64,000 bases of DNA, from the NCBI GenBank assembly GCA_944358675.1, contig CALVRN010000005.1, positions 232 to 64,231 on the forward strand, in the 5' to 3' direction. Shown here piece after piece: positions 1 to 64,000 of the stretch (positions are counted from its first letter, which is position 1; the number at the start of each line of letters is the position of its first letter). This DNA comes from an uncultured Bacilli bacterium (lineage in GTDB: Bacteria; Bacillota_I; Bacilli_A; RF39; UBA660). The notes beneath the pieces are model-generated. The model was not told the DNA's origin, made no database searches, and was given only the letters and a program-made list of their open reading frames with translations. The position numbers were made by a program, and so were the translations under genes.

Positions 1-881
1 GGATTTTCTGTTTCATCTTTTACTTCATCTTTAGATTCTTCTGGAACTTCAGGAGTAACTGATGAATCAACTAACACAAATTCACCATTTTCTTCTTTCA
101 TTTCAAAGCCATCTGCAAGATAAGCACTTACATCATGTGAATAAGAACCACCACTTACAGTAACTTTATCTTCTCCTTCATTAAAGAATACTCCTTTATT
201 TGCCTTAAAAGTTCCACCAGTAACTTCTAAAGAAGCAGTACTTGTTGAGCCTTGATTTGTAATTAAAGAATATGCGCCTGTATTTCCTTCACTAATGGCA
301 AATTCTCCACCTTTTATTTCCATTTTACTAGCATTATTTAAAGCCGAAAAATTATGTGCTTGAATAAATTTACCACCTTCAATAACAGTAGTTCCTTCAT
401 TAACTAAGCCGAATACATTATCAGCTTCAGTAGTAATAGTACCACCTTTAACAGTTAAATCACCAGCATTATTTAAGGCTGCACTCTTTTCACCAATAGA
501 ACTAATAAGTCCACCCTCTAAAACTAAAGTACCATCATTTTTAATAGTAGGTGCAGCTGAAGCATTAAGCTTTTTAATAGTTCCAGTTCCTTTGCTATCA
601 ACAATAGTTAAAGTTCCACCATTTTGAATCCAAATAGTTGAACACCCATCAGTATAATTAGTAAGATTAAAACCATTCAAATCTAAAATAACCGTTTCAT
701 CTTTTCTAATTTCAATATCTTGCTTGTCATCACCTTTTAAAGTCAAATACCAAACATTTTCTTTTTGTTCAGAAGTAACATTTCCTCCTATATTATCAAC
801 ATTAATTGCCTTTACTCCCATAAAAGGTACTACCATAAATGCACATACAAATAAACCCAAAAATACTTTTAATTTTTTCAT
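1..881 (-). CDS. Secreted repeat-rich surface protein, N-terminal part (C-terminus outside the window)
   Basis: Absent from the ORF track because it runs off the window. The reverse strand has an SD-like AAGGGAGAG upstream of the ATG at 879-881. It then reads MKKLKVFLGLFVCAFMVVPFMGVKA (signal peptide) and repeated GG-x-F/I turns (IQNGGTLTIV, VKGGTITT, IEGGKFIQ, IKGGEFAI, VTGGTFKA, VSGGSYSH). The frame is open to position 1. Confidence 0.6.
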   Translation of the reverse strand, partial: MKKLKVFLGLFVCAFMVVPFMGVKAINVDNIGGNVTSEQKENVWYLTLKGDDKQDIEIRKDETVILDLNGFNLTNYTDGCSTIWIQNGGTLTIVDSKGTGTIKKLNASAAPTIKNDGTLVLEGGLISSIGEKSAALNNAGDLTVKGGTITTEADNVFGLVNEGTTVIEGGKFIQAHNFSALNNASKMEIKGGEFAISEGNTGAYSLITNQGSTSTASLEVTGGTFKANKGVFFNEGEDKVTVSGGSYSHDVSAYLADGFEMKEENGEFVLVDSSVTPEVPEESKDEVKDETEN

Positions 882-1022
882 TCTCTATCTCTCCCTTCAT
901 CATAATTATAACAAAATAAAATTGCATAAGCAATCAAAACGACATTATTATGAATATTTTGTGAAATAAAATGTAAAGCATCTTTAAATTGTGTTATAAT
1001 TATTAAAGTTAGGGGTGTCAAC

Positions 1023-1871
1023 ATGCATAAAAACGGTAGAATTACAAGAGCTGAATATCATAAAAGAAAAAAAGGGAAAAAAATAAAATGGACCTTTATC
1101 CTTATTATAAGCCTTATTATAGCTGCCTTCTGTATAGTTCAAATATTCCTTTGGAATAAAGATAATAATAAAGTAAATGAAATCACCGAAGACATAAATA
1201 ACGAAAAAATTGTCAAAGAAGAACGTACAGATACTGCTGAAAACATAAACCCTCCAGAAGATAAATCAGATGATTATTGGAATTATATTAAAATGGATAT
1301 GATGTCTGTCAACTTTGATGAACTAAAAAATAAAAACAGTGATACCGTAGGCTTTATCAAAGTAAATGGTACTAATGTTAACTACCCTATAGTTCAAACC
1401 ACTGACAATTCATTCTATTTAAAACATGCTTTTGATAAATCTAAAAACTCTGCCGGTTGGGTATTTGCTGATTACAGAAACGATATGGTCAATTTTGATA
1501 AAAACACGGTCATCTATGGACATAGCAGATCAAATCAAACAGTCTTTGGAAGCTTAAAAAAAGTATTAAATAAATCATGGTATGGTAATAAAGACAACCA
1601 CATTATAAAATTATCAACTCCAACTGAAAACACTTTGTGGCAAATAGTAAGTATATATACCATAAAACCAGAAAGCTATTACATTACAACTAAATTTTCA
1701 GATAGTCAGTTTAAAACATTTATTCAAACAATAAAAGATAGAAGTGAAATTAATTTTAGTGGAACATTAAATGAAAATGATAAAATATTAACTTTATCAA
1801 CTTGTGAAGATGTCGCCGGTACAACTAGGTTAGTCATTCACGCAAAATTAATTAAATTAGATAAAAGATAA
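1023..1871 (+). CDS. srtB: Class B sortase
   Basis: N-terminal TM segment, VGFIKVNGTNVNYPIVQTTDNSFYLKH, catalytic His in VIYGHS, Cys in LTLSTC and Arg in TRLVIHAKL. SD AGGGGTG lies upstream. Confidence 0.85.
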   Translation: MHKNGRITRAEYHKRKKGKKIKWTFILIISLIIAAFCIVQIFLWNKDNNKVNEITEDINNEKIVKEERTDTAENINPPEDKSDDYWNYIKMDMMSVNFDELKNKNSDTVGFIKVNGTNVNYPIVQTTDNSFYLKHAFDKSKNSAGWVFADYRNDMVNFDKNTVIYGHSRSNQTVFGSLKKVLNKSWYGNKDNHIIKLSTPTENTLWQIVSIYTIKPESYYITTKFSDSQFKTFIQTIKDRSEINFSGTLNENDKILTLSTCEDVAGTTRLVIHAKLIKLDKR

Positions 1872-1900
1872 ACCCTTTGGAACTAAAATCCAAAGGGTTT
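1871..1900. terminator. Bidirectional intrinsic terminator hairpin between convergent genes
   Basis: aaccctttgga-N8-tccaaagggtt perfect stem followed by a T run. Confidence 0.5.
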
Positions 1901-1918
1901 TATAATCATTTTTTTAAT

Positions 1919-2572
1919 CTATGCTTCAACATAAGTTATAACGACCCACATATCTTTACGTACAGAATCTAAAGAAGTAGTAGCATTTCTATTGTACATA
2001 GCAGTAACTGTCATATGTGTTGACTCTCCCACTTTAAGCTCATCACCAAAATTAATACCATCTACTGAATAAATAATTTGATCTCCTGGTTTATTATTAG
2101 GTGTAACCTCAATATTTTCAACTTTTGCATTTATTTTACCACTATTTTTTATAGTCAAATCATAAACAATCTTATCACCAGGTCCGGTTAAAGAAACATA
2201 AAAATTAGCTTTAGTACTAGTAAAACTAGGCTTTCCAAGTTCCTTAGCTCCACCAACAACATCACTCAATTGCATATCGACAAAACCAATATTCCATTCT
2301 TTTGCATTACTAGTTTCTTGATTAGCATTAAAAGCAAGCGGTTGTGCAAAAACAGCATACCACATAGTCAAAAGAGCGCCAACAAGAACCAAAGCAATAA
2401 CTATTTTATTAGTTGATTTTTTTGACATTTTTATATGACGATCCTTTGCATCAGTAATTTCATCTGCATGAGGTTCCCATAATTCTAAAGTTTCGATTTC
2501 CTCTTCATCTTTTTTTACCTCATTTTTAACAGTATCATTATCATTAAGGTTATTTTTATCCATAAATACCAT
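1919..2572 (-). CDS. Membrane-anchored secreted protein, function unknown
   Basis: Long ORF with an acidic N-terminus, one TM segment (IVIALVLVGALLTMWYAVF) and a beta-rich ectodomain. No family recognised. Confidence 0.6.
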   Translation of the reverse strand: MVFMDKNNLNDNDTVKNEVKKDEEEIETLELWEPHADEITDAKDRHIKMSKKSTNKIVIALVLVGALLTMWYAVFAQPLAFNANQETSNAKEWNIGFVDMQLSDVVGGAKELGKPSFTSTKANFYVSLTGPGDKIVYDLTIKNSGKINAKVENIEVTPNNKPGDQIIYSVDGINFGDELKVGESTHMTVTAMYNRNATTSLDSVRKDMWVVITYVEA

Positions 2573-2680
2573 CCCTTACTGTTTACTCTAAAATTAGTAT
2601 ATCATAAACATTTCCTTTAAGCAACATTTTAAATTTCATATTTAAATATTTAATACATAAACTTTACTAAAGGAGGAGCT

Positions 2681-3040
2681 ATGAAATATTTAAAAAGGTT
2701 ATTAAAAACAATTACTTATACATTTATATTCTTTGCACTTTTCACATTATTATTAACAACTTTTAATTATTTTAATTTAATAAATTATCAAACCCTAGCC
2801 ATCGGAAAAATAATTATTCCTATATTAACTTTAGGATTTAGTGGATTATTAATGGGTAAAAAAGCTAATAAGAATGGCTGGTTTGAAGGTTTAAAAATAA
2901 GTTTAATCATCGTACTTGTCTTAATAACTATAACGGCTATATTAGGTGAGTTTTCTCCAAAAAAATTAACTTTCTACTTAATATTAATAATATCTGGAAT
3001 TTTTGGAAGTATTCTTGGAATTAATACAAAAACTACTTAA
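2681..3040 (+). CDS. Small integral membrane protein (about 4 TM)
   Basis: SD AAGGAGGAG before the ATG. Hydrophobic throughout. Possibly YrzE/TIGR04086-like, but that is a weak recollection. Confidence 0.6.
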   Translation: MKYLKRLLKTITYTFIFFALFTLLLTTFNYFNLINYQTLAIGKIIIPILTLGFSGLLMGKKANKNGWFEGLKISLIIVLVLITITAILGEFSPKKLTFYLILIISGIFGSILGINTKTT

Positions 3041-3041
3041 G

Positions 3042-4594
<1,553 letters not shown>

Positions 4595-4597
4595 TGC

Positions 4598-4822
4598 TTA
4601 CATATATTTTTGCATTGATTTCATCATTTGATTTACTTGTTTCTGACTAGGAGTTCTTCCCATTCCAGACATCATTGCTTTAATCATTTTTTCATTAATA
4701 GGTGGATTTTCTTTAAGTTGTTTTTTCATTATCTTTTTAGCTATTAAAAATCCGATAATTACACCTACAACTAAACCACCCAACACTTTTAATAAATCTA
4801 ATAAAAATGATCCCCAATCCAT
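4598..4822 (-). CDS. yneF: UPF0154 family membrane protein (YneF-like)
   Basis: N-terminal TM segment followed by [34 protein letters not shown], which closely resembles B. subtilis YneF. Confidence 0.85.
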
Positions 4823-4888
4823 TTTATCTGCCTCCTATAAAGTAATTTTACTAAAAAAACATATAAATAGCAAGCATTTTATAAATTT

Positions 4889-5026
4889 TTAAGAGTTTTC
4901 TACAACCTCTACTCCATTACCTTGGGCATGATTTTGAACTGTTACATTCTCCGATGCACTAATGTAACTAACTCCTAAAATCATTACTACTAAAGCTATA
5001 ACAGATTTACATTTTAAAATTTCCAT
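4889..5026 (-). CDS. Unannotated 45-aa membrane/secreted peptide, LexA-box controlled (candidate SOS division inhibitor)
   Basis: Not in the ORF track. SD GGGGAGGT sits 7 nt before the ATG. Sequence: MEILKCKSVIALVVMILGVSYISASENVTVQNHAQGNGVEVVENS. The promoter is TTGACA-17-TATGAT with a LexA box in the spacer. Confidence 0.45.
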   Translation of the reverse strand: MEILKCKSVIALVVMILGVSYISASENVTVQNHAQGNGVEVVENS

Positions 5027-5053
5027 ATTTCATACCTCCCCTTTGACAATTTA

Positions 5054-5082
5054 ATCATAACACGAACAAAGATTCGTGTCAA
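5054..5082 (-). promoter_or_regulatory. Sigma-A type promoter of the 45-aa ORF (TTGACA-17 nt-TATGAT)
   Basis: The minus strand reads TTGACAcgaatctttgttcgtgtTATGAT. The spacer is the LexA box at 5063-5076. Confidence 0.55.
5063..5076. promoter_or_regulatory. LexA (Cheo/SOS) box
   Basis: CGAACAAAGATTCG against the Bacillus consensus CGAAC-N4-GTTCG, one mismatch. It lies inside the longer palindrome acacgaac-aaag-attcgtgt. Confidence 0.6.
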
Positions 5083-5091
5083 TAGTGTTTT

Positions 5092-5105
5092 CAAACATTT
5101 GTTTG
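5092..5105. promoter_or_regulatory. Second, weaker LexA-like box overlapping the lexA -35
   Basis: CAAACATTTGTTTG is a symmetric variant of GAAC-N4-GTTC. It overlaps the TTGACT (5103-5108) of the lexA promoter TTGACT-17-TAAAAT (5126-5131). Confidence 0.45.
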
Positions 5106-5159
5106 ACTTTTACAAATATATATGTTAAAATGTGTATAGAATAATTTAGGAGGGAAAGA

Positions 5160-5777
5160 ATGGAAAAATTAACTCGCCGTCAAACAGACGTTTTAAACTA
5201 TGTTAAAACATATATTGTATCTCATGGATATCCACCAACTGTAAGAGAAATTGGAAAAGCATTAAATATATCTTCACCCGCAACAATTCATGCTCACCTA
5301 GAAAATCTAGAAAAAAAAGGTTTTATAAAAAAAGAAGGTTCTAAAAATAGAGCCATTGAACTACTTGTTAAAAATGAATTTGAGCCAGAAAATGATTTAG
5401 TTGCCGAAGTACCATTATTAGGTAAAATCACAGCCGGATCACCTATTGAAGCTATAGAAATGCCTGATGAATATTTTGCTCTACCTAGTTACTTACTACC
5501 AAAAGGCAAAGAAGTGTTTACTCTAAAAGTAGATGGAACAAGTATGATAAATGCTGGAATATTAGATGGTGATATCGTTATTGTTGAAAGAAGAAACACG
5601 GCTAGAAATGGTGAAATAGTTGTTGCTATGACTGATGAAAATGAAGTTACCTTAAAAACGTTTTATAAAGAAAAAGGTCATTTCCGCTTACAACCAGAAA
5701 ATGACACTATGGATCCAATAATTTTAGACAATGTTACCATTTTAGGTAAAGCTATTGGCTTATATAGAAAAATATAA
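5160..5777 (+). CDS. lexA: LexA repressor
   Basis: N-terminal wHTH (LTRRQTDVLNYV...PPTVREIG), cleavage region AGSP, and S24 peptidase Ser (GTSM) and Lys (LKTF). SD GGAGGGA. Confidence 0.95.
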   Translation: MEKLTRRQTDVLNYVKTYIVSHGYPPTVREIGKALNISSPATIHAHLENLEKKGFIKKEGSKNRAIELLVKNEFEPENDLVAEVPLLGKITAGSPIEAIEMPDEYFALPSYLLPKGKEVFTLKVDGTSMINAGILDGDIVIVERRNTARNGEIVVAMTDENEVTLKTFYKEKGHFRLQPENDTMDPIILDNVTILGKAIGLYRKI

Positions 5778-5796
5778 CATACTAATTTAGTATGTT
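5776..5796. terminator. Hairpin terminator after lexA
   Basis: aacatact-aattt-agtatgtt followed by a T-rich run. It overlaps the stop of the convergent gene. Confidence 0.45.
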
Positions 5797-6628
5797 ATTT
5801 TATATAATATGTACTAGACATTTTAAATTTATTATCCTCTAATACCAAAGCAATCACATTACCATTTTTAATATCAACCTTCTGTTTTATAGAAGCATCT
5901 AACCAGGTTTGTCCGTTATCTAAACTATACTTATAAGTATAGTTCTTTTTATTATCACTTGGATATTTTATAATAAGCCCATCATCATATTCAAACTCTA
6001 TACCACTTACAACTTTAATTAATCTTTTTCTTACTGTCTCATTGCCGTTTTTATCTCTAGCTATACATGTCACAATATAATCATCAGGAACCGATGACAA
6101 AGTATTATCACAACTAAAACTAGCCTCACCAGTATTATCACTAACGACAACTCCACTTTCTACATCATAACTAGCCGCCTCATCACTTGTTATCGTAACC
6201 GTATCTGGAACCGAAAGATTAGGAGCTATATCATCAGTAACCACTACTACTCTAGTTTTATCTTTATACTCACCATTGTTAGTTATTTCATACTTAACAG
6301 TAAATGTCCCAACTATACTTGTATCAACTGAACTAACTTGTGAATTATCTTTATAATAAGAAACGATTATGTCATCAGATATATTTTTCTTATCAAAATA
6401 TGCTATAGCTCCCTCCTCATTATATTTTTCGTTCACCCTGACATAAGTTAAATAATCACCATTTATATTTAAATTAAAACTATCCTCTTTAACATCAGTA
6501 TTTTGAACAATCTCTTTTGGCCTATTAACATAACTAAATATTCTGCTTATCACAAATAAAATAATTAAACCTATTATAATAACCGTTATAAGCCCAACAA
6601 ACTTGGCCTTTCTATTACTGACATTCAT
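5795..6628 (-). CDS. Membrane-anchored protein with Ig-like (DUF5011-like) ectodomain
   Basis: N-terminal TM segment (FVGLITVIIIGLIILFVI). The ectodomain has segments resembling bacterial Ig-like folds (GTFTVKYEITNN..., DIAPNLSVPDTVTIT). Last gene of the pseudopilin cluster. Confidence 0.55.
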   Translation of the reverse strand: MNVSNRKAKFVGLITVIIIGLIILFVISRIFSYVNRPKEIVQNTDVKEDSFNLNINGDYLTYVRVNEKYNEEGAIAYFDKKNISDDIIVSYYKDNSQVSSVDTSIVGTFTVKYEITNNGEYKDKTRVVVVTDDIAPNLSVPDTVTITSDEAASYDVESGVVVSDNTGEASFSCDNTLSSVPDDYIVTCIARDKNGNETVRKRLIKVVSGIEFEYDDGLIIKYPSDNKKNYTYKYSLDNGQTWLDASIKQKVDIKNGNVIALVLEDNKFKMSSTYYIK

Positions 6629-6640
6629 CTAATCAGCTCC

Positions 6641-7078
6641 TTATTTATTCATGTTTGCAATATTGCAGTCAGATGCACTAGTAATATTTTCATTCACTAT
6701 AATTTCTTTCGCACTTGCTGCTTTTACAACACATGCATGAGCATCATCGCTCCATAAAGCTAAAGTAACTTTTCCATTTTCATCAATTCTAAATTCACCC
6801 GCATCTGGTAAAACACCTTTTGTCTTCAAAACATCTTTTTCTGCTTGGGAACTAGTTTTATAATTAATTAACAATGTTGTATCTTGATTCAAAGCTTGTT
6901 TTTCCGCTTGATAAGTACCAGCTGCTACAACAAGTCCATGAGCAGTGTCTTTAAAAGCATTAATTTTAGAATTTTGAATAACATTTAAAACAATTGGTGT
7001 CGTAATAAGTGCAATTATTGCAATAATTACAATAACCGCAAGTAATTCAACTAAAGTAAATCCTTTTTTATTCATCAT
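6641..7078 (-). CDS. Prepilin-type N-terminal cleavage/methylation domain protein (type IV pilin/pseudopilin)
   Basis: MMNKKGFTLVELLAVIVIIAIIALI is a class III signal (G/FTLxE). SD GAAGGGTGA supports the ATG at 7078 rather than the track start at 7108. Confidence 0.8.
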   Translation of the reverse strand: MMNKKGFTLVELLAVIVIIAIIALITTPIVLNVIQNSKINAFKDTAHGLVVAAGTYQAEKQALNQDTTLLINYKTSSQAEKDVLKTKGVLPDAGEFRIDENGKVTLALWSDDAHACVVKAASAKEIIVNENITSASDCNIANMNK

Positions 7079-7088
7079 ATTCACCCTT

Positions 7089-7451
7089 CTAACTATCTTT
7101 AACCTCATAACTAAATTCTTTATCAGTTATTCTCTTAACACACACCTCTGTTGAAAGAGGAAAATTCTCATCAGTTTTCGGATTCTTTATATCAAGAGGT
7201 AAATAACCTTCCTTCTGCAAGTCATTAATTGTTTTACAAGAAGAATCATTAATATTATCCGGCATTTCACTTAAATGTTCTGCATAATAATCCTGCGCAC
7301 CCTTTTTAATCTGCTCAATTTGGGTATTATATAAATCTTCCTTACCTTGATTAAGCGATCTATTAATAGCTGGAACCGTAATCAAAGCAATAATTCCTAA
7401 AATAGCTATAACTCCAAGTAACTCTGCTAAAGTAAAACCCTTATTTTTCAT
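7089..7451 (-). CDS. Prepilin-type N-terminal cleavage/methylation domain protein (pseudopilin)
   Basis: MKNKGFTLAELLGVIAILGIIALI class III signal. Confidence 0.8.
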   Translation of the reverse strand: MKNKGFTLAELLGVIAILGIIALITVPAINRSLNQGKEDLYNTQIEQIKKGAQDYYAEHLSEMPDNINDSSCKTINDLQKEGYLPLDIKNPKTDENFPLSTEVCVKRITDKEFSYEVKDS

Positions 7452-7523
7452 ATCATCACCTATAATAATGATACCACATTTTAATAAATTTAAAAATAAA
7501 AAGTAACTATTTACATAATTACT

Positions 7524-7745
7524 TTACTCTTTAACTTCAAAATTTTCTAAAGAACCATTCTCTGTCACAATTTTATTAACTTTAGTTTCAATATTTTTTA
7601 ATTCACTATCACATTCTTTAACAAGTTTCATCGCTTCAGTATATTTCTTAATTGACTCATCAAGTGATACATCACCACTTTCTAAAGCTTCAATTATTTC
7701 CTCTAATTCTTTAATTTTATCCTCAAATTTTTTCTCTTTAGACAT
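7524..7745 (-). CDS. xseB: Exodeoxyribonuclease VII small subunit
   Basis: 73-aa helical protein (FEDKIKELEEIIEALESGDVSLDESIKKY) directly downstream of xseA with a 1-nt overlap. Confidence 0.9.
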   Translation of the reverse strand: MSKEKKFEDKIKELEEIIEALESGDVSLDESIKKYTEAMKLVKECDSELKNIETKVNKIVTENGSLENFEVKE

Positions 7746-9016
7746 TATTTCTCCTCCTTGATATCAGTTACTCGCGCATTCACAAGCCCATCAGATAATT
7801 TTATTTTTAATAAATCTTCTTTATTAACTTCTTTAACACTCTTCAAATTTTTATCATTTAAATAAGTAATACTATATCCTCTAGCTAAAATATTTAAAGG
7901 ATTTAATAAATTTAATTTATCAATAATATTTTTAATAAATATCACTTTATCTTTATATAAAAGTTTAGGATTTGTTAAAACATAACTCTTCTTTAACTTT
8001 TCAAGTTCATTTTTAAGTTTATCTACTTTACCTAACATCAAATTATTTAACTTATCATTTATCAAATCCAAACTCTGTTTTTTATTTTCAAACATAACCA
8101 TCGGATTTTTAATTACAAATGAATTTTTAACTGAATCTAAATATAATTTCAAATAATTTACTTTCTTATAAATTGCTTCATTAAGTCTAATAGAAAGTTG
8201 ATCAATATGTTTCTTTAAATCACTCATATTAGGTACCGCAAGTTCAGCCGCTGCTGTTGGTGTTGGTGCTCTTAAATCAGCCACAAAATCCGCAATTGTA
8301 AAATCCACCTCGTGCCCAACCGCACTAATAACTGGAACCTTACTATTATAAATTGCCCTAGCTACTATTTCTTCATTAAAAGGCCATAAATCTTCAATAG
8401 AACCTCCACCACGGCCAACAATCAAAATATCCAAATCATAATCCTGTGCTCTTTCAATATTGCGTGCAATATCATCCTTCGCATTTTCTCCTTGAACTAA
8501 AGTAGGAAACAAAATAGTCTCACAAATCGGAAATCTTCTTTTAATAGTTGTCATAATATCTCGAATAGCCGCACCTGTACTAGCTGTTACAATACCTACT
8601 CTTTTAGGAATTTTCGGAATCGGTCTTTTATGTTCTTTATCAAATAACCCTTCATCTTGTAATTTTTTCTTTAATTGTTCAAAAGCCACATATAAATTGC
8701 CAACACCATCTTCAATCATCTCATCAACATATATCTGATAACTACCCATAGCTTCATACACACTAATTCTACCAGTAACTAATACCTTCATTCCATCAGC
8801 TGGTTTAAAAAGCACTTTACTCGCATTACTTCTAAACATAATCGCATTAATTTTACTAGTTTCATCTTTCAAAGAAAAATAGAAATGTCCTGTAGTATGT
8901 GCTTTAAAATTAGAAATCTCACCTTTCAAAAAAACCGTTTGTAAATTTTCATCAACATCAAATTTTGCCTTTAAATAACGAGTAATCGCACTAACAGTTA
9001 AATACTTGTCATTCAT
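7745..9016 (-). CDS. xseA: Exodeoxyribonuclease VII large subunit
   Basis: Typical XseA N-terminus ([15 protein letters not shown]...[22 protein letters not shown]), the catalytic core [16 protein letters not shown] and a C-terminal coiled coil. Confidence 0.95.
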
Positions 9017-9420
9017 CTATCCACCTTTTCATGATAAACTTTATCTAAAACTCCATTTATCATCTTTCTAACACTATCATCACTATATGTTTTTGCAAGT
9101 TCGACAGCTTCATTAATAGCCACCACATTAGGTGTATCAGTATATAAAAGTTCAAAAATTCCCATACGAAGTATTGCAATATCAGTATTACCTAACCTAT
9201 CTATAGTCCATCCATCCAAATATTTATTTGCCAACTCATCTATTTCATTTTTATAAGTAAGAACGCCATATACAATTTCCTTCACATATTCATTATCAAT
9301 TGGACAGACCTCATGAATCACATCATCTACCTTATAATCCATATGATTTTTATCATAAACATTAATTTGATACAAAATTGTCATACATTTTCGCCTAAGT
9401 TCACTACGTGTTTCTGCCAT
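9013..9420 (-). CDS. nusB: Transcription antitermination factor NusB
   Basis: 135 aa with a NusB-like pattern ([10 protein letters not shown]..., [25 protein letters not shown]). Position upstream of xseA resembles the Bacillus arrangement. Confidence 0.9.
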
Positions 9421-9471
9421 TTAAATCACCTAATTAATTATAACACATATCTAAACAAAAAAATATCCTTT

Positions 9472-10551
9472 TTATTTTTTATAAGGATATCTTTCTCTAA
9501 CCTCTTCGTTATCAATTCCAAATTTCTTTTTAAAATCAGTACTAGACATTACCAAAGAATTAAAAGCCTTATGATCAAACACTACTTTCTTATCTTTCAA
9601 AAAATTCATCCTCGCAAAAGTAAGTTCCACACTCTGCATCAAATAAGATGGTCTATTCAAAACCTCTTTATCTAAACCAACACCACTTAAAATACTAAAC
9701 TTTTCATTTAAACTATCTATAGAATAACTATATACAACTGGTAACTTAACTGTAATAAAAATTGCCTCATCTTTTGAATAACCTCTATTTAAAAAATAAT
9801 TAAACTTATTCATAATATTTTGGACATTTAAAGTATATATTGCTGGATTTATACTTGTTATATGATTAATCTCATCTTCACTATAACCCAAATTAATTAA
9901 ACATCCACGTTTACTATCTAAAGTAGAAATATTCATAACTATAATATCTGGTTTACTTAAAATCATTTTAAATATTCTATCTTTATCATAACCTTTACTT
10001 AAAAAGTAATTATAATTTTCCAAAAGAGCACTCACACTATGACTATAAATTGATGGTATCTTTTTAGTCATCTTATTTATTTCACTATCTTTAAAACCTA
10101 AATCAATAAAAAACTTTCTTTTATTAATTAAACTATCTTTAGAATTACTAAATATACTAGGTACTAAAACTGTCATATCGTGAATATTTTTAGAAGAATA
10201 TCCGAAACCTTCAAATAATTTATATTTCTCCAAAATATAATCATCACTAATTGTAAGTAACTGCGGTAAAATAAGTGTCATCTTTAAAAGCTCATTTGAA
10301 GAAAAACCTAATTTTTTAAATAACTTAAACCTTTCATCTAAAGTCTCGTTTGTATAATTAAATAAAGATGGCAAAAATGTTGTCATAGAAATTATCTCAT
10401 CCCCACTATATCCACAACCTTTAAAATAATTAAAAGTATTAACCACTAATTTTTCTAATGTATGTAAAGAATAACGATTCACCGCATGACTATTTAAAAT
10501 CCTCTCCTGCGCTTTTAAATCATAGCCTAAATTATTAAGTACCTCTGACAT
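9472..10551 (-). CDS. mTERF-like helical repeat protein
   Basis: About 9 tandem copies of a roughly 36-aa unit (G[YF]S..EI..MT...PS[IL]...S...L..K...F). This matches my recollection of the mTERF motif. SD GGGGTGA favours the ATG at 10551. Confidence 0.55.
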   Translation of the reverse strand: MSEVLNNLGYDLKAQERILNSHAVNRYSLHTLEKLVVNTFNYFKGCGYSGDEIISMTTFLPSLFNYTNETLDERFKLFKKLGFSSNELLKMTLILPQLLTISDDYILEKYKLFEGFGYSSKNIHDMTVLVPSIFSNSKDSLINKRKFFIDLGFKDSEINKMTKKIPSIYSHSVSALLENYNYFLSKGYDKDRIFKMILSKPDIIVMNISTLDSKRGCLINLGYSEDEINHITSINPAIYTLNVQNIMNKFNYFLNRGYSKDEAIFITVKLPVVYSYSIDSLNEKFSILSGVGLDKEVLNRPSYLMQSVELTFARMNFLKDKKVVFDHKAFNSLVMSSTDFKKKFGIDNEEVRERYPYKK

Positions 10552-10591
10552 AAAATCACCCCAATTCAAAAAATCTTGGCTTTCACCAAGT

Positions 10592-10954
10592 TTATTTTAA
10601 TGAAAATAAATAACCAAAATGTACATAAATATATAAAATAATAAAAAGTGTCCAACCTAAAATAGGTACAATCGCACATACTAACCAAGAATAAGGATAA
10701 TCGTATATTTCCTTACCTGGAACATTTAATTTTTCACAAACTAAACATCCAATCTTAACCGAAAAAACTAAAAACATAACCAAACCGGGAATAATTCCAA
10801 GCATAAAACCTAAAACCCAGTAATACCATCTAGAATACCAAACTTCTTTTTCATATAAATCAAGTTTATAAGCAATATAAAAAGTGAATAATCCTAAAGT
10901 CAAAACATCTAAAATCAAGTAAATAACAAAATTTTCTTTTTTTAAAGCATTCAT
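10592..10954 (-). CDS. Integral membrane protein (DUF4234-like?)
   Basis: Hydrophobic 120-aa ORF with about 4 TM segments. The family assignment is tentative. Confidence 0.5.
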   Translation of the reverse strand: MNALKKENFVIYLILDVLTLGLFTFYIAYKLDLYEKEVWYSRWYYWVLGFMLGIIPGLVMFLVFSVKIGCLVCEKLNVPGKEIYDYPYSWLVCAIVPILGWTLFIILYIYVHFGYLFSLK

Positions 10955-10992
10955 AACCGTACCCTCCAGACAAAAAAAGATAATAAATTATC

Positions 10993-11178
10993 TTATTGGC
11001 AAGATCCCTTACCAGGTTCAGAACCTTCAACATATTCTTTGTCGATGAGATTGCAAGATGTTTTTGTTATAGAGTCCTGAAGATATCCTCCTAATAGTTT
11101 CACTAAACTAACGACAATTACACTAACTACCGCTATAATTAGTAAATATTCTACTAGAGCTTGACCCTTATTATTCAT
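10993..11178 (-). CDS. Flp/Fap-type (type IVb) pilin-like peptide, 61 aa
   Basis: MNNKGQALVEYLLIIAVVSVIVVSL fits the Flp processing motif G/xxxxEY followed by a hydrophobic helix. SD GGAGGG supports the internal ATG at 11178 rather than the track start at 11280. Confidence 0.55.
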   Translation of the reverse strand: MNNKGQALVEYLLIIAVVSVIVVSLVKLLGGYLQDSITKTSCNLIDKEYVEGSEPGKGSCQ

Positions 11179-11318
11179 TTTTCTAACACCCTCCACAAAT
11201 TTATAATGCTTTACCACAATTATAAATTTTTTTTTGCTAAAAATCAACCCCATTAGCAAAAAACTAACAAATAAAGACAAATAAAAAAAAATATGTTAAT
11301 ATAAAAATGGTGAGAAAA

Positions 11319-11600
11319 ATGGAATTAAAAGAAGCAAAAACTTTCACACAAAAATTAAAAGGTCTTATGTTTCAAAGAAATTTTAACTATATATTAAAAT
11401 TCAAAACTAACGGTATTCATACTTTTTTTATGAAATGTAATATTGATGTATTTTTAACAGATAAAAACAATAAAATTTTATACATTTATAGAAACTTAAA
11501 ACCAAATAAAATAATATTACCAAAAAAAGGTGTTAAATACACCTATGAAACCCCAACAGATAGTATAAATCTAAAAATCGGAGATTACTTTAATCCCTGA
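11319..11600 (+). CDS. DUF192 domain protein
   Basis: KLKGLMFQ...GIHTFFMKCNIDVFLTDKNNKILYIY resembles DUF192 (GLM...M....lDi.f.d). SD GGTGAG precedes the ATG at 11319; the track start at 11307 is also possible. Confidence 0.55.
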   Translation: MELKEAKTFTQKLKGLMFQRNFNYILKFKTNGIHTFFMKCNIDVFLTDKNNKILYIYRNLKPNKIILPKKGVKYTYETPTDSINLKIGDYFNP

Positions 11601-11613
11601 TTTTTTATATTAA

Positions 11614-11633
11614 AAGAAGTCAAACGACTTCTT
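11614..11633. terminator. Bidirectional terminator hairpin
   Basis: aagaagtc-aaac-gacttctt between convergent genes, flanked by T/A runs. Confidence 0.5.
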
Positions 11634-11916
11634 ATAATGGATATACACTCACTTGTTTACGATCACGTCCTAAACGTTCAAATTTAACACGACCAGGAAT
11701 CTTTGCGAATAAAGTATCATCTTTACCTTTTCCTACATTAACACCCGGATAAATTTTTGTTCCTCTTTGACGGTATAAAATAGAACCTCCAGTTACCACC
11801 TCACCATCAGCAGCTTTAGCCCCTAATCTTTTAGACTCTGAATCACGTCCGTTTTTAGTTGAACCTTGTCCCTTTTTATGAGCGAATAATTGGATGTTTA
11901 ACTTTAATAATTCCAT
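11632..11916 (-). CDS. rpmA: 50S ribosomal protein L27 with Prp-cleavable N-terminal extension
   Basis: [26 protein letters not shown]... is the Firmicutes-type L27 with its propeptide. Start placed at the ATG at 11916. Confidence 0.95.
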
Positions 11917-11920
11917 AAGA

Positions 11921-12217
11921 TTACACCTCCTCATTTACTTTTATATTTTTTCCGTATTGTTTTTCTAAACCTTTTAATAAACTAATCATATTTAAAATAA
12001 GTGTTTTAGTCTCAAAATTATCTTTTAAAATATCAATAGATAATTCCCCATCAGATAACTTGTAACTAATAGCTTTATCATCTAATCTTAAAATACCGTT
12101 AATACTTGTTGTAACAATCGAACTTGCCGCTGCACAAACAATATCTTTCCCGTATTCATCAAACATCGCATGACCACTAATTTTAATATGATTACCTTTT
12201 ACATCTATCTTAATCAT
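11921..12217 (-). CDS. prp: Ribosomal-processing cysteine protease Prp
   Basis: Lies between rplU and rpm[23 protein letters not shown] carries the conserved His/Cys dyad, as in B. subtilis YsxB. Confidence 0.85.
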
Positions 12218-12516
12218 TAGGCTGCTAATTTAGTAATCTCTAATTTAGTATATGGTTGACGATGACCTTGAGTACGACGATATTTTTTCTTTTGTTTATA
12301 CTTATAAACCTTAATTTTTTTGTTTTTACCATGTTTTAAAACCTTAGCTTCAACTTTAGCACCTTTAACAAAAGGATTACCACAAACTCCACCAATCATT
12401 AAAACATGATCAAATGTAACTTTTTTGTCAGCTTCAGCATCTAATTTTTCAACATATAAAACTGTTCCTTCTTCAACATAATATTGTTTTCCTCCAGTTT
12501 CAATAACTGCTTTCAT
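12217..12516 (-). CDS. rplU: 50S ribosomal protein L21
   Basis: [17 protein letters not shown]... and [25 protein letters not shown] precedes the ATG at 12516; the track start at 12549 is too long. Confidence 0.95.
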
Positions 12517-12623
12517 ACTTTTACCTCCTTTATAACTAAGACTCGCCATTAAGGTAAGGTCTAAACCTTTTCAAACCTTTTTTGTGCGGTTGTAGATGGA
12601 GATCTACACATTAACAAATTTTA
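12517..12623 (-). ncRNA. Possible L21 ribosomal-protein leader (cis-regulatory)
   Basis: A 107-nt untranslated leader upstream of rplU with hairpins (gtagat-ctcc-atctac; aaggt-N14-acctt). Bacillus species have an L21 leader at this position. The assignment is by synteny only. Confidence 0.3.
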
Positions 12624-13370
12624 TCATACTTTCCCTTTAAAGTCAAACCTTTTTTTAAGAATTTCACCTTCTGAAACATATTTAAACCCATCATAAAATA
12701 AATGTCTATAATCTCTTCTCATTTTATTTAAATTTAAAGACTTTATTTTCTTAATTTTTTTAAACCTATATTTTTTCAAATACCTTTCTAACAAAAATCT
12801 ATTAAACATACTCTCATGAGTTTTTATTTCCTTTATTACTCGCATAAATAAAAACATTAATATAAGTAAAAATATCAAATTAAAATCACTACCTAATATT
12901 AAAACAAATATTGTTAAAACAGAGATCATAATAATAATCATATGACTTCTTTTAAAACTAATTAACTTATTTAAAAATAAATTTAAAAGTTTTGAACCAT
13001 CCAAAGGATAAATAGGAAGTAAATTAAAACACAAAATTGATAAACTATAATAAAAAACTTCATCTAAATTCCAAAAATAGTAAACAAATAAAGTAAAAAT
13101 AATTTGAAATATTGGTCCCATTATCACAATTAAAAACTCTTCAAAAATACTTCTATTTAAATCCCCATTAAAAATAGTTAAAGCTCCAAATGGAAGTAAT
13201 ATAACTTTTTCAATATTCCACTTAAATAAAATACCCATTAAAATATGTCCAAATTCATGAATGATAATAATTAAACTAAATAAAATAAACCCTTTAAAAT
13301 GACCTGTAATTATTGAAATAAAAGATACAATATAATAAAAAAGATGAATTTTAAATATATTTCTTATAAT
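12624..13370 (-). CDS. spoIVFB: Site-2 (M50) metalloprotease, SpoIVFB-like, apparent non-canonical ATT start
   Basis: The track ORF starts at an internal Met. The frame stays open upstream through IIIIHEFGHIL (HExxH) to a TAG at 13371-13373. It contains no ATG, GTG or TTG, but a strong SD (GAAGGGGAGA) sits 6 nt before the ATT at 13368-13370. NLLPIYPLDGSKL is the second M50 motif. Confidence 0.7.
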   Translation of the reverse strand: MIRNIFKIHLFYYIVSFISIITGHFKGFILFSLIIIIHEFGHILMGILFKWNIEKVILLPFGALTIFNGDLNRSIFEEFLIVIMGPIFQIIFTLFVYYFWNLDEVFYYSLSILCFNLLPIYPLDGSKLLNLFLNKLISFKRSHMIIIMISVLTIFVLILGSDFNLIFLLILMFLFMRVIKEIKTHESMFNRFLLERYLKKYRFKKIKKIKSLNLNKMRRDYRHLFYDGFKYVSEGEILKKRFDFKGKV

Positions 13371-13905
13371 CTAATCTCTCCCCTTCTTTAGTAAATACCA
13401 AATACATCTTTTTACCATTAGCCTCACCTAAAATATCCCCTACCTTTAAATAATCATACATGCTAACTTTTATCTCTTTAATATTTGCATACCACACTTC
13501 TATCCCATCACCTTGCTGAATTATAATTGTATTGCCATAACCATCCTTTTCACCTGCAAAAATCACAATCCCACTTTTAATAACCGGAATAACATAATTT
13601 TCCGAAACAGTAAGCTCTACTCCATCTTTATAATCTTTACTATCTTCATATTCGATCTTATTCGAAGAAACAAGAGCCGTTTTATCAGTTCCTGTAAGTG
13701 GTAAAGATGAACCAAACAATTTCTCATAAACATTATTTACTTCAGCAAAGCTAAAATGATTTTGAAAAACATACTTATATAAATTTTCTCTTAAACTAGG
13801 ACTCGCCTTTAAAGTAATTAAAACACCTAAAAGAATAACAACACACACCAAAAACTTACTAAAAATCTTACTAATCAAACTTACTTTCTTTATTTTCTTT
13901 GCCAT
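13351..13905 (-). CDS. spoIVFA: Membrane-anchored degenerate LytM/M23-domain protein, SpoIVFA-like
   Basis: N-terminal TM segment. The C-terminal M23-like fold (GIVIFAGEKDGYGNTIIIQQGDGIEVWYANI) has no obvious HxxxD/HxH metal ligands. It lies upstream of the M50 gene and rplU, as in B. subtilis. Confidence 0.5.
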   Translation of the reverse strand: MAKKIKKVSLISKIFSKFLVCVVILLGVLITLKASPSLRENLYKYVFQNHFSFAEVNNVYEKLFGSSLPLTGTDKTALVSSNKIEYEDSKDYKDGVELTVSENYVIPVIKSGIVIFAGEKDGYGNTIIIQQGDGIEVWYANIKEIKVSMYDYLKVGDILGEANGKKMYLVFTKEGERLDYKKYI

Positions 13906-13991
13906 AAAATCACCTATAATACCTTATTTAATTAATCCTATTTTTAGAACTTATCATAGGCATTAACATATATTATTCTAGGTGATTAAAT

Positions 13992-15281
13992 ATGAATATT
14001 ATAGACATATTAAATATAACCAAAGGAACTTTAATTAATAAAATAAATCTTAACCTTAACATCAATAAATTTAAAATAAATAGTAAAGATATAAAACAAA
14101 ATGACTGTTTTATAGTTATAAACAATAGTTACAAATATATTAAAGAAGCTATAAAAAATGGAGCTTCTTTGATAATTACAAATAGAAAATCTTCTTATAA
14201 CATACCCACAATTTTAGTTCAAGACACTATTAAAACATTAGCCGCATTAGCATCTTCCATAAGACAAATATATAACCCCAAAGTAATAGCTATAACTGGT
14301 AGTGTTGGAAAAACAACCACCAGAAAATTAATTTATACAATACTAAAAAACAAATACAGATGTCTTCAAAACGAAAAGAACTACAACAATCATATTGGTG
14401 TTCCACTAACTATATTTAACTTAAAAAAAGATGACAAAATAGCCATCATTGAAATGGGGATGAACCATTTTAACGAAATAAAATACTTATCAAATATGAC
14501 AAAACCGGACATCGCCATAATAACCAATATTGGTACTTCACATATAGGAAATCTAGGTAGTAAAGAAAACATTTTAAAAGCTAAATTAGAAATAAAAGAA
14601 GGTTTAAATGGTCCATTATTTGTAAATGGTGATGATGAACTACTTAAAAATCAAAATGCTTATAAAAGTGGATTTAATGAAAATAATGACCTTATCGCAT
14701 ATGGCTTAAAATCATCATTAACCGCCTCTTCTTTCAATATAAATTTAAATAACAAAACATATAAAATAGAAGTAAATCTTCCATCTCATCTTTTAAATAA
14801 TGTTTTACTTGCTATTCATATTGGTTTATATTTAGATGTAAAAATGGAAGATATTATATTATCACTAAAACAGTATAAATCTACTGATATGCGCATGAAT
14901 ATATTAAATGATAAAAATGGCAACACAATCATAAATGACTGTTATAACTCATCACTAGAATCTCTAAACGGTGTTTTAAATATAATCAAAAATGAAAAAC
15001 AAAATAAATTACTAATATTAGGGGACATCAATGAACTTGGAAAATATAGTAATGAAATTCATCAAAAAATTCCTCTTTTTCTAAATGAAATAGATAATAA
15101 AGAAGTTATCTTAGTTGGTAAGGAAATGGCAAAAATAATTTACAAAGACTCACTTCATTTTAAGGATTATAAAGAAGTAATAAACTATTTAAAAACCATA
15201 CAAATAAAAAATACTTTGATTTTAATCAAAGCATCTAGAAGTTTAAAATTAGAAAACATAACTAATTATTTATTAGATTAA
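13992..15281 (+). CDS. murF: UDP-N-acetylmuramoyl-tripeptide--D-alanyl-D-alanine ligase
   Basis: Mur ligase P-loop AITGSVGKTTT with EMGMNHFNEI, NDCYNSS and GDINELG. Confidence 0.85.
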   Translation: MNIIDILNITKGTLINKINLNLNINKFKINSKDIKQNDCFIVINNSYKYIKEAIKNGASLIITNRKSSYNIPTILVQDTIKTLAALASSIRQIYNPKVIAITGSVGKTTTRKLIYTILKNKYRCLQNEKNYNNHIGVPLTIFNLKKDDKIAIIEMGMNHFNEIKYLSNMTKPDIAIITNIGTSHIGNLGSKENILKAKLEIKEGLNGPLFVNGDDELLKNQNAYKSGFNENNDLIAYGLKSSLTASSFNINLNNKTYKIEVNLPSHLLNNVLLAIHIGLYLDVKMEDIILSLKQYKSTDMRMNILNDKNGNTIINDCYNSSLESLNGVLNIIKNEKQNKLLILGDINELGKYSNEIHQKIPLFLNEIDNKEVILVGKEMAKIIYKDSLHFKDYKEVINYLKTIQIKNTLILIKASRSLKLENITNYLLD

Positions 15282-15282
15282 T

Positions 15283-16737
15283 TTATCTTCCAATTTTCCT
15301 ATTAAAATCTCTAATTAATCTTTTTGCTCTCATTGTTTTCGCTTTATCTTGCCACTCTAGTCTTAGCCCAAAAGAAAGAGGATCAGTTAAAATTTTAACT
15401 CTATCTTTATTTCTAAGTATATAATCAATACTAACTGGCTCATCATTAACAACCGCACCAATCATTGTATTACCAATATCAGTATGTAACTTGTAAGCAA
15501 AATCAATTGGTGTAGAACCATTAGGTAACTCAATAATATCCCCTTTTGTTGTATAAACATGAATAACTTGATCAAAAAGTTCTTTTTTAACCATACTAAC
15601 AAATTCACAATTATCCGTTGTCATAGTATTTAATTCCGCAATTGATTTAAAAAATTGAAAATGTGTTTTTAAATCCTTCTGCATAGTCGCATCCGCATCA
15701 TGTTTGTGTAAATCCCAATAAGCTGTTAAACCATAATTATTTATTTTTTCCATATTGTATGTCCTAATCTGCATTTGAACCAAATAATCTTCTAATCCAA
15801 ACACCGTTGTATGTAATGAATGATACATATTAGTTTTAGGTGATGCGATATAATCCTTAAATTTATTATTAATTGGCGGATAAACACTATGAATAAGTCC
15901 TAAAGCCAAATAACATGACTTAACATCATCAACCATAATTTTAATCGCTAGTAAATCATGCACATCCATGATTTTTTTACCCTTAGACATCTGTTTATAT
16001 AAACCATAAATACTCTTTATTCTCTCTTTATGTTCAAAGGGAATATTGTTGTCAGTTAAAATATTTCCGATATCTTCAAGCATTTTTCTAATAACACCTT
16101 CCGCATCATGTTTAATTGCTTCTATATTGTTTTCAATGCTAGTATAAATATCAGGTTTCAAATAATATAATGATAAATCTTCTAACTCTGACTTGATTTG
16201 ATAAGCTCCTAAATAATAAGCAAGAGGTACAAATATTTCCATTGTCTCTACAGCATTTTCTTTTTGTTTAAACTCACTTTTATATTCTAATGTGCGCATA
16301 TTATGAAGCCTATCAGCTAACTTAATAATTACAATACGAACATCCTCATCTAAACTAGTAATTATCTTTCTTGTGTTTGTTGCTACCTGTTCTTCTCTAG
16401 ATGAAAAATTCATTTTACTAATTTTTGTAACTCCATCCACTAAAGTCGCAATAGTTGGATTAAATTCCACACTTATTTTTTCTTTAGTCATCTTCGTATC
16501 TTCAATAGTATCATGTAAAAGTGCCGCACATATTGTGTCACTATCTGCCTTCATTTCTGATAATATAAAAGCGACAGAAAGCGGATGGACAATATAATCC
16601 TCACCACTCTGTCGCTTTTGGCCTTCATGTAATTTTTTCGCACATTCAAAAGCTTTAGATATAATCTCTAAAGATTTATCCTCCTCGATATACCCTCTCA
16701 CATTATTCATCAAGTCTTCGTAAGTCACTTCTCTCAT
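15283..16737 (-). CDS. rel: Long RSH (Rel/SpoT-type) protein truncated after the TGS domain
   Basis: HD hydrolase motifs (HPLSVAFIL..., LLHDTIEDT, KLADRLHNMRTL), synthetase region (ERIKSIYGLYKQM, YHSLHTTV, VQMQIRT) and TGS (VYTTKGDIIELPNGSTPIDFAY). It ends at ...RLIRDFNRKIGR with no helical/ZFD/ACT part. SD GAGGTGAG supports the ATG at 16737. Confidence 0.85.
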   Translation of the reverse strand: MREVTYEDLMNNVRGYIEEDKSLEIISKAFECAKKLHEGQKRQSGEDYIVHPLSVAFILSEMKADSDTICAALLHDTIEDTKMTKEKISVEFNPTIATLVDGVTKISKMNFSSREEQVATNTRKIITSLDEDVRIVIIKLADRLHNMRTLEYKSEFKQKENAVETMEIFVPLAYYLGAYQIKSELEDLSLYYLKPDIYTSIENNIEAIKHDAEGVIRKMLEDIGNILTDNNIPFEHKERIKSIYGLYKQMSKGKKIMDVHDLLAIKIMVDDVKSCYLALGLIHSVYPPINNKFKDYIASPKTNMYHSLHTTVFGLEDYLVQMQIRTYNMEKINNYGLTAYWDLHKHDADATMQKDLKTHFQFFKSIAELNTMTTDNCEFVSMVKKELFDQVIHVYTTKGDIIELPNGSTPIDFAYKLHTDIGNTMIGAVVNDEPVSIDYILRNKDRVKILTDPLSFGLRLEWQDKAKTMRAKRLIRDFNRKIGR

Positions 16738-16809
16738 AAAACTCACCTCAAACTTCAAATATGTTATAAACAATATTAACACGTTTAATTAGAAAATTCA
16801 AGAAAAAGT

Positions 16810-17292
16810 TTAAAATTTATACTTATATTTTTTTTGGATTTTTTTAACAACAAAAAATATTATCGCACTATATATCAAATTAAGAAGAAGTGATTTTAAA
16901 ACACTTAATATTAAAGCTATAATATCAAAAGTAATACTACTTACCAAAACAAGCAAACAATATGTAAAACATCTATAAATTAAAATACATATAGCTATAA
17001 TAATAAGTACATTTATATAATTATCAGTTAAAACCAAATTCATTCGCGTAATTAAAAAAGCCATAAAACAAAAAACAATCGCATGAAAAATAATTGTATC
17101 TGTATAAAATAAATCATAAGCAAGACCTGTTATAAAAGCATATTTATAATAATTTGAGTTTTCATCAAAAAGCGGATAAATAACAATTAAGGTAATTAAA
17201 GTAAAAAGTGGGGCAAAAAATCCATTAACAGGTACAAAATTAGAAACAACTCCTTCAAGCAAAAAAGAAACTATTAATATAAATATTTTCAT
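16810..17292 (-). CDS. mreD: Rod shape-determining protein MreD
   Basis: Polytopic 160-aa membrane protein immediately downstream of mreC with a 4-nt overlap. Confidence 0.6.
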   Translation of the reverse strand: MKIFILIVSFLLEGVVSNFVPVNGFFAPLFTLITLIVIYPLFDENSNYYKYAFITGLAYDLFYTDTIIFHAIVFCFMAFLITRMNLVLTDNYINVLIIIAICILIYRCFTYCLLVLVSSITFDIIALILSVLKSLLLNLIYSAIIFFVVKKIQKKYKYKF

Positions 17293-18137
17293 TCAGTTTT
17301 CCTCTTCAAAACAGTAACATAATCTAAATCATCAAAATCAACAGAAGCTTTTACTTCGACAACTTTAGATAAATCAAAATTATCAGTAGTTACCTTTTGA
17401 GTCTTTCCAATCATAAGTCCACTTGGAAAAATTGTTCCCATACCAGTTGTCACTACATCTGAACCAGCCTCTATATCAACATTTTCACTTATACCTTCAA
17501 CTGTATATGTATTAGTTTTAGAATCATACTGTGATATAAGACCATAAACATAATCATCTTTTACCTTAATTTTTACACTTATCTTATCACTCATATTTTC
17601 ATTTGAAAGTAATTTAACTGTACTGGAATAATTACTAACTTTAGTAATTTGACCAACCAACCCTTTAGGATTAACTACAGCCATACCTTTTTCTATACCA
17701 TTTTTACTGCCTTTATCAATTGTCACCTCATCATACCAATAACCTATATTTCTTGAAACAATTGTCGCATTAAGATAAACCTTATCACTTAAAACAGTAT
17801 TTAAATCCAAAGTATCTTTAAGTTTATCAATCTCATTTTGTAAATTTTCATTTTGAGAAATTATTGAATCAGTCTGCTCCTCTTTATTTTTAAGTTCCTT
17901 ATATTTTTCATACAAATTATTTTTTTGGACCATTGCTTCAAATTGATCATGCACAAAATTAAATGGTGCAGAAACAACCTTCAAAACAACAGTAATAGTA
18001 TCTTTCGCAACTTTTTCAATCGGATTCAAATCACGATCATCTTTAAGGGAAGCAGCTAATACAACAAGCACCAAAGCAATAGCCACAACCACCAATATTA
18101 ACAAATATCTTTTACTAAATCGCTTTTTATTATACAT
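17289..18137 (-). CDS. mreC: Rod shape-determining protein MreC
   Basis: N-terminal TM segment, coiled coil, then the beta-domain pattern GS.dGI.KGMAVVNPKGLVGQITKVS..SS.V.LL. Confidence 0.85.
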   Translation of the reverse strand: MYNKKRFSKRYLLILVVVAIALVLVVLAASLKDDRDLNPIEKVAKDTITVVLKVVSAPFNFVHDQFEAMVQKNNLYEKYKELKNKEEQTDSIISQNENLQNEIDKLKDTLDLNTVLSDKVYLNATIVSRNIGYWYDEVTIDKGSKNGIEKGMAVVNPKGLVGQITKVSNYSSTVKLLSNENMSDKISVKIKVKDDYVYGLISQYDSKTNTYTVEGISENVDIEAGSDVVTTGMGTIFPSGLMIGKTQKVTTDNFDLSKVVEVKASVDFDDLDYVTVLKRKTE

Positions 18138-18183
18138 AGCTGTCACCCATTAAAATTATAATACATTTTAAAAATATTTCCAA

Positions 18184-18864
18184 CTAAATTTTTCCATTTT
18201 CTAAAAAACTATAATATTTATCATCACCAATTATAATATGATCAATAACTTTAATTCCCATAAGTCTACCTATTTCAACTAATCTATTAGTAAGTAAAAT
18301 ATCCTCTTTACTAGGTTTAACTTCTCCACTAGGGTGATTATGTACACAAATAACCCCTGTCGCATTAAGTAAACACGCTTCTTTAAACACATCTCTAGGA
18401 TGTACTAAACTATAATTTGCCGTACCAATAAAAAGTAATTTTTCTTCAATTACCTTTTTACTCGAATCTAAATATATACAGTAAAAATGTTCCTGAATTC
18501 TATTAACCTTATTTTTATAAAACTCAAACACCTTATTAGGTGTATTTAATTTAATATTATTTAAAGTATTTATTTTTCTATTCATTCTTTTACATATTTC
18601 ACCCAAAGCAACTAACGTGCACGCTTTAGCATCACCTATTCCTTTAATTTTTTTTACATCATAATAATTTATATCTCTCAAATTTTCTATACCTTTTAAA
18701 CTACTTAGAATATAAGATGACAAATTCTTAACCGACATATTTCTAGAACCTGTTTTTAAAATAATTGAAAGTAACTCTTCATCACTTAAACTTTTAACTC
18801 CCGAATTGATTAATCTCTCTCTAGGCCTTTCTAACTTTGGAATGTCTTTAATTCTCACATTCAT
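18184..18864 (-). CDS. radC: RadC-family JAB-domain protein
   Basis: ERPRERL, a helix-hairpin-helix region and the JAMM motif VHNHPSGEVKPSKEDI. Confidence 0.9.
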   Translation of the reverse strand: MNVRIKDIPKLERPRERLINSGVKSLSDEELLSIILKTGSRNMSVKNLSSYILSSLKGIENLRDINYYDVKKIKGIGDAKACTLVALGEICKRMNRKINTLNNIKLNTPNKVFEFYKNKVNRIQEHFYCIYLDSSKKVIEEKLLFIGTANYSLVHPRDVFKEACLLNATGVICVHNHPSGEVKPSKEDILLTNRLVEIGRLMGIKVIDHIIIGDDKYYSFLENGKI

Positions 18865-19310
18865 TTAACCAACTCCTCATATTTTGCTAAAACCTGATTA
18901 CAAATAACTTTAATCGATTCATTATCATCAGTTTTAGAAAGTAATTCATCATACTGCTTTAATATACTTATAAAATTTTTATTATCCGTTATCTTGTCCT
19001 TTAAAAAAGTATCATACCCTATTGACTTATAATAATTCTGTATTTTTAAAGCATTTTCTTTATTACTAGTAATACCAATATATGTATAATACTGATTATC
19101 TTCAACATTATAAATATAATGCGTAAACTCCTTCATATTATTTTTCATATTATCCATATCAGAGTAAACACCTCTTTGAATATAATATAATGTTTCCGCC
19201 TCTGAAGAAACAGCTAAAGAAGGCATCTCTTCATACTGTTTAATAATAAAATAAGCCATACCTATTCCTAAAATTAATGATACTGATACCGGAAGTAAAT
19301 ATTTTTTCAT
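18861..19310 (-). CDS. Membrane-anchored SPOR-like domain protein
   Basis: TM segment followed by YYIQRGVYSDMDN...YYTYIGITSNKENALKIQNYYKSIGYDTFL, which resembles a SPOR fold. Tentative. Confidence 0.45.
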   Translation of the reverse strand: MKKYLLPVSVSLILGIGMAYFIIKQYEEMPSLAVSSEAETLYYIQRGVYSDMDNMKNNMKEFTHYIYNVEDNQYYTYIGITSNKENALKIQNYYKSIGYDTFLKDKITDNKNFISILKQYDELLSKTDDNESIKVICNQVLAKYEELVK

Positions 19311-19463
19311 TTAAATCACCTAAAAAAAATATATAATAAAATCATCACTTATTTTGTCATCAAAAGTCGCCTCTACAATATATATACGATATTTTTATTA
19401 TTTTTCCTTTTTATTTTTACAATTTATTTCAAAACTGCTATAATTAAAATAGAGGTGAAACAA

Positions 19464-20306
19464 ATGGCATACAAAGTTGATAGAAAAACATCTAATAAAA
19501 TAGGTAATGCGTTAATAATCGCTGGTTTAACCGGTGTCATTGTCTTTGGCGGATATACCGGTATAAATATTTTAAGCCGTATGCATGGAATGGAAGTTAA
19601 TAACGATGCAATTGAAGAAGTTTTAGTTCAAGATAAAAACGCGAATGAAAATTCAAATGAAACAAATGAAATAAGTGAAGCAACTGAAGAATATACTCCA
19701 AAATATGATATTGCTGCTTTACAAGAAAAATATCCAAATGCTTGGGGCATATTGGAAAAAGAAGATGGCACAGCCTTTCCAATTGTCTCTACTAATTCAA
19801 GAGATGAGGAAGACTACTATTTAAAACATAATTTAGATGGTGAATATAGTAGTTCTGGAACAGTATTCCTAGATCATCAAAATGATAAAAATATGAATAA
19901 CCAAGTAACCCGTTTATGGGGACACAATCTATATGGTGGTAATATGTTTGGAGATCTAACTGAATATCAAAATCAAGGACAATCATTTTACGATCAAAAT
20001 AAAACATACACTCTATACACAAGCAATGGTGTATATGAATTAAATGTATTTGCCGCTTTGTTAGAAGATGGAACAACCCAAGAATTTGATTATAATAGTC
20101 AGGAAGAATTTTTAGCAGACATGCAAAATAATATCAATTCTTCTAACTTCACATCAGATGTCTCATTAGAACCAGATAACCAAGTAGTAATTTTTGAATG
20201 TTGTCCGGATGGAATCGCTAACCCTTACAGTAATCAACGTTTTTCTGTATATACTAAAGTTACTCCAATATATGAATACAATTTAAATAGTAGTAAAACA
20301 TTATAA
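19464..20306 (+). CDS. Sortase B-like transpeptidase with atypical active-site context
   Basis: TM anchor, DYYLKHNLDGEYSSSGTVFLDH, His in RLWGHN and Arg in QRFSVYTKV. The usual TLxTC is replaced by VIFECC. SD AGAGGTGA supports the ATG at 19464. Confidence 0.6.
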   Translation: MAYKVDRKTSNKIGNALIIAGLTGVIVFGGYTGINILSRMHGMEVNNDAIEEVLVQDKNANENSNETNEISEATEEYTPKYDIAALQEKYPNAWGILEKEDGTAFPIVSTNSRDEEDYYLKHNLDGEYSSSGTVFLDHQNDKNMNNQVTRLWGHNLYGGNMFGDLTEYQNQGQSFYDQNKTYTLYTSNGVYELNVFAALLEDGTTQEFDYNSQEEFLADMQNNINSSNFTSDVSLEPDNQVVIFECCPDGIANPYSNQRFSVYTKVTPIYEYNLNSSKTL

Positions 20307-20355
20307 AAGCCTTTAAGGCTTTTTTTCACAAAAAAAAGGCTTTCATTATGAAAGT

Positions 20356-21393
20356 CTAATAATTTCCACGTTTTCTTAAAAATGCTGGAATAACAGTATC
20401 TTCATCATCTAATCCAGGAATTGGAACTTCTTCTTCCTCTTTTTCTTTATGTTGATCAAATCCAGTTGCAATTACCGTAACGATTAATTCATCTGTAAAG
20501 TTTTCATTAATAACAGCACCAAATATTGTATTAATATCAGTATTAGCTGATTTTCTAATAGCTTCAACAGCTTCTTCTACTTCAAATAAAGTTAAGTTAG
20601 GTCCACCAGTAACATTGATAATAGCATCTGTTGCTCCATCAATACTAGTTTCAAGTAAAGGAGAAAGTACCGCTTGATTAGCTGCTTCAATAGCTCTATC
20701 TTCGCCAACACCAGCACCTATACCAATTAAAGCACTACCACGTTTTTCCATCACTGTTTTAACATCAGCAAAGTCAAGGTTAATTAATCCTGGACATGCA
20801 ATTAAATCAGAAATAGATTGAACACCACGACGTAACACATTATCAACTTCTTTAAATGAATCTAAAAGTGGTGTTGATTTATCGATAATTTCTCTTAATC
20901 TATCATTTGGTACAACAATTAAAGTATCAACATGTTTTTTTAGTTCTTCTATACCATCTAAGGCTTGAGTCATTCTCTTTTTACCTTCAAAAGAAAATGG
21001 TTTAGTAACAATGCCGATTGTTAAAGCTCCTGAATTTTGAGCAATATCAGCAATAACTGGAGCTGCTCCTGTACCAGTTCCACCACCCATACCACAAGTG
21101 ATGAATACCATATCAGCCCCTTTTAAAGCTTCTTCTAATTCAGTTTTAGACTCAAGAGCAGCTTCCTTACCAATTTGTGGATTAGCTCCTGCTCCAAGTC
21201 CATGTGTAAGTTCTGCTCCTATTTGAATCTTATTTTCAGCTAAAGAATTATTAAGAACTTGTGAGTCAGTATTTGCTACTATAAACTCTACTCCTTCAAC
21301 TGATTCTATCATACGGTTTACCGCATTACATCCGCCGCCCCCGACACCTATTACTTTTATTTTTGCTAATTGATCCATTTCAATTCCCATCAT
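20356..21393 (-). CDS. ftsZ: Cell division protein FtsZ
   Basis: [17 protein letters not shown], the tubulin signature [10 protein letters not shown] and NDRL. Confidence 0.97.
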
Positions 21394-21405
21394 TTTAATT
21401 TCCTC

Positions 21406-22635
21406 CTATTCGCCAAAAAAGTATCCAAATACTTTTCCGAGCATTGTATCATCGTTTGTATTATCCCTAGGTGAAGAAAGTTCTTCCATATCATCTTCAC
21501 TAAACATTGAATAATTCATTCCTTTTAATTTTAATGTATTTAGAAAATAAATAATATTACCAATAACTGTACTATATTTATTATTTCTAACTCCAACTAA
21601 TTTGACTTTAGCTTTACTAGCATTTGGTAAAATATCATGTACACAATATTCAAAATCCAAAATATTACTAGTACCTCCAGTTATTATTATATACTGAATT
21701 GGTTTATTTGTTAAGTCATTTAACTCATTTTTTGCTAAAGTAAGTATTTCATTTATCCTAGACTCAACTATTTCAGAAGCTGCCAACTGATTAATTTTAA
21801 TCTTAACGTTATCATTGTTTGTAGTCTCATAAACATCAAACTTATCAGCATTTCTAGTATTAGCCAAAGCAAAATTTTCTTTAATTTTTCTAGCTTCAGT
21901 AACATCTATCTTATACATATAAGCTAAATCTTTGTCAATATCATTTCCCCCAGCGCCAATTATTTTAGTACATACTGGTATACTCTTATTGTATAAAGAA
22001 ACTGTTGTTATATCAGCACCTATATTAATAACTGCACTGATATTTTTATCTAACTCATCAGTTCTAAAACAGTTAATATCACCAATACTTCCAACCGAAA
22101 TATCGACAATTTCCACCCCTAAACTTTCAATTACACTAGCAACAGAATAAACATTTTTTTTAGGTGTTGTAACCATCATTGCTCTTCCTAAAAGTTTCTT
22201 ACCAGGAAACCCTTTAGGATCCTTCATTACTGTTTTACCATTAATTTTAAAATCAATTGGAACAACCGTAACAAACTCTTCATTAGGAAGCAAATTAGCC
22301 TTAATACCAGCCTTATAAGAATTTATCATATCATGAGCTGTAATTAAATCGCCCGGAATATCGCACTCACCTTTAATGATTTTATATTCAGCCATATGAT
22401 TTGGAATACATGCTATAACCTTTTTAATTTTAATTCCAAGCATATCTTCTACTTGTTTAAATGCTAGTAATATTGATTTTTTAGCTAATTCTGGATCTAC
22501 AATAAGACCCTTTTTAATTCCCCTAGAAGGTATCGATGTTGCAGCAAGCAAATTTAAATGATTTTGGTAAAGTTCACAAACAACAAGTTTAATAGAATCT
22601 GAACCAAGATCAATACTCGCATAAACATGCTCCAT
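21406..22635 (-). CDS. ftsA: Cell division protein FtsA
   Basis: Actin-like ATPase: ASIDLGSDSIKLVV, GADITTVS, ITGGTS. Lies immediately upstream of ftsZ. Confidence 0.93.
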   Translation of the reverse strand: MEHVYASIDLGSDSIKLVVCELYQNHLNLLAATSIPSRGIKKGLIVDPELAKKSILLAFKQVEDMLGIKIKKVIACIPNHMAEYKIIKGECDIPGDLITAHDMINSYKAGIKANLLPNEEFVTVVPIDFKINGKTVMKDPKGFPGKKLLGRAMMVTTPKKNVYSVASVIESLGVEIVDISVGSIGDINCFRTDELDKNISAVINIGADITTVSLYNKSIPVCTKIIGAGGNDIDKDLAYMYKIDVTEARKIKENFALANTRNADKFDVYETTNNDNVKIKINQLAASEIVESRINEILTLAKNELNDLTNKPIQYIIITGGTSNILDFEYCVHDILPNASKAKVKLVGVRNNKYSTVIGNIIYFLNTLKLKGMNYSMFSEDDMEELSSPRDNTNDDTMLGKVFGYFFGE

Positions 22636-22750
22636 AACATCATCCTCCTACAGTCTATCATTAATTATACTATAATTTTACCTTATTGAAAAGAAAATGT
22701 AAACCCAATTTAAATTTTTTACCTAAAAAAACATTAGAAAAAAGAATATT

Positions 22751-23434
22751 TTAACTTTTTACCTCAAAATATTCTCCAGAATCTAAATAAAGTATCCCTT
22801 TTTTATTATCAAATTCTTTAATTATATCCAAATAGTTGTCTATTTTATCAAACTTATTTAAAGTCAAATAAACATAGTTACCATCATTCATTGTAAGTAA
22901 AAATCTACCTTCATCAACTTCATTAGGATCATATTTTATTTCAGATATTCTCTTAACAATATCATAATCAATTGAAGAAATTGAATTTAAAAAATCTGAA
23001 TAAATATTATCTGGCACATAATTAATAACTGTTGGTACTGGAAAATTATCACTAACCTCCGTTTTATCAGCTAAAATAGTTTTTTCAGCAGGTAAATAGT
23101 AAAAAAGTGGTAAATTTTCTTTTATATTAATAACAACTTTAGTTAAACTAGGTCTTTCAACATCCACATTTTTAATATAATCATCCTCTTCCAATCTTTT
23201 TTCAATATTTCTAGAAAGTGTCTTTAAACTGCTAGGATAATCATCAAGCCCAGCTTTTTCAATAATTTCCCAGTCGCTATAAAGAGTATTTCCTTTAATC
23301 ACAATATTATTTATCTTCACATCAGTTAAAAAAGCCAATCCTAAAAGAATAATTATTAAAAATAATAATACTAATAAAACATTTTTAACTTTTATTTTTC
23401 TCTTTTTCCTAACCTTATGTACCATCAATATCAC
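22751..23434 (-). CDS. divIB: Cell division protein DivIB/FtsQ
   Basis: Basic N-terminus, TM segment and POTRA-like segment (INNIVIKGNTLYSDWEIIEKAGL). Position between murB and ftsA. Confidence 0.75.
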   Translation of the reverse strand: MILMVHKVRKKRKIKVKNVLLVLLFLIIILLGLAFLTDVKINNIVIKGNTLYSDWEIIEKAGLDDYPSSLKTLSRNIEKRLEEDDYIKNVDVERPSLTKVVINIKENLPLFYYLPAEKTILADKTEVSDNFPVPTVINYVPDNIYSDFLNSISSIDYDIVKRISEIKYDPNEVDEGRFLLTMNDGNYVYLTLNKFDKIDNYLDIIKEFDNKKGILYLDSGEYFEVKS

Positions 23435-23438
23435 CTTT

Positions 23439-24293
23439 TTATTCTATAAATTCTTGCTCAGTTTCTAATAAAATTCCTGTTTTTTCTTTTACTTTATTTT
23501 GAATTAATTTAATTAATTTTAATACATCTTCACTAGTTGCATGTCCTACATTAACAATAAAATTCGCATGTTTATAAGAAACCATCGCATCACCAACTCT
23601 ATATCCTTTAAGTCCTGTATCCTCAATTAATTTTCCCGCACTATAACCTAAAGGATTGCGAAATACAGAGCCAGCTGATGGATATTCTAACGGTTGTTTT
23701 TCTTTTCTACTTTCCAAGTTTTCTTTCAACTTTTTCAAAATATCCTCAGAATTTCCTTCTTTCAGTTCCAATGTTACTTCTAAACAAATAAATTTTTTAT
23801 GTTTAAAAATACTGTCACGATAACCAAAATCTAAATCTTCTTTATATAAAGTAATTATCTCATTATTATCATCTAAAACAGAAACTTCTTTAATTATATT
23901 ATCAATCGAAAAGCCATAAGCTCCTGCATTTTGATAAACAGCTCCGCCAACAGTAGCTGGAATAGAAGATGCAAACTCTAGCCCACTCAAACCATTATAG
24001 GCACATTCTAAAGCAAGTTTGGGAAGCATGTAACCAGAACCCACTTTAACTATATTACCATCAATATTAAGTTTATCAAATTTTTCTAATTTAATCAAAA
24101 CACCATCATAATTAGGACTTATAATCAAATTAGAACCATTACCTATAACTTTGTATCTGATCTTTTTATCTTTAAAATCACTAATTAATTCTTTTAATTC
24201 TAAAACATCAGAAGGAAAATAAATAGCTTTTACCTTTCCTTCTAATTTATAAGTTGTATATTTCCTAATATCCGCATTATTTATTTTTTCCAT
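23439..24293 (-). CDS. murB: UDP-N-acetylenolpyruvoylglucosamine reductase
   Basis: VIGNGSNLI, GGAVYQNAGAYG and PSAGSVFRNP motifs. Confidence 0.9.
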   Translation of the reverse strand: MEKINNADIRKYTTYKLEGKVKAIYFPSDVLELKELISDFKDKKIRYKVIGNGSNLIISPNYDGVLIKLEKFDKLNIDGNIVKVGSGYMLPKLALECAYNGLSGLEFASSIPATVGGAVYQNAGAYGFSIDNIIKEVSVLDDNNEIITLYKEDLDFGYRDSIFKHKKFICLEVTLELKEGNSEDILKKLKENLESRKEKQPLEYPSAGSVFRNPLGYSAGKLIEDTGLKGYRVGDAMVSYKHANFIVNVGHATSEDVLKLIKLIQNKVKEKTGILLETEQEFIE

Positions 24294-25368
24294 TTTCTAA
24301 AACTACTTTCTTTATATTTTCATATATAACCGAAGCACTATCCTTCACCTGCATATTTTTTAAATTATTTTTAATCTCTAAGATTTTTTTATCATCATTA
24401 ATAAGTTTATCAACAGTATCTGATAAAAGGCCTTCCTCTAAAGATTTTTCTTCTATCATCAAAGCCGCATTATTATTAATCAAATCTAAAGCATTTAAAT
24501 ATTGATGATTATTTGCTACATAAGGTGATGGAATTAAAATCGTTGGAACTTCTAAAGCAATAATTTCACTCAAAGTAGAAGCTCCTGCTCTAGATACCAT
24601 CACATCAGTTTTTTTCATAACTGAAGTTAAACCCTCGTAAAATGAAATTACTTTAACATTTTTAGGATAACTATGTTTCATAACTTCATCATAAGAACCC
24701 TTACCAGTTACAAATAAAACCTCATAATCTTTTCCTTCAAATTTATTAAGCTCACCTTCTAAATACCTACTAACCCTGCCGGCACCTAAAGAACCCATAA
24801 CAATTAAAACTAACTTTTTAGTAGCTGAAAGACCTAAAGTAGATTTAAGTAAAACCGGAGCACTCAAAGCATCTTCACTACAAGGGTTACCAGTAACTAC
24901 AGCTTTACCTTCTGGAAATTTATCCAAAGATGATTCAAAAGAAACTCCAACCAAATCAGAATATTTACTTAAAAACCTATTAGACTTCCCAGGTAAAGAG
25001 TTTTGTTCATGTAAAAATGTTTTATAACCTAACTTATGTGCACTTATAATAACTGGAACTGTCACATATCCTCCAACTCCAATTACGATATCAGGATTAA
25101 ATTCCTTTATTATCTTCTTACACTCACTAAAAGCTTTAAATAAACATTTAATAGTTTTAAAATTCTTAAATATCTTTTTACTAAATCCATACATTTCAAT
25201 TGATTTAAAAGGAATACCTTTAGATGGAACAATATCTTTTTCCATTCTATTATGAGTTCCTATATATAAAAATTCACTATCAGGTTCTTTTTCCTTAATT
25301 TTATTAATTATAGCTAAAGCAGGATAAATATGTCCACCTGTTCCACCCGCACTAATTATAACTCGCAT
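24277..25368 (-). CDS. murG: Undecaprenyldiphospho-muramoylpentapeptide beta-N-acetylglucosaminyltransferase
   Basis: SAGGTGGHIYPALA with C-terminal SRAGASTLSE and PSPYVANNHQ. Confidence 0.92.
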   Translation of the reverse strand: MRVIISAGGTGGHIYPALAIINKIKEKEPDSEFLYIGTHNRMEKDIVPSKGIPFKSIEMYGFSKKIFKNFKTIKCLFKAFSECKKIIKEFNPDIVIGVGGYVTVPVIISAHKLGYKTFLHEQNSLPGKSNRFLSKYSDLVGVSFESSLDKFPEGKAVVTGNPCSEDALSAPVLLKSTLGLSATKKLVLIVMGSLGAGRVSRYLEGELNKFEGKDYEVLFVTGKGSYDEVMKHSYPKNVKVISFYEGLTSVMKKTDVMVSRAGASTLSEIIALEVPTILIPSPYVANNHQYLNALDLINNNAALMIEEKSLEEGLLSDTVDKLINDDKKILEIKNNLKNMQVKDSASVIYENIKKVVLENGKNK

Positions 25369-25430
25369 ATAATCACATCCTTAATTTAATTATATACATA
25401 ATTATATGTTATCGCAAGCAATTTAACAAA

Positions 25431-27374
25431 TTAAATATTATCGCACTTTATATTACTAATTAAAGTATTCTTATACAAATTTAAATGACTAAAAAACATA
25501 CAAATAAAAATTATTAAAAAACAAATAACAAAACTCAAAATAAATAATTCATAATTAAAAACTTTTACATTAATTTCAAAAAACATTCCTAAATTTTTAT
25601 ATAAAAAATTACTTATAAGCAAAATAAACGGAAATGAATATAAAGCTCCTTTGCCACATATAATCAAACACTCAAAAAGCAAACATAATCCAATCTTAAA
25701 ATTAGTAAAACCTAATACCTTTAATGTAGCAAACTCTCTTCTTCTAAATTTAATATTAGCCGACACAATATTACATATAGTAAAAGCAGAAATTAAACTC
25801 ACAATGCCAACACAAAAAATAGTAAACAATTTAATAATTAAAACAAAATTATTCATTATTTCATAAACCTTTTTAACATTTGTATAACTGACATCACCAA
25901 AATTATTTTTTCTAAAATATTTTAAAACTTTATCATCAATCTTATTTACATTTGTCTTAATCAAAGCATTACCACTATAAACTGGGCATACTTCATCAAA
26001 CTTATCCTTATCTAAATTTAAAATAATTCTTCCCTGAATTAATTCATTTTCAAAACCAAATGGAACATCTTCAGTTAAATTAATATCATTTATCATAACC
26101 CCATTAGATAAAGTAATTTCACTTAATTTATTAAATATCCTATAATTTACTTTAGTCATTTTTTTACCTTGAGATAAAGTATCATTCACCAAATTAATAA
26201 CTGAATTACCACCCAAATCAGTCACTAAAACCTCAATATTATCCTTATATCCCCTATTATAATTATCCTTAGAAATTGTAACCACCTTCTCACAACTTCT
26301 AAATATATTTTTATCACTTGCAGATAAATATAAAACCAAATCATCTAATTTAGAATAGTCACTCATATTACTAAATATCCTCACATCATATTTTGGTATA
26401 CTAACATATTCATCCAATATTTTTATTGTATAATCTGTAAGTCTTAAAAACATATTAAACAAAATAATTATTATAAATACACATAAAATTAACCCCCGAT
26501 ATTTCTTCTTATTTCTCTCATAATTAATATAAGCAAAATTTAAAAGAGGGTTTTTTATTTTACTTATACAGTTTATATTTTCATTATTATTCCTAAAAAG
26601 TTCCATTATCTTATATTTTTTTATTTTCAAAAGCGGTAATAAAGAAGACAAAAGCACAATTAAAATTACAAAAGCTAAAGGAATAAAAATAAAAGGAGCA
26701 TATAAAGATAGCACGATATTACTACCTAAAACTTCAGAAAGTAAATTATTAATTACATTTATAATTCCATAATTAAGTAATATACTTAAACCAAGACCTA
26801 AAAAGATTCCTAAAAAAAGGTAAACTACACTTTCAAATAAAAATATCTTATATAACTGATTATCACTAATACCAATCGCCTTAAGCAAAATAGTATCTCT
26901 TCTTCTTTTACTAAATGATATTTGAAAAGAATTATATATAATAAAAAATACCGAAATAGCTAAAACAAAAACTATTGCAAAAATAAGTTCTTTAAATAAA
27001 TCTATATAATTATTATCACCAATTCCATATAAAGAAAGTAACTCGTTATTATAAACAATATTTAAACATTCTTTTTTATCACATATATTTTCAGTCAAAT
27101 CAAAAGTTTCATAAATGTTTTCAAACTTTATAAAATAAAAGGAATCTAAATACTTCAAAGATTTAATTTTTTTATCATGATATCCATTTAAATCACCTTG
27201 AATCTTCACATGATAATCACTTTCCTTTGTAACTTTTGAAATTAAATATTCTCTAAAAGAAGAAAATAATATTCCTACACTAAAAAGTGTCATACTAGCT
27301 AAAATAATTCCCAAAAATATAGTCAAAGTTTGCTTTGGATTTTTTCTTAAATAATTAAGACTTAATTTTATCAT
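25431..27374 (-). CDS. FtsX-family ABC transporter permease (BceB/MacB-like, 647 aa)
   Basis: Two FtsX-type TM bundles separated by a large extracytoplasmic segment. Overlaps the upstream ATPase gene. Confidence 0.8.
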   Translation of the reverse strand: MIKLSLNYLRKNPKQTLTIFLGIILASMTLFSVGILFSSFREYLISKVTKESDYHVKIQGDLNGYHDKKIKSLKYLDSFYFIKFENIYETFDLTENICDKKECLNIVYNNELLSLYGIGDNNYIDLFKELIFAIVFVLAISVFFIIYNSFQISFSKRRRDTILLKAIGISDNQLYKIFLFESVVYLFLGIFLGLGLSILLNYGIINVINNLLSEVLGSNIVLSLYAPFIFIPLAFVILIVLLSSLLPLLKIKKYKIMELFRNNNENINCISKIKNPLLNFAYINYERNKKKYRGLILCVFIIIILFNMFLRLTDYTIKILDEYVSIPKYDVRIFSNMSDYSKLDDLVLYLSASDKNIFRSCEKVVTISKDNYNRGYKDNIEVLVTDLGGNSVINLVNDTLSQGKKMTKVNYRIFNKLSEITLSNGVMINDINLTEDVPFGFENELIQGRIILNLDKDKFDEVCPVYSGNALIKTNVNKIDDKVLKYFRKNNFGDVSYTNVKKVYEIMNNFVLIIKLFTIFCVGIVSLISAFTICNIVSANIKFRRREFATLKVLGFTNFKIGLCLLFECLIICGKGALYSFPFILLISNFLYKNLGMFFEINVKVFNYELFILSFVICFLIIFICMFFSHLNLYKNTLISNIKCDNI

Positions 27375-28050
27375 TTATTTCATCCTTTATAATTTTACCA
27401 TCACGCATAGTAATTATTCTACTAGCTCTTTTAGCTAAACCCATATCATGAGTAACCATAATAATAGTCTGCCTATATTTTTTATTATAAAATTCTAATA
27501 ACTTCATAACATATTTACTATTTCTACTATCTAAATTACCAGTTGGTTCATCCGCAAGTAATAATTTTGGATGATTAATTAAAGCTCTACCAATAGCTGT
27601 ACGTTGTTGCTCACCCCCTGATAAATCATTCGGATAAAATTCTAATTTATTAACCAAACCCAAACTTTTCACCAAATCATTTAACTTTTTATCACTAATA
27701 TTTCTACCATCAAATAAAGCTGGAAGTAATATATTCTCCTTAACATTTAAAGCGGGAATCAAATTATAAAATTGATAAACAATACCAATATATTTTCTTC
27801 TAAATACCGTAAGATCTTTATCAGACATATTATAAATATCTTGATTATTAATAATAACACTTCCACTACTCGGTTTATCTAATCCCCCAAGCAAATGAAG
27901 TAAAGTACTTTTCCCACTTCCGCTTTTTCCAACAATAGCAATAAATTCTCCTTTTTTTACTCTAATTGAAACATCATTCAAAGCTAAAAATTCATTTTTA
28001 TCCTTTCCATATGTTTTACATAATTTTTTTACATTTAATATTTCCATCAT
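27355..28050 (-). CDS. ABC transporter ATP-binding protein (BceA/MacB-ATPase-like)
   Basis: Walker A GKSGSGKST, signature LSGGEQQR and Walker B LLLADEPT. SD AGAGGTGA favours the ATG at 28050. Confidence 0.9.
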   Translation of the reverse strand: MMEILNVKKLCKTYGKDKNEFLALNDVSIRVKKGEFIAIVGKSGSGKSTLLHLLGGLDKPSSGSVIINNQDIYNMSDKDLTVFRRKYIGIVYQFYNLIPALNVKENILLPALFDGRNISDKKLNDLVKSLGLVNKLEFYPNDLSGGEQQRTAIGRALINHPKLLLADEPTGNLDSRNSKYVMKLLEFYNKKYRQTIIMVTHDMGLAKRASRIITMRDGKIIKDEINDKIKS

Positions 28051-28053
28051 ATT

Positions 28054-28081
28054 CACCTCTATATAAAACATACGACAAAAA
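28054..28081. repeat. Direct repeat (copy 1) of the ABC-operon leader flanking the DUF1016 pair
   Basis: cacctctatataaaacatacgacaaaaa recurs at 29890-29915 with a 2-nt indel. Both copies are followed by tttcctttttt. Confidence 0.65.
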
Positions 28082-28099
28082 AACTGGATTTCCTTTTTT

Positions 28100-29002
28100 T
28101 TATTTCATTTTATATGTAGTAGTAAAAATTCTATCATCTGTGCAGTACTCTAAAACATACTTATTTTCTTTCTTACATATAACCACACCTACAGTTTTAT
28201 CGTTAAATAACTCTTTAATATTTTTATCTACATAATTTATATATTTTGTAATCTGTCCAATATATTCAGCTTTAAATTCTGTAACCTTTAATTCCACTAC
28301 AACAAAGCAATTAAATTTATAATTAAAAAGTAAAAAATCAATGTAGTGATAATTATCCCCTATTTTAATTTTTACTTCGCTACCTACATACGTAAAGCCT
28401 ATACCTAATTCCACTAAAAAATCATCGATATTTTCCAGGATTGACCTATGTAAAGCATATTCACTTAATCTTTCATTTTTATTTTTAACTTTTATCATTA
28501 TTGGATTTTTAATTAAAGTATTTATTTTAGGTTTTTCTAACTCTTCTTTAAATCCAATTCTTTCATATTCTTTTGATTTTATTCTTTCATGTAACTCGCG
28601 ATATGATAAGTTTTGAACTCGAGTTATATAAATATAATAATCAATCTCTTTCATACTATTAAGGCGAATCAGTTCTATATAATGACTCCAAGTTAATTCG
28701 CCAGGCAGTGCTTGGCATTTCTTAAAAATCAAATAAAACTGGCGCATATTTTTTAAATTAGATACCTTGTATCCTTTTCCAAGTTCATTAGTTAGCTTTT
28801 CAGAATACTCTTTGATTAATTTATTTCCATATTTAGCCCTCTTTTCTCCGCCCTGAGCTTCAACTATTAATCTACCAACTTCAAAATAAGCTTTTAAATC
28901 ACTTTTGTTTTTAGAATAATCTTTGACCTTTTTATATATTTCGTTTTTAACTAAAGTTTCTTTTATTTCATCATAATAATTCGTTTTGATCACTTCCTTC
29001 AT
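28100..29002 (-). CDS. DUF1016/YhcG-like PD-(D/E)XK nuclease family protein, paralog 1
   Basis: C-terminal core IDFLLFNYKFNCFVVVELKVTEFKAEYIGQITKY (D...ELK...GQ). N-terminal helical domain. Confidence 0.7.
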   Translation of the reverse strand: MKEVIKTNYYDEIKETLVKNEIYKKVKDYSKNKSDLKAYFEVGRLIVEAQGGEKRAKYGNKLIKEYSEKLTNELGKGYKVSNLKNMRQFYLIFKKCQALPGELTWSHYIELIRLNSMKEIDYYIYITRVQNLSYRELHERIKSKEYERIGFKEELEKPKINTLIKNPIMIKVKNKNERLSEYALHRSILENIDDFLVELGIGFTYVGSEVKIKIGDNYHYIDFLLFNYKFNCFVVVELKVTEFKAEYIGQITKYINYVDKNIKELFNDKTVGVVICKKENKYVLEYCTDDRIFTTTYKMK

Positions 29003-29883
29003 TTCACTTTATAAGTCGTCGTAAAAATTCTATCATCACTGCAGTATTCCATGATAAATCTATTCTCTTTTTTACATATAACCACACCTACAGTTTTATC
29101 GTTAAATAACTCTTTAATATTTTTATCTACATAATTTATATACTTTGTAACCTGTCCAATATATTCTACTTTCATTTCAGTTACTTTAAGTTCTATGACA
29201 ACATAACAATTATATTTAACATTAAAAAGTAGAAAATCTATATAATTATATCTATCACCTATTTTAATTTTTACTTCACTACCTATATAGGCAAAACCAA
29301 TACCTAGTTCTTTTAGAAAATCATCCATATTTTCTAGGATAGATTTGTGCAAAGCATATTCAGTTAGTCTTTCATTTTTATCTTTAACTTTTATCATTAT
29401 TGGATTTTTAATTAAAGTATTTATCTTAGGTTCTTCTAATTCTTCTTTAAATTCAATTCTTTCATATTCTTTTGATTTTATTCTTTCTCTAAGCTGTCTT
29501 ACTGATAAATTCAAGTTTTTAGTTATCATAACATAATAATCAAAAGCTTTATCGTTTTTAATACTTAACAAATATCTATAATGACTCCATTGTAATTGGT
29601 CGCACAGTGTGCGACCTTTTGAGATTTTCAAATAAAATTGACGCATATTTTTAAGATTTGTAATATTATATCCTTTTCCTAATTCTTTAGTTAATTTTTC
29701 AGAATATTCTTTAATAAGCTTATTCCCATATTTAGCTCTCTTTTCTCCGCCTTGTGCTTCAACTATTAATCTACCCACTTCAAAATAAGCTTTTAAATCA
29801 CTTTTATTTTTAGAATAATCTTTGACCTTTTTATATATTTCGTTTTTAACTAAAGTCTCTTTTATTTCATTATAGTAATTCAT
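28999..29883 (-). CDS. DUF1016/YhcG-like PD-(D/E)XK nuclease family protein, paralog 2
   Basis: IDFLLFNVKYNCYVVIELKVTEMKVEYIGQVTKY. 4-nt ATGA overlap with paralog 1. Start set at the ATG at 29883, 6 nt after AGGTG. Confidence 0.7.
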   Translation of the reverse strand: MNYYNEIKETLVKNEIYKKVKDYSKNKSDLKAYFEVGRLIVEAQGGEKRAKYGNKLIKEYSEKLTKELGKGYNITNLKNMRQFYLKISKGRTLCDQLQWSHYRYLLSIKNDKAFDYYVMITKNLNLSVRQLRERIKSKEYERIEFKEELEEPKINTLIKNPIMIKVKDKNERLTEYALHKSILENMDDFLKELGIGFAYIGSEVKIKIGDRYNYIDFLLFNVKYNCYVVIELKVTEMKVEYIGQVTKYINYVDKNIKELFNDKTVGVVICKKENRFIMEYCSDDRIFTTTYKVK

Positions 29884-29889
29884 TTTCAT

Positions 29890-29915
29890 CACCTATATAA
29901 AACATACGACAAAAA
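29890..29915. repeat. Direct repeat (copy 2) of the ABC-operon leader
   Basis: cacctatataaaacatacgacaaaaa; see 28054-28081. Confidence 0.65.
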
Positions 29916-29956
29916 TTTAAAATTTCCTTTTTTAAATAGAAAAAAATTCAAACTTT

Positions 29957-31786
29957 TTAAATTTGAATTTTCATTATTCTTAAAGAATTTAAAACCGCAA
30001 GTAAAGTTACTCCAACATCTGCAAAAACAGCCATCCAAATACTAGCAAAACCAAAGGTTGCTAAAACAAGCATCAATAACTTAAATCCTAAAGCAAATAC
30101 AATATTAAATTTAACAATACTTTGAGTAACCTTAGCAATTTTTATAGCTACTACAATTTTAGATAAATTATCATGCATAAGTACTACATCAGAAGCTTCA
30201 ATTGCTGCATCACTTCCAATAGAACCCATTGAAATACCCAAATCAGCCTCTTTAATAACAGGAGCATCATTTATCCCATCACCAACAAAAGCCGTAAATG
30301 TTGTTTTTTTAATTTCTTTTAACTTTTCAACCTTATCTATAGGAAGTAATTCAGCATAATATTCATCAATATTAACTTTATTTGCTACTTCACATACAAT
30401 ATTCTTATTATCGCCAGAAAGCATCACAGTTCTATTAATTCCTATATTCTTAAGATTATTTACTAAATTATTAGCAGACTCCTTAATCTTATCTCCAATA
30501 ACTAAATAACCTATATATTTATCATCACAAATTACATAAACAACTGTTCCAAAAGCCTTAACCTTAGGAACAATAATACCTTCCTTACTAAATAAATTTT
30601 CACTACCTATCATTAATTTTTTTGAAAATACTATCCCTTTAACACCCTGACCACTCAACTCTTTATAATCTTTAATTTCACTTTCATCAATTTTATCATT
30701 ATAAGCTTTGACTATTGATAAAGCAATTGGATGATTTGAATAATACTCTAAATAAGCCGCATATTTCAATAATTCTTCTTTAGAAACACCATTACTAACT
30801 ATATTCCTTACTTCAAACTTACCCTCAGTAATCGTTCCTGTCTTATCAAAAATAATTGTCTCCAATTTATTCAAACTATCTAAACCATTACTACTTTTAA
30901 TTAAAATACCTTCCCTACTAGCTCTACCAACTCCGCAAAAAAATCCAAGTGGCACAGATATAACCAAAGCACAAGGGCATGCTGTAACTAAAAATACTAA
31001 AGCTTTATAAAACCATTCGTTAAAATCCTCGCCTAATAACATAGGAATTAAAACAAGTAAAACAGCAAGCAAAACTACAATCGGAGTATATATTTTAGAA
31101 AACCTAGTAATAAACTTTTCTGCTTTAGTTTTCTTTTCATTAGAATTTTCAAGCATATTTATAATTTTACTGGCTGTAGAATTACTAAATTCACTTGTAG
31201 ATTTTACCGTAATAAGTCCACTACCATTCACAAATCCACTTAATACACTATCGCCAACATTAACTTCTTTAGGTATACTCTCACCTGTTAAACTAGATGT
31301 ATCTAAAGATGTATTACCACTCACTATCACCCCATCTAAAGGTACTTTCTCACCAGGTTTAACTAAAAACAAATCACCAACTCTAGCTTTCTTAATATCT
31401 ACCTTCTCTACCTTATCACCATTTTTCAAATTCACATAATCACTGCGTAAATCCATCAGTTTAGTAATTGACTCTTTAGAATTATCAACAGCTAAATCAG
31501 ATAAATATTCACCAAACTCAAATAAAAGCATTACCATAACTGCCTCTGGATATTCTCCAATTATAAAAGCACTTATAGTTGCAATAATCATCAATGTATT
31601 TTCATCAAAAATCTCACCTTGAAATATTTTTTTAACCGCATCTATAAATATTTCATATGAAACAACTAAATAACTACATACCAAAAGTATTAAATAAATA
31701 TTATCTTTAAAAAACAAAGATAAAATAAACAAAATGGCACTTATTATAATCTTAATTAAATCACTATTTAATTTAATTTTCATCAC
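29957..31786 (-). CDS. cadA: Heavy-metal (Cd/Zn/Co-type) P1B-type ATPase without an N-terminal HMA domain
   Basis: TM CPC motif (TACPCALVIS), DKTGTIT phosphorylation site and GDGINDAP. Confidence 0.9.
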   Translation of the reverse strand: MMKIKLNSDLIKIIISAILFILSLFFKDNIYLILLVCSYLVVSYEIFIDAVKKIFQGEIFDENTLMIIATISAFIIGEYPEAVMVMLLFEFGEYLSDLAVDNSKESITKLMDLRSDYVNLKNGDKVEKVDIKKARVGDLFLVKPGEKVPLDGVIVSGNTSLDTSSLTGESIPKEVNVGDSVLSGFVNGSGLITVKSTSEFSNSTASKIINMLENSNEKKTKAEKFITRFSKIYTPIVVLLAVLLVLIPMLLGEDFNEWFYKALVFLVTACPCALVISVPLGFFCGVGRASREGILIKSSNGLDSLNKLETIIFDKTGTITEGKFEVRNIVSNGVSKEELLKYAAYLEYYSNHPIALSIVKAYNDKIDESEIKDYKELSGQGVKGIVFSKKLMIGSENLFSKEGIIVPKVKAFGTVVYVICDDKYIGYLVIGDKIKESANNLVNNLKNIGINRTVMLSGDNKNIVCEVANKVNIDEYYAELLPIDKVEKLKEIKKTTFTAFVGDGINDAPVIKEADLGISMGSIGSDAAIEASDVVLMHDNLSKIVVAIKIAKVTQSIVKFNIVFALGFKLLMLVLATFGFASIWMAVFADVGVTLLAVLNSLRIMKIQI

Positions 31787-32075
31787 TAATCTTCTCCTTT
31801 AAGTGTTCTATTCCATATTTCAAAATAATAGAAATATGTTCATCGGTAATACTATAATTTACCGTTTGCCCAACTTTATTCGCTTTAACTAAATTAGAAC
31901 CTCTAAGTGTTTTTAATTGATGAGAAACAGCCGATTGACTAACATCTAACTTTTCCGATATTTCATTCACACACTTCTCACCAGACACTAACAAATCTAA
32001 AATACGAAGTCTTGTTTCATCCGCAAAAATCTTAAAAAATTCTGCTAAACCACCTAAGAACTCTTTACTATACAT
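31773..32075 (-). CDS. ArsR/SmtB (CadC-like) metalloregulator
   Basis: LAEFFKIFADETRLRILDLL...CVNEISEKLDVSQSAVSHQLKTLR wHTH. Overlaps the cadA start. Confidence 0.85.
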   Translation of the reverse strand: MYSKEFLGGLAEFFKIFADETRLRILDLLVSGEKCVNEISEKLDVSQSAVSHQLKTLRGSNLVKANKVGQTVNYSITDEHISIILKYGIEHLKEKISDEN

Positions 32076-32090
32076 TCTCATCACCTCTAT

Positions 32091-32112
32091 TATATGAATA
32101 ATTGTTCATATA
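32091..32112. promoter_or_regulatory. Candidate ArsR-family operator palindrome
   Basis: tatatgaa-taattg-ttcatata inverted repeat directly upstream of the arsR-cadA SD, overlapping a TATAAT-like element. Confidence 0.4.
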
Positions 32113-32161
32113 ATCATATTACAATATCTAAAAAAAGATGTCAATATAAAACATCTAATTT

Positions 32162-32911
32162 TTAACACATACCAGCTCCATCAACTGATAAAATAGCTCC
32201 CGTAACAAAACTAGCCATATCACTTGCTAAAAAGAGAAACGCATTTGCAACATCTTCAGGTTCACCCATTCTACCAATCGGAATAGAAGCAATAATCGGT
32301 TTAATCATCTCTTCTGGCAAAGCATCTACCATATCAGTGTGAATAACACCAGGGGCTACCGCATTTACCCTAATATGATCTTTGCCAAGTTCTCTAGCCA
32401 AAGACTTAGTCAAACCATTAACCGCAAACTTACTTGCTGGATATCCACATCCTGCAGCTTGTCCATAAATACTAACCATTGAACTAGTATTTAAAATAAC
32501 TCCGCCACCTTGCTGTTTCATATATAAAGCTCCTACTTTAGAGCAATTAAACACAGCTTTAACATTTAAATCAATAATCTTGTCAAAAGCTTCTTCTGTA
32601 TAATTATATAAACTATCTCTAGCAGAAATTCCAGCATTATTTACTACAATATCAATTTTTCCATATCTATTTTTAACTTCCGCAAAAGCTTTTTCCACTT
32701 CTTTCATATTAGTTATATCAGGATGCATTCCCATAACTTCATATCCAGGATTTTCTCCTTTTAATTTAATCAAAGCATTTTGAACAGACTCTTCTTTAGT
32801 CCCAAATAAAACTACTTTGGCACCATTATCCAAAAACTTCTTAACAATAGCAAATCCAATACCTCTAGTACCACCTGTAACAATTGCTACTTTACCTTGT
32901 AACATTTTCAT
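32162..32911 (-). CDS. Short-chain dehydrogenase/reductase (FabG-like)
   Basis: TGGTRGIG cofactor motif, NNAG and the catalytic YPASK. Confidence 0.85.
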   Translation of the reverse strand: MKMLQGKVAIVTGGTRGIGFAIVKKFLDNGAKVVLFGTKEESVQNALIKLKGENPGYEVMGMHPDITNMKEVEKAFAEVKNRYGKIDIVVNNAGISARDSLYNYTEEAFDKIIDLNVKAVFNCSKVGALYMKQQGGGVILNTSSMVSIYGQAAGCGYPASKFAVNGLTKSLARELGKDHIRVNAVAPGVIHTDMVDALPEEMIKPIIASIPIGRMGEPEDVANAFLFLASDMASFVTGAILSVDGAGMC

Positions 32912-32996
32912 TACCTACCTTTCATACTTATCATAACACATATAAATAAAAAAAACATAAAAACAAACAAAAAAAGACATATACTTAACACATTCA

Positions 32997-33935
32997 TTAA
33001 AGCATATCTCTTTTCTTAAGCCACCAAGCCAAAATAAGTGAAACAATAAATGAAATAATACAAATAAATAAAAATGAATAATCACTTTCACCAATAATAC
33101 CAAGCGGTACATTCATACCCAAAAAAGAAGCAATCATAGTTGGAACAGAAAATACAATAGTAATTGCTGTTAAAAACTTCACAATAACATTCAAATTATT
33201 AGAAATAATAGTTCCATAAGCATCAATTGTTGAAGACAAAATTTCTCTAGATATCGCACAATTTTCAATACATTGTTTATTTTCTATAATTGTATCTTCC
33301 AAAAGAATTTTTTCTTCTTTACTTAAAGGAATAATATCTTCTTTTTGTAATCTCTCTAGCACAGTACTATTAGCCCTCAAAGATGTAATAAAATAAACAA
33401 GTGATTTTTGAATATTTAAAAAATTCAAAAGCTGTTTATTATTAGTTGAATGATAAGTATGTTTTTCAACCTTCTTAATATCATATTCTAACGAATCTAA
33501 AGTATATAGATATGCTTCTGCGGAATTAAAAATGATTTGTAATAAAAAACGTATTCTCTTAGAAATATCAAAATTATCTACATCTCCTTGTTTGAATTTC
33601 TTTAAAAAATCATGTTCTACTAAAGAGACAGTTACTATAAAATGACTATCGCATATAATAATTCCTAAAGGATATGTAACATATTTATTTTTAATGCTCC
33701 TATCTTTCATATAAGGAACATCTATTACAACTAAAGTTCCTCCATCAAATTTTCTAACTCTTGGAAACTCTTTTTCTACTAAAACCTGCATAATAATAGA
33801 AGATTTTATTTCGCAAATAGTAGAAATTTTTTTTACTTCTTCCTCTGTCGGGTTTATTAAATCAATCCAACTATTTTTTTCAATCTGTTCACATAAATTC
33901 ACTTTATTTAATTCACTTTTAAAAACCTTAATCAT
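32997..33935 (-). CDS. corA: CorA-family divalent cation transporter
   Basis: Cytoplasmic domain plus two C-terminal TM segments with the GMN motif (FLGMNVPL). Confidence 0.85.
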   Translation of the reverse strand: MIKVFKSELNKVNLCEQIEKNSWIDLINPTEEEVKKISTICEIKSSIIMQVLVEKEFPRVRKFDGGTLVVIDVPYMKDRSIKNKYVTYPLGIIICDSHFIVTVSLVEHDFLKKFKQGDVDNFDISKRIRFLLQIIFNSAEAYLYTLDSLEYDIKKVEKHTYHSTNNKQLLNFLNIQKSLVYFITSLRANSTVLERLQKEDIIPLSKEEKILLEDTIIENKQCIENCAISREILSSTIDAYGTIISNNLNVIVKFLTAITIVFSVPTMIASFLGMNVPLGIIGESDYSFLFICIISFIVSLILAWWLKKRDML

Positions 33936-34084
33936 AAACCCACCTTTTCTTCAAATATTTACACTTATCTTCATTAATTACTATATCATGATGATACTTT
34001 AATGTAAAGAAGTACATAAATATTTATCAAAAATAGTACTACCCATAACTTTTCTGATACAATATAAATGGATGTGAGTTTTTT

Positions 34085-34717
34085 ATGAAAGAAAAATTTA
34101 AAAATTATTTAAATAATGACTACAACTTTGATAAAGCAACACTACTTGGAATAATCTGTTTAATAATTGTAATATCAGGAATATTTGGCTGGTTATATGA
34201 ATTTATTTTTTATTTCTTTAATAGTGGTATGAAAGAGTTTTATTGGCGAGGTGGCAATTTTCTACCATGGATAAACATATATGCTATAGGAGCAGTAACA
34301 ATCTTTTTTCTAACCTATAAAAAAAGAAAACACCCATTATATATTTTCTTAATAAGTGTTGTTGCAAGCGGTATACTAGAATACATTGGTGGTTGGTATA
34401 TGGAAAACATAAATACTGTCAAATGTTGGGATTATAATAAAGAAATATTAAATTTTGGAAACATTAATGGATATGTATGTTTAAGAAGTGTTTTAATATT
34501 TGGTATATCAAGCTTACTTTTAATGTATATAATCGTTCCACTTTGTTTTTATCTAGCAACCCATCTAAATAAAAAACTGTTTTTAATAATCAGTTATACC
34601 TTATGTTTTATATTTCTAGCCGATGAACTTTATAACTTAATATTTGCCAATCTCTTTTCACTTCCAAGAGCATCCACTATTTATAAAAAACTAGGATTTA
34701 AATATTTATATTTTTAA
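34085..34717 (+). CDS. Polytopic membrane protein (putative ABC-transporter type IV/CmpB-like family?)
   Basis: 6 predicted TM segments. WRGGNFLPWINIYAIGA and CWDYN resemble PF06541-type proteins. Tentative. Confidence 0.55.
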   Translation: MKEKFKNYLNNDYNFDKATLLGIICLIIVISGIFGWLYEFIFYFFNSGMKEFYWRGGNFLPWINIYAIGAVTIFFLTYKKRKHPLYIFLISVVASGILEYIGGWYMENINTVKCWDYNKEILNFGNINGYVCLRSVLIFGISSLLLMYIIVPLCFYLATHLNKKLFLIISYTLCFIFLADELYNLIFANLFSLPRASTIYKKLGFKYLYF

Positions 34718-34788
34718 ACTAAAAAGGCTTCAACTCATACAAGTTTGAAGTCTTTTCAAATTACATAATAACTATTTCAATACTTTAA

Positions 34789-35050
34789 CTAATTTCTTTG
34801 AACAGTTTTCCTATCAACATTTCTAGTTTTATTTAAAACTTTTTGAAATACTTGAATTTCTCTTTCATGTTCACTAGTAATAGCCAATTCTCTTTTTTTG
34901 GGGATATCCAGATAAACTCATAGCTTTATCATAACTTTGTGCATAATCAAGCAATAGATATCTTACCACCCCATAAATTTGTGACAATTTTATTCCTTCT
35001 ACACTTAAATTATTTTTTAAAATATAATCTATATGTTCAGTTTTATTCAC
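34789..35050 (-). pseudogene. Possible frameshifted small ORF or gene remnant downstream of fic
   Basis: VNKTEHIDYILKNN...DKAMSLSGYPQKK continues in the +1 frame as RELAITSEHEREIQVFQKVLNKTRNVDRKTVQRN. The frames switch at the homopolymer T7G4 at 34894-34904. Confidence 0.3.
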
Positions 35051-35171
35051 AATAAGGGAAAATGCATTAATAACACTATGTCAAATTTACATAACATTTT
35101 AAAGGTTTATTTTTCTAACGTGTTTAAATATTTTAATATTATAATATGAAATTATTTTATGACAGTCACTT

Positions 35172-36248
35172 TTAATTATCATTTCCGACAAAAACATTAT
35201 AAATTTCTTTATATCTATATCCTAATTTTGCATATGTAGAATCAACTACTAATATATTCATATCAACTAATTGATCAATTAAAGTAGAAACCGTATTTCG
35301 TGAAACACCAGATTCATCTTCTATTTCTTTTTTGGTAAATACTATTTGATGCATCATCGCTGGCATCACTCTATATATCGCAGTACTTTTTAATGATTTT
35401 ATTTTTTCCATATCCTTCTTGTATATCTGTTTTATCATATTTATTTTAGCAATATAGTTATTACACTGTTCAATTACGCACTGTAAAAAGAACTTTATAA
35501 ATCCAAGCATATTTCCTTTTCGACTTTCATTTAAATATTTATGATATGTCGGTTTATACAATTCTATAACTTCTGATAGAAACAAAATAGGTTCATCATT
35601 AGTTAATTTTGCCAGCTGAATAGAAATCAAAGCTCTACCTAATCTACCATTACCATCTCTATATGCATGAATAGTTTCAAATTGAGAATGAGAAATAGCC
35701 ATATTTATAAACAATGGATCTATAAATTCATTATTCATATATTTGAATAAATTATCTAATAAAATCGGAACATCTTCCGGGATTGGTGGCACAAAAATAG
35801 CCTCATCAATACTACAGCCTTTCGGGCCAATCCAATTTTGAATATTTCTAACATGACCAGGTTCTTTTTCGTTTCCACGAACACTATCCAAGAGAATTTT
35901 ATGAATATTATTCACAAACACTAAATTTATTTCATTATTTTGATTTAAATAATTTTTAGAATATTCAATTACTTTCTTTAAATTTTGAATTTCCAAATTA
36001 TCATCAGTTTTTGGCATATATTTTAAATAATACATTTCATCCTGTGAAATTTGAGTACCTTCAATTTGAGTAGATTTCAAACTTTCACTTAATATAATTG
36101 AATCTAAAAAAAACTTTGAATCAAACTCAACATTTTTCAAGCACATTTTATATTCGCCATATTTTTCATTTGCCTCTGACAATAATTTTAAAAGTTCCTT
36201 ATCCATATCATATTCAATTGGCAACGTCTTTACTTTCATCGGTTCCAT
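35172..36248 (-). CDS. fic: Fic-family protein (AMPylase type) with N-terminal inhibitory motif and C-terminal wHTH
   Basis: Fic motif HAYRDGNGRLGRAL, the N-terminal inhibitory-type motif STQIEG ([ST]xxxE[GN]) and a C-terminal HTH (GVSRNTVSTLIDQL). SD AGAGGTGA supports the ATG at 36248. Confidence 0.9.
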   Translation of the reverse strand: MEPMKVKTLPIEYDMDKELLKLLSEANEKYGEYKMCLKNVEFDSKFFLDSIILSESLKSTQIEGTQISQDEMYYLKYMPKTDDNLEIQNLKKVIEYSKNYLNQNNEINLVFVNNIHKILLDSVRGNEKEPGHVRNIQNWIGPKGCSIDEAIFVPPIPEDVPILLDNLFKYMNNEFIDPLFINMAISHSQFETIHAYRDGNGRLGRALISIQLAKLTNDEPILFLSEVIELYKPTYHKYLNESRKGNMLGFIKFFLQCVIEQCNNYIAKINMIKQIYKKDMEKIKSLKSTAIYRVMPAMMHQIVFTKKEIEDESGVSRNTVSTLIDQLVDMNILVVDSTYAKLGYRYKEIYNVFVGNDN

Positions 36249-36296
36249 AGATATCACCTCTGACTAAATTATAACATATTTAATATTTAAATCAAT

Positions 36297-36375
36297 AAAA
36301 ATGCACAATATTTTAAAAATATTGTGCATTTTTGACAAAAAATGTGCATTTTTGCACAACCATTGTGCATTTTTG
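36297..36375. repeat. Iterated 12-mer TGTGCATTTTTG: three direct copies at 20-21 bp spacing plus one inverted copy
   Basis: Direct copies at 36323-36334, 36343-36354 and 36364-36375. An inverted copy at 36297-36309 forms the perfect palindrome aaaaatgcacaatatttt/aaaaatattgtgcattttt with copy 1. Lies between tRNA-Thr and the fic start. Confidence 0.6.
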
Positions 36376-36380
36376 CATAT

Positions 36381-36407
36381 TAAAACTCAAGTTTTTTATA
36401 CCTGAGT
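36381..36407 (-). terminator. Intrinsic terminator after tRNA-Thr
   Basis: Minus strand ACUCAGG-N9-CUUGAGU followed by UUUU. Confidence 0.5.
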
Positions 36408-36417
36408 TATTTTTATA

Positions 36418-36491
36418 TGGTGCCGCAACGGAGAATCGAACGCCGATTAAAGCCTTACCATGGCCTCGTAATACCTTTATACTATTGCGGC
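36418..36491 (-). tRNA. tRNA-Thr (anticodon GGU)
   Basis: Hand-folded cloverleaf: acceptor GCCGCAA/TTGCGGC, anticodon stem AGGCC/GGCTT, loop ATGGTAA (U33, GGT, A37), T-loop TTCGATT, encoded CCA. There is one C-U mismatch in the T stem and a 4-nt variable loop. Confidence 0.8.
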
Positions 36492-36532
36492 ATATAAAAA
36501 TTATATAATATTTATATATAATTTTCAATATT

Positions 36533-36730
36533 TTATGGTAATTTCTTTTTCCTTATTTTCTCTCGCCTTTCCATTACCTCTTCTTCGGTGCGAAATAGTC
36601 CCATTCTAATTCTAACATCACATAAACTATATTTTAAAGGACTTCTTCTAATATTCTTTCCAAGATTTTTCCCTTCTTCTTTACTAATAGGTAAATCAGA
36701 CCAAGGAGTAGATATAATATCTCTTTTCAT
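36533..36730 (-). CDS. Small basic hypothetical protein (65 aa)
   Basis: ORF starts 4 nt after the stop of the PGM gene. No motif recognised. Confidence 0.45.
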   Translation of the reverse strand: MKRDIISTPWSDLPISKEEGKNLGKNIRRSPLKYSLCDVRIRMGLFRTEEEVMERREKIRKKKLP

Positions 36731-36734
36731 AAAA

Positions 36735-38111
36735 CTACATCCCCTTTATTTCATCAATTAAACTTATAAATTCATTTTGAATTTCTTTCAATCTTTTTTC
36801 AGTCTTAGCTTCAAATCTAACCGTTAAATCAGGTCCTGTATTACTAGCTCTAACTAAAGCCCAACCATCATCAAAAGTAACTCTAATACCATCTGTTAAA
36901 GAAAATGTATATTTTTTATTTTTAGCATATTCAATAACACCATTCACAATATTAAATTTATTATCTTCAGTAACCCTTACTTTTAACTCTTCAGTCGAAA
37001 AATAATGATTAACTCCATCAAATAGTTCACTTATTTTTTTATCAGTATGAGAAAGTAATTCTATAATTCTAAGTATTCCATAAATACCATCATCAAAACC
37101 TAAATATCTATCTCTAAAAAATAAATGTCCAGAATATTCGCCACCAAAATCCAAATTATTTTCATTCACGTAACTTCGGCAATATACACTACCAGTTCTA
37201 TTCATACAAGGTTTTAACCCAAGTTTTTTAATTTCATCAATTAAACTCATAGAACACTTAACATCAAATACACCTTTTTTTACTTCCATTTGCTCAGCCA
37301 AATCTCTATAAAATAAAATCATAATCATATCAGCCGGAACAAAAGATCCATCTTCTAAAACCATACCACACCTATCTGTATCACCATCAACAGCCACACC
37401 TAAATCATAGCCTAAATTTTTAACCATTTCACCTAGATCATGTAAATTATTTTTAACAGCAGGATCTGGAATATGATTTGGAAAATTACAATCACTATCA
37501 CAATATAAAAGTTCATATTCTATATTAAACTCTTTCAAAATATTTTCAATAAATATACTGCCTGTTCCATTACCACAATCCACTACTACTTTAACTTTTC
37601 GGTCACCTAATCTTAAAGACTTTTTCAAATTATCCAAATAAGCTGGAAATACATCCTCTTCAGTGACACTCCCTTTACCATCTTTAAAATCATAACAATC
37701 TAAATAATGTTTAAAATCTTGTAATTCTTTACCATATAAAGAATCATTCTTTTTAACCGACATTTTAAATCCGTTATATTCTTTAGGATTATGACTGGCA
37801 GTAACCATAATACCAGCATTCACATCATAATATATTTTAGCAAAATTATGCATTGGTGTTGTTACCAACCCCAAACTAAATACATTAACTCCACTATCTA
37901 AAATTCCCTGCATCAAAGCAGAATATATTTCCATATAACTATCTCTATTATCATGACCCAAAATAACCTTACTTTCACCAAGTTCTCTAACATAACTTCC
38001 AAAAGCTTTTCCTACAGTATAAGCAACATCCTCATTTAAATCATCACCATATATACCTCTAACATCATATTCTCTAAAAATTGCTGGATTAATTTTATTT
38101 GTTATTTTCAT
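36735..38111 (-). CDS. Phosphoglucomutase/phosphomannomutase family protein
   Basis: Active-site loop TASHNPKEYNGFK, metal loop DGDTDR and sugar loop GGEYSGH. Confidence 0.9.
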   Translation of the reverse strand: MKITNKINPAIFREYDVRGIYGDDLNEDVAYTVGKAFGSYVRELGESKVILGHDNRDSYMEIYSALMQGILDSGVNVFSLGLVTTPMHNFAKIYYDVNAGIMVTASHNPKEYNGFKMSVKKNDSLYGKELQDFKHYLDCYDFKDGKGSVTEEDVFPAYLDNLKKSLRLGDRKVKVVVDCGNGTGSIFIENILKEFNIEYELLYCDSDCNFPNHIPDPAVKNNLHDLGEMVKNLGYDLGVAVDGDTDRCGMVLEDGSFVPADMIMILFYRDLAEQMEVKKGVFDVKCSMSLIDEIKKLGLKPCMNRTGSVYCRSYVNENNLDFGGEYSGHLFFRDRYLGFDDGIYGILRIIELLSHTDKKISELFDGVNHYFSTEELKVRVTEDNKFNIVNGVIEYAKNKKYTFSLTDGIRVTFDDGWALVRASNTGPDLTVRFEAKTEKRLKEIQNEFISLIDEIKGM

Positions 38112-38215
38112 ACCCCTATTCCTCCTACATTAATTATATATTACTTTTTTAAAAAGTACAATTATTAACTTCATATTTCAAAAACATATTTAGTATAATG
38201 TTGTGAGGTGAAAAA

Positions 38216-39271
38216 ATGACAAAAAAAATAAAATTTATAATAACCTTTATATTATTCATTTTAATAGCACTAATTATTTATTTAAAATTTATAAATATAC
38301 ATAAAATAAACATACCAACTATTACTTTGTCTGGAAAAAATATTATAACCTTATATCAAGGACAAACTTATAAAGAACCCGGATATAAAGCAACAGATCC
38401 TAAAGATGGTGATATTACAGATAAAGTTAAAATAAATGATCAGATTTCCACAGACAAAACCGGCACTTACGAACTAATATACACTGTAGTTAATTCAAAA
38501 GGAGAAATAGCCAAAGCTCATAGATTTATTAAAGTAATAGAAAACAAAACACCATTTTATAAAGATGAATATGATAAAATTGACAACCAAACTAGAGGTT
38601 GGTGGAGTAACAATAAATTAGATGGTAAAAGACCGTCAGGAGGTGCTGATATCAATGAATTAAAAAAATATAATGCCTTCTTCATGGGACCAGATGAAAA
38701 AGTCTTATATCTTACTTTTGATGAAGGTGGACTAGAGACATATGTCAAAGAAATTGTTGATGTTTTAAATCAAAATAATGTTAAAGCTACATTCTTCTTA
38801 TGCCGAAAATTCATCGAAGAAAATGCAGATTTAATTAAAAAGATGGCTGAAACAGGTCATACCATAGCTAACCACACTTCCCATCATTTAAATATGCCTG
38901 AGCTTGCTACAAAAGAAAACTTTAACAAATACATTCAAGAAATCAAAGAAGTAGAAGAAACATATTATAAAATTACAGGACAAAATATGGAAAAAGTTTA
39001 TCGAGATCCAAGAGGAGAATGGAGTTATAGAGACTTACAAATTATGAAAGATTTAGGTTACAAATCATATTTCTATAGTGCTGATTATTTGGATTATAAA
39101 GAAGATGTTTCAAAAGAAAAGGCCTTAAATGAACTTACCAAAAGAGTTCATAATGGAGCCATATACTTAATGCATCCAAAAAATAAAGGTAATTATCTAG
39201 CTCTAGATACTTTTATTAAAAACATGAAAAAACAAGGATATAGATTCGACCTTGTTAAAAACATCAAATAG
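38216..39271 (+). CDS. Polysaccharide deacetylase (NodB family, PdaA-like) with N-terminal Ig-like domain
   Basis: TM anchor, a DUF5011-like segment (YKEPGYKATDPKDGDITDKV) and NodB motifs LTFDEG and ANHTSHH. Confidence 0.85.
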   Translation: MTKKIKFIITFILFILIALIIYLKFINIHKINIPTITLSGKNIITLYQGQTYKEPGYKATDPKDGDITDKVKINDQISTDKTGTYELIYTVVNSKGEIAKAHRFIKVIENKTPFYKDEYDKIDNQTRGWWSNNKLDGKRPSGGADINELKKYNAFFMGPDEKVLYLTFDEGGLETYVKEIVDVLNQNNVKATFFLCRKFIEENADLIKKMAETGHTIANHTSHHLNMPELATKENFNKYIQEIKEVEETYYKITGQNMEKVYRDPRGEWSYRDLQIMKDLGYKSYFYSADYLDYKEDVSKEKALNELTKRVHNGAIYLMHPKNKGNYLALDTFIKNMKKQGYRFDLVKNIK

Positions 39272-39288
39272 GTTTTATACCTATTTTT

Positions 39289-40485
39289 TTATGGTAAGTT
39301 TAAAACTTGACCAATCATTAAAGTATTACTAGTTAAACCATTTAAATTTTTTAGTTCATTAACTGTTATCCCATATCTATTTGCAATACTCCATAAACTG
39401 TCTCCACTTTTAACTGTATATGTATTAAAGCCATTTGGAACCTTTAAAACCTGACCTATACTCAAATTATCACTCGTTAAACCATTTAAGTTTTTAAGTT
39501 CACTTACTGTAATTCCATATTTATTAGCAATATTCCACAAACTATCTCCAGCTTTTACTGTATAAGTATTAGAGTTATTTGAACTAGATGAATTACTTAT
39601 TTTTAAAACCTGACCTATACTCAAATTATCACTTGTTAATCCATTTAAATTTTTAAGTTCAGCTACTGTTAACCCATATTGATTAGCTATTTTCCATAAA
39701 CTATCTCCAGATTTTACTGTATAAGTTCCACTACTAGAACCACCAGGTACTTCTAAAATCTGTCCAACACTTAAATTATTACTAGTTAAACCATTTAAAC
39801 TCTTAAGTTCATCAACTGTAATTCCATATTTATTGGCTATCTTCCATAAACTATCTCCACTTTGTACTACATAATAATTACCACTTTCAGGTAAAGATGG
39901 AATTGTCTCTCCCTCATAAGTCGCAATTACCGCATCGACAACCGCATCAACATATTCTTTATAGTTATTTTGTATTTTAGCTAAATCCTCTGGATTATCA
40001 ATAAAACCATATTCAACTATAACCGGATGAGTATTACTTCCAGTATTTCTATGCATAAAATAATAGTCTTTAGATGTATCACTTGGAAGTCTTCTTTGAT
40101 AAAACTTTCTCATCTTTTGTCCTGCATTACCCAAAGCTGTTAAAATATTAGAAGCAAGTGTACTATTATCTCTTAAAGCATATATAACCTCTGCCCCTTC
40201 AGCCCCCTGTATTCCAGAGCCAGCTGCATTAATATGATTCGAAATTACAACTACATTAGGATTATCCCCATATGCCGCAAGCACTCTATTTACTCTATCT
40301 GTTGGTGAAATAGTCTCATCAGTACTTCTAATTAAAGTAACTGGAACTCCTCTTTTTTGAAATTCTTCATACATATACTGAGCTATCATTAAAGTTAAAT
40401 CTTTTTCTTGTACTCCAGAACTACTAACAGCCCCAGGATCAGTTCCTCCGTGTCCAGCATCTACAACTACTTGTAAATTATTCAC
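39289..40485 (-). CDS. N-acetylmuramoyl-L-alanine amidase (Amidase_3) with four C-terminal LysM repeats
   Basis: VVVDAGHGGTDPGA and NHINA. Four copies of YTVKSGDSLWKIANxYGxTVxELKxLNGL. GTG start at 40485 with SD AGAGGTGG. Confidence 0.9.
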   Translation of the reverse strand: MNNLQVVVDAGHGGTDPGAVSSSGVQEKDLTLMIAQYMYEEFQKRGVPVTLIRSTDETISPTDRVNRVLAAYGDNPNVVVISNHINAAGSGIQGAEGAEVIYALRDNSTLASNILTALGNAGQKMRKFYQRRLPSDTSKDYYFMHRNTGSNTHPVIVEYGFIDNPEDLAKIQNNYKEYVDAVVDAVIATYEGETIPSLPESGNYYVVQSGDSLWKIANKYGITVDELKSLNGLTSNNLSVGQILEVPGGSSSGTYTVKSGDSLWKIANQYGLTVAELKNLNGLTSDNLSIGQVLKISNSSSSNNSNTYTVKAGDSLWNIANKYGITVSELKNLNGLTSDNLSIGQVLKVPNGFNTYTVKSGDSLWSIANRYGITVNELKNLNGLTSNTLMIGQVLNLP

Positions 40486-40541
40486 ATAACCACCTCTACA
40501 TTAAAATATGTAAAAGTGCCTATAAAGTTACAAAAAAAGAT
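40444..40541. repeat. Direct repeat DR1: amidase codons 1-14 plus 56 bp upstream (intact copy)
   Basis: A 98-bp segment repeated at 50120-50217 (same length, about 85% identical by eye) and partly at 55510-55551. Confidence 0.8.
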
Positions 40542-40596
40542 GTATAAACACCTTTTTAATCATTTTTTCAAATTAGCACTATTTAAAAATTAATTA

Positions 40597-42243
40597 CTAT
40601 TTATGCTTAAAATGTGAAACTTCAGAATTATTCTTGTTTTTATCATCTATTCTTCCATACAATAATGATAAATTATTCACTTGCATATCTCCAGAAATTT
40701 TTTCTTCTTTCCACTTAAATTCTGATAAATCAAGCATTTCTTTAATTTTTTTAGAAGCATCAGGTAAAATTGGGGCAATCAAATTAGCAATATTAGCCAT
40801 CATATAAACACATGTATAAGTGGTATTATTAAAAGCCTTTATATCCTCTTTTACTTGATTCCATGGTTGTTGGCTATCATAATACTTATTACCTAAACTA
40901 ATATAATCTAATATAGAAATAACAGCCTTTCTAAATTCTCCAGCCTCAATATGACTTCCAACCAATTTATAAATTTTAGAAGTAGTATTAGCAATATTAG
41001 AATCTATAATTCCTTCTGTAATCTTACCATCAAATTTTTTACAAATAAATGATAAATTTCTATTTACAAAATTACCTAACATTCCGACCAAAAATTTATT
41101 ATGGCATTGTACAATTTCCTCATAAGAACAATTAATATCGTCTGCCTCGGGACCATTAAATGCGAAATAAAATCTAATCGTATCTTTATCAAAATATTCT
41201 AGGAGTTCATTAGCTGTAATCAAATTCCCTTTACTTTTACTCATTTTTTCATTATTTAAATTAACATAGGCACTAGAAACAATATAATCAGGTAATCTAT
41301 ATCCTTTGTTTAATCCTGTCAAAAGAGCCGGAAAAATTGTAGTATGAAATGGAATATTATCTTTTCCGTGAACATAATAAGTAATTAAATTTTTATTAGA
41401 ATCTGATAAGAATTCATCAAAATTAATATTTCTTTCATTCGCAACTTGGGTGCCAGCAGAAAGATATCCAAGTACAGCTTCTATCCAAACATAAATTCTT
41501 TTATCATCATATCCTTTTACAGGTACTTCGATTCCCCAATTCAATTGTCTTGTTGCAGCTCTATCAATTAATCCAAGATTAAGAAACTTTTGTGCTTCAC
41601 CTACAGCATTTTTTCTCCAGTGTTCTTTATTGTTACTAATCAATTCTTGCAACACTGGTGTAAATTTAGACAATGCAAAATACAAATGATTATTGTTTTT
41701 AGTAATACATTTAGTACCACAAGTTTTACAATGTTTATCAAGTACTTCAGAACTATCTAATGAAGCATTGCAAACTTCACATTGGTCACCAGTACTTTTA
41801 CCACCACATATCGGACAAGTTCCGACAATCTCTCTATCCGATAAAAATGTTCCACATGTTTCACAGTAATCTTGAGGTACTTCTTTTGCATAAATATAAC
41901 CATTTTCAATTAATCTTTTAAAATTATCTTGAACATATGATTGATGAAAATCATCCATTGTATTTGAATACAAATCATACTCAAACCCTAAATTATCAAA
42001 AGTCTTTTTAAATTCTTGATGATAATATGCAGCAATTTCCTGGGGCGAAACACCTTCTTTCTTAGCCCTTTCAGTTATAGGTGTACCATGACAATCAGAA
42101 CCAGATACATAAATTACATTATCTCCGTTACCTCTAAAATATTTTGCTAAAATATCCCCTGGTAATAATGCAGCCAAATGACCAACATGTAAAAAATAAT
42201 TAGAATATGGCCATGCTCCTCCAATAAAAATATCTCTTTTCAT
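40597..42243 (-). CDS. metG: Methionine--tRNA ligase, two-knuckle type, no C-terminal tRNA-binding domain
   Basis: HVGHLAA (HIGH), KMSKSKGN, and four CxxC pairs in the connective peptide (CETC, CPIC, CEVC, CKTC). 548 aa. Confidence 0.93.
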   Translation of the reverse strand: MKRDIFIGGAWPYSNYFLHVGHLAALLPGDILAKYFRGNGDNVIYVSGSDCHGTPITERAKKEGVSPQEIAAYYHQEFKKTFDNLGFEYDLYSNTMDDFHQSYVQDNFKRLIENGYIYAKEVPQDYCETCGTFLSDREIVGTCPICGGKSTGDQCEVCNASLDSSEVLDKHCKTCGTKCITKNNNHLYFALSKFTPVLQELISNNKEHWRKNAVGEAQKFLNLGLIDRAATRQLNWGIEVPVKGYDDKRIYVWIEAVLGYLSAGTQVANERNINFDEFLSDSNKNLITYYVHGKDNIPFHTTIFPALLTGLNKGYRLPDYIVSSAYVNLNNEKMSKSKGNLITANELLEYFDKDTIRFYFAFNGPEADDINCSYEEIVQCHNKFLVGMLGNFVNRNLSFICKKFDGKITEGIIDSNIANTTSKIYKLVGSHIEAGEFRKAVISILDYISLGNKYYDSQQPWNQVKEDIKAFNNTTYTCVYMMANIANLIAPILPDASKKIKEMLDLSEFKWKEEKISGDMQVNNLSLLYGRIDDKNKNNSEVSHFKHK

Positions 42244-42269
42244 TAAGAATCCTCCCTTTTGATTTAAGT

Positions 42270-42298
42270 ATTATAGCATAAATGCTATATATATGCAA
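42270..42298 (-). promoter_or_regulatory. Candidate metG promoter TTGCAT-17-TATAAT with an 18-bp perfect palindrome in the spacer
   Basis: Minus strand TTGCATatatatagcatttatgcTATAAT. The palindrome tatagcat-aa-atgctata is at 42272-42289. Confidence 0.4.
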
Positions 42299-42332
42299 AC
42301 TTATATATATTATATACCATTTACACTTTTTA

Positions 42333-42977
42333 TTAATAAAAATATTTTTCTAAATATTCTTGTATTTTATTTTTTAAGTATATTTCTTTATTAATATTAT
42401 TTTTTTTATATCCCAAATAATATTCTCCTTCAGCTCCACTATATTGATTCCTATACATTAAATAAAGTATATTTTCAACAGTTAATTCTTTCAAATTATT
42501 AAAACCTATAATCGACTCTAAAATAATTTTCCACGCTAATTCTTCAAATTCTTTTATTTGATTTATATTTTTTCCTATCACTAAGTGATCTGTAGTTAAT
42601 ATATTTAATAATAATCTAACCTTCATTTCTTTTGAAGATAAAAACTCATTATCCTTTTTTATATCTGAAATAAAATATTTACCATTTTTTTTAAAAGGAT
42701 TTGATGATAATATTTTTTTTACTTCAAAAATTGTATATATTAATTTGTTTTCATAAGGAACTTCCTCATCTAATTTTAGTCCATTTTCTTCATGATAACG
42801 TATTGTTTGTAAAATAATATCTTTTTTTTCCTTCTCACTAATATTATTGACAAGTATACAAACATCCAAATCACTTGAATTAGAATCATAAATATTTGAA
42901 CCATAAAAAATCATAGTAGGACATAAATAAGCATAATTATTTAATATATATTCATAATAACTTTGACATAATTTCAT
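42333..42977 (-). CDS. Pol-beta superfamily nucleotidyltransferase with helical C-terminal domain
   Basis: FYGSNIYDSNSSDLDVCILV fits G[SG]-x(n)-D-x-D. The size and architecture resemble ANT/KNTase-like enzymes. Confidence 0.6.
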   Translation of the reverse strand: MKLCQSYYEYILNNYAYLCPTMIFYGSNIYDSNSSDLDVCILVNNISEKEKKDIILQTIRYHEENGLKLDEEVPYENKLIYTIFEVKKILSSNPFKKNGKYFISDIKKDNEFLSSKEMKVRLLLNILTTDHLVIGKNINQIKEFEELAWKIILESIIGFNNLKELTVENILYLMYRNQYSGAEGEYYLGYKKNNINKEIYLKNKIQEYLEKYFY

Positions 42978-42978
42978 T

Positions 42979-44484
42979 TTATTTATTTTCTCCTTTTATT
43001 TTTGTTGCCACTTCGATTATGTGTGTTAGCATATTATTTATATCTTTATAAGAAATATTATCATTTCCAGACATATATCTTAATACAACTATTGTCTCAT
43101 CTTCTTTTATAGCCCCCATATTATCGATGATAGGAAATCTGTGTAAATAATACTTACCTTCTTTTAATAAGTAATCATAAATTTGTGAGTTCAACGCATT
43201 AATATCATTTATATTCATTTTTGATAATTCATTTTTATTATCTACATACACAAATACAACTGAATTAATATTAACCTCATTCATTAAAATAAAATGATCA
43301 CTTTTCAATATTTGTTTTTTCAAATATTGAGCCATATCACAACGTCTTTCAATCAGTTTTCCTATGTTTTTTATTCCAAGGTTTTGCATCATAAACCATG
43401 TTTTTAAGGAAACCCAGCTTTTTGAACCTATAAAAGGTGTAATTTGACCAAAGGCAAAGTCTTCTTGCATTATCAAATCAGAAGTTGAAGTTACTAATTT
43501 AAATTTTTCTGGATCTTTAATTAATAAAGCACTCATACAATATGGAATTGCAAGTACTTTATGTGGATCTGTAGAAATACTATCGAATAATTCAATACCT
43601 TCAATTTTCTTTTTTAATTTTTCTGAAAAAGCTAAAGAGAAACCATGACATGCATCTACATGTAACCATATATTATTATCTACAGATTTCACGACTTGAT
43701 AAACAGCTTTTAAATTTTCTATTGTCATAGTACGACTATCACCAACATATGAAACAACGCACATAATTTTTCCCTTATTTTTTAATAAAGTTTCTCTTAA
43801 AGCGCTAATATCATACCTATAATTTGCTGTTTCAACTTCTATAATATTATCACCACAACCTATCCACATTAAAGCGCTTCTAATACTATAATGACCAATT
43901 CCTTTGGGTATTATAACTTTATAATTTTCTGGATTTTTAACACCATTAATCATGGTATCTTTTTTAAAATTTTCTCTAGCTAATAATAAGGCAATCGAAT
44001 TACTACCAGTCCCACCGTACGTAATTACACCTCCGACATCCCATATATTATTAATTTTTTTTATTTTATAGCCTAAGATTTCACGAAACCATTTAATAAC
44101 AGCTATTTCCATATAAGTTGCAATTGGTGCGCAAAAAGATGAATTTATTAAATTTTGCTGTAAAAAATCCGACATTATCGCCCCACTAATACCAGCTACT
44201 GAATTTCCAGCATCTGGAAAGCCCATAAAGTTTTCATTACTAAAATTAGTACAATATGGCAAAATTTCTTCGCTAAAATATTTTAGTAAATCGTTTAATT
44301 CAATACCATCTAATGGTATTTTTAACAATTGATTGATTTGCTGCTTTTTTGATTGTTTTTCTTTAACATCATTATTTAATTTAAACTTAAAACCTAATTC
44401 TAACGTTTTTTCAAAACATTTATAAGCGTATTCTTCATTTTCTTTATTTAGAATTTCTTTCACCGCTATAACTTCCCTTCCCAA
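42979..44484 (-). CDS. Group II pyridoxal-phosphate-dependent decarboxylase
   Basis: YGGTGSNSIALLLAR, HVDACHGF and the PLP lysine in STDPHKVL. The start may be the GTG at 44463 rather than the TTG at 44484. Confidence 0.85.
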   Translation of the reverse strand: MGREVIAVKEILNKENEEYAYKCFEKTLELGFKFKLNNDVKEKQSKKQQINQLLKIPLDGIELNDLLKYFSEEILPYCTNFSNENFMGFPDAGNSVAGISGAIMSDFLQQNLINSSFCAPIATYMEIAVIKWFREILGYKIKKINNIWDVGGVITYGGTGSNSIALLLARENFKKDTMINGVKNPENYKVIIPKGIGHYSIRSALMWIGCGDNIIEVETANYRYDISALRETLLKNKGKIMCVVSYVGDSRTMTIENLKAVYQVVKSVDNNIWLHVDACHGFSLAFSEKLKKKIEGIELFDSISTDPHKVLAIPYCMSALLIKDPEKFKLVTSTSDLIMQEDFAFGQITPFIGSKSWVSLKTWFMMQNLGIKNIGKLIERRCDMAQYLKKQILKSDHFILMNEVNINSVVFVYVDNKNELSKMNINDINALNSQIYDYLLKEGKYYLHRFPIIDNMGAIKEDETIVVLRYMSGNDNISYKDINNMLTHIIEVATKIKGENK

Positions 44485-45462
44485 TTACTTTAAAATTATC
44501 ATTTTATTACCATTTATTTTTATATGCCATTTTTCAAATAAATCCAAATTTATAAAATCAGATAAATTACTAATCATATTGTAATAATATTTTTCTAAAA
44601 TTTTTCTGGATTCATCACTCATTCTTTCAACATTTAAATTCTTTTTTGAAAATAAAACAGGAATTTTCCAAGTTAAAAAATTTAAAAATTTACACATATT
44701 ATCTGAAATAAACGGAATTTTTTCTATTAAGATTGGTCGATAGATTTTGGAAAACCATATCTTGTTTGCCTTTATTGTAAAAAGATTTCTAGGCAATCTA
44801 TTACCATCATTAGAATGTAAATTATAATTTATAAACTCTTCAGATTTAACATTGATAAAATCAAAAATTTTTAAACACTCTTTTTTAGGGTTTTTAATAA
44901 AATCTTCAAAAAATATTATTTTAATATTATCTTTACCAAAAGTTTCAGTATAGTCCTTAATTTTATCATAATAATTTCCACTTTCACAAAAAAATGTAGA
45001 AGAAGATTCTTTTAAAATGGGATAATTGTTTTCAAATATAAAATTATTTTTAATCCATTTATCAAATAATTGTTTTGTAGAGTTTCCCAAATTATCACTA
45101 AGATTTGAGAAGCAAGTTCCATCAAGCAAATTCATTTTAAAATCAGAATATAAACGATCAATTGGATTTCTAATTAGAAAAATAATTTTTACATTATTAC
45201 CATAGTCTGCTTTTATTTGTGATGCGGAAACATTTCTTCCCAAAATAGGATTAATTTCCATTATAACTTTTTTATTATTTCTTTTCGAATAATATCTATT
45301 TTCATACCATTCAAAACCTTTTTTTTCAACAAGTTCTTTCATACCATAATAAATTGGCTCTTTTATACCAGATAAATATATATCTGGATGCTGTTTCATA
45401 ATATCATATAATGTTGTAGTACCACATTTAGCAAAACCGACACATAATATATTTGGCTTCAT
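44485..45462 (-). CDS. PAPS-dependent sulfotransferase family protein
   Basis: 5-prime PSB loop VGFAKCGTTTL and 3-prime PB motif LIRNPIDRLYSDF. A very strong SD (GGGGGGAGGA) supports the ATG at 45462 rather than the track start at 45546. Confidence 0.8.
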   Translation of the reverse strand: MKPNILCVGFAKCGTTTLYDIMKQHPDIYLSGIKEPIYYGMKELVEKKGFEWYENRYYSKRNNKKVIMEINPILGRNVSASQIKADYGNNVKIIFLIRNPIDRLYSDFKMNLLDGTCFSNLSDNLGNSTKQLFDKWIKNNFIFENNYPILKESSSTFFCESGNYYDKIKDYTETFGKDNIKIIFFEDFIKNPKKECLKIFDFINVKSEEFINYNLHSNDGNRLPRNLFTIKANKIWFSKIYRPILIEKIPFISDNMCKFLNFLTWKIPVLFSKKNLNVERMSDESRKILEKYYYNMISNLSDFINLDLFEKWHIKINGNKMIILK

Positions 45463-45545
45463 ATCCTCCCCCCCTTTCGTAACAATTAAAATAATATTAT
45501 AAAGTTTTATTAACATTGTACTAATTATAACATATAAAATTGACA

Positions 45546-47363
45546 TTACAGTTTTATTTTTTCTTTTATTTTCTCAAATATTTTTTTTGCGCATTCTTGA
45601 TAATCGTTATTATTTAAAATCAAATCAGGGTTTAAAGGCTCCTCAAATACTGAATTAATTCCCGTAAAATCCCTAATAATATTCTTGCGAGCTTTTTTAT
45701 ACAAACCTTTTTTATCTCTTTTTTCACACTCTTCTAATGGCGTATTTAAATATATTAAGAAAAATTTATCACCAATTATTTTCTTGGCCATTTTTCTATT
45801 TATTTCTAATGGACTAATAAAAGCAGTTATACAAATTAAACCAGCTTCATTCATTAATTTAGCCACTTCAGCAATTCTTCTAATATTCTCTATTCTATCA
45901 TCATCAGAAAAAGACAAATCTCTATTTAAACCTAATCTAATATTGTCACCATCTAATAACATAGTATGAAACCCATTTAGATTTAATATTTTATCAAGTT
46001 CATTGGCAATTGTACTCTTTCCAGAACAAGATAAACCTGTAAACCAAACTGTAATAGGATTTTGACATAATGTTTTTTTTCTCTCTTCTGAAGAAATACT
46101 AATACTTTGATAAAATAAATTTTTATTTTCTAATATTTTATTTACTGTCGCACATGAACTAGTAACATGCGTTAAACGATTAATTAATATTAATGATCCT
46201 AATGATTTATTATGTTTGAACTCAGAAACTGCTATTTTTTCTAACACTTCTAAATCACAATTAATTATTTCGTTTTTACATACCTTTTCAAAATCAATTA
46301 TTTTCTCCTCAGTATCTATATCAATTTTATAATTTACTTTTCTAATATAACACAATGTACTAACAGTACCTAAGTTAATATAATAAGCACTATCTATTTT
46401 TAATTTTTCCTCATCCATCCAAAGCATTGTAACATTAAAACTGTTAGTAACATAAACATTATTATCATTTGTTAAAACGCAGCCCCTAGAAATATCAATT
46501 TCTTTATCTAAAGTTAATGTAACAGCCTCTCCATAATGGACTTTTGTAACTTCTTTATCTAAATTATACAATCTTTCAACATGAGCCGATTCTTCACTCG
46601 GTAGACAAGTAATTATGTCACCAACTTCTATACTTCCTGAAGTCACATTACCTTGAAAACCTCTGAAAAACTGATTAGGTCTACATACTCGTTGAATAGG
46701 AATAATAAATTTTTCTCCTATTTTTTTATTTACTTGAATATCTTCCAAATATTGCATAAGAGAAGTGCCATTGTACCATTTCATATTATTAGATTTAATA
46801 GTAATATTATCACCAATAGTAGCACTTATCGGAATAATGTTTAATGATGAATACTGATAATTTTCAAATAAATTTTGTATTTTCTTTTTTATATTATCAA
46901 ATATTCTTTTATCATAATCAACTAAATCCATTTTATTGACAACAACTATATAATCTTTTATTCCCATCATCATACAAATCTTGAAATGTCGTTTTGTTTG
47001 AATTTGTACTCCTTTTGTTATATCTATTAATAAAATTGCTAAATCTGCCTTGCTTGCACCTACTGCCATATTTCTTGTATATTCTTCGTGTCCTGGACAA
47101 TCAAGAACAATAAAATTTCTCTTTTTGGTATTAAAATATCTATAAGATACATCAATAGTAATACCTTGTTCTCTTTCTTCATCAAGACCATCTAGCAATA
47201 AAGCATAATCAATTTTTTTCCCATCTTTAATTTTACTATCTAATTCAAGTGTTTTTTCTTGATCTATATATAGCAATTTTGAATCATATAATAAATGTCC
47301 AATTAAAGTGCTTTTACCATCATCCACACTACCACAAGTTAAAATCTTTAACTGATCAATCAT
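45546..47363 (-). CDS. cysNC: Bifunctional sulfate adenylyltransferase subunit 1 / adenylyl-sulfate kinase (CysN-CysC fusion)
   Basis: GTPase G1 GSVDDGKST, G3 DCPGHEEY and G4 NKMD. The C-terminal APS kinase has the P-loop GLSCSGKST. Confidence 0.92.
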   Translation of the reverse strand: MIDQLKILTCGSVDDGKSTLIGHLLYDSKLLYIDQEKTLELDSKIKDGKKIDYALLLDGLDEEREQGITIDVSYRYFNTKKRNFIVLDCPGHEEYTRNMAVGASKADLAILLIDITKGVQIQTKRHFKICMMMGIKDYIVVVNKMDLVDYDKRIFDNIKKKIQNLFENYQYSSLNIIPISATIGDNITIKSNNMKWYNGTSLMQYLEDIQVNKKIGEKFIIPIQRVCRPNQFFRGFQGNVTSGSIEVGDIITCLPSEESAHVERLYNLDKEVTKVHYGEAVTLTLDKEIDISRGCVLTNDNNVYVTNSFNVTMLWMDEEKLKIDSAYYINLGTVSTLCYIRKVNYKIDIDTEEKIIDFEKVCKNEIINCDLEVLEKIAVSEFKHNKSLGSLILINRLTHVTSSCATVNKILENKNLFYQSISISSEERKKTLCQNPITVWFTGLSCSGKSTIANELDKILNLNGFHTMLLDGDNIRLGLNRDLSFSDDDRIENIRRIAEVAKLMNEAGLICITAFISPLEINRKMAKKIIGDKFFLIYLNTPLEECEKRDKKGLYKKARKNIIRDFTGINSVFEEPLNPDLILNNNDYQECAKKIFEKIKEKIKL

Positions 47364-48256
47364 TAAAAATATCCCTCCTTTTTTCTTTTTTCCATATTTG
47401 TATTATTCTCATGATCTATAACTCTACTAGTTCTTTCACTTGTTGTAGCAGATAAAGTTTCTTCAACAATTTTATCCAATGTGTCCGCATCTGAAATGCA
47501 TCCTCCAGTTAATGGATAACATCCCAAAGTTCTAAAACGTATCTTTTTTCTTGTAATTTTAGATTTATCAATATACTTTAATATTCTGTTATCATCAATC
47601 ATAATTAAGTTACCATTCACTTCAACAACATCACGTTCTTTTGAAAAATACAAAGAAACTACTTCAATTTTTTCACGTTTAATATATTCCCATATATCTT
47701 TTTCCGTCCAATTAGACAATGGAAAAACTCTAATTGATTCACCATCAAATAGCTTTGTATTATACAAATGCCATAATTCAGGGCGTTGATTTTTTGGATT
47801 CCAATTATGTGTTTTATTACGAAAGGAGAAGATTCTTTCCTTAGCCCGAGATTTCTCCTCATCGCGCCTTCCACCACCAAATGCAGCAGTAAAGCCATAT
47901 TTATCAAGTGCCTGTTTCAATGCTTCTGTTTTCATTATATCAGTATATACTGAACCATGTTCAAATGGATTAATATTATCTCGTACACCACTTTCATTAG
48001 TATACACTAGTAAATCAATACCATTTTTTTTTGCTTGCTCATCTCTAAATTTAATCATTTCATGAAATTTCCATGTCGTATCAATATGCAAAAATGGAAA
48101 TGGCGGCTTTTCTGGATAAAAAGCTTTAAGCGCAAGATGCATCATAACAGAAGAATCTTTTCCAATTGAATAAAGCATTACTGGTTTCTTACAAGTAGCT
48201 GCTACTTCTCTAATAATATATATTGCTTCAGCCTCTAATCTATCTAAATTATTCAT
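47363..48256 (-). CDS. cysD: Sulfate adenylyltransferase subunit 2
   Basis: [17 protein letters not shown], the PP-loop SIGKDSSV and C-terminal RVIDHE...KKEGYF. SD AAGGAG supports the ATG at 48256. TAATG overlap with cysNC. Confidence 0.95.
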
Positions 48257-48316
48257 GTTTCTCAACTCCTTAATATTCAATTAAAACATAACAATCATAT
48301 TTTTAACATTAAATAT

Positions 48317-49756
48317 TCATTTTCGATTAAAATCTCTTATTTTTTGTTTTGCATAACTCGTATGAGCTTTTTCTTTCCAATCATCACGTGGTCCAAATGA
48401 CAAATCATCAGTTACAATTCTAACCCTATCCTTATTTTGCAAAATATAATCGATTGGAACATATTCATCATTGACAAAAACACCAACCATTGTGTTTCCA
48501 ATATCAGTATTAAGTTTATAAGCAAAATCTATTGGTGTTGCACCTTTTGGTAATTCTATAATATCACCTTTAGGAGTATACACATAAACTTTATCAGAAA
48601 ACAATTCATTTTTAACTTGATTGACGAATTGTTGATTGTCACCAAACATTGAATTAATTTCCATTAATGATTGAAAAAATTGAAATTTTTCTTTTAAATC
48701 TTTCTGCATTATATCTCTTGCTTTACCTTTTTCTGCATCCCAATATACAGTTAATCCAAAAGAAGCTATTTTATCCATTTTAAATGTTCTAATTTGCGTT
48801 TGTACCAGTCTACCATCTAACCCAAAAACTGTTGTATGTAATGACTGATACATATTTGTTTTTGAATTACATATATAATCTTTAAATTTATTATTTACTG
48901 GATGATACTGAGAATGTATAATTCCTAAAGTTCTATAACAATTTTCAACCTCATCCACCATAATTTTTAATGCCAACAAATCATGAATGTCAGAAAGTCT
49001 ATGTCCTTCATTTAATCTTTTATATATACCATATATATTTTTGGTTCTCACTTTTATTTCATTAGGAATATTCTTATCATTTAACAAACGTTCAATTGTT
49101 CCTAACATTTCTCCTAAACATTCAGCACCATCTTCTTCTATCTTTAATTTCTTTTCTTCAATTCTTTTATACATATCAGGTTTTAAATATTGAAGTGATA
49201 AATCTTCTAGTTCAGACTTAATTCTATATGCTCCTATATAATAAGCAAGTGGTACAAATATTTCCATTGTTTCTAAAGCATTTTCTTTTTGTTTAAATTC
49301 TGATTTAAATTGTAATGTTCGCATATTATGAAGTCTATCTGCGAGTTTAATAATAATTATCCTCACATCTTCAGTTATACCAGTAATAATTTTTCTAGTA
49401 TTTGCGTAATTTTGATCTTGTTTTGAAGAAAAATTCATTTTAGCGAGTTTAGTAACCCCATCAACTAAATCAGCAATATTTTGATTAAAATCATGAGCAA
49501 TGTCTTCCTTTGTAATTCTTGTATCTTCTAATGTGTCATGTAACAAGCCAGCACAAACAGTATCCCTATCTGCATGTAATTCAGATAATATATATGCTAC
49601 ATTTAAAGGATGACTAATATAAGGTTCCCCACTTTGCCTATATTGTCCCGCATGTAAATCACTTGCATAGTCATAAGCTCTTCTTACAATTTCGATTTCT
49701 TCAGGATTATACTCTTTCAATATTCTAACCAAATCATCTAATACAATATTTTTCAT
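48317..49756 (-). CDS. Long-RSH (Rel/SpoT) paralog truncated after TGS, island copy A
   Basis: HPLNVAYIL, LLHDTLEDT, KLADRLHNMRTL, YQSLHTTV, VQTQIRT and a TGS domain. About 60% identical to the gene at 15283-16737 by eye. SD GGGTGGTG supports the ATG at 49756. Confidence 0.85.
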   Translation of the reverse strand: MKNIVLDDLVRILKEYNPEEIEIVRRAYDYASDLHAGQYRQSGEPYISHPLNVAYILSELHADRDTVCAGLLHDTLEDTRITKEDIAHDFNQNIADLVDGVTKLAKMNFSSKQDQNYANTRKIITGITEDVRIIIIKLADRLHNMRTLQFKSEFKQKENALETMEIFVPLAYYIGAYRIKSELEDLSLQYLKPDMYKRIEEKKLKIEEDGAECLGEMLGTIERLLNDKNIPNEIKVRTKNIYGIYKRLNEGHRLSDIHDLLALKIMVDEVENCYRTLGIIHSQYHPVNNKFKDYICNSKTNMYQSLHTTVFGLDGRLVQTQIRTFKMDKIASFGLTVYWDAEKGKARDIMQKDLKEKFQFFQSLMEINSMFGDNQQFVNQVKNELFSDKVYVYTPKGDIIELPKGATPIDFAYKLNTDIGNTMVGVFVNDEYVPIDYILQNKDRVRIVTDDLSFGPRDDWKEKAHTSYAKQKIRDFNRK

Positions 49757-49773
49757 ATAACACCACCCAATTA

Positions 49774-49799
49774 CAAAAAAAGCATGACACACTTATGCT
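49774..49799 (-). terminator. Terminator-like hairpin overlapping the leader-ORF stop codon
   Basis: Minus strand AGCAUaagugugucAUGCU followed by U7. The TAA of the 39-codon ORF lies at the 5-prime arm/loop junction of the hairpin. The SD of the rel paralog follows within 15 nt. Confidence 0.45.
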
Positions 49800-49912
49800 A
49801 TTATCGTCATACTTCCAAGGAAAATAAAAGTCACAAAAGACATTATATTTATGCTATATAATGATTTCCAAGAAAATAAATAAATTTTTAATGTACATCC
49901 CCCTTGCGCCAT
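49793..49912 (-). CDS. 39-aa hydrophobic leader/small membrane peptide upstream of rel paralog A
   Basis: Not in the track. SD GAGAGGGG, then MAQGGCTLKIYLFSWKSLYSINIMSFVTFIFLGSMTIIA. A 38-aa homologous ORF is preserved at 55180-55296 despite many substitutions and an in-frame 3-nt indel. Confidence 0.4.
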   Translation of the reverse strand: MAQGGCTLKIYLFSWKSLYSINIMSFVTFIFLGSMTIIA

Positions 49913-50074
49913 CTTATTTCCCCTCTCAAGAAATATTTATAACTAAATTACTACACTATTAAATGTTTTGTCAACACATTCTTCACATTTTTTACAAATT
50001 TTACCATTTTTAGATATATTTTAACATACAAAAAAATTACTTTAATATAAACTAGTTTATAAAAAATTAATATA

Positions 50075-50161
50075 TTATAAGACTTCAAGCTTGTCCATCA
50101 TACAGAGGGTATAAAGGTATCCACCATGACCAGCATCGACAACCACCTGTAAATTATTCAC
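50075..50161 (-). pseudogene. Relic of the amidase 5-prime end (first 14 codons fused to unrelated sequence)
   Basis: Reads GTG-NNLQVVVDAGHGG and then YLYTLCMMDKLEVL-stop. The SD and upstream 56 bp match 40486-40541. Confidence 0.65.
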
Positions 50162-50217
50162 ATAACCACCTCTACATTAAAATATGAAATAGTAGGTATA
50201 AGGTTACAAAAAAAGAT
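50120..50217. repeat. Direct repeat DR2 (copy of the amidase 5-prime region)
   Basis: See DR1 at 40444-40541. Confidence 0.8.
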
Positions 50218-50242
50218 AGATATTTAGTATCCATCAAATAAA

Positions 50243-51019
50243 TTAATCAAAATTCAAGCCAACTTCATAAGGAAATAAAATCGACAATTCTTTAGGCTCA
50301 TTTATAAAGATTATTCTTTTAGCATAAGCTACCATAAAGCCAAATTCAAACATCGTTCCTTTACCTATTTTACCATCAGGATTACACACAATAATTGCAT
50401 CTACTTTTTTAAATTTATTCATATGATCATATTTATGACTCCAAGCATCTCTTTCATTAATCAACTCTTGTCCTTCTAAAAGTATAAAATCAGTTCCAAC
50501 CGTTTCAGGAACTATATTCATTGTCCATGGACTAAGTACTTGAATATTATGCTTTTTTAAACATTCAATTACAGCACCAATTTCTTGCATATGCTGTTGA
50601 AAACTACCACAAATTACAACTTTTCGAAATTCCTGATTGATTAAACCATCAAACATATTCCTTTTTCCGCTTATTTCAAAACTTCTATCTAAATAAAAGT
50701 TTTCTAAATCAGGCTGAACAATATTAAAGTAAAGACCAGAGCTAACAAAAACGTGAATAATTAATTGCATTTGTTCTTCCTTAGAAAATTCTTGAAAAAC
50801 ACCAGTTGCATATAACCTTACTCTATTATTATCAACAACACCAACTACATCTCTTAATTCATCCAAAAAATCATCAATTTTTTTTAATAATTCGTTATTA
50901 ACTAAAGTTTCATTAAAAAAAACTTGTTTCTTTTTTAACAACCTAAATGTTTTCTGCTCTAATTGATATATGCTTATATCATTAGTATTAAAATGTACAA
51001 ATATTTTATCCTTTTTCAT
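50243..51019 (-). CDS. Two-domain protein with a nucleoside 2-deoxyribosyltransferase-like C-terminal domain
   Basis: The C-terminal VVICGSF...VLSP...VDAIIVCNPDGKIGKGTMFEFGFMVAYAKRIIF resembles the NDT/Rcl-type Rossmann-like fold. The N-terminal half (RLYATGVFQEF...) faintly resembles Ppx/GppA. Tentative. Confidence 0.4.
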   Translation of the reverse strand: MKKDKIFVHFNTNDISIYQLEQKTFRLLKKKQVFFNETLVNNELLKKIDDFLDELRDVVGVVDNNRVRLYATGVFQEFSKEEQMQLIIHVFVSSGLYFNIVQPDLENFYLDRSFEISGKRNMFDGLINQEFRKVVICGSFQQHMQEIGAVIECLKKHNIQVLSPWTMNIVPETVGTDFILLEGQELINERDAWSHKYDHMNKFKKVDAIIVCNPDGKIGKGTMFEFGFMVAYAKRIIFINEPKELSILFPYEVGLNFD

Positions 51020-51034
51020 AGACTTTTCACTCTT

Positions 51035-51760
51035 TTATTTTCTATCTAAATTTTTATAATTTAAGGCATTCAAATATTTATTGAGAAATACATCCTTGTT
51101 CTTTGAATTATACTGCGTAATAAATCGAGGGTGCTCAAGTGGAATAATAGTGCCAAATAAATGATATTTTTCATTGAGTTTTAATAAAAATTTATAATTT
51201 TCACCACTGCCAATACAATAACAAACACTTGTATCAATATTAAAATGAATTTGCTTACGTAACGATTCCAAAATAAATGAATAAAGCATATTTTCTAATT
51301 CCTTGTTCTCATAATAATTACAATTAACTTCATTACCCTTTGAATTAACCCTAACTATACCAAGAGGGCAAACAAAACTCATATAAAAATCATTATAAAA
51401 TTTTGAACATCCTCCATATTCGCTCATTACTTCATATAAAAAATTTGAAGAAGATTTATTCACATAAAAATTATCAATGACAATACCGGTTTCCTTTTGA
51501 ATATGGGCAGCGTCTTCAAATGGTATACCAGTAACTGCTGTACCACGACGAGCAGGAGAACTACCTAATATTAAACGACGTTTTTTATTATCATTATAAA
51601 ATTTATGATAAAATAAAGTCGTTATTTTTTTTACTTCATTTTTAGAATCGCCATTAAATGGATTTATTATTTTATATCCTTTTGGTACATCCAACGACAT
51701 TCTAGATAAAGATTGATCAAATTCCAATATTTTTTGGGCAACACTTTCTTTTTTAATCAT
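51035..51760 (-). CDS. Uracil-DNA glycosylase superfamily protein (DUF4918/SMUG2-like?)
   Basis: LILGSSPARRGTAVTGIPFED resembles the UDG-fold motif G.NPG...TGIPF. SD AAAGGAGGT supports the ATG at 51760. Confidence 0.45.
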   Translation of the reverse strand: MIKKESVAQKILEFDQSLSRMSLDVPKGYKIINPFNGDSKNEVKKITTLFYHKFYNDNKKRRLILGSSPARRGTAVTGIPFEDAAHIQKETGIVIDNFYVNKSSSNFLYEVMSEYGGCSKFYNDFYMSFVCPLGIVRVNSKGNEVNCNYYENKELENMLYSFILESLRKQIHFNIDTSVCYCIGSGENYKFLLKLNEKYHLFGTIIPLEHPRFITQYNSKNKDVFLNKYLNALNYKNLDRK

Positions 51761-51860
51761 TACGATACCTCCTTTACTCACTATTTAAATTACATATAAC
51801 AAATTAATCACTATTATTAAACAAATTTAAATTTCCAAAAATATAATTATACATAATCTT

Positions 51861-52728
51861 TTACTTTGATATTGCAAATAAATAAATTTCTATATCAGTA
51901 AGCAACACTTGAATTTTTTTAAAACCATTAGATGTAAAATCAATTGACAATTTTTTCGCCATATCAATGCCTCTATAAATATCAACAAAGTCTGTCCCGG
52001 GAATTAATAAACTGGAAATAACACTCTTCTGCGTTGAATCCAAAAAACCATTAGCTATAGAAACAATAATACCTGCATCAGATTTTAGTACTCTATTTGC
52101 TTCAGAAATAGCCATTTTAACATCAAAAAACGAAGAATTATATGTTCTTAGCGAAACATATAAATCATAACTATCATCAGATAATGATGATAAATTTTCA
52201 GCTTTCGACAAAACACAATTAGCATTAGGTATTGACTGTTTGATTTTCTTTAATCCGTTTGGTGCAATATCTACAAAAGTAATATTTTGACAATTCAAAA
52301 ATAATATTCTTGCTTCATTTCCACTCCCAACACCCACATCAACTATAATTTTATCATCTAACGGAGAATCAAATAATCCCTTTATTTAAAATTAACTTAT
52401 TTTTCACAAATTTTCACCCGGAACTTAATTATTTTATGAACTAATGTTTCACCGTTTTTAAAAATTTCAATAGCCTCATTATCTTTTAGACTTTTAGCAT
52501 ATTTATTAATTAAGAACACACATTTTCTTTTAAACATTTTTTTATAAATTTTGGGAGAATAAATACAATTTGATTTTATTCTTTTATAAAACGATACACC
52601 ATCAAATTTATGGTTAATTTTAGGACCAATTAAATATGAACCTTCGTTTTAGCAACTAAAATATTTTTATTATTAATATTTTGATTTTTCAAAAAATCAC
52701 TATAAAATAAATATTTATTTTCTGCCAT
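51861..52728 (-). pseudogene. Class I SAM-dependent methyltransferase, disrupted N-terminal part
   Basis: The intact C-terminal 158 codons begin at motif I (IVDVGVGSGNE). The frame is open only back to a TAA near 52387. Upstream to the ATG at 52728 (MAENKYLFY...) the reading is broken by several stops. Confidence 0.5.
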
Positions 52729-53398
52729 GTTTTAAAATCTTTCCTTCTTTAATATTCATTAAACTGTCTGCCTCTGATGAAAAAACATCTAAATTATGCA
52801 TCAATTCTTCTTTTTCTTTAGTTTTATCACTAATCGCAATAAACCATTTTCCAATACTTGTATCCATAAATTTGTTAAGTTCATTAGCTGTCCTAATTTG
52901 TTTTGTTTTGTATAAAGGATCACAAACAATAAATTTATCATCATCATAACCAGAAACTAAAATAGCATGATATGCACTAGCAAGTTCACCCGCAAGTATT
53001 ATTGTTTTACCATCTTTAAGTAGTTCCTTCAATAATTTAGTATCTATATCAATCCCATTTATAGCACGTGCCCCTTTCGAGACAGCCCTATCTAAATATA
53101 CTTTGTATTCATCCATTGCACATTTAAAATCATTTTCACTAAGATTTTTTTTATCATTATTAAAAAGATTTATATCAGAATGATATATAGTTGTATCTAA
53201 TCCATTTTTAGATAAATGAAAAGCTAAAGCCGAAAACGGAGTCCCAGCCATATATTTTGAACCGTATACTTTATATAATCTTCTCTCATCATACCAATTA
53301 GCCTTATCCATAATTTGATAATATTCTAAAACCATCATTAAACATGCAATCGCACATGTATCCCCTCTTTGTTTATATGGTTTAATATTTTTGTCCAT
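52715..53398 (-). CDS. Papain-fold cysteine peptidase, C39-like/BtrH-N-like (probably 5-prime truncated)
   Basis: QRGDTCAIACLMMVLEYY (Cys nucleophile context) and AYHAILVSGYDDDKFIVCDP (His). The frame stays open for 97 more codons upstream (to 53689) without any ATG, GTG or TTG. Confidence 0.5.
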   Translation of the reverse strand: MDKNIKPYKQRGDTCAIACLMMVLEYYQIMDKANWYDERRLYKVYGSKYMAGTPFSALAFHLSKNGLDTTIYHSDINLFNNDKKNLSENDFKCAMDEYKVYLDRAVSKGARAINGIDIDTKLLKELLKDGKTIILAGELASAYHAILVSGYDDDKFIVCDPLYKTKQIRTANELNKFMDTSIGKWFIAISDKTKEKEELMHNLDVFSSEADSLMNIKEGKILKHGRK

Positions 53399-53702
53399 AT
53401 TTCTATTCCTTTCCTGTTTTAATTTTTCTAATGCCCTAATAATAATATCTCTAAATGCTTTCCTATCTGGATGCTCTAAAATAAAGTAAGCATGTCTTAT
53501 TTTATAATCATCAGAAATTATATAATGTTTTATCTTTTTTAATATTTCTTTTTCAGAAATGTTAATATATTTTGAAAATTCTTTTTTTAATCGACTCTGA
53601 AAAACTATCTCATCATTCGCATGATACTTACTTTTTAAATATTCTTTGAATTTCCATATATTTTTATCCTTTGTTTTTAGCCTATAAACTCAAAACACCA
53701 TT

Positions 53703-55141
53703 TTATTTTCTATTAAAATCTCTTATTTTTTGTTTTGCATAACTAGTATGTGCTTTTTCCATCCAATCATCTCTAGGACCATAAGATAAATCATCAGTAA
53801 CAATTCTTATTCTATCCTTATTTTGCAAAATATAATCGATTGGAACATATTCATCATTGACAAAAACACCGACCATTGTGTTTCCAATATCAGTATTAAG
53901 TTTATAAGCAAAATCTATTGGTGTTGCACCTTTTGGTAATTCTATAATATCACCTTTAGGAGTATATACATAAACTTTATCAGAAAATAGTTCATTTTTA
54001 ACTTGATTGACAAATTGTTGATTATCACCAAACATTGAATTAATTTCCATTAATGATTGAAAAAACTGGAATTTTTCTTTTAAATCTTGCTGCATTATAT
54101 CTCTTGCTTTACCTTTTTCAGCATCCCAATATGCAGTTAATCCAAAAGAAGCTATCTTATCCATTTTGAATGTTCTAATTTGTGTTTGTACTAATCTACC
54201 ATCTAGTCCAAAAACGGTTGTATGCAGTGACTGATACATATTCGTTTTTGGATTACATATATAATCTTTAAACTTATTATTTACTGGATGATATTCCGAA
54301 TGTATTATTCCTAAAGTCCTATAACAATTTTCAACTTAATCAACCATAATTTTTAATGCAAGTAAATCATGAATATCAGAAAGTCTATGTCCTTCATTTA
54401 ATCTTTTATATATACCATATATATTTTTTGTCCTTATTTTTATCTCATTATGAATATTCTTATCATTTAACAAGTGTTGAATCGTAGCCAACATTTCTTT
54501 TAAACATTCATCACTATCTTCTTCTATCTTTAATTTTTTTCTTCAATCCTTTTATACATATCTGGTTTCAAATATTGTAATGACAAGTCCTCAAGTTCAG
54601 ACTTGATTCTATATGCCCCTATATAATAAGCAAGTGGTACAAATATTTCCATTGTCTCTAAAGCATTTTCTTTTTGTTTAAATTCCGACTTAAATTGCAA
54701 TGTCCTCATATTATGAAGTCTATCAGCTAATTTAATAATAATTATTCTCACATCTTCAGTTATACCAGTGATAATTTTCCTAGTATTTGCATAATTCTGA
54801 TCTTGTTTTGAAGAAAAATTCATTTTAGCAAGTTTAGTAACCCCATCAACTAAATTAGCAATATTCTGATTAAAATCATGAGCAATATCCTCTTTTGTAA
54901 TTTTTGTATCTTCTAATGTATCATGTAATAAGCCGGCACAAACAGTATCCCTATCTGCATGTAATTCAGATAATATATATGCTACATTTAAAGGATGACT
55001 AATATAAGGCTCCCCACTTTGCCTATACTGTCCCTGATGTAAATCACTTGCGTAGTCATAAGCTCTTTTTACAATTTCGATTTCTTCAGGATTATACTCT
55101 TTCAATATTTTAATCAAATCATCTAATACAGTATTTTTCAT
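53703..55141 (-). pseudogene. Rel/SpoT paralog, island copy B, inactivated
   Basis: Near-identical to 48317-49756. A GAG-to-TAA nonsense change lies at 54336-54338 (MVD*VE versus MVDEVE), and a 1-nt deletion in the T-run at 54534-54540 splits the ORF into the 178-aa and 215-aa track fragments. Confidence 0.85.
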
Positions 55142-55179
55142 ATAACACCCCAACAGATTATAAAAAAAGTATGACACAC

Positions 55180-55296
55180 TTATGCTATCAGTGTCACACT
55201 TTCAAAGAAAACAAAAGACACAAAAGGAATTATATTTATGTTATATAATAATTTACAAGATAATATTTTTTTTAATATACCTCTCTTTTGTATCAT
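55180..55296 (-). CDS. 38-aa homolog of the hydrophobic leader ORF (upstream of the rel pseudogene)
   Basis: MIQKRGILKKILSCKLLYNINIIPFVSFVFFESVTLIA. The stop again lies in an AGCAU...AUACU hairpin followed by a U run. Confidence 0.3.
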   Translation of the reverse strand: MIQKRGILKKILSCKLLYNINIIPFVSFVFFESVTLIA

Positions 55297-55464
55297 ATTA
55301 TTTTCCTCTCACAAAATATTTATAAATAAATTACTACATTATTAAATACCTTGTCAACACATTTTGAACATTTTTTTACAAATTTCTTCATCTTTTTACC
55401 ATTTTAGCATATAAAAAATTACTTTTGCATTAAAGTAAACATATTGCTTAGCAAATAAACAATA

Positions 55465-55551
55465 TTATAAGACTTCAAGCTTGTCCATCATGCAGAGGGT
55501 ATAAAGGTATCCACCATGACCGGCATCGATAGCAACCTGTAAATTATTCAT
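55465..55551 (-). pseudogene. Second relic of the amidase 5-prime end
   Basis: Reads MNNLQVAIDAGHGG and then YLYTLCMMDKLEVL-stop. The SD region is deleted. Confidence 0.55.
55510..55551. repeat. Direct repeat DR3 (shortened copy of the amidase 5-prime region)
   Basis: Matches the coding part of DR1 and DR2. The upstream part is missing. Confidence 0.7.
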
Positions 55552-55566
55552 AAAAAGATATTATTT

Positions 55567-56457
55567 CTAATACCATTTTTTATTTAAACCAAACTTATTT
55601 TTATTACTAACCATAACTACATCTATCTGCATAGGACACAAATGATTAAGTGGATGTAATAGTTTTGGCGCACACTTTGAAATCTTGACTACTCCACCAG
55701 TTACTAAAATATAACCATCATTTAATCTTCTTATTCCCCTAACATTTTTAGGAAAAAACTTCTTTTTAGGACTAATTACACCTCTTCTAAAATTTCCTAA
55801 TCCAAAAGGCACACATCCATCATGAGTATGACCACACATAATTAAATCATAATCTTTTAATAAATTAGTGCTTTTCTCATCATCACTAAACTCTGGGGAA
55901 TGAATCAAAGCCAAAGTAAGTAAACTCTTATTAATATTTTTGTAAAGTATATCATGCTTTTTTAAATCATCATAAAAAGCTCTAAAATTATAATTTTTAC
56001 CAAAATAATATTCTTTAGTTTCAGTATAACCCATAAGCCATATGTTATCATCAACATATATATCATTATCAAGAAGTGTAACTCCATTTATTTTTCGAAC
56101 CACATTACTAATATTTTCTATATGACAACTATGATTTTTCCTATGAATATAATCATGATTGCCTAAGATAACAAATGTTTTAGAAATTTTACCAGAAGTT
56201 TCAAGTAAATTTTTTAATTTTAATAATGACTTAGAATTATGAATTTCTTGAACAAGGTCTATTAAATCTCCTACAAAAAACACATAATCAGCTTTTTCAT
56301 CTAAAATTCTATCTTTAAGTAAATCAATTTTTCTCAAACTTACGTTATCACTAATATGAACATCGCCAATAACTAATAATTTTAAATCTTTTCTAACTTT
56401 TTCATTATATAAATTTATATATCTAACTTGTAAATAACTATCGAAAAATAATCTCAT
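55567..56457 (-). CDS. Metallophosphoesterase (calcineurin-like)
   Basis: LLVIGDVHISD, FVGDLID, ILGNHD and CGHTHDG motifs. Confidence 0.85.
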   Translation of the reverse strand: MRLFFDSYLQVRYINLYNEKVRKDLKLLVIGDVHISDNVSLRKIDLLKDRILDEKADYVFFVGDLIDLVQEIHNSKSLLKLKNLLETSGKISKTFVILGNHDYIHRKNHSCHIENISNVVRKINGVTLLDNDIYVDDNIWLMGYTETKEYYFGKNYNFRAFYDDLKKHDILYKNINKSLLTLALIHSPEFSDDEKSTNLLKDYDLIMCGHTHDGCVPFGLGNFRRGVISPKKKFFPKNVRGIRRLNDGYILVTGGVVKISKCAPKLLHPLNHLCPMQIDVVMVSNKNKFGLNKKWY

Positions 56458-56466
56458 ATCTCCCCC

Positions 56467-57147
56467 TTAAAGTTTATTCACATCAACAATTTTATTTTCC
56501 AAATTTTTATCAACCAAAGTCTCATGAATTTTTTCTTCAGGACTATCCAAAAATACCTCTTCTATTCTATCAACCCTACATTTTTCAGCTTTAATAATTG
56601 CCTCCAATTTAGAAGCCGCATCATTGATTTCATCATTAACAATAACATAATTATACTTAGATAACTCATTTATTTCTTTATATGCTGTTTCAAACCTTTC
56701 CATTACTTTCTCTTTAGATTCTGTATTACGCTCAGTAAGTCTTCTTTTAAGTTCCCGCATACTTGGAGGTAGTAAAAAAATAAACAAAGCATGAGGTATT
56801 TTTTTCTTAATTTGCAAAGCCCCTTGAATTTCAATAACTAAAATAACATCTTCACCATTATCCAAATGTTTTTGGACACTTTCTCTAGGTGTACCATAAT
56901 AATTACCAGCAAATTTAGCCCATTCAAGCATCTTTTCATTTTTAATATTTTTTTCAAACTCTTCTTCACTCACAAAATAATATGCTTTACCATCTTCTTC
57001 GCCTTTACGTGGCTTTCTGCTTGTCATTGAAATAGATTCCCATATATTAGAATTATTTTTTTTAACCTCATCACAAACTGTATTTTTACCACTACCACTA
57101 GGTCCAGATAAAACAATTAATAAACCTTGTTTTTTAGTTTTTATCAT
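56467..57147 (-). CDS. gmk: Guanylate kinase
   Basis: LIVLSGPSGSGKNT, YYFVSEEEF, LEWAKFAGNYYGT and RLTERNTES. Confidence 0.92.
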   Translation of the reverse strand: MIKTKKQGLLIVLSGPSGSGKNTVCDEVKKNNSNIWESISMTSRKPRKGEEDGKAYYFVSEEEFEKNIKNEKMLEWAKFAGNYYGTPRESVQKHLDNGEDVILVIEIQGALQIKKKIPHALFIFLLPPSMRELKRRLTERNTESKEKVMERFETAYKEINELSKYNYVIVNDEINDAASKLEAIIKAEKCRVDRIEEVFLDSPEEKIHETLVDKNLENKIVDVNKL

Positions 57148-57187
57148 TAAATTTCCTCCTTTTACAGAAAAGAACTGACTAATCAGT

Positions 57188-57478
57188 TCAATTATTTAAT
57201 AAATCTTTTAACTTTTCTGGATGTTCTATCAAATTTTTAACTTCCGGCACCAAAATTGGCATAATTCTTTTTAATTCATCACCACTTATTGTATCCATAT
57301 ATTCATCTTTGCCATCATAAATACTTTTAACAACCTGATATTCATCTATAAAATCATCTTCACTTTGATTTACTCTAATCATATAGCTGTATTTAATTCC
57401 ATCTATAACCTTTTCTGCCATAACAAACCATTTATCATTATCATCAAATTCAACTACTGTATATAATCCATTATCCAT
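57188..57478 (-). CDS. Small acidic hypothetical protein (DUF1292-like?)
   Basis: 96-aa ORF upstream of gmk. The family assignment is weak. Confidence 0.5.
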   Translation of the reverse strand: MDNGLYTVVEFDDNDKWFVMAEKVIDGIKYSYMIRVNQSEDDFIDEYQVVKSIYDGKDEYMDTISGDELKRIMPILVPEVKNLIEHPEKLKDLLNN

Positions 57479-57492
57479 AATATTCCCCTTTT

Positions 57493-59094
57493 CTATTTCA
57501 TCATACCACTAGTGGTAACTTCTTTAATAACATCATCTAATGGAGCAAACCCAGAAGGATCAGAAATACTATTACCAAACAATAAAGCATTATTTGGATC
57601 TTTCGCAAGCTCTGCCATAAATTCAGGATTTGCGAGTTGTTCAGGTGTTAATCCCATATAACTGTGCGTAGCTGTATTAAATACATCAACAGGATTATTA
57701 TTAAACCATTGATTAGAAATAACACCATTAGCATTATTAGCTGCATCATAAGCATTAGTAAACACTGTGTGTCCTTCACCAATACTTGAAAAATCTAAAG
57801 CAGAAGCAGAATTTGCAGTAGTATTAACCATATCACCTACCGTGTTAGACACTTGATTAGACATACTATTAACTAACCCAGCATTCTCCGCCATATTATT
57901 TAAGCCACCAGTAATTGCTGTACCAATAGCAAAAATTCCAATACCAACTACAGCAATACCTCCTGCAACAACTAAAGCTTTTTGCCAAGTTTTTAAATCT
58001 TTAAACTTTTCAAACAAACCAGATAAAAATCTTCGGCGCTTAACTTTTTTCCTTGTACTAGATTTTATTGGTTCAGCACCATGACTTAAATCTTCACCCT
58101 TTTCAAGATCTGGCATATCAGGAATAATATCTAATCCAGAATCATCTTTTTCAAAATCTTCAGATACTTTTTCATCATCTTCATTTTTATCTGATAAATC
58201 TTTATTTTTTGGAAAATGAGCTCCTTTTTTCTTTTCATCACTTATAGAATTATTGTGATACTCTACAGCATCCACATCTCCAATTATTTTCAATTGCCCA
58301 TCTTTTGACAGTTCAACATTAATATCCATACCATCCAAAGGAGTAACTCCATAGCCAATACAATTCCATAAGTTTATCTCTTTAATATGACTACCTTTTA
58401 ACAACTGAGAATCTAGCTTATCAAAATTTTTTCTTAACCATTCACTAGTAAAATTACCAACAACATGTAATGCACCATCTTTTTTAAATACAGCATATTC
58501 CATATCTAAATCATTAGGTTTAAAATATCCACCCATATAAGGCATAAACTCTTCACTAATATCTTCTTCTTTAACAAGATTACTTGTTTTATCACCTATA
58601 TCACTCTTAAAGTGTTTACCAACATATGGTTTTATACTATCTTTAGCGCGTTTATCAATTTTTAAATCTAAAAGTTCTTGTCTTTTCTTTTGATAAAATT
58701 CATCATAACTATCATCACCAAAAGCAATAACAGTACCTCTATTATATTTAATAGGCTGTTTATTATAATAAGCATATTCCAGTTCTAACAATGATTTTTG
58801 TTGAAAATATGCTCTTTCATAATTAACATCATTAGAAGTAAGCATAATATCATCAATTTCACCATTATCATTATAACTATAAATAATAGGTTCATCGTTA
58901 TTGTATCTTTTTTCCAAATCAGCTATTTTTTCTAATATCGATATCTCACCAGTTAATTTTGTAATATCTTTTTTCAACCCTTCAATTTTTTTCTCAAGAT
59001 TTAAATTACTTTTTTCATAATAAAATCTTGATTCTAACTTTTTAAGTTCTTCATTCATTTCTAAAAGTTCACTTTTTTTACTATCTAATAGCAT
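57493..59094 (-). CDS. Large membrane protein: coiled-coil N-terminus, acidic linker, one TM, Asn/Ser-rich C-terminal domain
   Basis: SD GGAGGAG supports the ATG at 59094. The TM segment is ALVVAGGIAVVGIGIFAIGTAI. No family recognised. Confidence 0.55.
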   Translation of the reverse strand: MLLDSKKSELLEMNEELKKLESRFYYEKSNLNLEKKIEGLKKDITKLTGEISILEKIADLEKRYNNDEPIIYSYNDNGEIDDIMLTSNDVNYERAYFQQKSLLELEYAYYNKQPIKYNRGTVIAFGDDSYDEFYQKKRQELLDLKIDKRAKDSIKPYVGKHFKSDIGDKTSNLVKEEDISEEFMPYMGGYFKPNDLDMEYAVFKKDGALHVVGNFTSEWLRKNFDKLDSQLLKGSHIKEINLWNCIGYGVTPLDGMDINVELSKDGQLKIIGDVDAVEYHNNSISDEKKKGAHFPKNKDLSDKNEDDEKVSEDFEKDDSGLDIIPDMPDLEKGEDLSHGAEPIKSSTRKKVKRRRFLSGLFEKFKDLKTWQKALVVAGGIAVVGIGIFAIGTAITGGLNNMAENAGLVNSMSNQVSNTVGDMVNTTANSASALDFSSIGEGHTVFTNAYDAANNANGVISNQWFNNNPVDVFNTATHSYMGLTPEQLANPEFMAELAKDPNNALLFGNSISDPSGFAPLDDVIKEVTTSGMMK

Positions 59095-59224
59095 AATAAC
59101 TCCTCCAGACTTTATGCATATTATAGAAAACAAAAACAAATATGTCAAATTAACACTTTACACTATATATAAATTATATCATATTTTTATACAAATAAAA
59201 GGTAAATAAAGTTAAACCCTCTCA

Positions 59225-59830
59225 CTATTTTACATGTACACCAAGTAATCCCACAAGTTCTACACACTGAAATTGATTCACAATCATACCTTTAACACTC
59301 ATCGTATCAAACATTACATCCGTTATTTCAGAAGAAGAAAAATCAATATTTTTAAATGAAGAATTTAATATTTCTGCTTTAGTAAAATTAACATTATCCA
59401 TATCCATATTTATTGCTTTAACACCTATAAATGAACTCTCAGTAAAATCACACTCATTTACTTTAACATCATTTATTTTAGAACCAGAAAAATTAATATA
59501 TCTAGCAATTACATCATCAAATTTAACGTTCCTTATAAAACAATCCAAAAAATTAACCCCTATTAACTTACAATTTTTAAAAACAGTATTTTTAATTAAC
59601 TTTTCATCAAATTTTTTATTGGATAAATCACAATTTTCAAAAACAACATCTACAAAATCTACACCATCAAATTCAATATTATCGAAATTAACATTTTTAA
59701 AAAAACAATTTTCAAATGTTACATTTTTAATCTTAATCATTTTCTGATTACCATTAAAAAATTTATTACAAATAGTTTCATCTTCTAAATCATCCTCAAA
59801 AACCCCATCATAAACAAGCTTACTTACCAT
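59225..59830 (-). CDS. Pentapeptide-repeat protein
   Basis: Continuous A(D/N)LxF-type pentads (NVTFENCFFKNVNFDNIEFDGVDFVDVVFENCDLS...). Confidence 0.85.
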   Translation of the reverse strand: MVSKLVYDGVFEDDLEDETICNKFFNGNQKMIKIKNVTFENCFFKNVNFDNIEFDGVDFVDVVFENCDLSNKKFDEKLIKNTVFKNCKLIGVNFLDCFIRNVKFDDVIARYINFSGSKINDVKVNECDFTESSFIGVKAINMDMDNVNFTKAEILNSSFKNIDFSSSEITDVMFDTMSVKGMIVNQFQCVELVGLLGVHVK

Positions 59831-59878
59831 AATATCCTCCAAATATATTAAAAGCCCAAAATGGGCATACTACAAAAA

Positions 59879-59955
59879 TGGCGTCCCTGGGCAGATTCGA
59901 ACTGCCGACCTACCGCTTAGGAGGCGGTTGCTCTATCCTACTGAGCTACAGAGAC
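59879..59955 (-). tRNA. tRNA-Arg (anticodon CCU)
   Basis: Clean cloverleaf: acceptor GTCTCTG/CAGGGAC, D stem GCTC/GAGC, anticodon stem ACCGC/GCGGT with loop CTCCTAA, T arm GGCAG-TTCGAAT-CTGCC, encoded CCA. Confidence 0.93.
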
Positions 59956-60001
59956 ATCAAAACAATTATAACAAAAAAAGAGCTATTCATAAAGCCCCTT
60001 A

Positions 60002-60508
60002 TTAAAGTTTAATAAAACTAATTGCAAATAATAAGAATAAATTATAAGCGTATTTAAGTCTAAATCTAAATTTAATTGCAAACTCATTAGTCGCAACACA
60101 TTTATCCACCATACTAACTATCCAACTTTCCGCATATTTTGGAACAGATAAGTTAATAGGAAACATGTGTGATCTAATCATATCTTCTTCCTTTTTAGTT
60201 AATTCAAATTGCGTTCTAGCCATTTCAACCGCTTGTTTTGGATGTGTAAACACAGACTTCATACGTTCTTTTTGAGTTCTATTTTCTGGACTCAAAAAGA
60301 AATCATGAAGTAATCCACCTACTGCAGTTTGTTCATAGTCTAAATGTAAAATCTTCGCAATTTTATAAGAATAATAAGATACTTTTAAAGAATGATCAAA
60401 TCTACTTATTCCATGGTGTTCTATCTTTTTGATTTTCATAAATTCTTCATTATCTAAAATATTATTAACTATACTCATGTATTGTAAGTCTTTTTTATGA
60501 CTACTCAT
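60002..60508 (-). CDS. HD-domain phosphohydrolase with C-terminal membrane anchor
   Basis: HHGISRFDHSLKVSYYS...GGLLHDFF (H...HD). Confidence 0.75.
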   Translation of the reverse strand: MSSHKKDLQYMSIVNNILDNEEFMKIKKIEHHGISRFDHSLKVSYYSYKIAKILHLDYEQTAVGGLLHDFFLSPENRTQKERMKSVFTHPKQAVEMARTQFELTKKEEDMIRSHMFPINLSVPKYAESWIVSMVDKCVATNEFAIKFRFRLKYAYNLFLLFAISFIKL

Positions 60509-60573
60509 TATAAATTCACCTCAAAGTTACTTAAACAGTATATCACATTTATAAATAAATTACAAATTGATAC

Positions 60574-61629
60574 CTATTCAGCATTTTCCTCTGTATTTCC
60601 TTCTATTTTAAGCTCTTCAGATGGCGGAGTAATTTGAATATATGTATTTCCATCATTAACTTTTATCTCTTCTCCATCCATATTTTTGTAAACAGTCTGA
60701 CTACTTCTACTAGCTTTAGACCAAGTTATTGGAATAGCGTATCCATCAGTTATAAAATATCCTTCACCTGAACCAATATCATCTAACTCTAATCTACCAT
60801 ATGAATCATAAGTATGAGTGGCAATTGGTGTAATAATAATATTTTTAACAGTATACTGATCATGAGTTACTGCATCTTCATGCGAAGTACCAGACATAAA
60901 ACGTTTATAAACCTTATTCTCACTATCATATTCATAGCTTGTATTAGTATAATATGAATATTTCATAAATACTGTATCGGCTTTTATGGCATCTTCTCTC
61001 TTACTTAAATCAATTTCATCAACACTATAGTTTAAAAGTAAATCTTTATTAGTATCTCTATCATAGCCTTTTTCTTTCGCATACTCTTTAATATTTTTCA
61101 TACTAGTAAATACGGTATGCTCAGTTGCTTTATTTAGTGATTTATCTCTCCAAAAAACACTAGAAACAGTTAAACCATTAATATTATCAACCCCAAGTGA
61201 ACTAATATCTGATTTAGCTTTCTCACTCCAACCATAATGTACATAAATTGCATCGTTTTCTAATGCATAATCCAAATAATATGGTCTAGCACTTCGAACT
61301 GATCCAATTTTTTCAGTATTTTGATCTTTAAACAAAGCCATTAATCTAGTAATTCCACCTTCAGCTAAAATTTCATAAGTTAAATAAGCATCTTGCAAGC
61401 CAGCGTGAGGCCATGCCACATGATTATTATTAATCATGACCGCGATAGGTCTAGATTTAGAATCTTCATCAACAATTTTTAACTTCTTTTCGGGCTCTAC
61501 CTTTTCCGCATACTTTTGAACTTCTTCAGGATGAGTATAGAAATAATACACTCCAAAACCTACTAATATCAAAAGTATAAACACAATAGCAAATACTTTC
61601 TTTTTATTTTTTTTCTTTCTTCTTGCCAT
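60574..61629 (-). CDS. DUF3048 (YerB-like) membrane-anchored protein
   Basis: RPIAVMINN...AWPHAGLQDAYLTYEILAEGGITRLMALF and SVRSARPYY resemble the DUF3048 pattern. Confidence 0.7.
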   Translation of the reverse strand: MARRKKKNKKKVFAIVFILLILVGFGVYYFYTHPEEVQKYAEKVEPEKKLKIVDEDSKSRPIAVMINNNHVAWPHAGLQDAYLTYEILAEGGITRLMALFKDQNTEKIGSVRSARPYYLDYALENDAIYVHYGWSEKAKSDISSLGVDNINGLTVSSVFWRDKSLNKATEHTVFTSMKNIKEYAKEKGYDRDTNKDLLLNYSVDEIDLSKREDAIKADTVFMKYSYYTNTSYEYDSENKVYKRFMSGTSHEDAVTHDQYTVKNIIITPIATHTYDSYGRLELDDIGSGEGYFITDGYAIPITWSKASRSSQTVYKNMDGEEIKVNDGNTYIQITPPSEELKIEGNTEENAE

Positions 61630-61733
61630 AACACATCTCCTCTACTTTGTAATACTATTATATCAAATAGTATAAGTAACAGTTATATTGAATAATTCCC
61701 TACTGTAAATATATGTCTATTAAAGTAAAATAA

Positions 61734-63038
61734 TTATCCAGTTACTATCCAAGCATTAGGAATTGCCCTAGTAGTTTTTTTACCACTACCATTTACTGGT
61801 TTATTTGTAAGTTCTCCATTAATAACCAAACCACATGAAGTACCACCATCTAAATTAGCCGCATTATAAGCTCCATATCTCATCATAATTTCTGTAAGTT
61901 CTACCATACCTACGCCATCAATACCGTGCAAGTAATCTCTACCATCCATAACTAAAAATAACACAATACCATCTTGTCTTTGACCAATTGCACTTCTAGG
62001 TGCTGTACCCCAACCACCATTACCTTTAATAAATGATGGTTCACCATTGACAACTAAAAATGGCCCAAACTCAACCGCATCACGAACACCTTTAGCAAGT
62101 GCCTCTTCAGCAGTCATTTTACCCATAATAAATTTATTATCTTGAGTAAAGCCCATTATTCCACCGCCAACACCAGACCTAGGTAAATTACTAACTAATT
62201 TTCCATCTTTTATAACAGCTCCATGAGGTTTACCACCATTACCCATATATCCAGGATCATAAAAACCACTTGCATTCATAGCTACAACTGCATTATTATC
62301 TTTAGCAATTTTTGTAAGCATCTCACCATTACTATTCATATTACTAGCTGTAGCCACTTTTACTTTAGAAGCATCATATATAGCCACTAAATAACCTCTC
62401 ATACCATCTTCATTTATATTTATTAATTTATATGTAGCCCCATCTTCATGAGTCAAAATTTCTTTCTCATACTTATTTTTATACATCACCTTAGAATTAC
62501 TATAATCGACAAAACTAATTGCATCTAAATTAGTCTCTTCATCAGATTCTTTTACATAATTATTTTGCATTACCTGATTTATAGTTTCCTCATCATAAAA
62601 CCAAGTAGCCAAATACTTATGACTCATAGTTGTCATTGCAGTTGTAATTAGCCAGTTTCTAAAATTAGGATATGGTCCATAAAGTAAAAAAGCAAGTCCA
62701 GAACCACAAATAAGTCCGATACAAATTAAAATAACTACAATCTTTTGCCATAATTTCATTTTATTAGACTTTTTATTTTTCTTATCATCTTGTTTTCCTG
62801 GTTTTTCTTCTTTTTTTTCTTCTAATGATGCCTCTTTAACATCATCAACATATTCTTCAGTTTCCTCTTCAAACTTACTCAATAATCTATCAATATCGAT
62901 ATCTTTTTTATCAGGAAAAACATTTTCTAAAGATGGGTCTTTAACAAATTCTTCATCTGTAGAAGTTTCTTCTACTTTATTATTCATTTTTACATCTTCT
63001 TCATCTTCAAAAAGCAATTCAACATCATTATTTTTCAT
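61734..63038 (-). CDS. Phosphodiester glycosidase (DUF2233) family protein, membrane-anchored
   Basis: AMNASGF, PFLVVNG, APRSAIGQRQDG and NLDGGTS motifs. Acidic N-terminus plus a TM segment. Confidence 0.75.
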   Translation of the reverse strand: MKNNDVELLFEDEEDVKMNNKVEETSTDEEFVKDPSLENVFPDKKDIDIDRLLSKFEEETEEYVDDVKEASLEEKKEEKPGKQDDKKNKKSNKMKLWQKIVVILICIGLICGSGLAFLLYGPYPNFRNWLITTAMTTMSHKYLATWFYDEETINQVMQNNYVKESDEETNLDAISFVDYSNSKVMYKNKYEKEILTHEDGATYKLININEDGMRGYLVAIYDASKVKVATASNMNSNGEMLTKIAKDNNAVVAMNASGFYDPGYMGNGGKPHGAVIKDGKLVSNLPRSGVGGGIMGFTQDNKFIMGKMTAEEALAKGVRDAVEFGPFLVVNGEPSFIKGNGGWGTAPRSAIGQRQDGIVLFLVMDGRDYLHGIDGVGMVELTEIMMRYGAYNAANLDGGTSCGLVINGELTNKPVNGSGKKTTRAIPNAWIVTG

Positions 63039-63612
63039 CTACACTTACCTCTTCTTTTCCAAAACATTCTCCATCTTTATCATAATCAATATAATCTTTA
63101 TAAACCACATATTCAGCTTTATTTACTTTAGCAAAAGTTCCCCCATTTTCACTATTATATTTATCATAATCATCAATCATTTGATTATATAAATTAACAT
63201 CACTTATATAATAGTTCATAGCAGCCTCATAATTAGCTTTAAATGTTGTACATTTTGTACTAGCGCTTACATCACCATACTCAATATCACAGTTTTTCTT
63301 TAAATTCTTCGCACTATCTTCAACTTTTTGAATACTTTCCTCATAAGTCTTCATAAATGTATTCCAAGCTTCCGCATTATCTCTTAATGTCTCTAAATAT
63401 AAATTTTCTTTATATTCATAAAATTGATTTCTCAAATTAGAAAAATCATCCAAAGCCTTATTAAATGAAGGATAAGCTTCTTTTATTTCATTCATTTTTA
63501 CTAATGTCTCGGCCCGATCTTCTTTAAACCCCGAAAACCATATCCAAGCTCCAATAAATATAATCGCAATAATTATAACAACAATTCCAATTATCTTTAA
63601 TGACTTCTTCAT
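63028..63612 (-). CDS. Membrane-anchored hypothetical protein
   Basis: SD AGAGGGTG supports the ATG at 63612. One TM segment and a helical ectodomain. Confidence 0.55.
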   Translation of the reverse strand: MKKSLKIIGIVVIIIAIIFIGAWIWFSGFKEDRAETLVKMNEIKEAYPSFNKALDDFSNLRNQFYEYKENLYLETLRDNAEAWNTFMKTYEESIQKVEDSAKNLKKNCDIEYGDVSASTKCTTFKANYEAAMNYYISDVNLYNQMIDDYDKYNSENGGTFAKVNKAEYVVYKDYIDYDKDGECFGKEEVSVDEK

Positions 63613-63839
63613 AAAAGCGCACCCTCTTATCTTATACAACTATATCAAAATATAAAAAAAATGTAAAGTTTTGTCGAATAAATTTTTACCTTACATTTTT
63701 CTTTTTTATAAACATTACCTTATATTATAACGTTTAAAGTAATTTCAAAGTAATTAATTTTTTTATAGTTAAATTTTTGTTACTATTCACATCTTAAGGA
63801 AAATATATTGTAAACATCAATTTTAAAAGTACTGAATTA

Positions 63840-64000
63840 TTAATTTTCAGTACTTTGCATCTTTTGAATATCTTGAATAGTTAGACCAGTTGCTTTTGAT
63901 ATATCTTCTATACTCATTTTCATATTGAGTAGATTTTTGGCTATTTCTAGTTTATTTTCTTTAATTCCAATACTTTTGCCCTCTTCAATTCCTTCCTTTT
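63840..64000 (-). CDS. C-terminal end of an Rpn/YhgA-like (PD-(D/E)XK transposase-like) protein, partial
   Basis: The reverse strand reads ...KEGIEEGKSIGIKENKLEIAKNLLNMKMSIEDISKATGLTIQDIQKMQSTEN-stop. This is the characteristic C-terminal tail of Rpn-family proteins. A 10-bp perfect hairpin overlaps the stop. Confidence 0.45.
   Translation of the reverse strand, partial: KEGIEEGKSIGIKENKLEIAKNLLNMKMSIEDISKATGLTIQDIQKMQSTEN

Follow-up and report, generated by a model that had tools for sequence, protein, structure and literature searches.

The His-Gly codons of a GHGG motif, 12 codons into a LysM amidase gene, are probably the attB site of diverse large serine recombinase (LSR) elements, and islands lacking a recombinase probably gather and travel there by accretion followed by cis-mobilization. 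The hot spot belongs to uncultured gut Bacilli of the Candidatus Coprosoma/CAG:822 group. We analyzed a stretch of 64,000 nucleotides (the window) in which the amidase gene is separated from its left flank, a metallophosphoesterase (MPE) gene and gmk, by two segments (table 1). Synteny of the MPE–gmk flank is kept across more than 15 loci. Segment A lies between the first and second of three copies of the amidase 5′ end, and segment B between the second and third.

Table 1. Features of the amidase locus in the window
Feature	Coordinates	Strand	Content	Basis
Amidase gene, intact, insertion target	39289–40485	−	Amidase_3 and four LysM domains	Pfam
F1	40444–40485	−	Amidase codons 1–14, reconstituted attB	
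Segment A identity block	40451–50137	−	0 differences to BRZ_T bin41 where its contigs cover	
U1	40486–40560	−	Conserved amidase upstream region, right end of segment A	
metG	40597–42243	−	548 aa	Pfam
Segment A cargo	42333–48280	−	214-aa protein, PLP-dependent decarboxylase, sulfotransferase, cysNC, cysD	Pfam
rel_A, short RSH paralog	48317–49792	−	HD, RelA_SpoT and TGS domains; 491 aa	Pfam
Leader of rel module A	49793–50071	−	metG upstream copy and degenerate metG start, ATG 49912–49910	
Tail 2	50072–50119	−	Putative element-side (P′) arm of type 1 LSR attL scar	
U2+F2	50120–50217	−	Upstream region and amidase codons 1–14, putative B arm of attL	
Island B2	50243–52376	−	NDT-like 50243–51019, UDG-family 51035–51781, methyltransferase 51861–52337	Pfam
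Island B1 remnant	52380–53686	−	Decayed RiPP-type cluster: C39 peptidase fragment 52715–53398, 46-aa fragment 52397–52537	
rel_B pseudogene	53703–55177	−	1-nt deletion and in-frame stop	
Leader of rel module B	55178–55461	−	metG upstream region and metG codons 1–5 (MIQKR), ATG 55296–55294	
Tail 3	55462–55509	−	Putative type 1 attL P′ arm	
F3	55510–55551	−	Amidase codons 1–14, no upstream region	
Phosphoesterase–gmk flank, conserved, left side	55567–57147	−	MPE 55567–56457, gmk 56467–57147	Pfam

A fixed breakpoint in the amidase gene

Three directly oriented copies of the amidase 5′ end are present, as the preliminary description held, all of them on the minus strand. Copy 1 (40444–40541, with homology extending to 40546) begins the intact gene, which has a GTG start at 40485. 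Copy 2 (50120–50217) is 86–90% identical to copy 1 over 98–103 nt, and copy 3 (55510–55551) consists of the coding part only, with its ATG 15 nt past the MPE stop codon. Both distal copies were said to depart from amidase sequence after GHGG and to end 14 codons later, and both indeed read YLYTLCMMDKLEVL followed by a stop. The same junction of GHGG with the tail is present in five other genomes and is thus not a product of chance; the junction of copy 3 with the MPE gene recurs in the sister metagenome-assembled genome (MAG) L001. A reading of the fused frame as a small gene or leader peptide was rejected, given that L001 has lost the start codon and carries a mutated GHGG, and that the tail matches an LSR P′ arm.

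Across genomes, four junction types lead into unrelated downstream DNA and all break within ~9 nt. The type in the window, GGTCATGGTGGA/TACC, is found there twice, twice in L001, and in L006, L009, and L048. The others are GGTCAT/CAACG (L014, L004, and L084), GGTCAT/CAAGC (L036), and GGACATGGC/TGATAC (L040). Counting both sides, the break falls at CAT(GG) in the GHGG codons for four attL types and for at least five attR types, so that independent insertions share one crossover. An IS91-type transposase was discarded as the agent, being present beside the scar in L004 only.

In at least eight relatives, the amidase gene is interrupted by an LSR-type insertion at the GHGG His-Gly codons. An LSR gene directly adjoins the amidase remainder there in L011 and L040 (identified by Pfam) and in L020, L027, L039, L041, and L057 (identified by tblastn); L043 has the same kind of junction at a contig end and is assigned by junction alone. 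Proteins of L011 and L040 have Resolvase, Recombinase, Zn_ribbon_recom, and DUF4368 domains, and their genes end 5–25 nt before the amidase remainder. L011 is the closest relative found, with an amidase 98.5% identical to that of the window. The L040 element, 9.5 kb in size, encodes Rep, FtsK, and an LSR; in L033 and L035, the amidase gene is uninterrupted. LSR remnants occur in L036 and L048. For the LSR element of the sister MAG bin9, no left end was recovered, and a scan for the type 2 pattern matched OZ007025.1, CAG:822, BRZ_FF bin53, and E40 bin28 only. Because LSR elements of relatives use the same GHGG site, the att-like duplication by integration into the amidase 5′ end put forward in the preliminary description gains support, and we interpret the distal copies with their shared tail, on the basis of their junctions, as attL scars of LSR integration.

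The P arm (in attR) and P′ arm (in attL) form imperfect palindromes, with CTCCGTGTTA in both arms of type 2. Matches between arms cover 21 of 35 positions, including a 10-nt run, in the reconstructed type 2 attP and 19 of 33 in that of L040. The type 1 tail of the window pairs at 18 of 31 positions with an L041-like P arm (GT.TAAAGGTA.CCA), L041 having a related element. Among the genomes searched, no intact type 1 element had a P arm matching the window tail exactly; its attP would have a P arm of roughly CAGAGGGTATAAAGGTATCCA, then CATGG. The tail sequence had no match in metagenome and viral contig collections, and a literature search returned no paper tying an LSR to an attB in an amidase gene. 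In more distant relatives, a second insertion site is located near residue 93 of the amidase.

Empty sites, to which the preliminary description had looked as a check on insertion, exist: MPE and amidase genes are adjacent in five genomes (L010, L019, L021, L022, and L023), with a gap of 104–784 bp. Other genomes carry different cargo between the two genes, as anticipated. Relatives thus do not all share the same 15 kb, the pattern under which the insertion model was said to fail. Empty and occupied alleles can be paired (L033 and L035 versus L040; L009 versus L084 and L020). Likewise, a rel–RiPP island shared by OZ007025.1 and OZ007038.1 precedes a 10.1 kb LSR element in the former and an intact amidase gene in the latter.

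The empty sites, together with a hairpin upstream of the leftmost copies that is common to L009, L014, and the empty site L010, indicate that the MPE-side copy is the original; they overturned a derivation of the distal copies from a native copy 1, which L002 had first suggested. The upstream region U1 has a Shine-Dalgarno sequence (GAGGTG) and an AT-rich hairpin after metG, and is conserved in L002, L016, L001, and L009. A promoter/terminator scan of the amidase upstream region gave no match and we therefore do not call it a promoter.

Islands without a recombinase

No integrase, recombinase, or transposase was found in segment A, segment B, or the scanned ORFs of the window, nor an LSR gene beside the window junctions. 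The Pfam scan covered ORFs of at least 120 aa from position 1 to ~59 kb, and tblastn, with two LSRs as queries, covered the whole window. For the counterparts, on the same-species contig L075, of the four ORFs at 59–64 kb, no recombinase family is recorded. With no LSR, excisionase, or transfer gene found in the window, there is no sign that the islands can still move.

Segment A was described as containing metG, a sulfation operon, and a rel paralog, and Pfam matches agree; the 214-aa protein of its cargo has no Pfam match. Compared with BRZ_T bin41, represented by two low-coverage MAG contigs (~4×), the window has no differences over 40451–42046 and 45490–50137. In contrast to this identity, the flanking MPE and amidase proteins of bin41 are only 72% and 90% identical to those of the window. 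On both sides, the identity of segment A ends within 13 nt of the recombinase crossover. The amidase upstream region and codons 1–11/12 are inside the 100%-identity block, the gene being identical to that of bin41 down to 40451, and the rest is outside. The remainder of the gene is 95% identical at the nucleotide level to that of the sister MAG L011, in an alignment that ends at 40458. His codon 12 of F1 (40452–40450) is CAC in the window and CAT elsewhere. Because identity stops at the crossover on both sides, the working amidase gene is a chimera, in which the upstream region and first 11–12 codons belong to segment A and the remainder to the resident chromosome.

A replacement 5′ end in the functional gene is thus borne out. 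Its attribution to an inserting element holds for the recombinase-less islands but not for intact LSR elements, by which the amidase gene is split without receiving a 5′ end. An amidase 5′ end is borne by the recombinase-less islands alone and is most simply captured chromosomal DNA. The same may apply to the segment A metG, which is 94.7% identical to the metG of L002 and has the same position relative to the amidase gene. Since metG adjoins the amidase gene in L002 too, capture from the chromosome may describe it better than the term classic cargo. The rel_A protein is 62.7% identical to the core rel at 15283–16782.

Segment B does have accessory genes and a dead rel paralog, as described, but it is not one element; it is a decayed fusion of two older islands, B1 and B2, joined by deletion. 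Island B2 is 89% identical to L014, in which its genes are located between a type 2 attL scar and an intact amidase gene. U2+F2 is the right end of the methyltransferase–UDG–NDT island; from 75 nt upstream of the start through the GHGG codons, the sequence there does not differ from the start of the intact amidase gene and its upstream region in this CAG:822 genome. The B1 remnant is 97.6–98.5% identical to L009, with two internal deletions, and is cut off ~27 nt into a YcaO gene. An intact RiPP-type cluster is found in L008 and L084, and rel_B is intact in the same-species contig L080 as well as in L001 and L009.

Copies 2 and 3 lie within a longer direct repeat of 1.9 kb (48316–50222 and 53702–55555, 92% identical) that extends to the stop codon of the rel paralog. 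The repeat has this length because the two islands have the rel module in common. In the rel leader, a promoter/terminator scan gave a count near that of shuffled sequences, and a search of the leader and repeat for regulatory RNAs (Rfam, E ≤ 1) gave only two sub-threshold chance matches.

Route of island movement and its alternatives

Integration of an LSR element splits the amidase gene, joining the upstream region and ~12 codons to the P′ arm (attL) on one side and the recombinase end of the element to the amidase remainder (attR) on the other. The DNA between the scars represents three islands without recombinase or transfer genes of their own: B1 (rel_B and the decayed RiPP cluster), B2 (methyltransferase, UDG, and NDT-like genes, joined to B1 by deletion), and A (rel_A, the PAPS/sulfotransferase cluster, and metG). 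The right end of each island is a captured amidase 5′ end, upstream region included, and therefore rebuilds a working amidase gene and a fresh attB. While the site, the scars, the empty and occupied alleles, and the identity blocks are observed, we infer the following route of movement. In the first step, a new LSR element would integrate at the rebuilt attB. In the second, recombination of its own attR with the outer attL would excise it together with the adjacent island. The resulting composite would then transfer and integrate at the attB of a new host, where, in a fourth step, the LSR element would depart through the inner attL and strand the island. Overall, islands are predicted to spread by accretion and then cis-mobilization. 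Indirect support for mobilization in cis comes from the accretion in OZ007025.1 and from the identity block, whose ends fall at the cores.

An island could instead behave like an SCC cassette, circularizing alone and being inserted at attB by an LSR encoded elsewhere, with the island delivering the 5′ end as the preliminary description proposed; the circle junction (amidase upstream region and 12 codons joined to the tail) would be its attachment site. This predicts the same architecture and the same identity boundaries, is in keeping with islands that have no recombinase, and has a precedent in tandem recombinase-less SCC cassettes (10.1101/336396). The island site would, however, be a B-P′ hybrid, that is, an attL. 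A canonical LSR acts on the pair of attP and attB or, given a directionality factor, on that of attL and attR, and to our knowledge not on attL and attB. Further, intact elements in relatives carry no 5′ end, and we know of no circular junction for the window islands. We regard this alternative as unlikely.

Less likely still is that the scars are old and irrelevant, and that islands have been swapped by homologous recombination in the conserved flanks following DNA uptake. A variable region within conserved flanks is common to many recombination hot spots, and two occupied loci, L002 and L003, have no left scar. Exchange of this kind is nevertheless hard to reconcile with a 100%-identity block that ends, on both sides, no more than 13 nt from the LSR crossover and not within the flanks.

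Local tandem duplication of a rel module with an amidase 5′ end, followed by divergence, could account for the 1.9 kb direct repeat and its spacing of ~5.39 kb. It is contradicted by closer relatives of each module in other genomes (100% identity to bin41 for module A, 98.8% to L001 for module B) and by the empty sites and variable cargo. It is very improbable, and, judging from these identities, the repeat does not appear to be a product of local duplication. Repeats could in principle mislead short-read assemblers, but an assembly artifact or chimera is hardly conceivable when the arrangement is shared by at least 22 contigs from other samples and comparable architectures are present in the chromosome-level MAG records OZ007038.1 and OZ007025.1, whose titles name metaFlye and hifiasm.

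Relation to known systems and significance

Accretion and cis-mobilization by way of LSRs is of a kind already known from CIME accretion and SCC composite islands; novelty lies in the site, the host lineage, and the cargo. CIME–ICE accretion and cis-mobilization are described for ICESt1/ICESt3 of Streptococcus thermophilus (PMC5704250). As with CIMEs, recombinase-less islands are located between att-derived direct repeats at a target gene, form tandem arrays, and, in the relative OZ007025.1, are found beside an integrated functional element. Pfam annotation of the ORFs of both segments and tblastn with LSRs agree with one of the features by which CIMEs are recognized (PMC5704250). The two systems differ in that CIMEs and ICEs involve tyrosine recombinases and the 3′ end of a gene, whereas the window involves an LSR site 12 codons into the 5′ end. 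The window islands also have an attL on the left and, on the right, not an attR but a rebuilt attB (B-B′), where the upstream region and F are joined to the amidase gene or to the next tail and there is no P arm. Lastly, decay from an ICE or IME can be recognized in very little of each island: only the tail, ~48 nt long, is recognizably element-derived, and the rest comprises a leftover of the metG upstream region, a rel paralog, and metabolic cargo.

Staphylococci have composite SCC islands that include ccr-less pseudo-SCC cassettes (10.1101/336396). The likeness extends to LSR chemistry, to the stacking of cassettes with and without a recombinase at one gene end, and to direct repeats that contain the gene end, bound each cassette, and keep the gene intact; in the window, F1, F2, and F3 bound two tandem recombinase-less segments. 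SCC integrates at the 3′ end of rlmH through Ccr recombinases, with repeats of ~15–20 bp. The window differs in its target, which is the 5′ end of an Amidase_3/LysM gene, and in its repeat, which is ~100 bp long and takes in the upstream region as well; intact elements of the amidase site disrupt the gene.

In Bacillus subtilis, skin interrupts sigK and SPbeta interrupts spsM. Both belong to the gene-interrupting LSR elements of Firmicutes and are named in PMC6957869. The insertions in L011, L020, and L040 look alike in that each places an LSR element at a conserved motif inside a coding sequence, which its excision would make whole again. The window, in contrast, has scars and stranded islands only, and its gene appears to have been restored by a captured 5′ end and not by excision. 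LSRs of the Tn4451/Tn5397 type are TnpX/TndX. In Pfam domains alone, those at the amidase site are similar (Resolvase, Recombinase, Zn ribbon, and C-terminal DUF4368), and the L040 element is small, with Rep and FtsK; target site and cargo differ.

It is conceivable, but we think it doubtful, that the islands constitute a distinct class of recombinase-less LSR hitcher cassettes, whose target-gene 5′ end repairs the LSR-disrupted amidase gene and recreates attB. If so, they would be an SCC-like system at a gene 5′ end in uncultured gut Bacilli, and segment A would be a cross-species cassette in which a rel paralog, a PAPS/sulfotransferase/decarboxylase cluster, and a MetRS gene moved together. 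The segment A MetRS could then be a self-resistance copy for a sulfated product.

As an insertion hot spot, the GHGG codons of the LysM amidase gene had not been described before. The uncultured gut lineage that has them is poorly known, and the enzyme family that acts there, the large serine recombinases, can be named. A 9.7 kb block, identical across species, ends at the crossover and supplies the 5′ end of its own host gene. New LSRs are in demand for genome engineering, and the locus provides candidate attB/attP pairs for them. It would also provide a natural example of how serine recombinases build and move islands that have no recombinase, and would explain the interspecies spread of the rel paralog, the sulfation cluster, and the MetRS gene.

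Structure of the locus and its variation among relatives

Every gene between 39 and 59 kb of the window lies on the minus strand. F stands here for codons 1-14 of the amidase and U for the 56-75 nt that precede F; a promoter scan lent no support to a promoter label for U. The triplication of the amidase start, noted in the preliminary description, is borne out for all three copies, at the positions first given. Copies 1 and 2 have 98-103 nt in common at 86-90% identity, copy 3 retains only the coding 42 nt, and copies 2 and 3 each leave amidase sequence, as had been described, and run on into a shared tail (YLYTLCMMDKLEVL*). Copies 2 and 3 also lie within a 1.9 kb direct repeat (92% identity) that starts at F, continues across a 330-nt leader and reaches the rel paralog's stop codon; in the distal copy, the rel frame is broken by a 1-nt deletion plus an in-frame stop. 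No recombinase was detected in the window by Pfam scans of ORFs to about 59 kb or by tblastn with large serine recombinases (LSRs) over its whole length, in agreement with the first reading of the two segments.

Features of the amidase locus in order of transcription, followed by other features of the window
Feature	Position	Strand
1st: gmk, then metallophosphoesterase (MPE)		minus
2nd: F3 + tail	55510-55551 (F3)	minus
3rd: broken rel paralog (rel_B), C39 peptidase fragment, methyltransferase, UDG-family gene, NDT-like gene	50218-55509 (segment B)	minus
4th: U2+F2 + tail	50120-50217 (U2+F2)	minus
5th: intact rel paralog (rel_A), cysD, cysNC, sulfotransferase, PLP decarboxylase, 214-aa protein (no Pfam match), metG	40542-50119 (segment A)	minus
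6th: U1+F1, start of LysM amidase	40444-40485 (F1)	minus
metG-start remnants in rel leaders	55294-55296 (B), 49910-49912 (A)	
Hairpin + T run of rel leaders	49793-49870 (A), 55178-55255 (B)	
Segment A cargo: cysD, cysNC, sulfotransferase, group II PLP decarboxylase, 214-aa protein; MetRS	42333-48280; 40597-42243	minus
Amidase LysM repeats	39279-39880	
Fic/Fic_N gene; tRNA-Thr	35172-36257; 36418-36491	
Third short RSH gene	15283-16782	
mTERF-family protein	9472-10569	

About 80 loci were collected by scans with the MPE, the amidase catalytic domain and junction patterns; the source genomes are uncultured gut Bacilli that bear labels such as Candidatus Coprosoma and CAG:822. Flanks are conserved (gmk-MPE on one side, amidase-deacetylase-pgm on the other) and the content between MPE and amidase differs by genome: nothing in L010, L019, L021, L022 and L023 (gap of 104-784 bp); leuS, two LD-carboxypeptidases and metG in L002; MazG and a 13 kb polysaccharide cluster in L003/L013; rel and a YcaO/C39 RiPP-type cluster in L009; and NUDIX, methyltransferase, UDG and NDT in L014 (CAG:822). 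Relatives thus hold both empty-site alleles (five loci) and variable content, in keeping with the insertion first proposed.

The breakpoint and a predicted attachment site

Every truncated amidase start collected falls into one of four junction types, which continue into unrelated DNA but all break within about 9 nt of each other. With a slash at the breakpoint, type 1 is GGTCATGGTGGA/TACCTTTATACC (the window, twice; sister-MAG L001, twice; L006, L009, L048), type 2 is GGTCAT/CAACGTATC (L014, L004, L084), type 3 is GGTCAT/CAAGCATAA (L036), and type 4 is GGACATGGC/TGATACAGTTATGCC (L040). The breakpoint is site-specific; random deletion or duplication would not be expected to give such clustering of four junction types.

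The L011 amidase lacks everything before the GHGG codons. This locus and L001 come from one MAG, the nearest relative among the loci collected (amidase 98.5%, deacetylase 99.7% identical). L011 encodes a 537-aa protein that ends 25 nt upstream of the amidase remainder and whose Resolvase, Recombinase, Zn_ribbon_recom and DUF4368 domains mark it as an LSR. LSRs 37-98% identical to it have the same placement in L020, L027, L039, L040, L041 and L057; a like junction is at the contig end in L043, and LSR fragments remain in L036 and L048. In L040, a cleanly delimited 9.5 kb element carries genes for Rep, FtsK and an LSR and is bounded by GGACATGG/CTGATAC on one side and GTATCAAGGG/CATGGTGGG on the other, whereas the amidase gene is uninterrupted in L033 and L035. 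Among the loci collected, none holds an intact type 1 element.

When joined, the element-side arms of attR and attL form imperfect palindromes, the pattern expected of LSR attP sites. The reverse-complemented window tail pairs with the L041-type P arm, and comparison of attL and attR of one element maps the crossover inside CAT(GG). The amidase gene is predicted to contain an LSR attB. Arm pairing and crossover together identify the tail as a putative P' arm of an attL scar; a coding extension is rejected because the tail pairs with an LSR P arm and one L001 copy has no start codon.

At the crossover, the window has CAC for the His codon at 40450, where L088 (a close strain), bin41 and bin9 all have CAT; this private change falls in the very core of the reconstituted attB. 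In more distant relatives (L058, L059, L061, L063, L065-L069, L072, L073), the match to the amidase does not begin until residue 92-94, immediately before conserved GAEVIYALR, and six of these loci (L058, L059, L061, L065, L066, L073) have an LSR gene 150-3000 nt upstream of it. This gene family thus seems to contain a second LSR attachment site.

Origins of the segments and rel modules

The window has 0 differences over 45490-50137 and 40451-42046 to two contigs of BRZ_T bin41, which are low-coverage MAG contigs. The match first fails at 50138, in codon 8 of F2, and at 40450, in His codon 12 of F1; beyond the identity block, the bin41 MPE and amidase are 72% and 90% identical. Segment A is a discrete block, evidently transferred between species in recent time, that ends at the crossover. 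Identity to bin41 as far as 40451, with the amidase remainder matching L011 instead (95%; alignment end at 40458), points to a chimeric functional amidase whose upstream region and first 11-12 codons arrived with segment A, as expected had the island delivered a replacement 5' end, which was the original suggestion. From 75 nt upstream of the start through the GHGG codons, U2+F2 does not differ from the intact CAG:822 amidase gene, directly 5' of which are methyltransferase-UDG-NDT; segment A thus looks inserted at the core of a CAG:822-like allele. The exact metG protein is in 107 collection blocks in the index versus 27-34 for flanking proteins. The cargo is an unusual set, and its product could be a sulfated amine.

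Segment B was first described as one segment, but it comprises two fused islands. Window 55550-52380 (tail, rel_B, C39 fusion gene, 108-aa gene) is 97-98.5% identical to L009, with two internal deletions and an end 27 nt into the YcaO gene, and 52376-50121 (methyltransferase-UDG-NDT-U+F) is 89% identical to L014. Segment B evidently arose when a deletion joined two islands, with loss of the end of the first, the scar between them and the start of the second. Its decay is ongoing: same-species contigs have rel_B intact (L080) or broken differently (L078). L001 has at 4576-6995 an additional mini-island between two F+tail copies, with a TnpB-like fragment, a 73-aa ORF and a Fic/Doc protein (also given as a Fic/Doc pair). 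At that position the window has one F+tail copy, as if the repeats had recombined.

Local duplication of the rel modules is rejected: module A is 100% identical to bin41 and module B 98.8% to L001, and they are only 92% identical to each other. Both leaders hold the L002 metG upstream region (L002 11975-12075), which points to a module assembled once, from a metG-bearing locus, and then spread with different cargo; metG codons 1-5 (MIQKR) are only in module B. The window's intact metG (start 42243) begins MKRD, with an upstream region unlike that of the leader remnants, and AAAAGAGA is at both the metG remnant and the real metG start, as if the block from rel to the 214-aa gene had inserted into the metG 5' end. 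The conserved hairpin and T run (AGCATAAGTGTGTCATGCTTTTTTT) that end both leaders just 5' of the rel start look like an attenuator; no Rfam family matched the hairpin. The third RSH gene (499 aa; HD, RelA_SpoT and TGS, without C-terminal regulatory domains) adjoins mreCD and radC, shares 62.7% identity with rel_A and probably represents the core rel, which brings the rel-type genes in the 64 kb window to three.

Elsewhere in the window, the amidase LysM repeats form a 4-copy tandem array at the DNA level (unit roughly 150 nt). The L088 and L014 amidases (451 and 456 aa) are about 55 residues longer, and the L088 protein aligns with a single gap about one repeat long, suggestive of a fifth LysM repeat. 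The Fic/Fic_N gene, next to tRNA-Thr, looks like another recently moved gene: its protein is 100% identical to one in OZ007038.1, the neighboring pgm there is 88.6% identical, and L088 lacks the gene. The mTERF family, best known from organelles and uncommon among bacteria, is matched by a protein of 365 aa (E = 2.5e-41).

Accretion of islands and related systems

The chromosome-level MAG OZ007025.1 (L084 overlapping L020) has, in order, rel, a RiPP cluster, U+F/type 2 arm, a 10.1 kb LSR element and attR/amidase remainder. In OZ007038.1 (L009), a rel-RiPP island 91% identical to that of OZ007025.1 has a type 1 scar at its MPE side and is followed by intact U+amidase. Accretion is directly seen in this pair. 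Comparison of the loci shows that the window carries putative attL scars and a stack of three islands without a recombinase, every one of which terminates in a captured amidase 5' end. The islands would first accrete with an LSR element and then be mobilized in cis, a route for which attP x attB and attL x attR reactions of the canonical kind would suffice. An earlier variant, in which an island circle integrates via its own hybrid site with the LSR acting in trans, we consider unlikely.

Cis-mobilizable elements and accretion with ICEs have been described for tyrosine recombinases (PMC5704250). The nearest LSR analogue is recombinase-less SCC cassettes within composite islands (10.1101/336396), and no paper linking an LSR to an amidase attB was found in the literature searched. 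The general kind of system is already known; what appears new here are the site, the lineage, the capture of 5' ends and the cargo.

Follow-up and report, generated by a model that had tools for sequence, protein, structure and literature searches.

What would an uncultured gut bacterium of the Bacilli make with five tightly packed genes that place PAPS synthesis beside a sulfotransferase, a PLP-dependent decarboxylase and a probable nucleotidyltransferase? A sequence-only reading of the window (the whole 64-kb stretch of DNA analysed here) had proposed that they form a compact operon for a sulfated amine, and all five of its minus-strand ORFs were confirmed, closely packed, between 42333 and 48256. 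They are not a stand-alone operon, however, but the cargo of a mobile, swappable one. Our favoured interpretation, to which we accord a little less than an even chance, is that this operon makes a sulfate-tailored nucleotide–amine antimetabolite tied to MetRS.

The operon, its leader and its RelA/SpoT gene

The unit that holds the five genes, module A, extends over 9.7 kb (40547–50222, minus strand, as for all features given below) and is bounded by repeats, in keeping with the island first described. At its right-hand side, a direct repeat comprising the 5' end of a backbone amidase gene and its upstream region (40444–40546; repeat D5) forms the recombination boundary, with a break in identity exactly here; at its left-hand side lies a copy of the amidase 5' end (50072–50222; repeats D5 and D6), and the same fragment precedes the RSH gene in loci L057 and L058. 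The order is a leader-peptide attenuator, a short RelA/SpoT (RSH) gene, the five cargo genes and, last, a MetRS gene, which had been placed next to the island and is found inside it.

The module A promoter, as read from the sequence, has a −35 hexamer, TTGACA, at 49969–49974 and a −10-like hexamer, TAATTT, about 18 nt downstream; when 42 RSH leaders are aligned, TTGAC is conserved at the −35 position. A leader ORF of 39 aa follows (MAQGGCTLKIYLFSWKSLYSINIMSFVTFIFLGSMTIIA; 49793–49912), the stop codon of which falls within the loop of an intrinsic-terminator hairpin; this hairpin and its T-run constitute the attenuator (49778–49816), which ends about 22 nt short of the RSH start. In 29 of the 42 leaders, the attenuator position is occupied by a T-run and a hairpin whose stem comprises 9 bp or more, three or more of them G–C pairs (control: shuffled sequences, mean 0.26), and in all but one of these 29 strong-terminator leaders (28/29) an ATG-started ORF of 25–67 aa stops inside the hairpin or no more than 12 nt before it. 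Leader-peptide attenuators that control amino-acid operons or antibiotic-inducible resistance genes share this layout, a short ORF ending in an intrinsic terminator just before the first gene; the module A leader, in contrast, shows no obvious string of regulatory codons and matches no known RNA family. Presumably, the attenuator would turn the operon on upon ribosome stalling.

The first gene encodes RSH-A (48317–49756; 479 aa), a short RelA/SpoT homologue with HD, pseudo-synthetase and TGS domains (Pfam HD_4, RelA_SpoT and TGS), of which 463 residues align with residues 21–483 of Bacillus subtilis Rel (6YXA; E 1e-130). Like the long RSH enzymes (Rel/SpoT) and the small alarmone hydrolases, it has intact hydrolase motifs, including HDxxED; unlike the long enzymes, it ends after TGS, with neither ZFD nor ACT/RRM, and the catalytic Glu of ExQIRT is replaced by Gln, with further substitutions of residues that are conserved in B. 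subtilis Rel. The substrate of RSH-A may be (p)ppGpp or some related 3'-pyrophosphate, and its hydrolysis would blunt the stringent response in translation stress. Unlike both groups of enzymes, the short RSHs are multi-copy and head variable accessory operons: there are at least 407 related genes, several per genome, leading hypervariable cargo (across 66 loci, the first cargo position is filled by 43 different families); the window alone has three copies, and a closed 1.54-Mb genome has two or more. The paralogues keep the hydrolase motifs and TGS and have lost the synthetase catalytic Glu, and the recurring pattern is a promoter, a leader peptide with its stop in an intrinsic terminator, a short RSH paralogue, cargo and, often, an aaRS gene. 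Module A belongs to this large, undescribed cassette family of uncultured gut Bacilli.

The third RSH in the window, RSH-C (15283–16782), is divergent (63% aa identity) and lies in a housekeeping context (radC-mreC-mreD...rplU). The second adjoins module A and provides an example of cassette decay: module B (50223–55555), an older cassette, contains a copy of the amidase 5' end (55462–55555), an RSH-B pseudogene (53703–55177) in a region with 97–98.5% DNA identity to the YcaO-type cassette of OZ007038.1, a C39-like remnant (52715–53398), a methyltransferase fragment, a UDG-superfamily gene and a nucleoside-deoxyribosyltransferase-like gene.

Sulfation, decarboxylase and probable nucleotidyltransferase genes

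The cargo opens with CysD, sulfate adenylyltransferase subunit 2 (47363–48256; NF009214/PRK12563, 482 bits, above cutoff), the ORF of which might alternatively start from a TTG at 48280. It overlaps by TAATG with a CysN–CysC fusion of the ATP sulfurylase GTPase subunit to APS kinase (45546–47363; NF004035/PRK05506, 721.8 bits; GTP_EFTU and APS_kinase), and the two would make PAPS. No CysH (a second PAPS_reduct-domain protein) was found anywhere in the 64-kb window, nor any sulfite reductase among the ORFs of the 35–59 kb region scanned against Pfam; the earlier view of a dedicated PAPS supply and sulfotransferase with no assimilatory reductase therefore holds, and, with no PAPS reductase, sulfate cannot serve as a source for Cys or Met. 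Between the fusion and the sulfotransferase, in the one larger gap of the cluster, a TauE-family permease gene has been reduced to an in-frame deletion scar (45463–45545; blastn to type T loci): only its first and last codons are left, in frame with the sulfotransferase, and the window joins position 8232 of L047 to position 8916, a loss of about 680 nt from TauE. Owing to this deletion, module A has no exporter gene recognizable with Pfam.

The PAPS-dependent sulfotransferase (44485–45462; 325 aa; Sulfotransfer_1, 3e-17) is of the carbohydrate-sulfotransferase type, with K12 and T15–T17 (5'-PSB) and R98 and S106 (3'-PB) invariant across 25 homologues. Among solved structures, 3RNL is nearest, followed by heparan sulfate 3-OST and NST, and homologues at 37–40% identity sit in glycosyltransferase clusters. 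As its relatives, whether of solved structure or more distant, are sulfotransferases of carbohydrates, the acceptor is more likely to be a sugar or ribose hydroxyl than an amine, a departure from the sulfated amine first suggested. These same resemblances could point to a glycan of the cell wall or surface as the sulfated product, the island lying beside genes for a LysM amidase and a PdaA-like deacetylase; this we regard as highly improbable, since both genes are conserved backbone outside the repeat boundary, and neither module A nor its close sister cassettes contain a glycosyltransferase, flippase or polymerase.

The group II PLP-dependent decarboxylase (42979–44484; Pyridoxal_deC, 5e-44) possesses the DPHK lysine, and its likely start is a GTG at 44463, after a GGGAAGGGAAG ribosome-binding site. 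No equivalog model scores above its cutoff, and the best PDB relatives (1e-26 or weaker) are diaminobutyrate, acidic and aromatic amino-acid decarboxylases. The last of the five genes encodes a 214-aa protein, NT214 (42333–42977), that is probably an ANT/MNT-like nucleotidyltransferase of the Pol-beta fold, to judge from its motif and predicted structure: residues G26-S27...D36-x-D38 and D70/E72 are invariant, and the best Foldseek matches of its AF2 model (pLDDT 93.5) are all Pol-beta nucleotidyltransferases (AAD(9), AadA, MNT and GlnE), albeit weak ones (E 0.07, TM 0.35–0.40). Profile searches bore out the sulfotransferase and decarboxylase assignments; NT214, in contrast, matches no Pfam, NCBIfam or PADLOC model, and has no profile similarity to the nucleotidyltransferases of sister cassettes.

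In related loci, the NT214 gene is always 3' of the decarboxylase gene, and the decarboxylase, for its part, seldom occurs without NT214 and has no sulfotransferase nearby. These observations argue against a product in which NT214 has no part, namely, a sulfated biogenic amine (e.g. a decarboxylated amino acid bearing an O-sulfate) that would act as a signal to the host or the community, with the nucleotidyltransferase, RSH and MetRS as bystanders. The sulfotransferase and decarboxylase genes do abut in module A, and small-molecule sulfation is known in gut bacteria; however, the two genes were brought together by a recent recombination, sulfotransferases 67–73% identical to that of module A accompany cargo devoid of a decarboxylase, and the relatives of the enzyme act on carbohydrates. 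We give such an amine only a slim chance.

Mosaic origin and exchange between genomes

The cargo of module A is a recent mosaic: a portable sulfation head (CysD-CysNC-[TauE]-sulfotransferase) has been joined to a widespread decarboxylase–nucleotidyltransferase–MetRS tail. Elsewhere, the head accompanies a TrpRS/TyrRS-like core, GT3, ADH and HAD; NTase-F85-S51 with a HAD::sulfotransferase fusion and NUDIX; three sulfotransferases; or CysRS and DUF4037. The tail (decarboxylase-NT214-[aminotransferase, MiaB-like, rSAM]-MetRS) was found at 11 or more loci, and at three of these a Zeta-type kinase lies between RSH and decarboxylase, in the slot used for sulfation; sulfate therefore looks like optional tailoring, and not, as had been envisaged, the sulfamate linker of an adenylate mimic. 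Nor do the five genes represent one conserved pathway: head and tail each recur separately, and the complete set is seen only in the window and one other MAG (CALVIJ01), as a single, recently transferred allele.

Loci L056, L001 and L140 (MAG CALVIJ01) are 99.9–100% identical to module A over 49909–40547, whereas the identity of the flanking backbone between the window and CALVIJ01 drops to about 78–94% exactly at the amidase 5' repeat; module A has therefore been exchanged as one unit, and the island is mobile as well as repeat-bounded. The MetRS gene moved with it, being 100% identical to that of CALVIJ01 at the DNA level down to 40547, the identity thereafter being 78–94%. The same MetRS recurs in a third genome at 93–95% DNA identity, with flanks at about 77%. 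Swapping at fixed sites is also apparent: L053 (a MetRS cassette) and L136 (a sulfation/NTase/S51 cassette) lie between common flanks (96% and 86% identity), and the insertion site of the window carries three other cargoes in L057, L058 and L139.

Given its occurrence as one allele in the window and CALVIJ01, the five-gene combination could be a non-functional hybrid, a sulfation head having recombined onto a MetRS-type tail with loss of TauE and nothing useful made; the TauE scar and the decay of the adjoining module B would suit such a history. We hold this to have a still slimmer chance, as all seven ORFs of module A are intact, with catalytic motifs, the joints between them retain ribosome-binding sites and tight spacing, and the allele has reached a second genome with a different backbone.

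MetRS, sister cassettes and the possible product

The MetRS (40597–42243; 548 aa; metG TIGR00398, 461.6 bits) has a promoter-like site of its own; HVGH, KMSKS and zinc knuckles are present, and a C-terminal tRNA-binding domain is absent. It is the ordinary MetRS type of the lineage: cassette-linked and cassette-free enzymes interleave in the tree, and a cassette lies upstream of MetRS in only about nine of 47 relatives. It may therefore be the sole housekeeping copy, not a resistant duplicate.

In the nucleotide–amine scheme that we favour, the decarboxylase would convert an amino acid, perhaps a methionine-like one given the link to MetRS, to an amine; the ANT-like NT214 would couple this amine, or its hydroxyl, to a nucleotide; and the carbohydrate-type sulfotransferase would then use PAPS to sulfate a sugar (ribose) hydroxyl. 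The resulting conjugate would act on, or be handled by, MetRS, which would co-travel as target or immunity. The contents of sister cassettes fit aaRS-directed nucleotide antimetabolites: they include MccF/MccC-family S66 peptidases, RimL/MccE-type GNATs (Acetyltransf_3), aaRS-like catalytic cores (among them an AsnRS-like core with no anticodon domain), and phosphoribosyltransferase-like and HAD enzymes. YcaO/C39 genes, a carbamoyltransferase and a CAT-like gene are also present. The peptidyl-nucleotide Trojan horses of the microcin C type, for which MccF and MccE are immunity precedents, offer several parallels: a nucleotide–amino-acid conjugate with an aaRS as its target, decarboxylation by a PLP enzyme (MccE1), the S66 MccF-family and GNAT MccE2/RimL-type genes of the sisters, and ribosome-dependent transcription termination. 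In contrast, module A has no ThiF/MccB adenylyltransferase or exporter gene by Pfam, its decarboxylase is group II and not MccE1-type, and no MccA-type precursor was recognized, albeit with no systematic search.

Several of these features would also suit a translation-stress or nutritional module with no toxin, in which the attenuator senses stalling and induces a (p)ppGpp hydrolase, an extra MetRS and enzymes of methionine-related salvage or modification, sulfation serving to tag or solubilize a metabolite. Control by a leader-peptide attenuator is typical for operons of amino-acid metabolism or translation stress, the MetRS belongs to the ordinary, often cassette-free type, S51 and S66 peptidases could free amino acids, ordinary genes (a two-component system, desulfoferrodoxin) are found in some RSH-led operons, and module A has no exporter. 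Such a role is nonetheless unlikely, though it merits consideration: cargo is hypervariable; transfer between genomes at 100% identity typifies accessory loci for antagonism or immunity, and not those for core nutrition; no nutritional purpose is apparent for the YcaO/C39, carbamoyltransferase, CAT-like, MccF-family and GNAT genes; and sulfate has no route to Cys or Met.

The closest counterparts of the sulfation genes are in the clusters for the 5'-O-sulfamoyl nucleosides ascamycin/dealanylascamycin and nucleocidin, which have dedicated CysD, CysN and APS kinase, a PAPS sulfotransferase and aaRS-like genes. The ascamycin cluster of Streptomyces also includes a phosphatase and a phosphoribosyltransferase, and these, together with a Na+/H+ antiporter, have counterparts in sisters of module A. 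This is the basis for an ascamycin-type sulfamate- or sulfate-linked aminoacyl-adenylate mimic, with sulfur replacing the phosphate linker and a putative second, resistant MetRS as self-immunity; moreover, the GT3 phosphoribosyltransferase-like gene, HAD and sulfotransferase of type T cassettes, and the HAD::sulfotransferase fusion, would suit replacement of a 5'-phosphate by a 5'-sulfate. We judge it improbable for module A, which lacks the sulfatase, amidinotransferase and radical-SAM genes proposed for S–N bond formation, along with acylsulfatase, halogenase, phosphoribosyltransferase and phosphatase genes; and, because the decarboxylase–nucleotidyltransferase–MetRS core occurs elsewhere without sulfation genes, sulfur cannot be its essential linker. 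The aaRS class (MetRS versus AlaRS-like), the low-GC host and the interchangeable, add-on nature of sulfation are further differences.

Irrespective of chemistry, the logic of embedded aaRS genes predicts aaRS-specific inhibitors with target-based immunity. As in tiarin clusters, near which aaRS and GNAT genes are enriched, and in the embedded-aaRS clusters for indolmycin, mupirocin, albomycin and SB-203208, variable aaRS genes and GNATs accumulate beside a variable biosynthetic operon; unlike these, the biosynthetic enzymes of module A are unrelated, and, whereas a housekeeping duplicate is shown in every tiarin genome, its MetRS is of the ordinary lineage type. The link to MetRS invoked at the outset is genuine, the gene moving with the cargo, and sister cassettes show a strong enrichment of aaRS genes on their downstream side. 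Within 10 kb of 80 RSH genes, 31 aaRS-family genes lie downstream and four upstream, and across the cassette family aaRS genes occur as tandem paralogues.

Enzyme assignments of the five genes

The window is ~27% GC, and nearly all of its genes lie on the minus strand. The five minus-strand open reading frames previously called from the sequence alone are all present as described: CysD (47363-48256); a CysN-CysC fusion (45546-47363), which overlaps CysD through TAATG; a sulfotransferase (44485-45462; Pfam Sulfotransfer_1, 3e-17); a decarboxylase (42979-44484; Pyridoxal_deC, 151 bits); and a 214-residue protein (42333-42977), hereafter NT214. The sulfotransferase displays the hallmarks of the PAPS-dependent family, namely, a 5'-phosphosulfate-binding loop (K-x-G-T-T) and a 3'-phosphate-binding R...S motif; the earlier identification of both was correct, with GFAKCGTTT, R98 and S106 being invariant in 25 homologues. 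The decarboxylase belongs to group II of the PLP enzymes, having a Pyridoxal_deC domain with the PLP-binding lysine in DPHK, together with the motif HVDACHG, and it reached no equivalog cutoff.

NT214 has no match among the Pfam, NCBIfam and PADLOC models. Its invariant residues comprise G-S...D-x-D together with D70/E72; Pol-beta nucleotidyltransferases of the MNT/ANT type are defined by hG[GS]x9-13Dh[DE]h plus a third carboxylate on an alpha-beta-alpha-beta-alpha-beta core. The AF2 model attains a pLDDT of 93.5 with a 44-sequence alignment (46 from the single sequence), and its best Foldseek matches in the PDB are all Pol-beta nucleotidyltransferases (AAD(9), AadA, MNT antitoxins and GlnE), albeit with weak scores (E of at least 0.07 and TM of at most 0.4). 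Given the motif, the predicted fold and the uniform identity of these weakly scored matches, NT214 is a probable nucleotidyltransferase. When it was compared using hhalign with the nucleotidyltransferases of sister cassettes, only the motif aligned. A single nucleotidyltransferase family common to all of the sulfation cassettes was considered and rejected, as BLASTP and hhalign comparisons with the DUF4037 protein of L005 (a related locus) and with the sister-cassette enzymes gave nothing significant beyond GS...DxD.

In assimilatory sulfate reduction, CysH and a sulfite reductase would be expected beside cysDNC. Neither was found in module A (the cassette at 40547-50222) or in the sister cassettes examined, the search for sulfite reductase within the window covering 35-59 kb, and CysD is the sole PAPS_reduct-domain protein in the window. 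The earlier proposal that the genes serve sulfation rather than assimilation therefore holds. PADLOC matched no anti-phage defence system, its two hits being marginal (23 and 17 bits).

Cassette boundaries, movement and mosaic structure

The five genes are part of a larger unit. A gene for a short RelA/SpoT homologue, RSH-A (479 residues; 48317-49756), sits 36 bases upstream of CysD, and a bona fide MetRS gene (40597-42243) starts 89 bases downstream of the NT214 gene. The RSH gene and its upstream region are duplicated at 53702-55555 with 91-93% identity, this second copy being broken, and the backbone LysM-amidase gene has its first ~100 nt (40444-40546) repeated at 50120-50222 and 55462-55555. 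The region thus consists of two tandem modules, with an amidase 5' end on either side of each: module A, running from 50222 to 40547 with RSH-A, the five genes and MetRS, and module B, a decayed cassette running from 55555 to 50223. Between 50243 and 53398, module B retains the remnant of a C39-like peptidase gene that matches a YcaO-type cassette in OZ007038.1, a closed genome, at 98.5% DNA identity. It also has a partial methyltransferase gene, a gene of the UDG superfamily (51035-51781) and one resembling nucleoside 2-deoxyribosyltransferases (50243-51019), the last with a terminator behind it (50208-50246).

The suggestion that the cluster is repeat-bounded and mobile is upheld by comparison with the metagenome-assembled genome CALVIJ01, three contigs of which are 99.9-100% identical to the window from 49909 to 40547. 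The identity drops to 78-94% exactly at 40546, in the amidase repeat, and on the opposite side steps down through 97%, 92% and 77%. A 100%-identical 9.7-kb module in genomes whose backbones are ~15-20% apart shows that cassettes are still being exchanged in the gut. The corresponding Metallophos-to-amidase site carries other cargo and no MetRS in OZ007038.1 (locus L057) and in L058, and MetRS is also missing from this site in L136; loci L053 and L136 have flanks that are 96% and 86% identical, with different cargo. No integrase or recombinase gene was found within or beside the island (35-59 kb). Since module A is bounded by the amidase 5' end in direct repeat and the conserved RSH offers a homology arm, the simplest mechanism would be cassette exchange by homologous recombination through the RSH and the repeats. 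Carriage by phage was rejected, the viral contigs holding just RSH relatives of at most 42% identity.

The sequence-only reading had treated the five genes as one pathway unit; they are instead a recombinant of two portable units within the larger RSH-led cassette. The complete combination was found in the window and CALVIJ01 only; elsewhere its head (CysD, CysN-CysC and the sulfotransferase, in some loci with a TauE-family permease) and its tail (decarboxylase, NT214 and MetRS) occur apart and with other partners. Homologues of the sulfotransferase at 46-73% identity are restricted to related Bacilli genomes, where four contexts are seen. In the first, RSH-CysD-CysNC-TauE-sulfotransferase is followed by a very divergent class Ic aminoacyl-tRNA synthetase (aaRS)-like protein, Glycos_transf_3, a Zn-ADH and a HAD phosphatase, and then usually by one or two TyrRS genes. 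The second has RSH-CysD-CysNC-TauE, then a nucleotidyltransferase-like gene, an unknown gene, an S51 peptidase, a fusion of HAD phosphatase to sulfotransferase, and NUDIX; the third is a cassette with three sulfotransferases; and the fourth has the order sulfotransferase-CysRS-DUF4037-NhaC-CysD-CysN-CysC. The fusion was seen at 9001-10632 of L136, with the NUDIX gene adjoining, and the three paralogues at 3767-7437 of L138.

Within the window itself, CysNC and the sulfotransferase are separated by an in-frame remnant of the permease gene (45463-45545) that has lost ~680 nt; it yields an alternative sulfotransferase reading frame of 353 residues with a hydrophobic N-terminal extension. The decarboxylase and NT214 genes occur widely as a pair (168 homologues of the former and 815 of the latter at E ≤ 0.001), typically within the order RSH-[Zeta-type kinase]-decarboxylase-NT214-[aminotransferase, MiaB-like methylthiotransferase, radical SAM]-MetRS. 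The slot behind the RSH holds the kinase in three related loci, is empty in others and is occupied by the sulfation head in the window. As a single recent allele, the five-gene combination could be inert; module A has no exporter.

Short RelA/SpoT homologues and their leaders

RSH-A aligns with residues 21-483 of Bacillus subtilis Rel (E 1e-130). Its hydrolase domain (HD_4, 8e-42) carries LLHDTLEDT and ADRLHNMRTL, both invariant, and the features of a bifunctional long RSH, namely, the catalytic glutamate of ExQIRT and the C-terminal ZFD and ACT/RRM domains, are missing: the synthetase motif reads QTQIRT in all seven aligned cassette copies and QMQIRT in RSH-C, several further residues conserved in B. 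subtilis Rel differ, and the protein stops ~20 residues past the TGS domain. The 64 kb hold three such short genes (15283-16782, 48317-49756 and 53703-55177, the last a pseudogene), all of which lack both the synthetase glutamate and the C-terminal ribosome-binding domains. RSH-C (15283-16782), at 63% identity, is flanked by mreD and spoIVFA/FB-like genes within a radC-mreC-mreD...rplU backbone and is probably the housekeeping gene.

In a direct hairpin scan, 29 of 42 leaders had a strong hairpin with a T-run, the end of which lies 19-40 nt short of the RSH start (mean for shuffled sequences, 0.26). In 28 of these 29, an ATG-initiated reading frame encoding 25-67 residues stops in or just before the hairpin; in the window, the reading frame (49793-49912) encodes 39 residues, the last being alanine, and the hairpin spans 49778-49816. 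Such an arrangement has the anatomy of ribosome-dependent attenuation. An Rfam search of the RSH-A leader (E up to 10) returned nothing relevant, RNAalifold gave no consensus structure for 17 leaders, the alignment of which was poor, and no amino-acid-specific codon runs were evident by eye in the leader peptides. Consensus scans for sigma-70 promoters and terminators across 39-56.6 kb were uninformative in DNA of 27% GC (139 promoter-like sites versus 137 expected).

A profile search returned at least 407 relatives of the short RSH among reference genomes. Individual genomes hold several: a closed 1.54-Mb chromosome has two, and one metagenome-assembled genome has three, as does the window. 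The cassette RSHs are 70-96% identical at the protein level, yet 43 first-cargo families are represented among 66 loci. Annotated cargo includes YcaO with a C39-like peptidase and TMP-TENI; transketolase, decarboxylase, carbamoyltransferase and ROK; an AsnRS-like catalytic core with a methyltransferase and an S66 peptidase; and Pol-beta nucleotidyltransferases, a CAT-like acetyltransferase and Acetyltransf_3 GNATs, as well as some ordinary genes. No account of RSH-led cassettes turned up in the literature searched on RF39 or RelA/SpoT and clusters of aaRS genes, and the system is apparently undescribed. Independent of the chemistry, hydrolase-only short Rel paralogues that are multi-copy and lead accessory operons offer a new RelA/SpoT role to test, and the leader-peptide attenuator conserved ahead of them is a candidate translation-stress sensor.

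Synthetase linkage and a proposed pathway

The link to aminoacyl-tRNA synthetases that had been suspected from the neighbouring MetRS is real: this gene is shared along with the module, and around 80 RSH genes of the family 31 recognised aaRS-family genes lie within 10 kb downstream, as compared with four in an equal amount of upstream DNA. Sister loci contain tandem aaRS paralogues (TyrRS at 85% and 48% identity; Ile/ValRS at 51%). Together with the absence of MetRS from the matching site in L057, L058 and L136, these paralogues hint indirectly that a second, housekeeping MetRS may exist elsewhere in the genome, as self-resistance through target duplication would need. A scan of OZ007038.1 with exact peptide patterns recovered no MetRS. 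The cluster-borne MetRS does not constitute a separate lineage: in a neighbour-joining tree (51 sequences), those linked to a cassette are intermixed with cassette-free ones, the window MetRS is the normal type for the lineage, and a cassette lies upstream of MetRS in only ~9 of 47 relatives. In a third genome (L139), the same MetRS has 93-95% DNA identity, against ~77% for its flanks. There, at the same chromosomal hotspot in another species, LeuRS, a 477-residue protein, an S66 peptidase and MetRS occupy 4562-11638; the peptidase is of the MccF/MccC family (E 1e-116 to Ba3275 of B. anthracis), and the island, which has neither an RSH nor biosynthetic genes, looks like an immunity-only island. 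Enzymes with an established role in immunity to aminoacyl-nucleotides include MccF (S66) and MccE2 (GNAT), and the tiarin aaRS inhibitors were identified through the enrichment of aaRS and GNAT genes beside a variable operon.

The nearest solved relatives of the sulfotransferase are a bacterial enzyme of unknown function and then heparan sulfate 3-O- and N-sulfotransferases, and its homologues at 37-40% identity (L212 and L213) occur as tandem pairs in glycosyltransferase-rich clusters alongside C2185-like_N domain proteins. Because both sets point to carbohydrates, the acceptor is likely to be a sugar hydroxyl. More distant homologues (26-34% identity) come from Oscillospiraceae and Lachnospiraceae, the loci of the latter having tandem paralogues of ~410 residues. 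An enzyme of the nucleotidyl- or phosphoribosyl-transferase type is present in each close sulfation cassette, often with a HAD phosphatase or NUDIX, so that the sugar may be a nucleoside or nucleotide ribose. The HAD-sulfotransferase fusion and the triple sulfotransferase both suggest that phosphate is exchanged for sulfate, as well as multiple sulfation. Zeta-family kinases phosphorylate the sugar hydroxyls of nucleotides, which fits the equivalence of the kinase and sulfotransferase slots; a kinase-to-sulfotransferase swap would amount to a natural phosphate-to-sulfate isostere exchange in a nucleotide metabolite.

In the pathway that we propose, CysD and CysNC would supply PAPS, from which the sulfotransferase would place sulfate on a ribose hydroxyl of a nucleoside or nucleotide. 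The decarboxylase would generate an amine, perhaps methionine-like, as suggested by the MetRS link and the methylthiotransferase of fuller cassettes, and the ANT-like NT214 would couple it to the nucleotide. MetRS, inherited along with these genes, would serve as the target or as an immunity determinant, and the RSH, as a (p)ppGpp-type hydrolase, would limit the stringent response. Of the original interpretation, non-assimilatory sulfation, mobility and the aaRS link are kept; a single five-gene pathway and a sulfamate linker are not, the sulfate more probably decorating a sugar as a tailoring group.

Known systems resemble module A in part. The ascamycin cluster brings together CysD, CysN, APS kinase, sulfotransferase and AlaRS-like genes, and CysD/N/C with a sulfotransferase are likewise found in module A. 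However, ascamycin/nucleocidin-type pathways require sulfatase/acylsulfatase and amidinotransferase-type genes for the sulfamate, and across 40.5-50.2 kb Pfam detected neither sulfatase nor amidinotransferase genes, nor any of the radical-SAM type. Module A differs from microcin C systems in having no ThiF-type (MccB) domain; moreover, the MccA precursor ends in asparagine, whereas the only short reading frame of module A, the leader, ends in alanine.

A broader reading, which we regard as possible but rather doubtful, is that uncultured gut Bacilli (genomes labelled Bacilli, Tenericutes and 'Mycoplasma sp. CAG:472/611') carry an undescribed accessory system. Multiple hydrolase-only, TGS-bearing short Rel paralogues, each behind a ribosome-sensing leader-peptide attenuator, would head slots swappable by homologous recombination. 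These would contain a large repertoire of pathways for nucleotide or peptide antimetabolites directed at aaRSs, along with the target aaRS and detoxifying enzymes; the window cassette would be a methionine-directed member in which a ribose phosphate is replaced by sulfate. If this were true, an abundant uncultured gut lineage of small genome size would hold dozens of compact (5-10 kb), self-contained aaRS-specific inhibitor pathways, each arriving paired with its target gene, such that the target would be predictable from sequence; they would constitute a rich, directly minable supply of antibacterial warheads and resistance determinants.

Two further features of the window lie outside the modules. 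Three overlapping copies of a ~38-nt palindromic, operator-like motif (AAAAATGCACAATATT...) occupy 36297-36375, with a Fic-domain gene (35172-36257) upstream of them and tRNA-Thr (36418-36491) adjoining, and a 551-residue reading frame (57493-59148) with no Pfam match adjoins tRNA-Arg(CCT).
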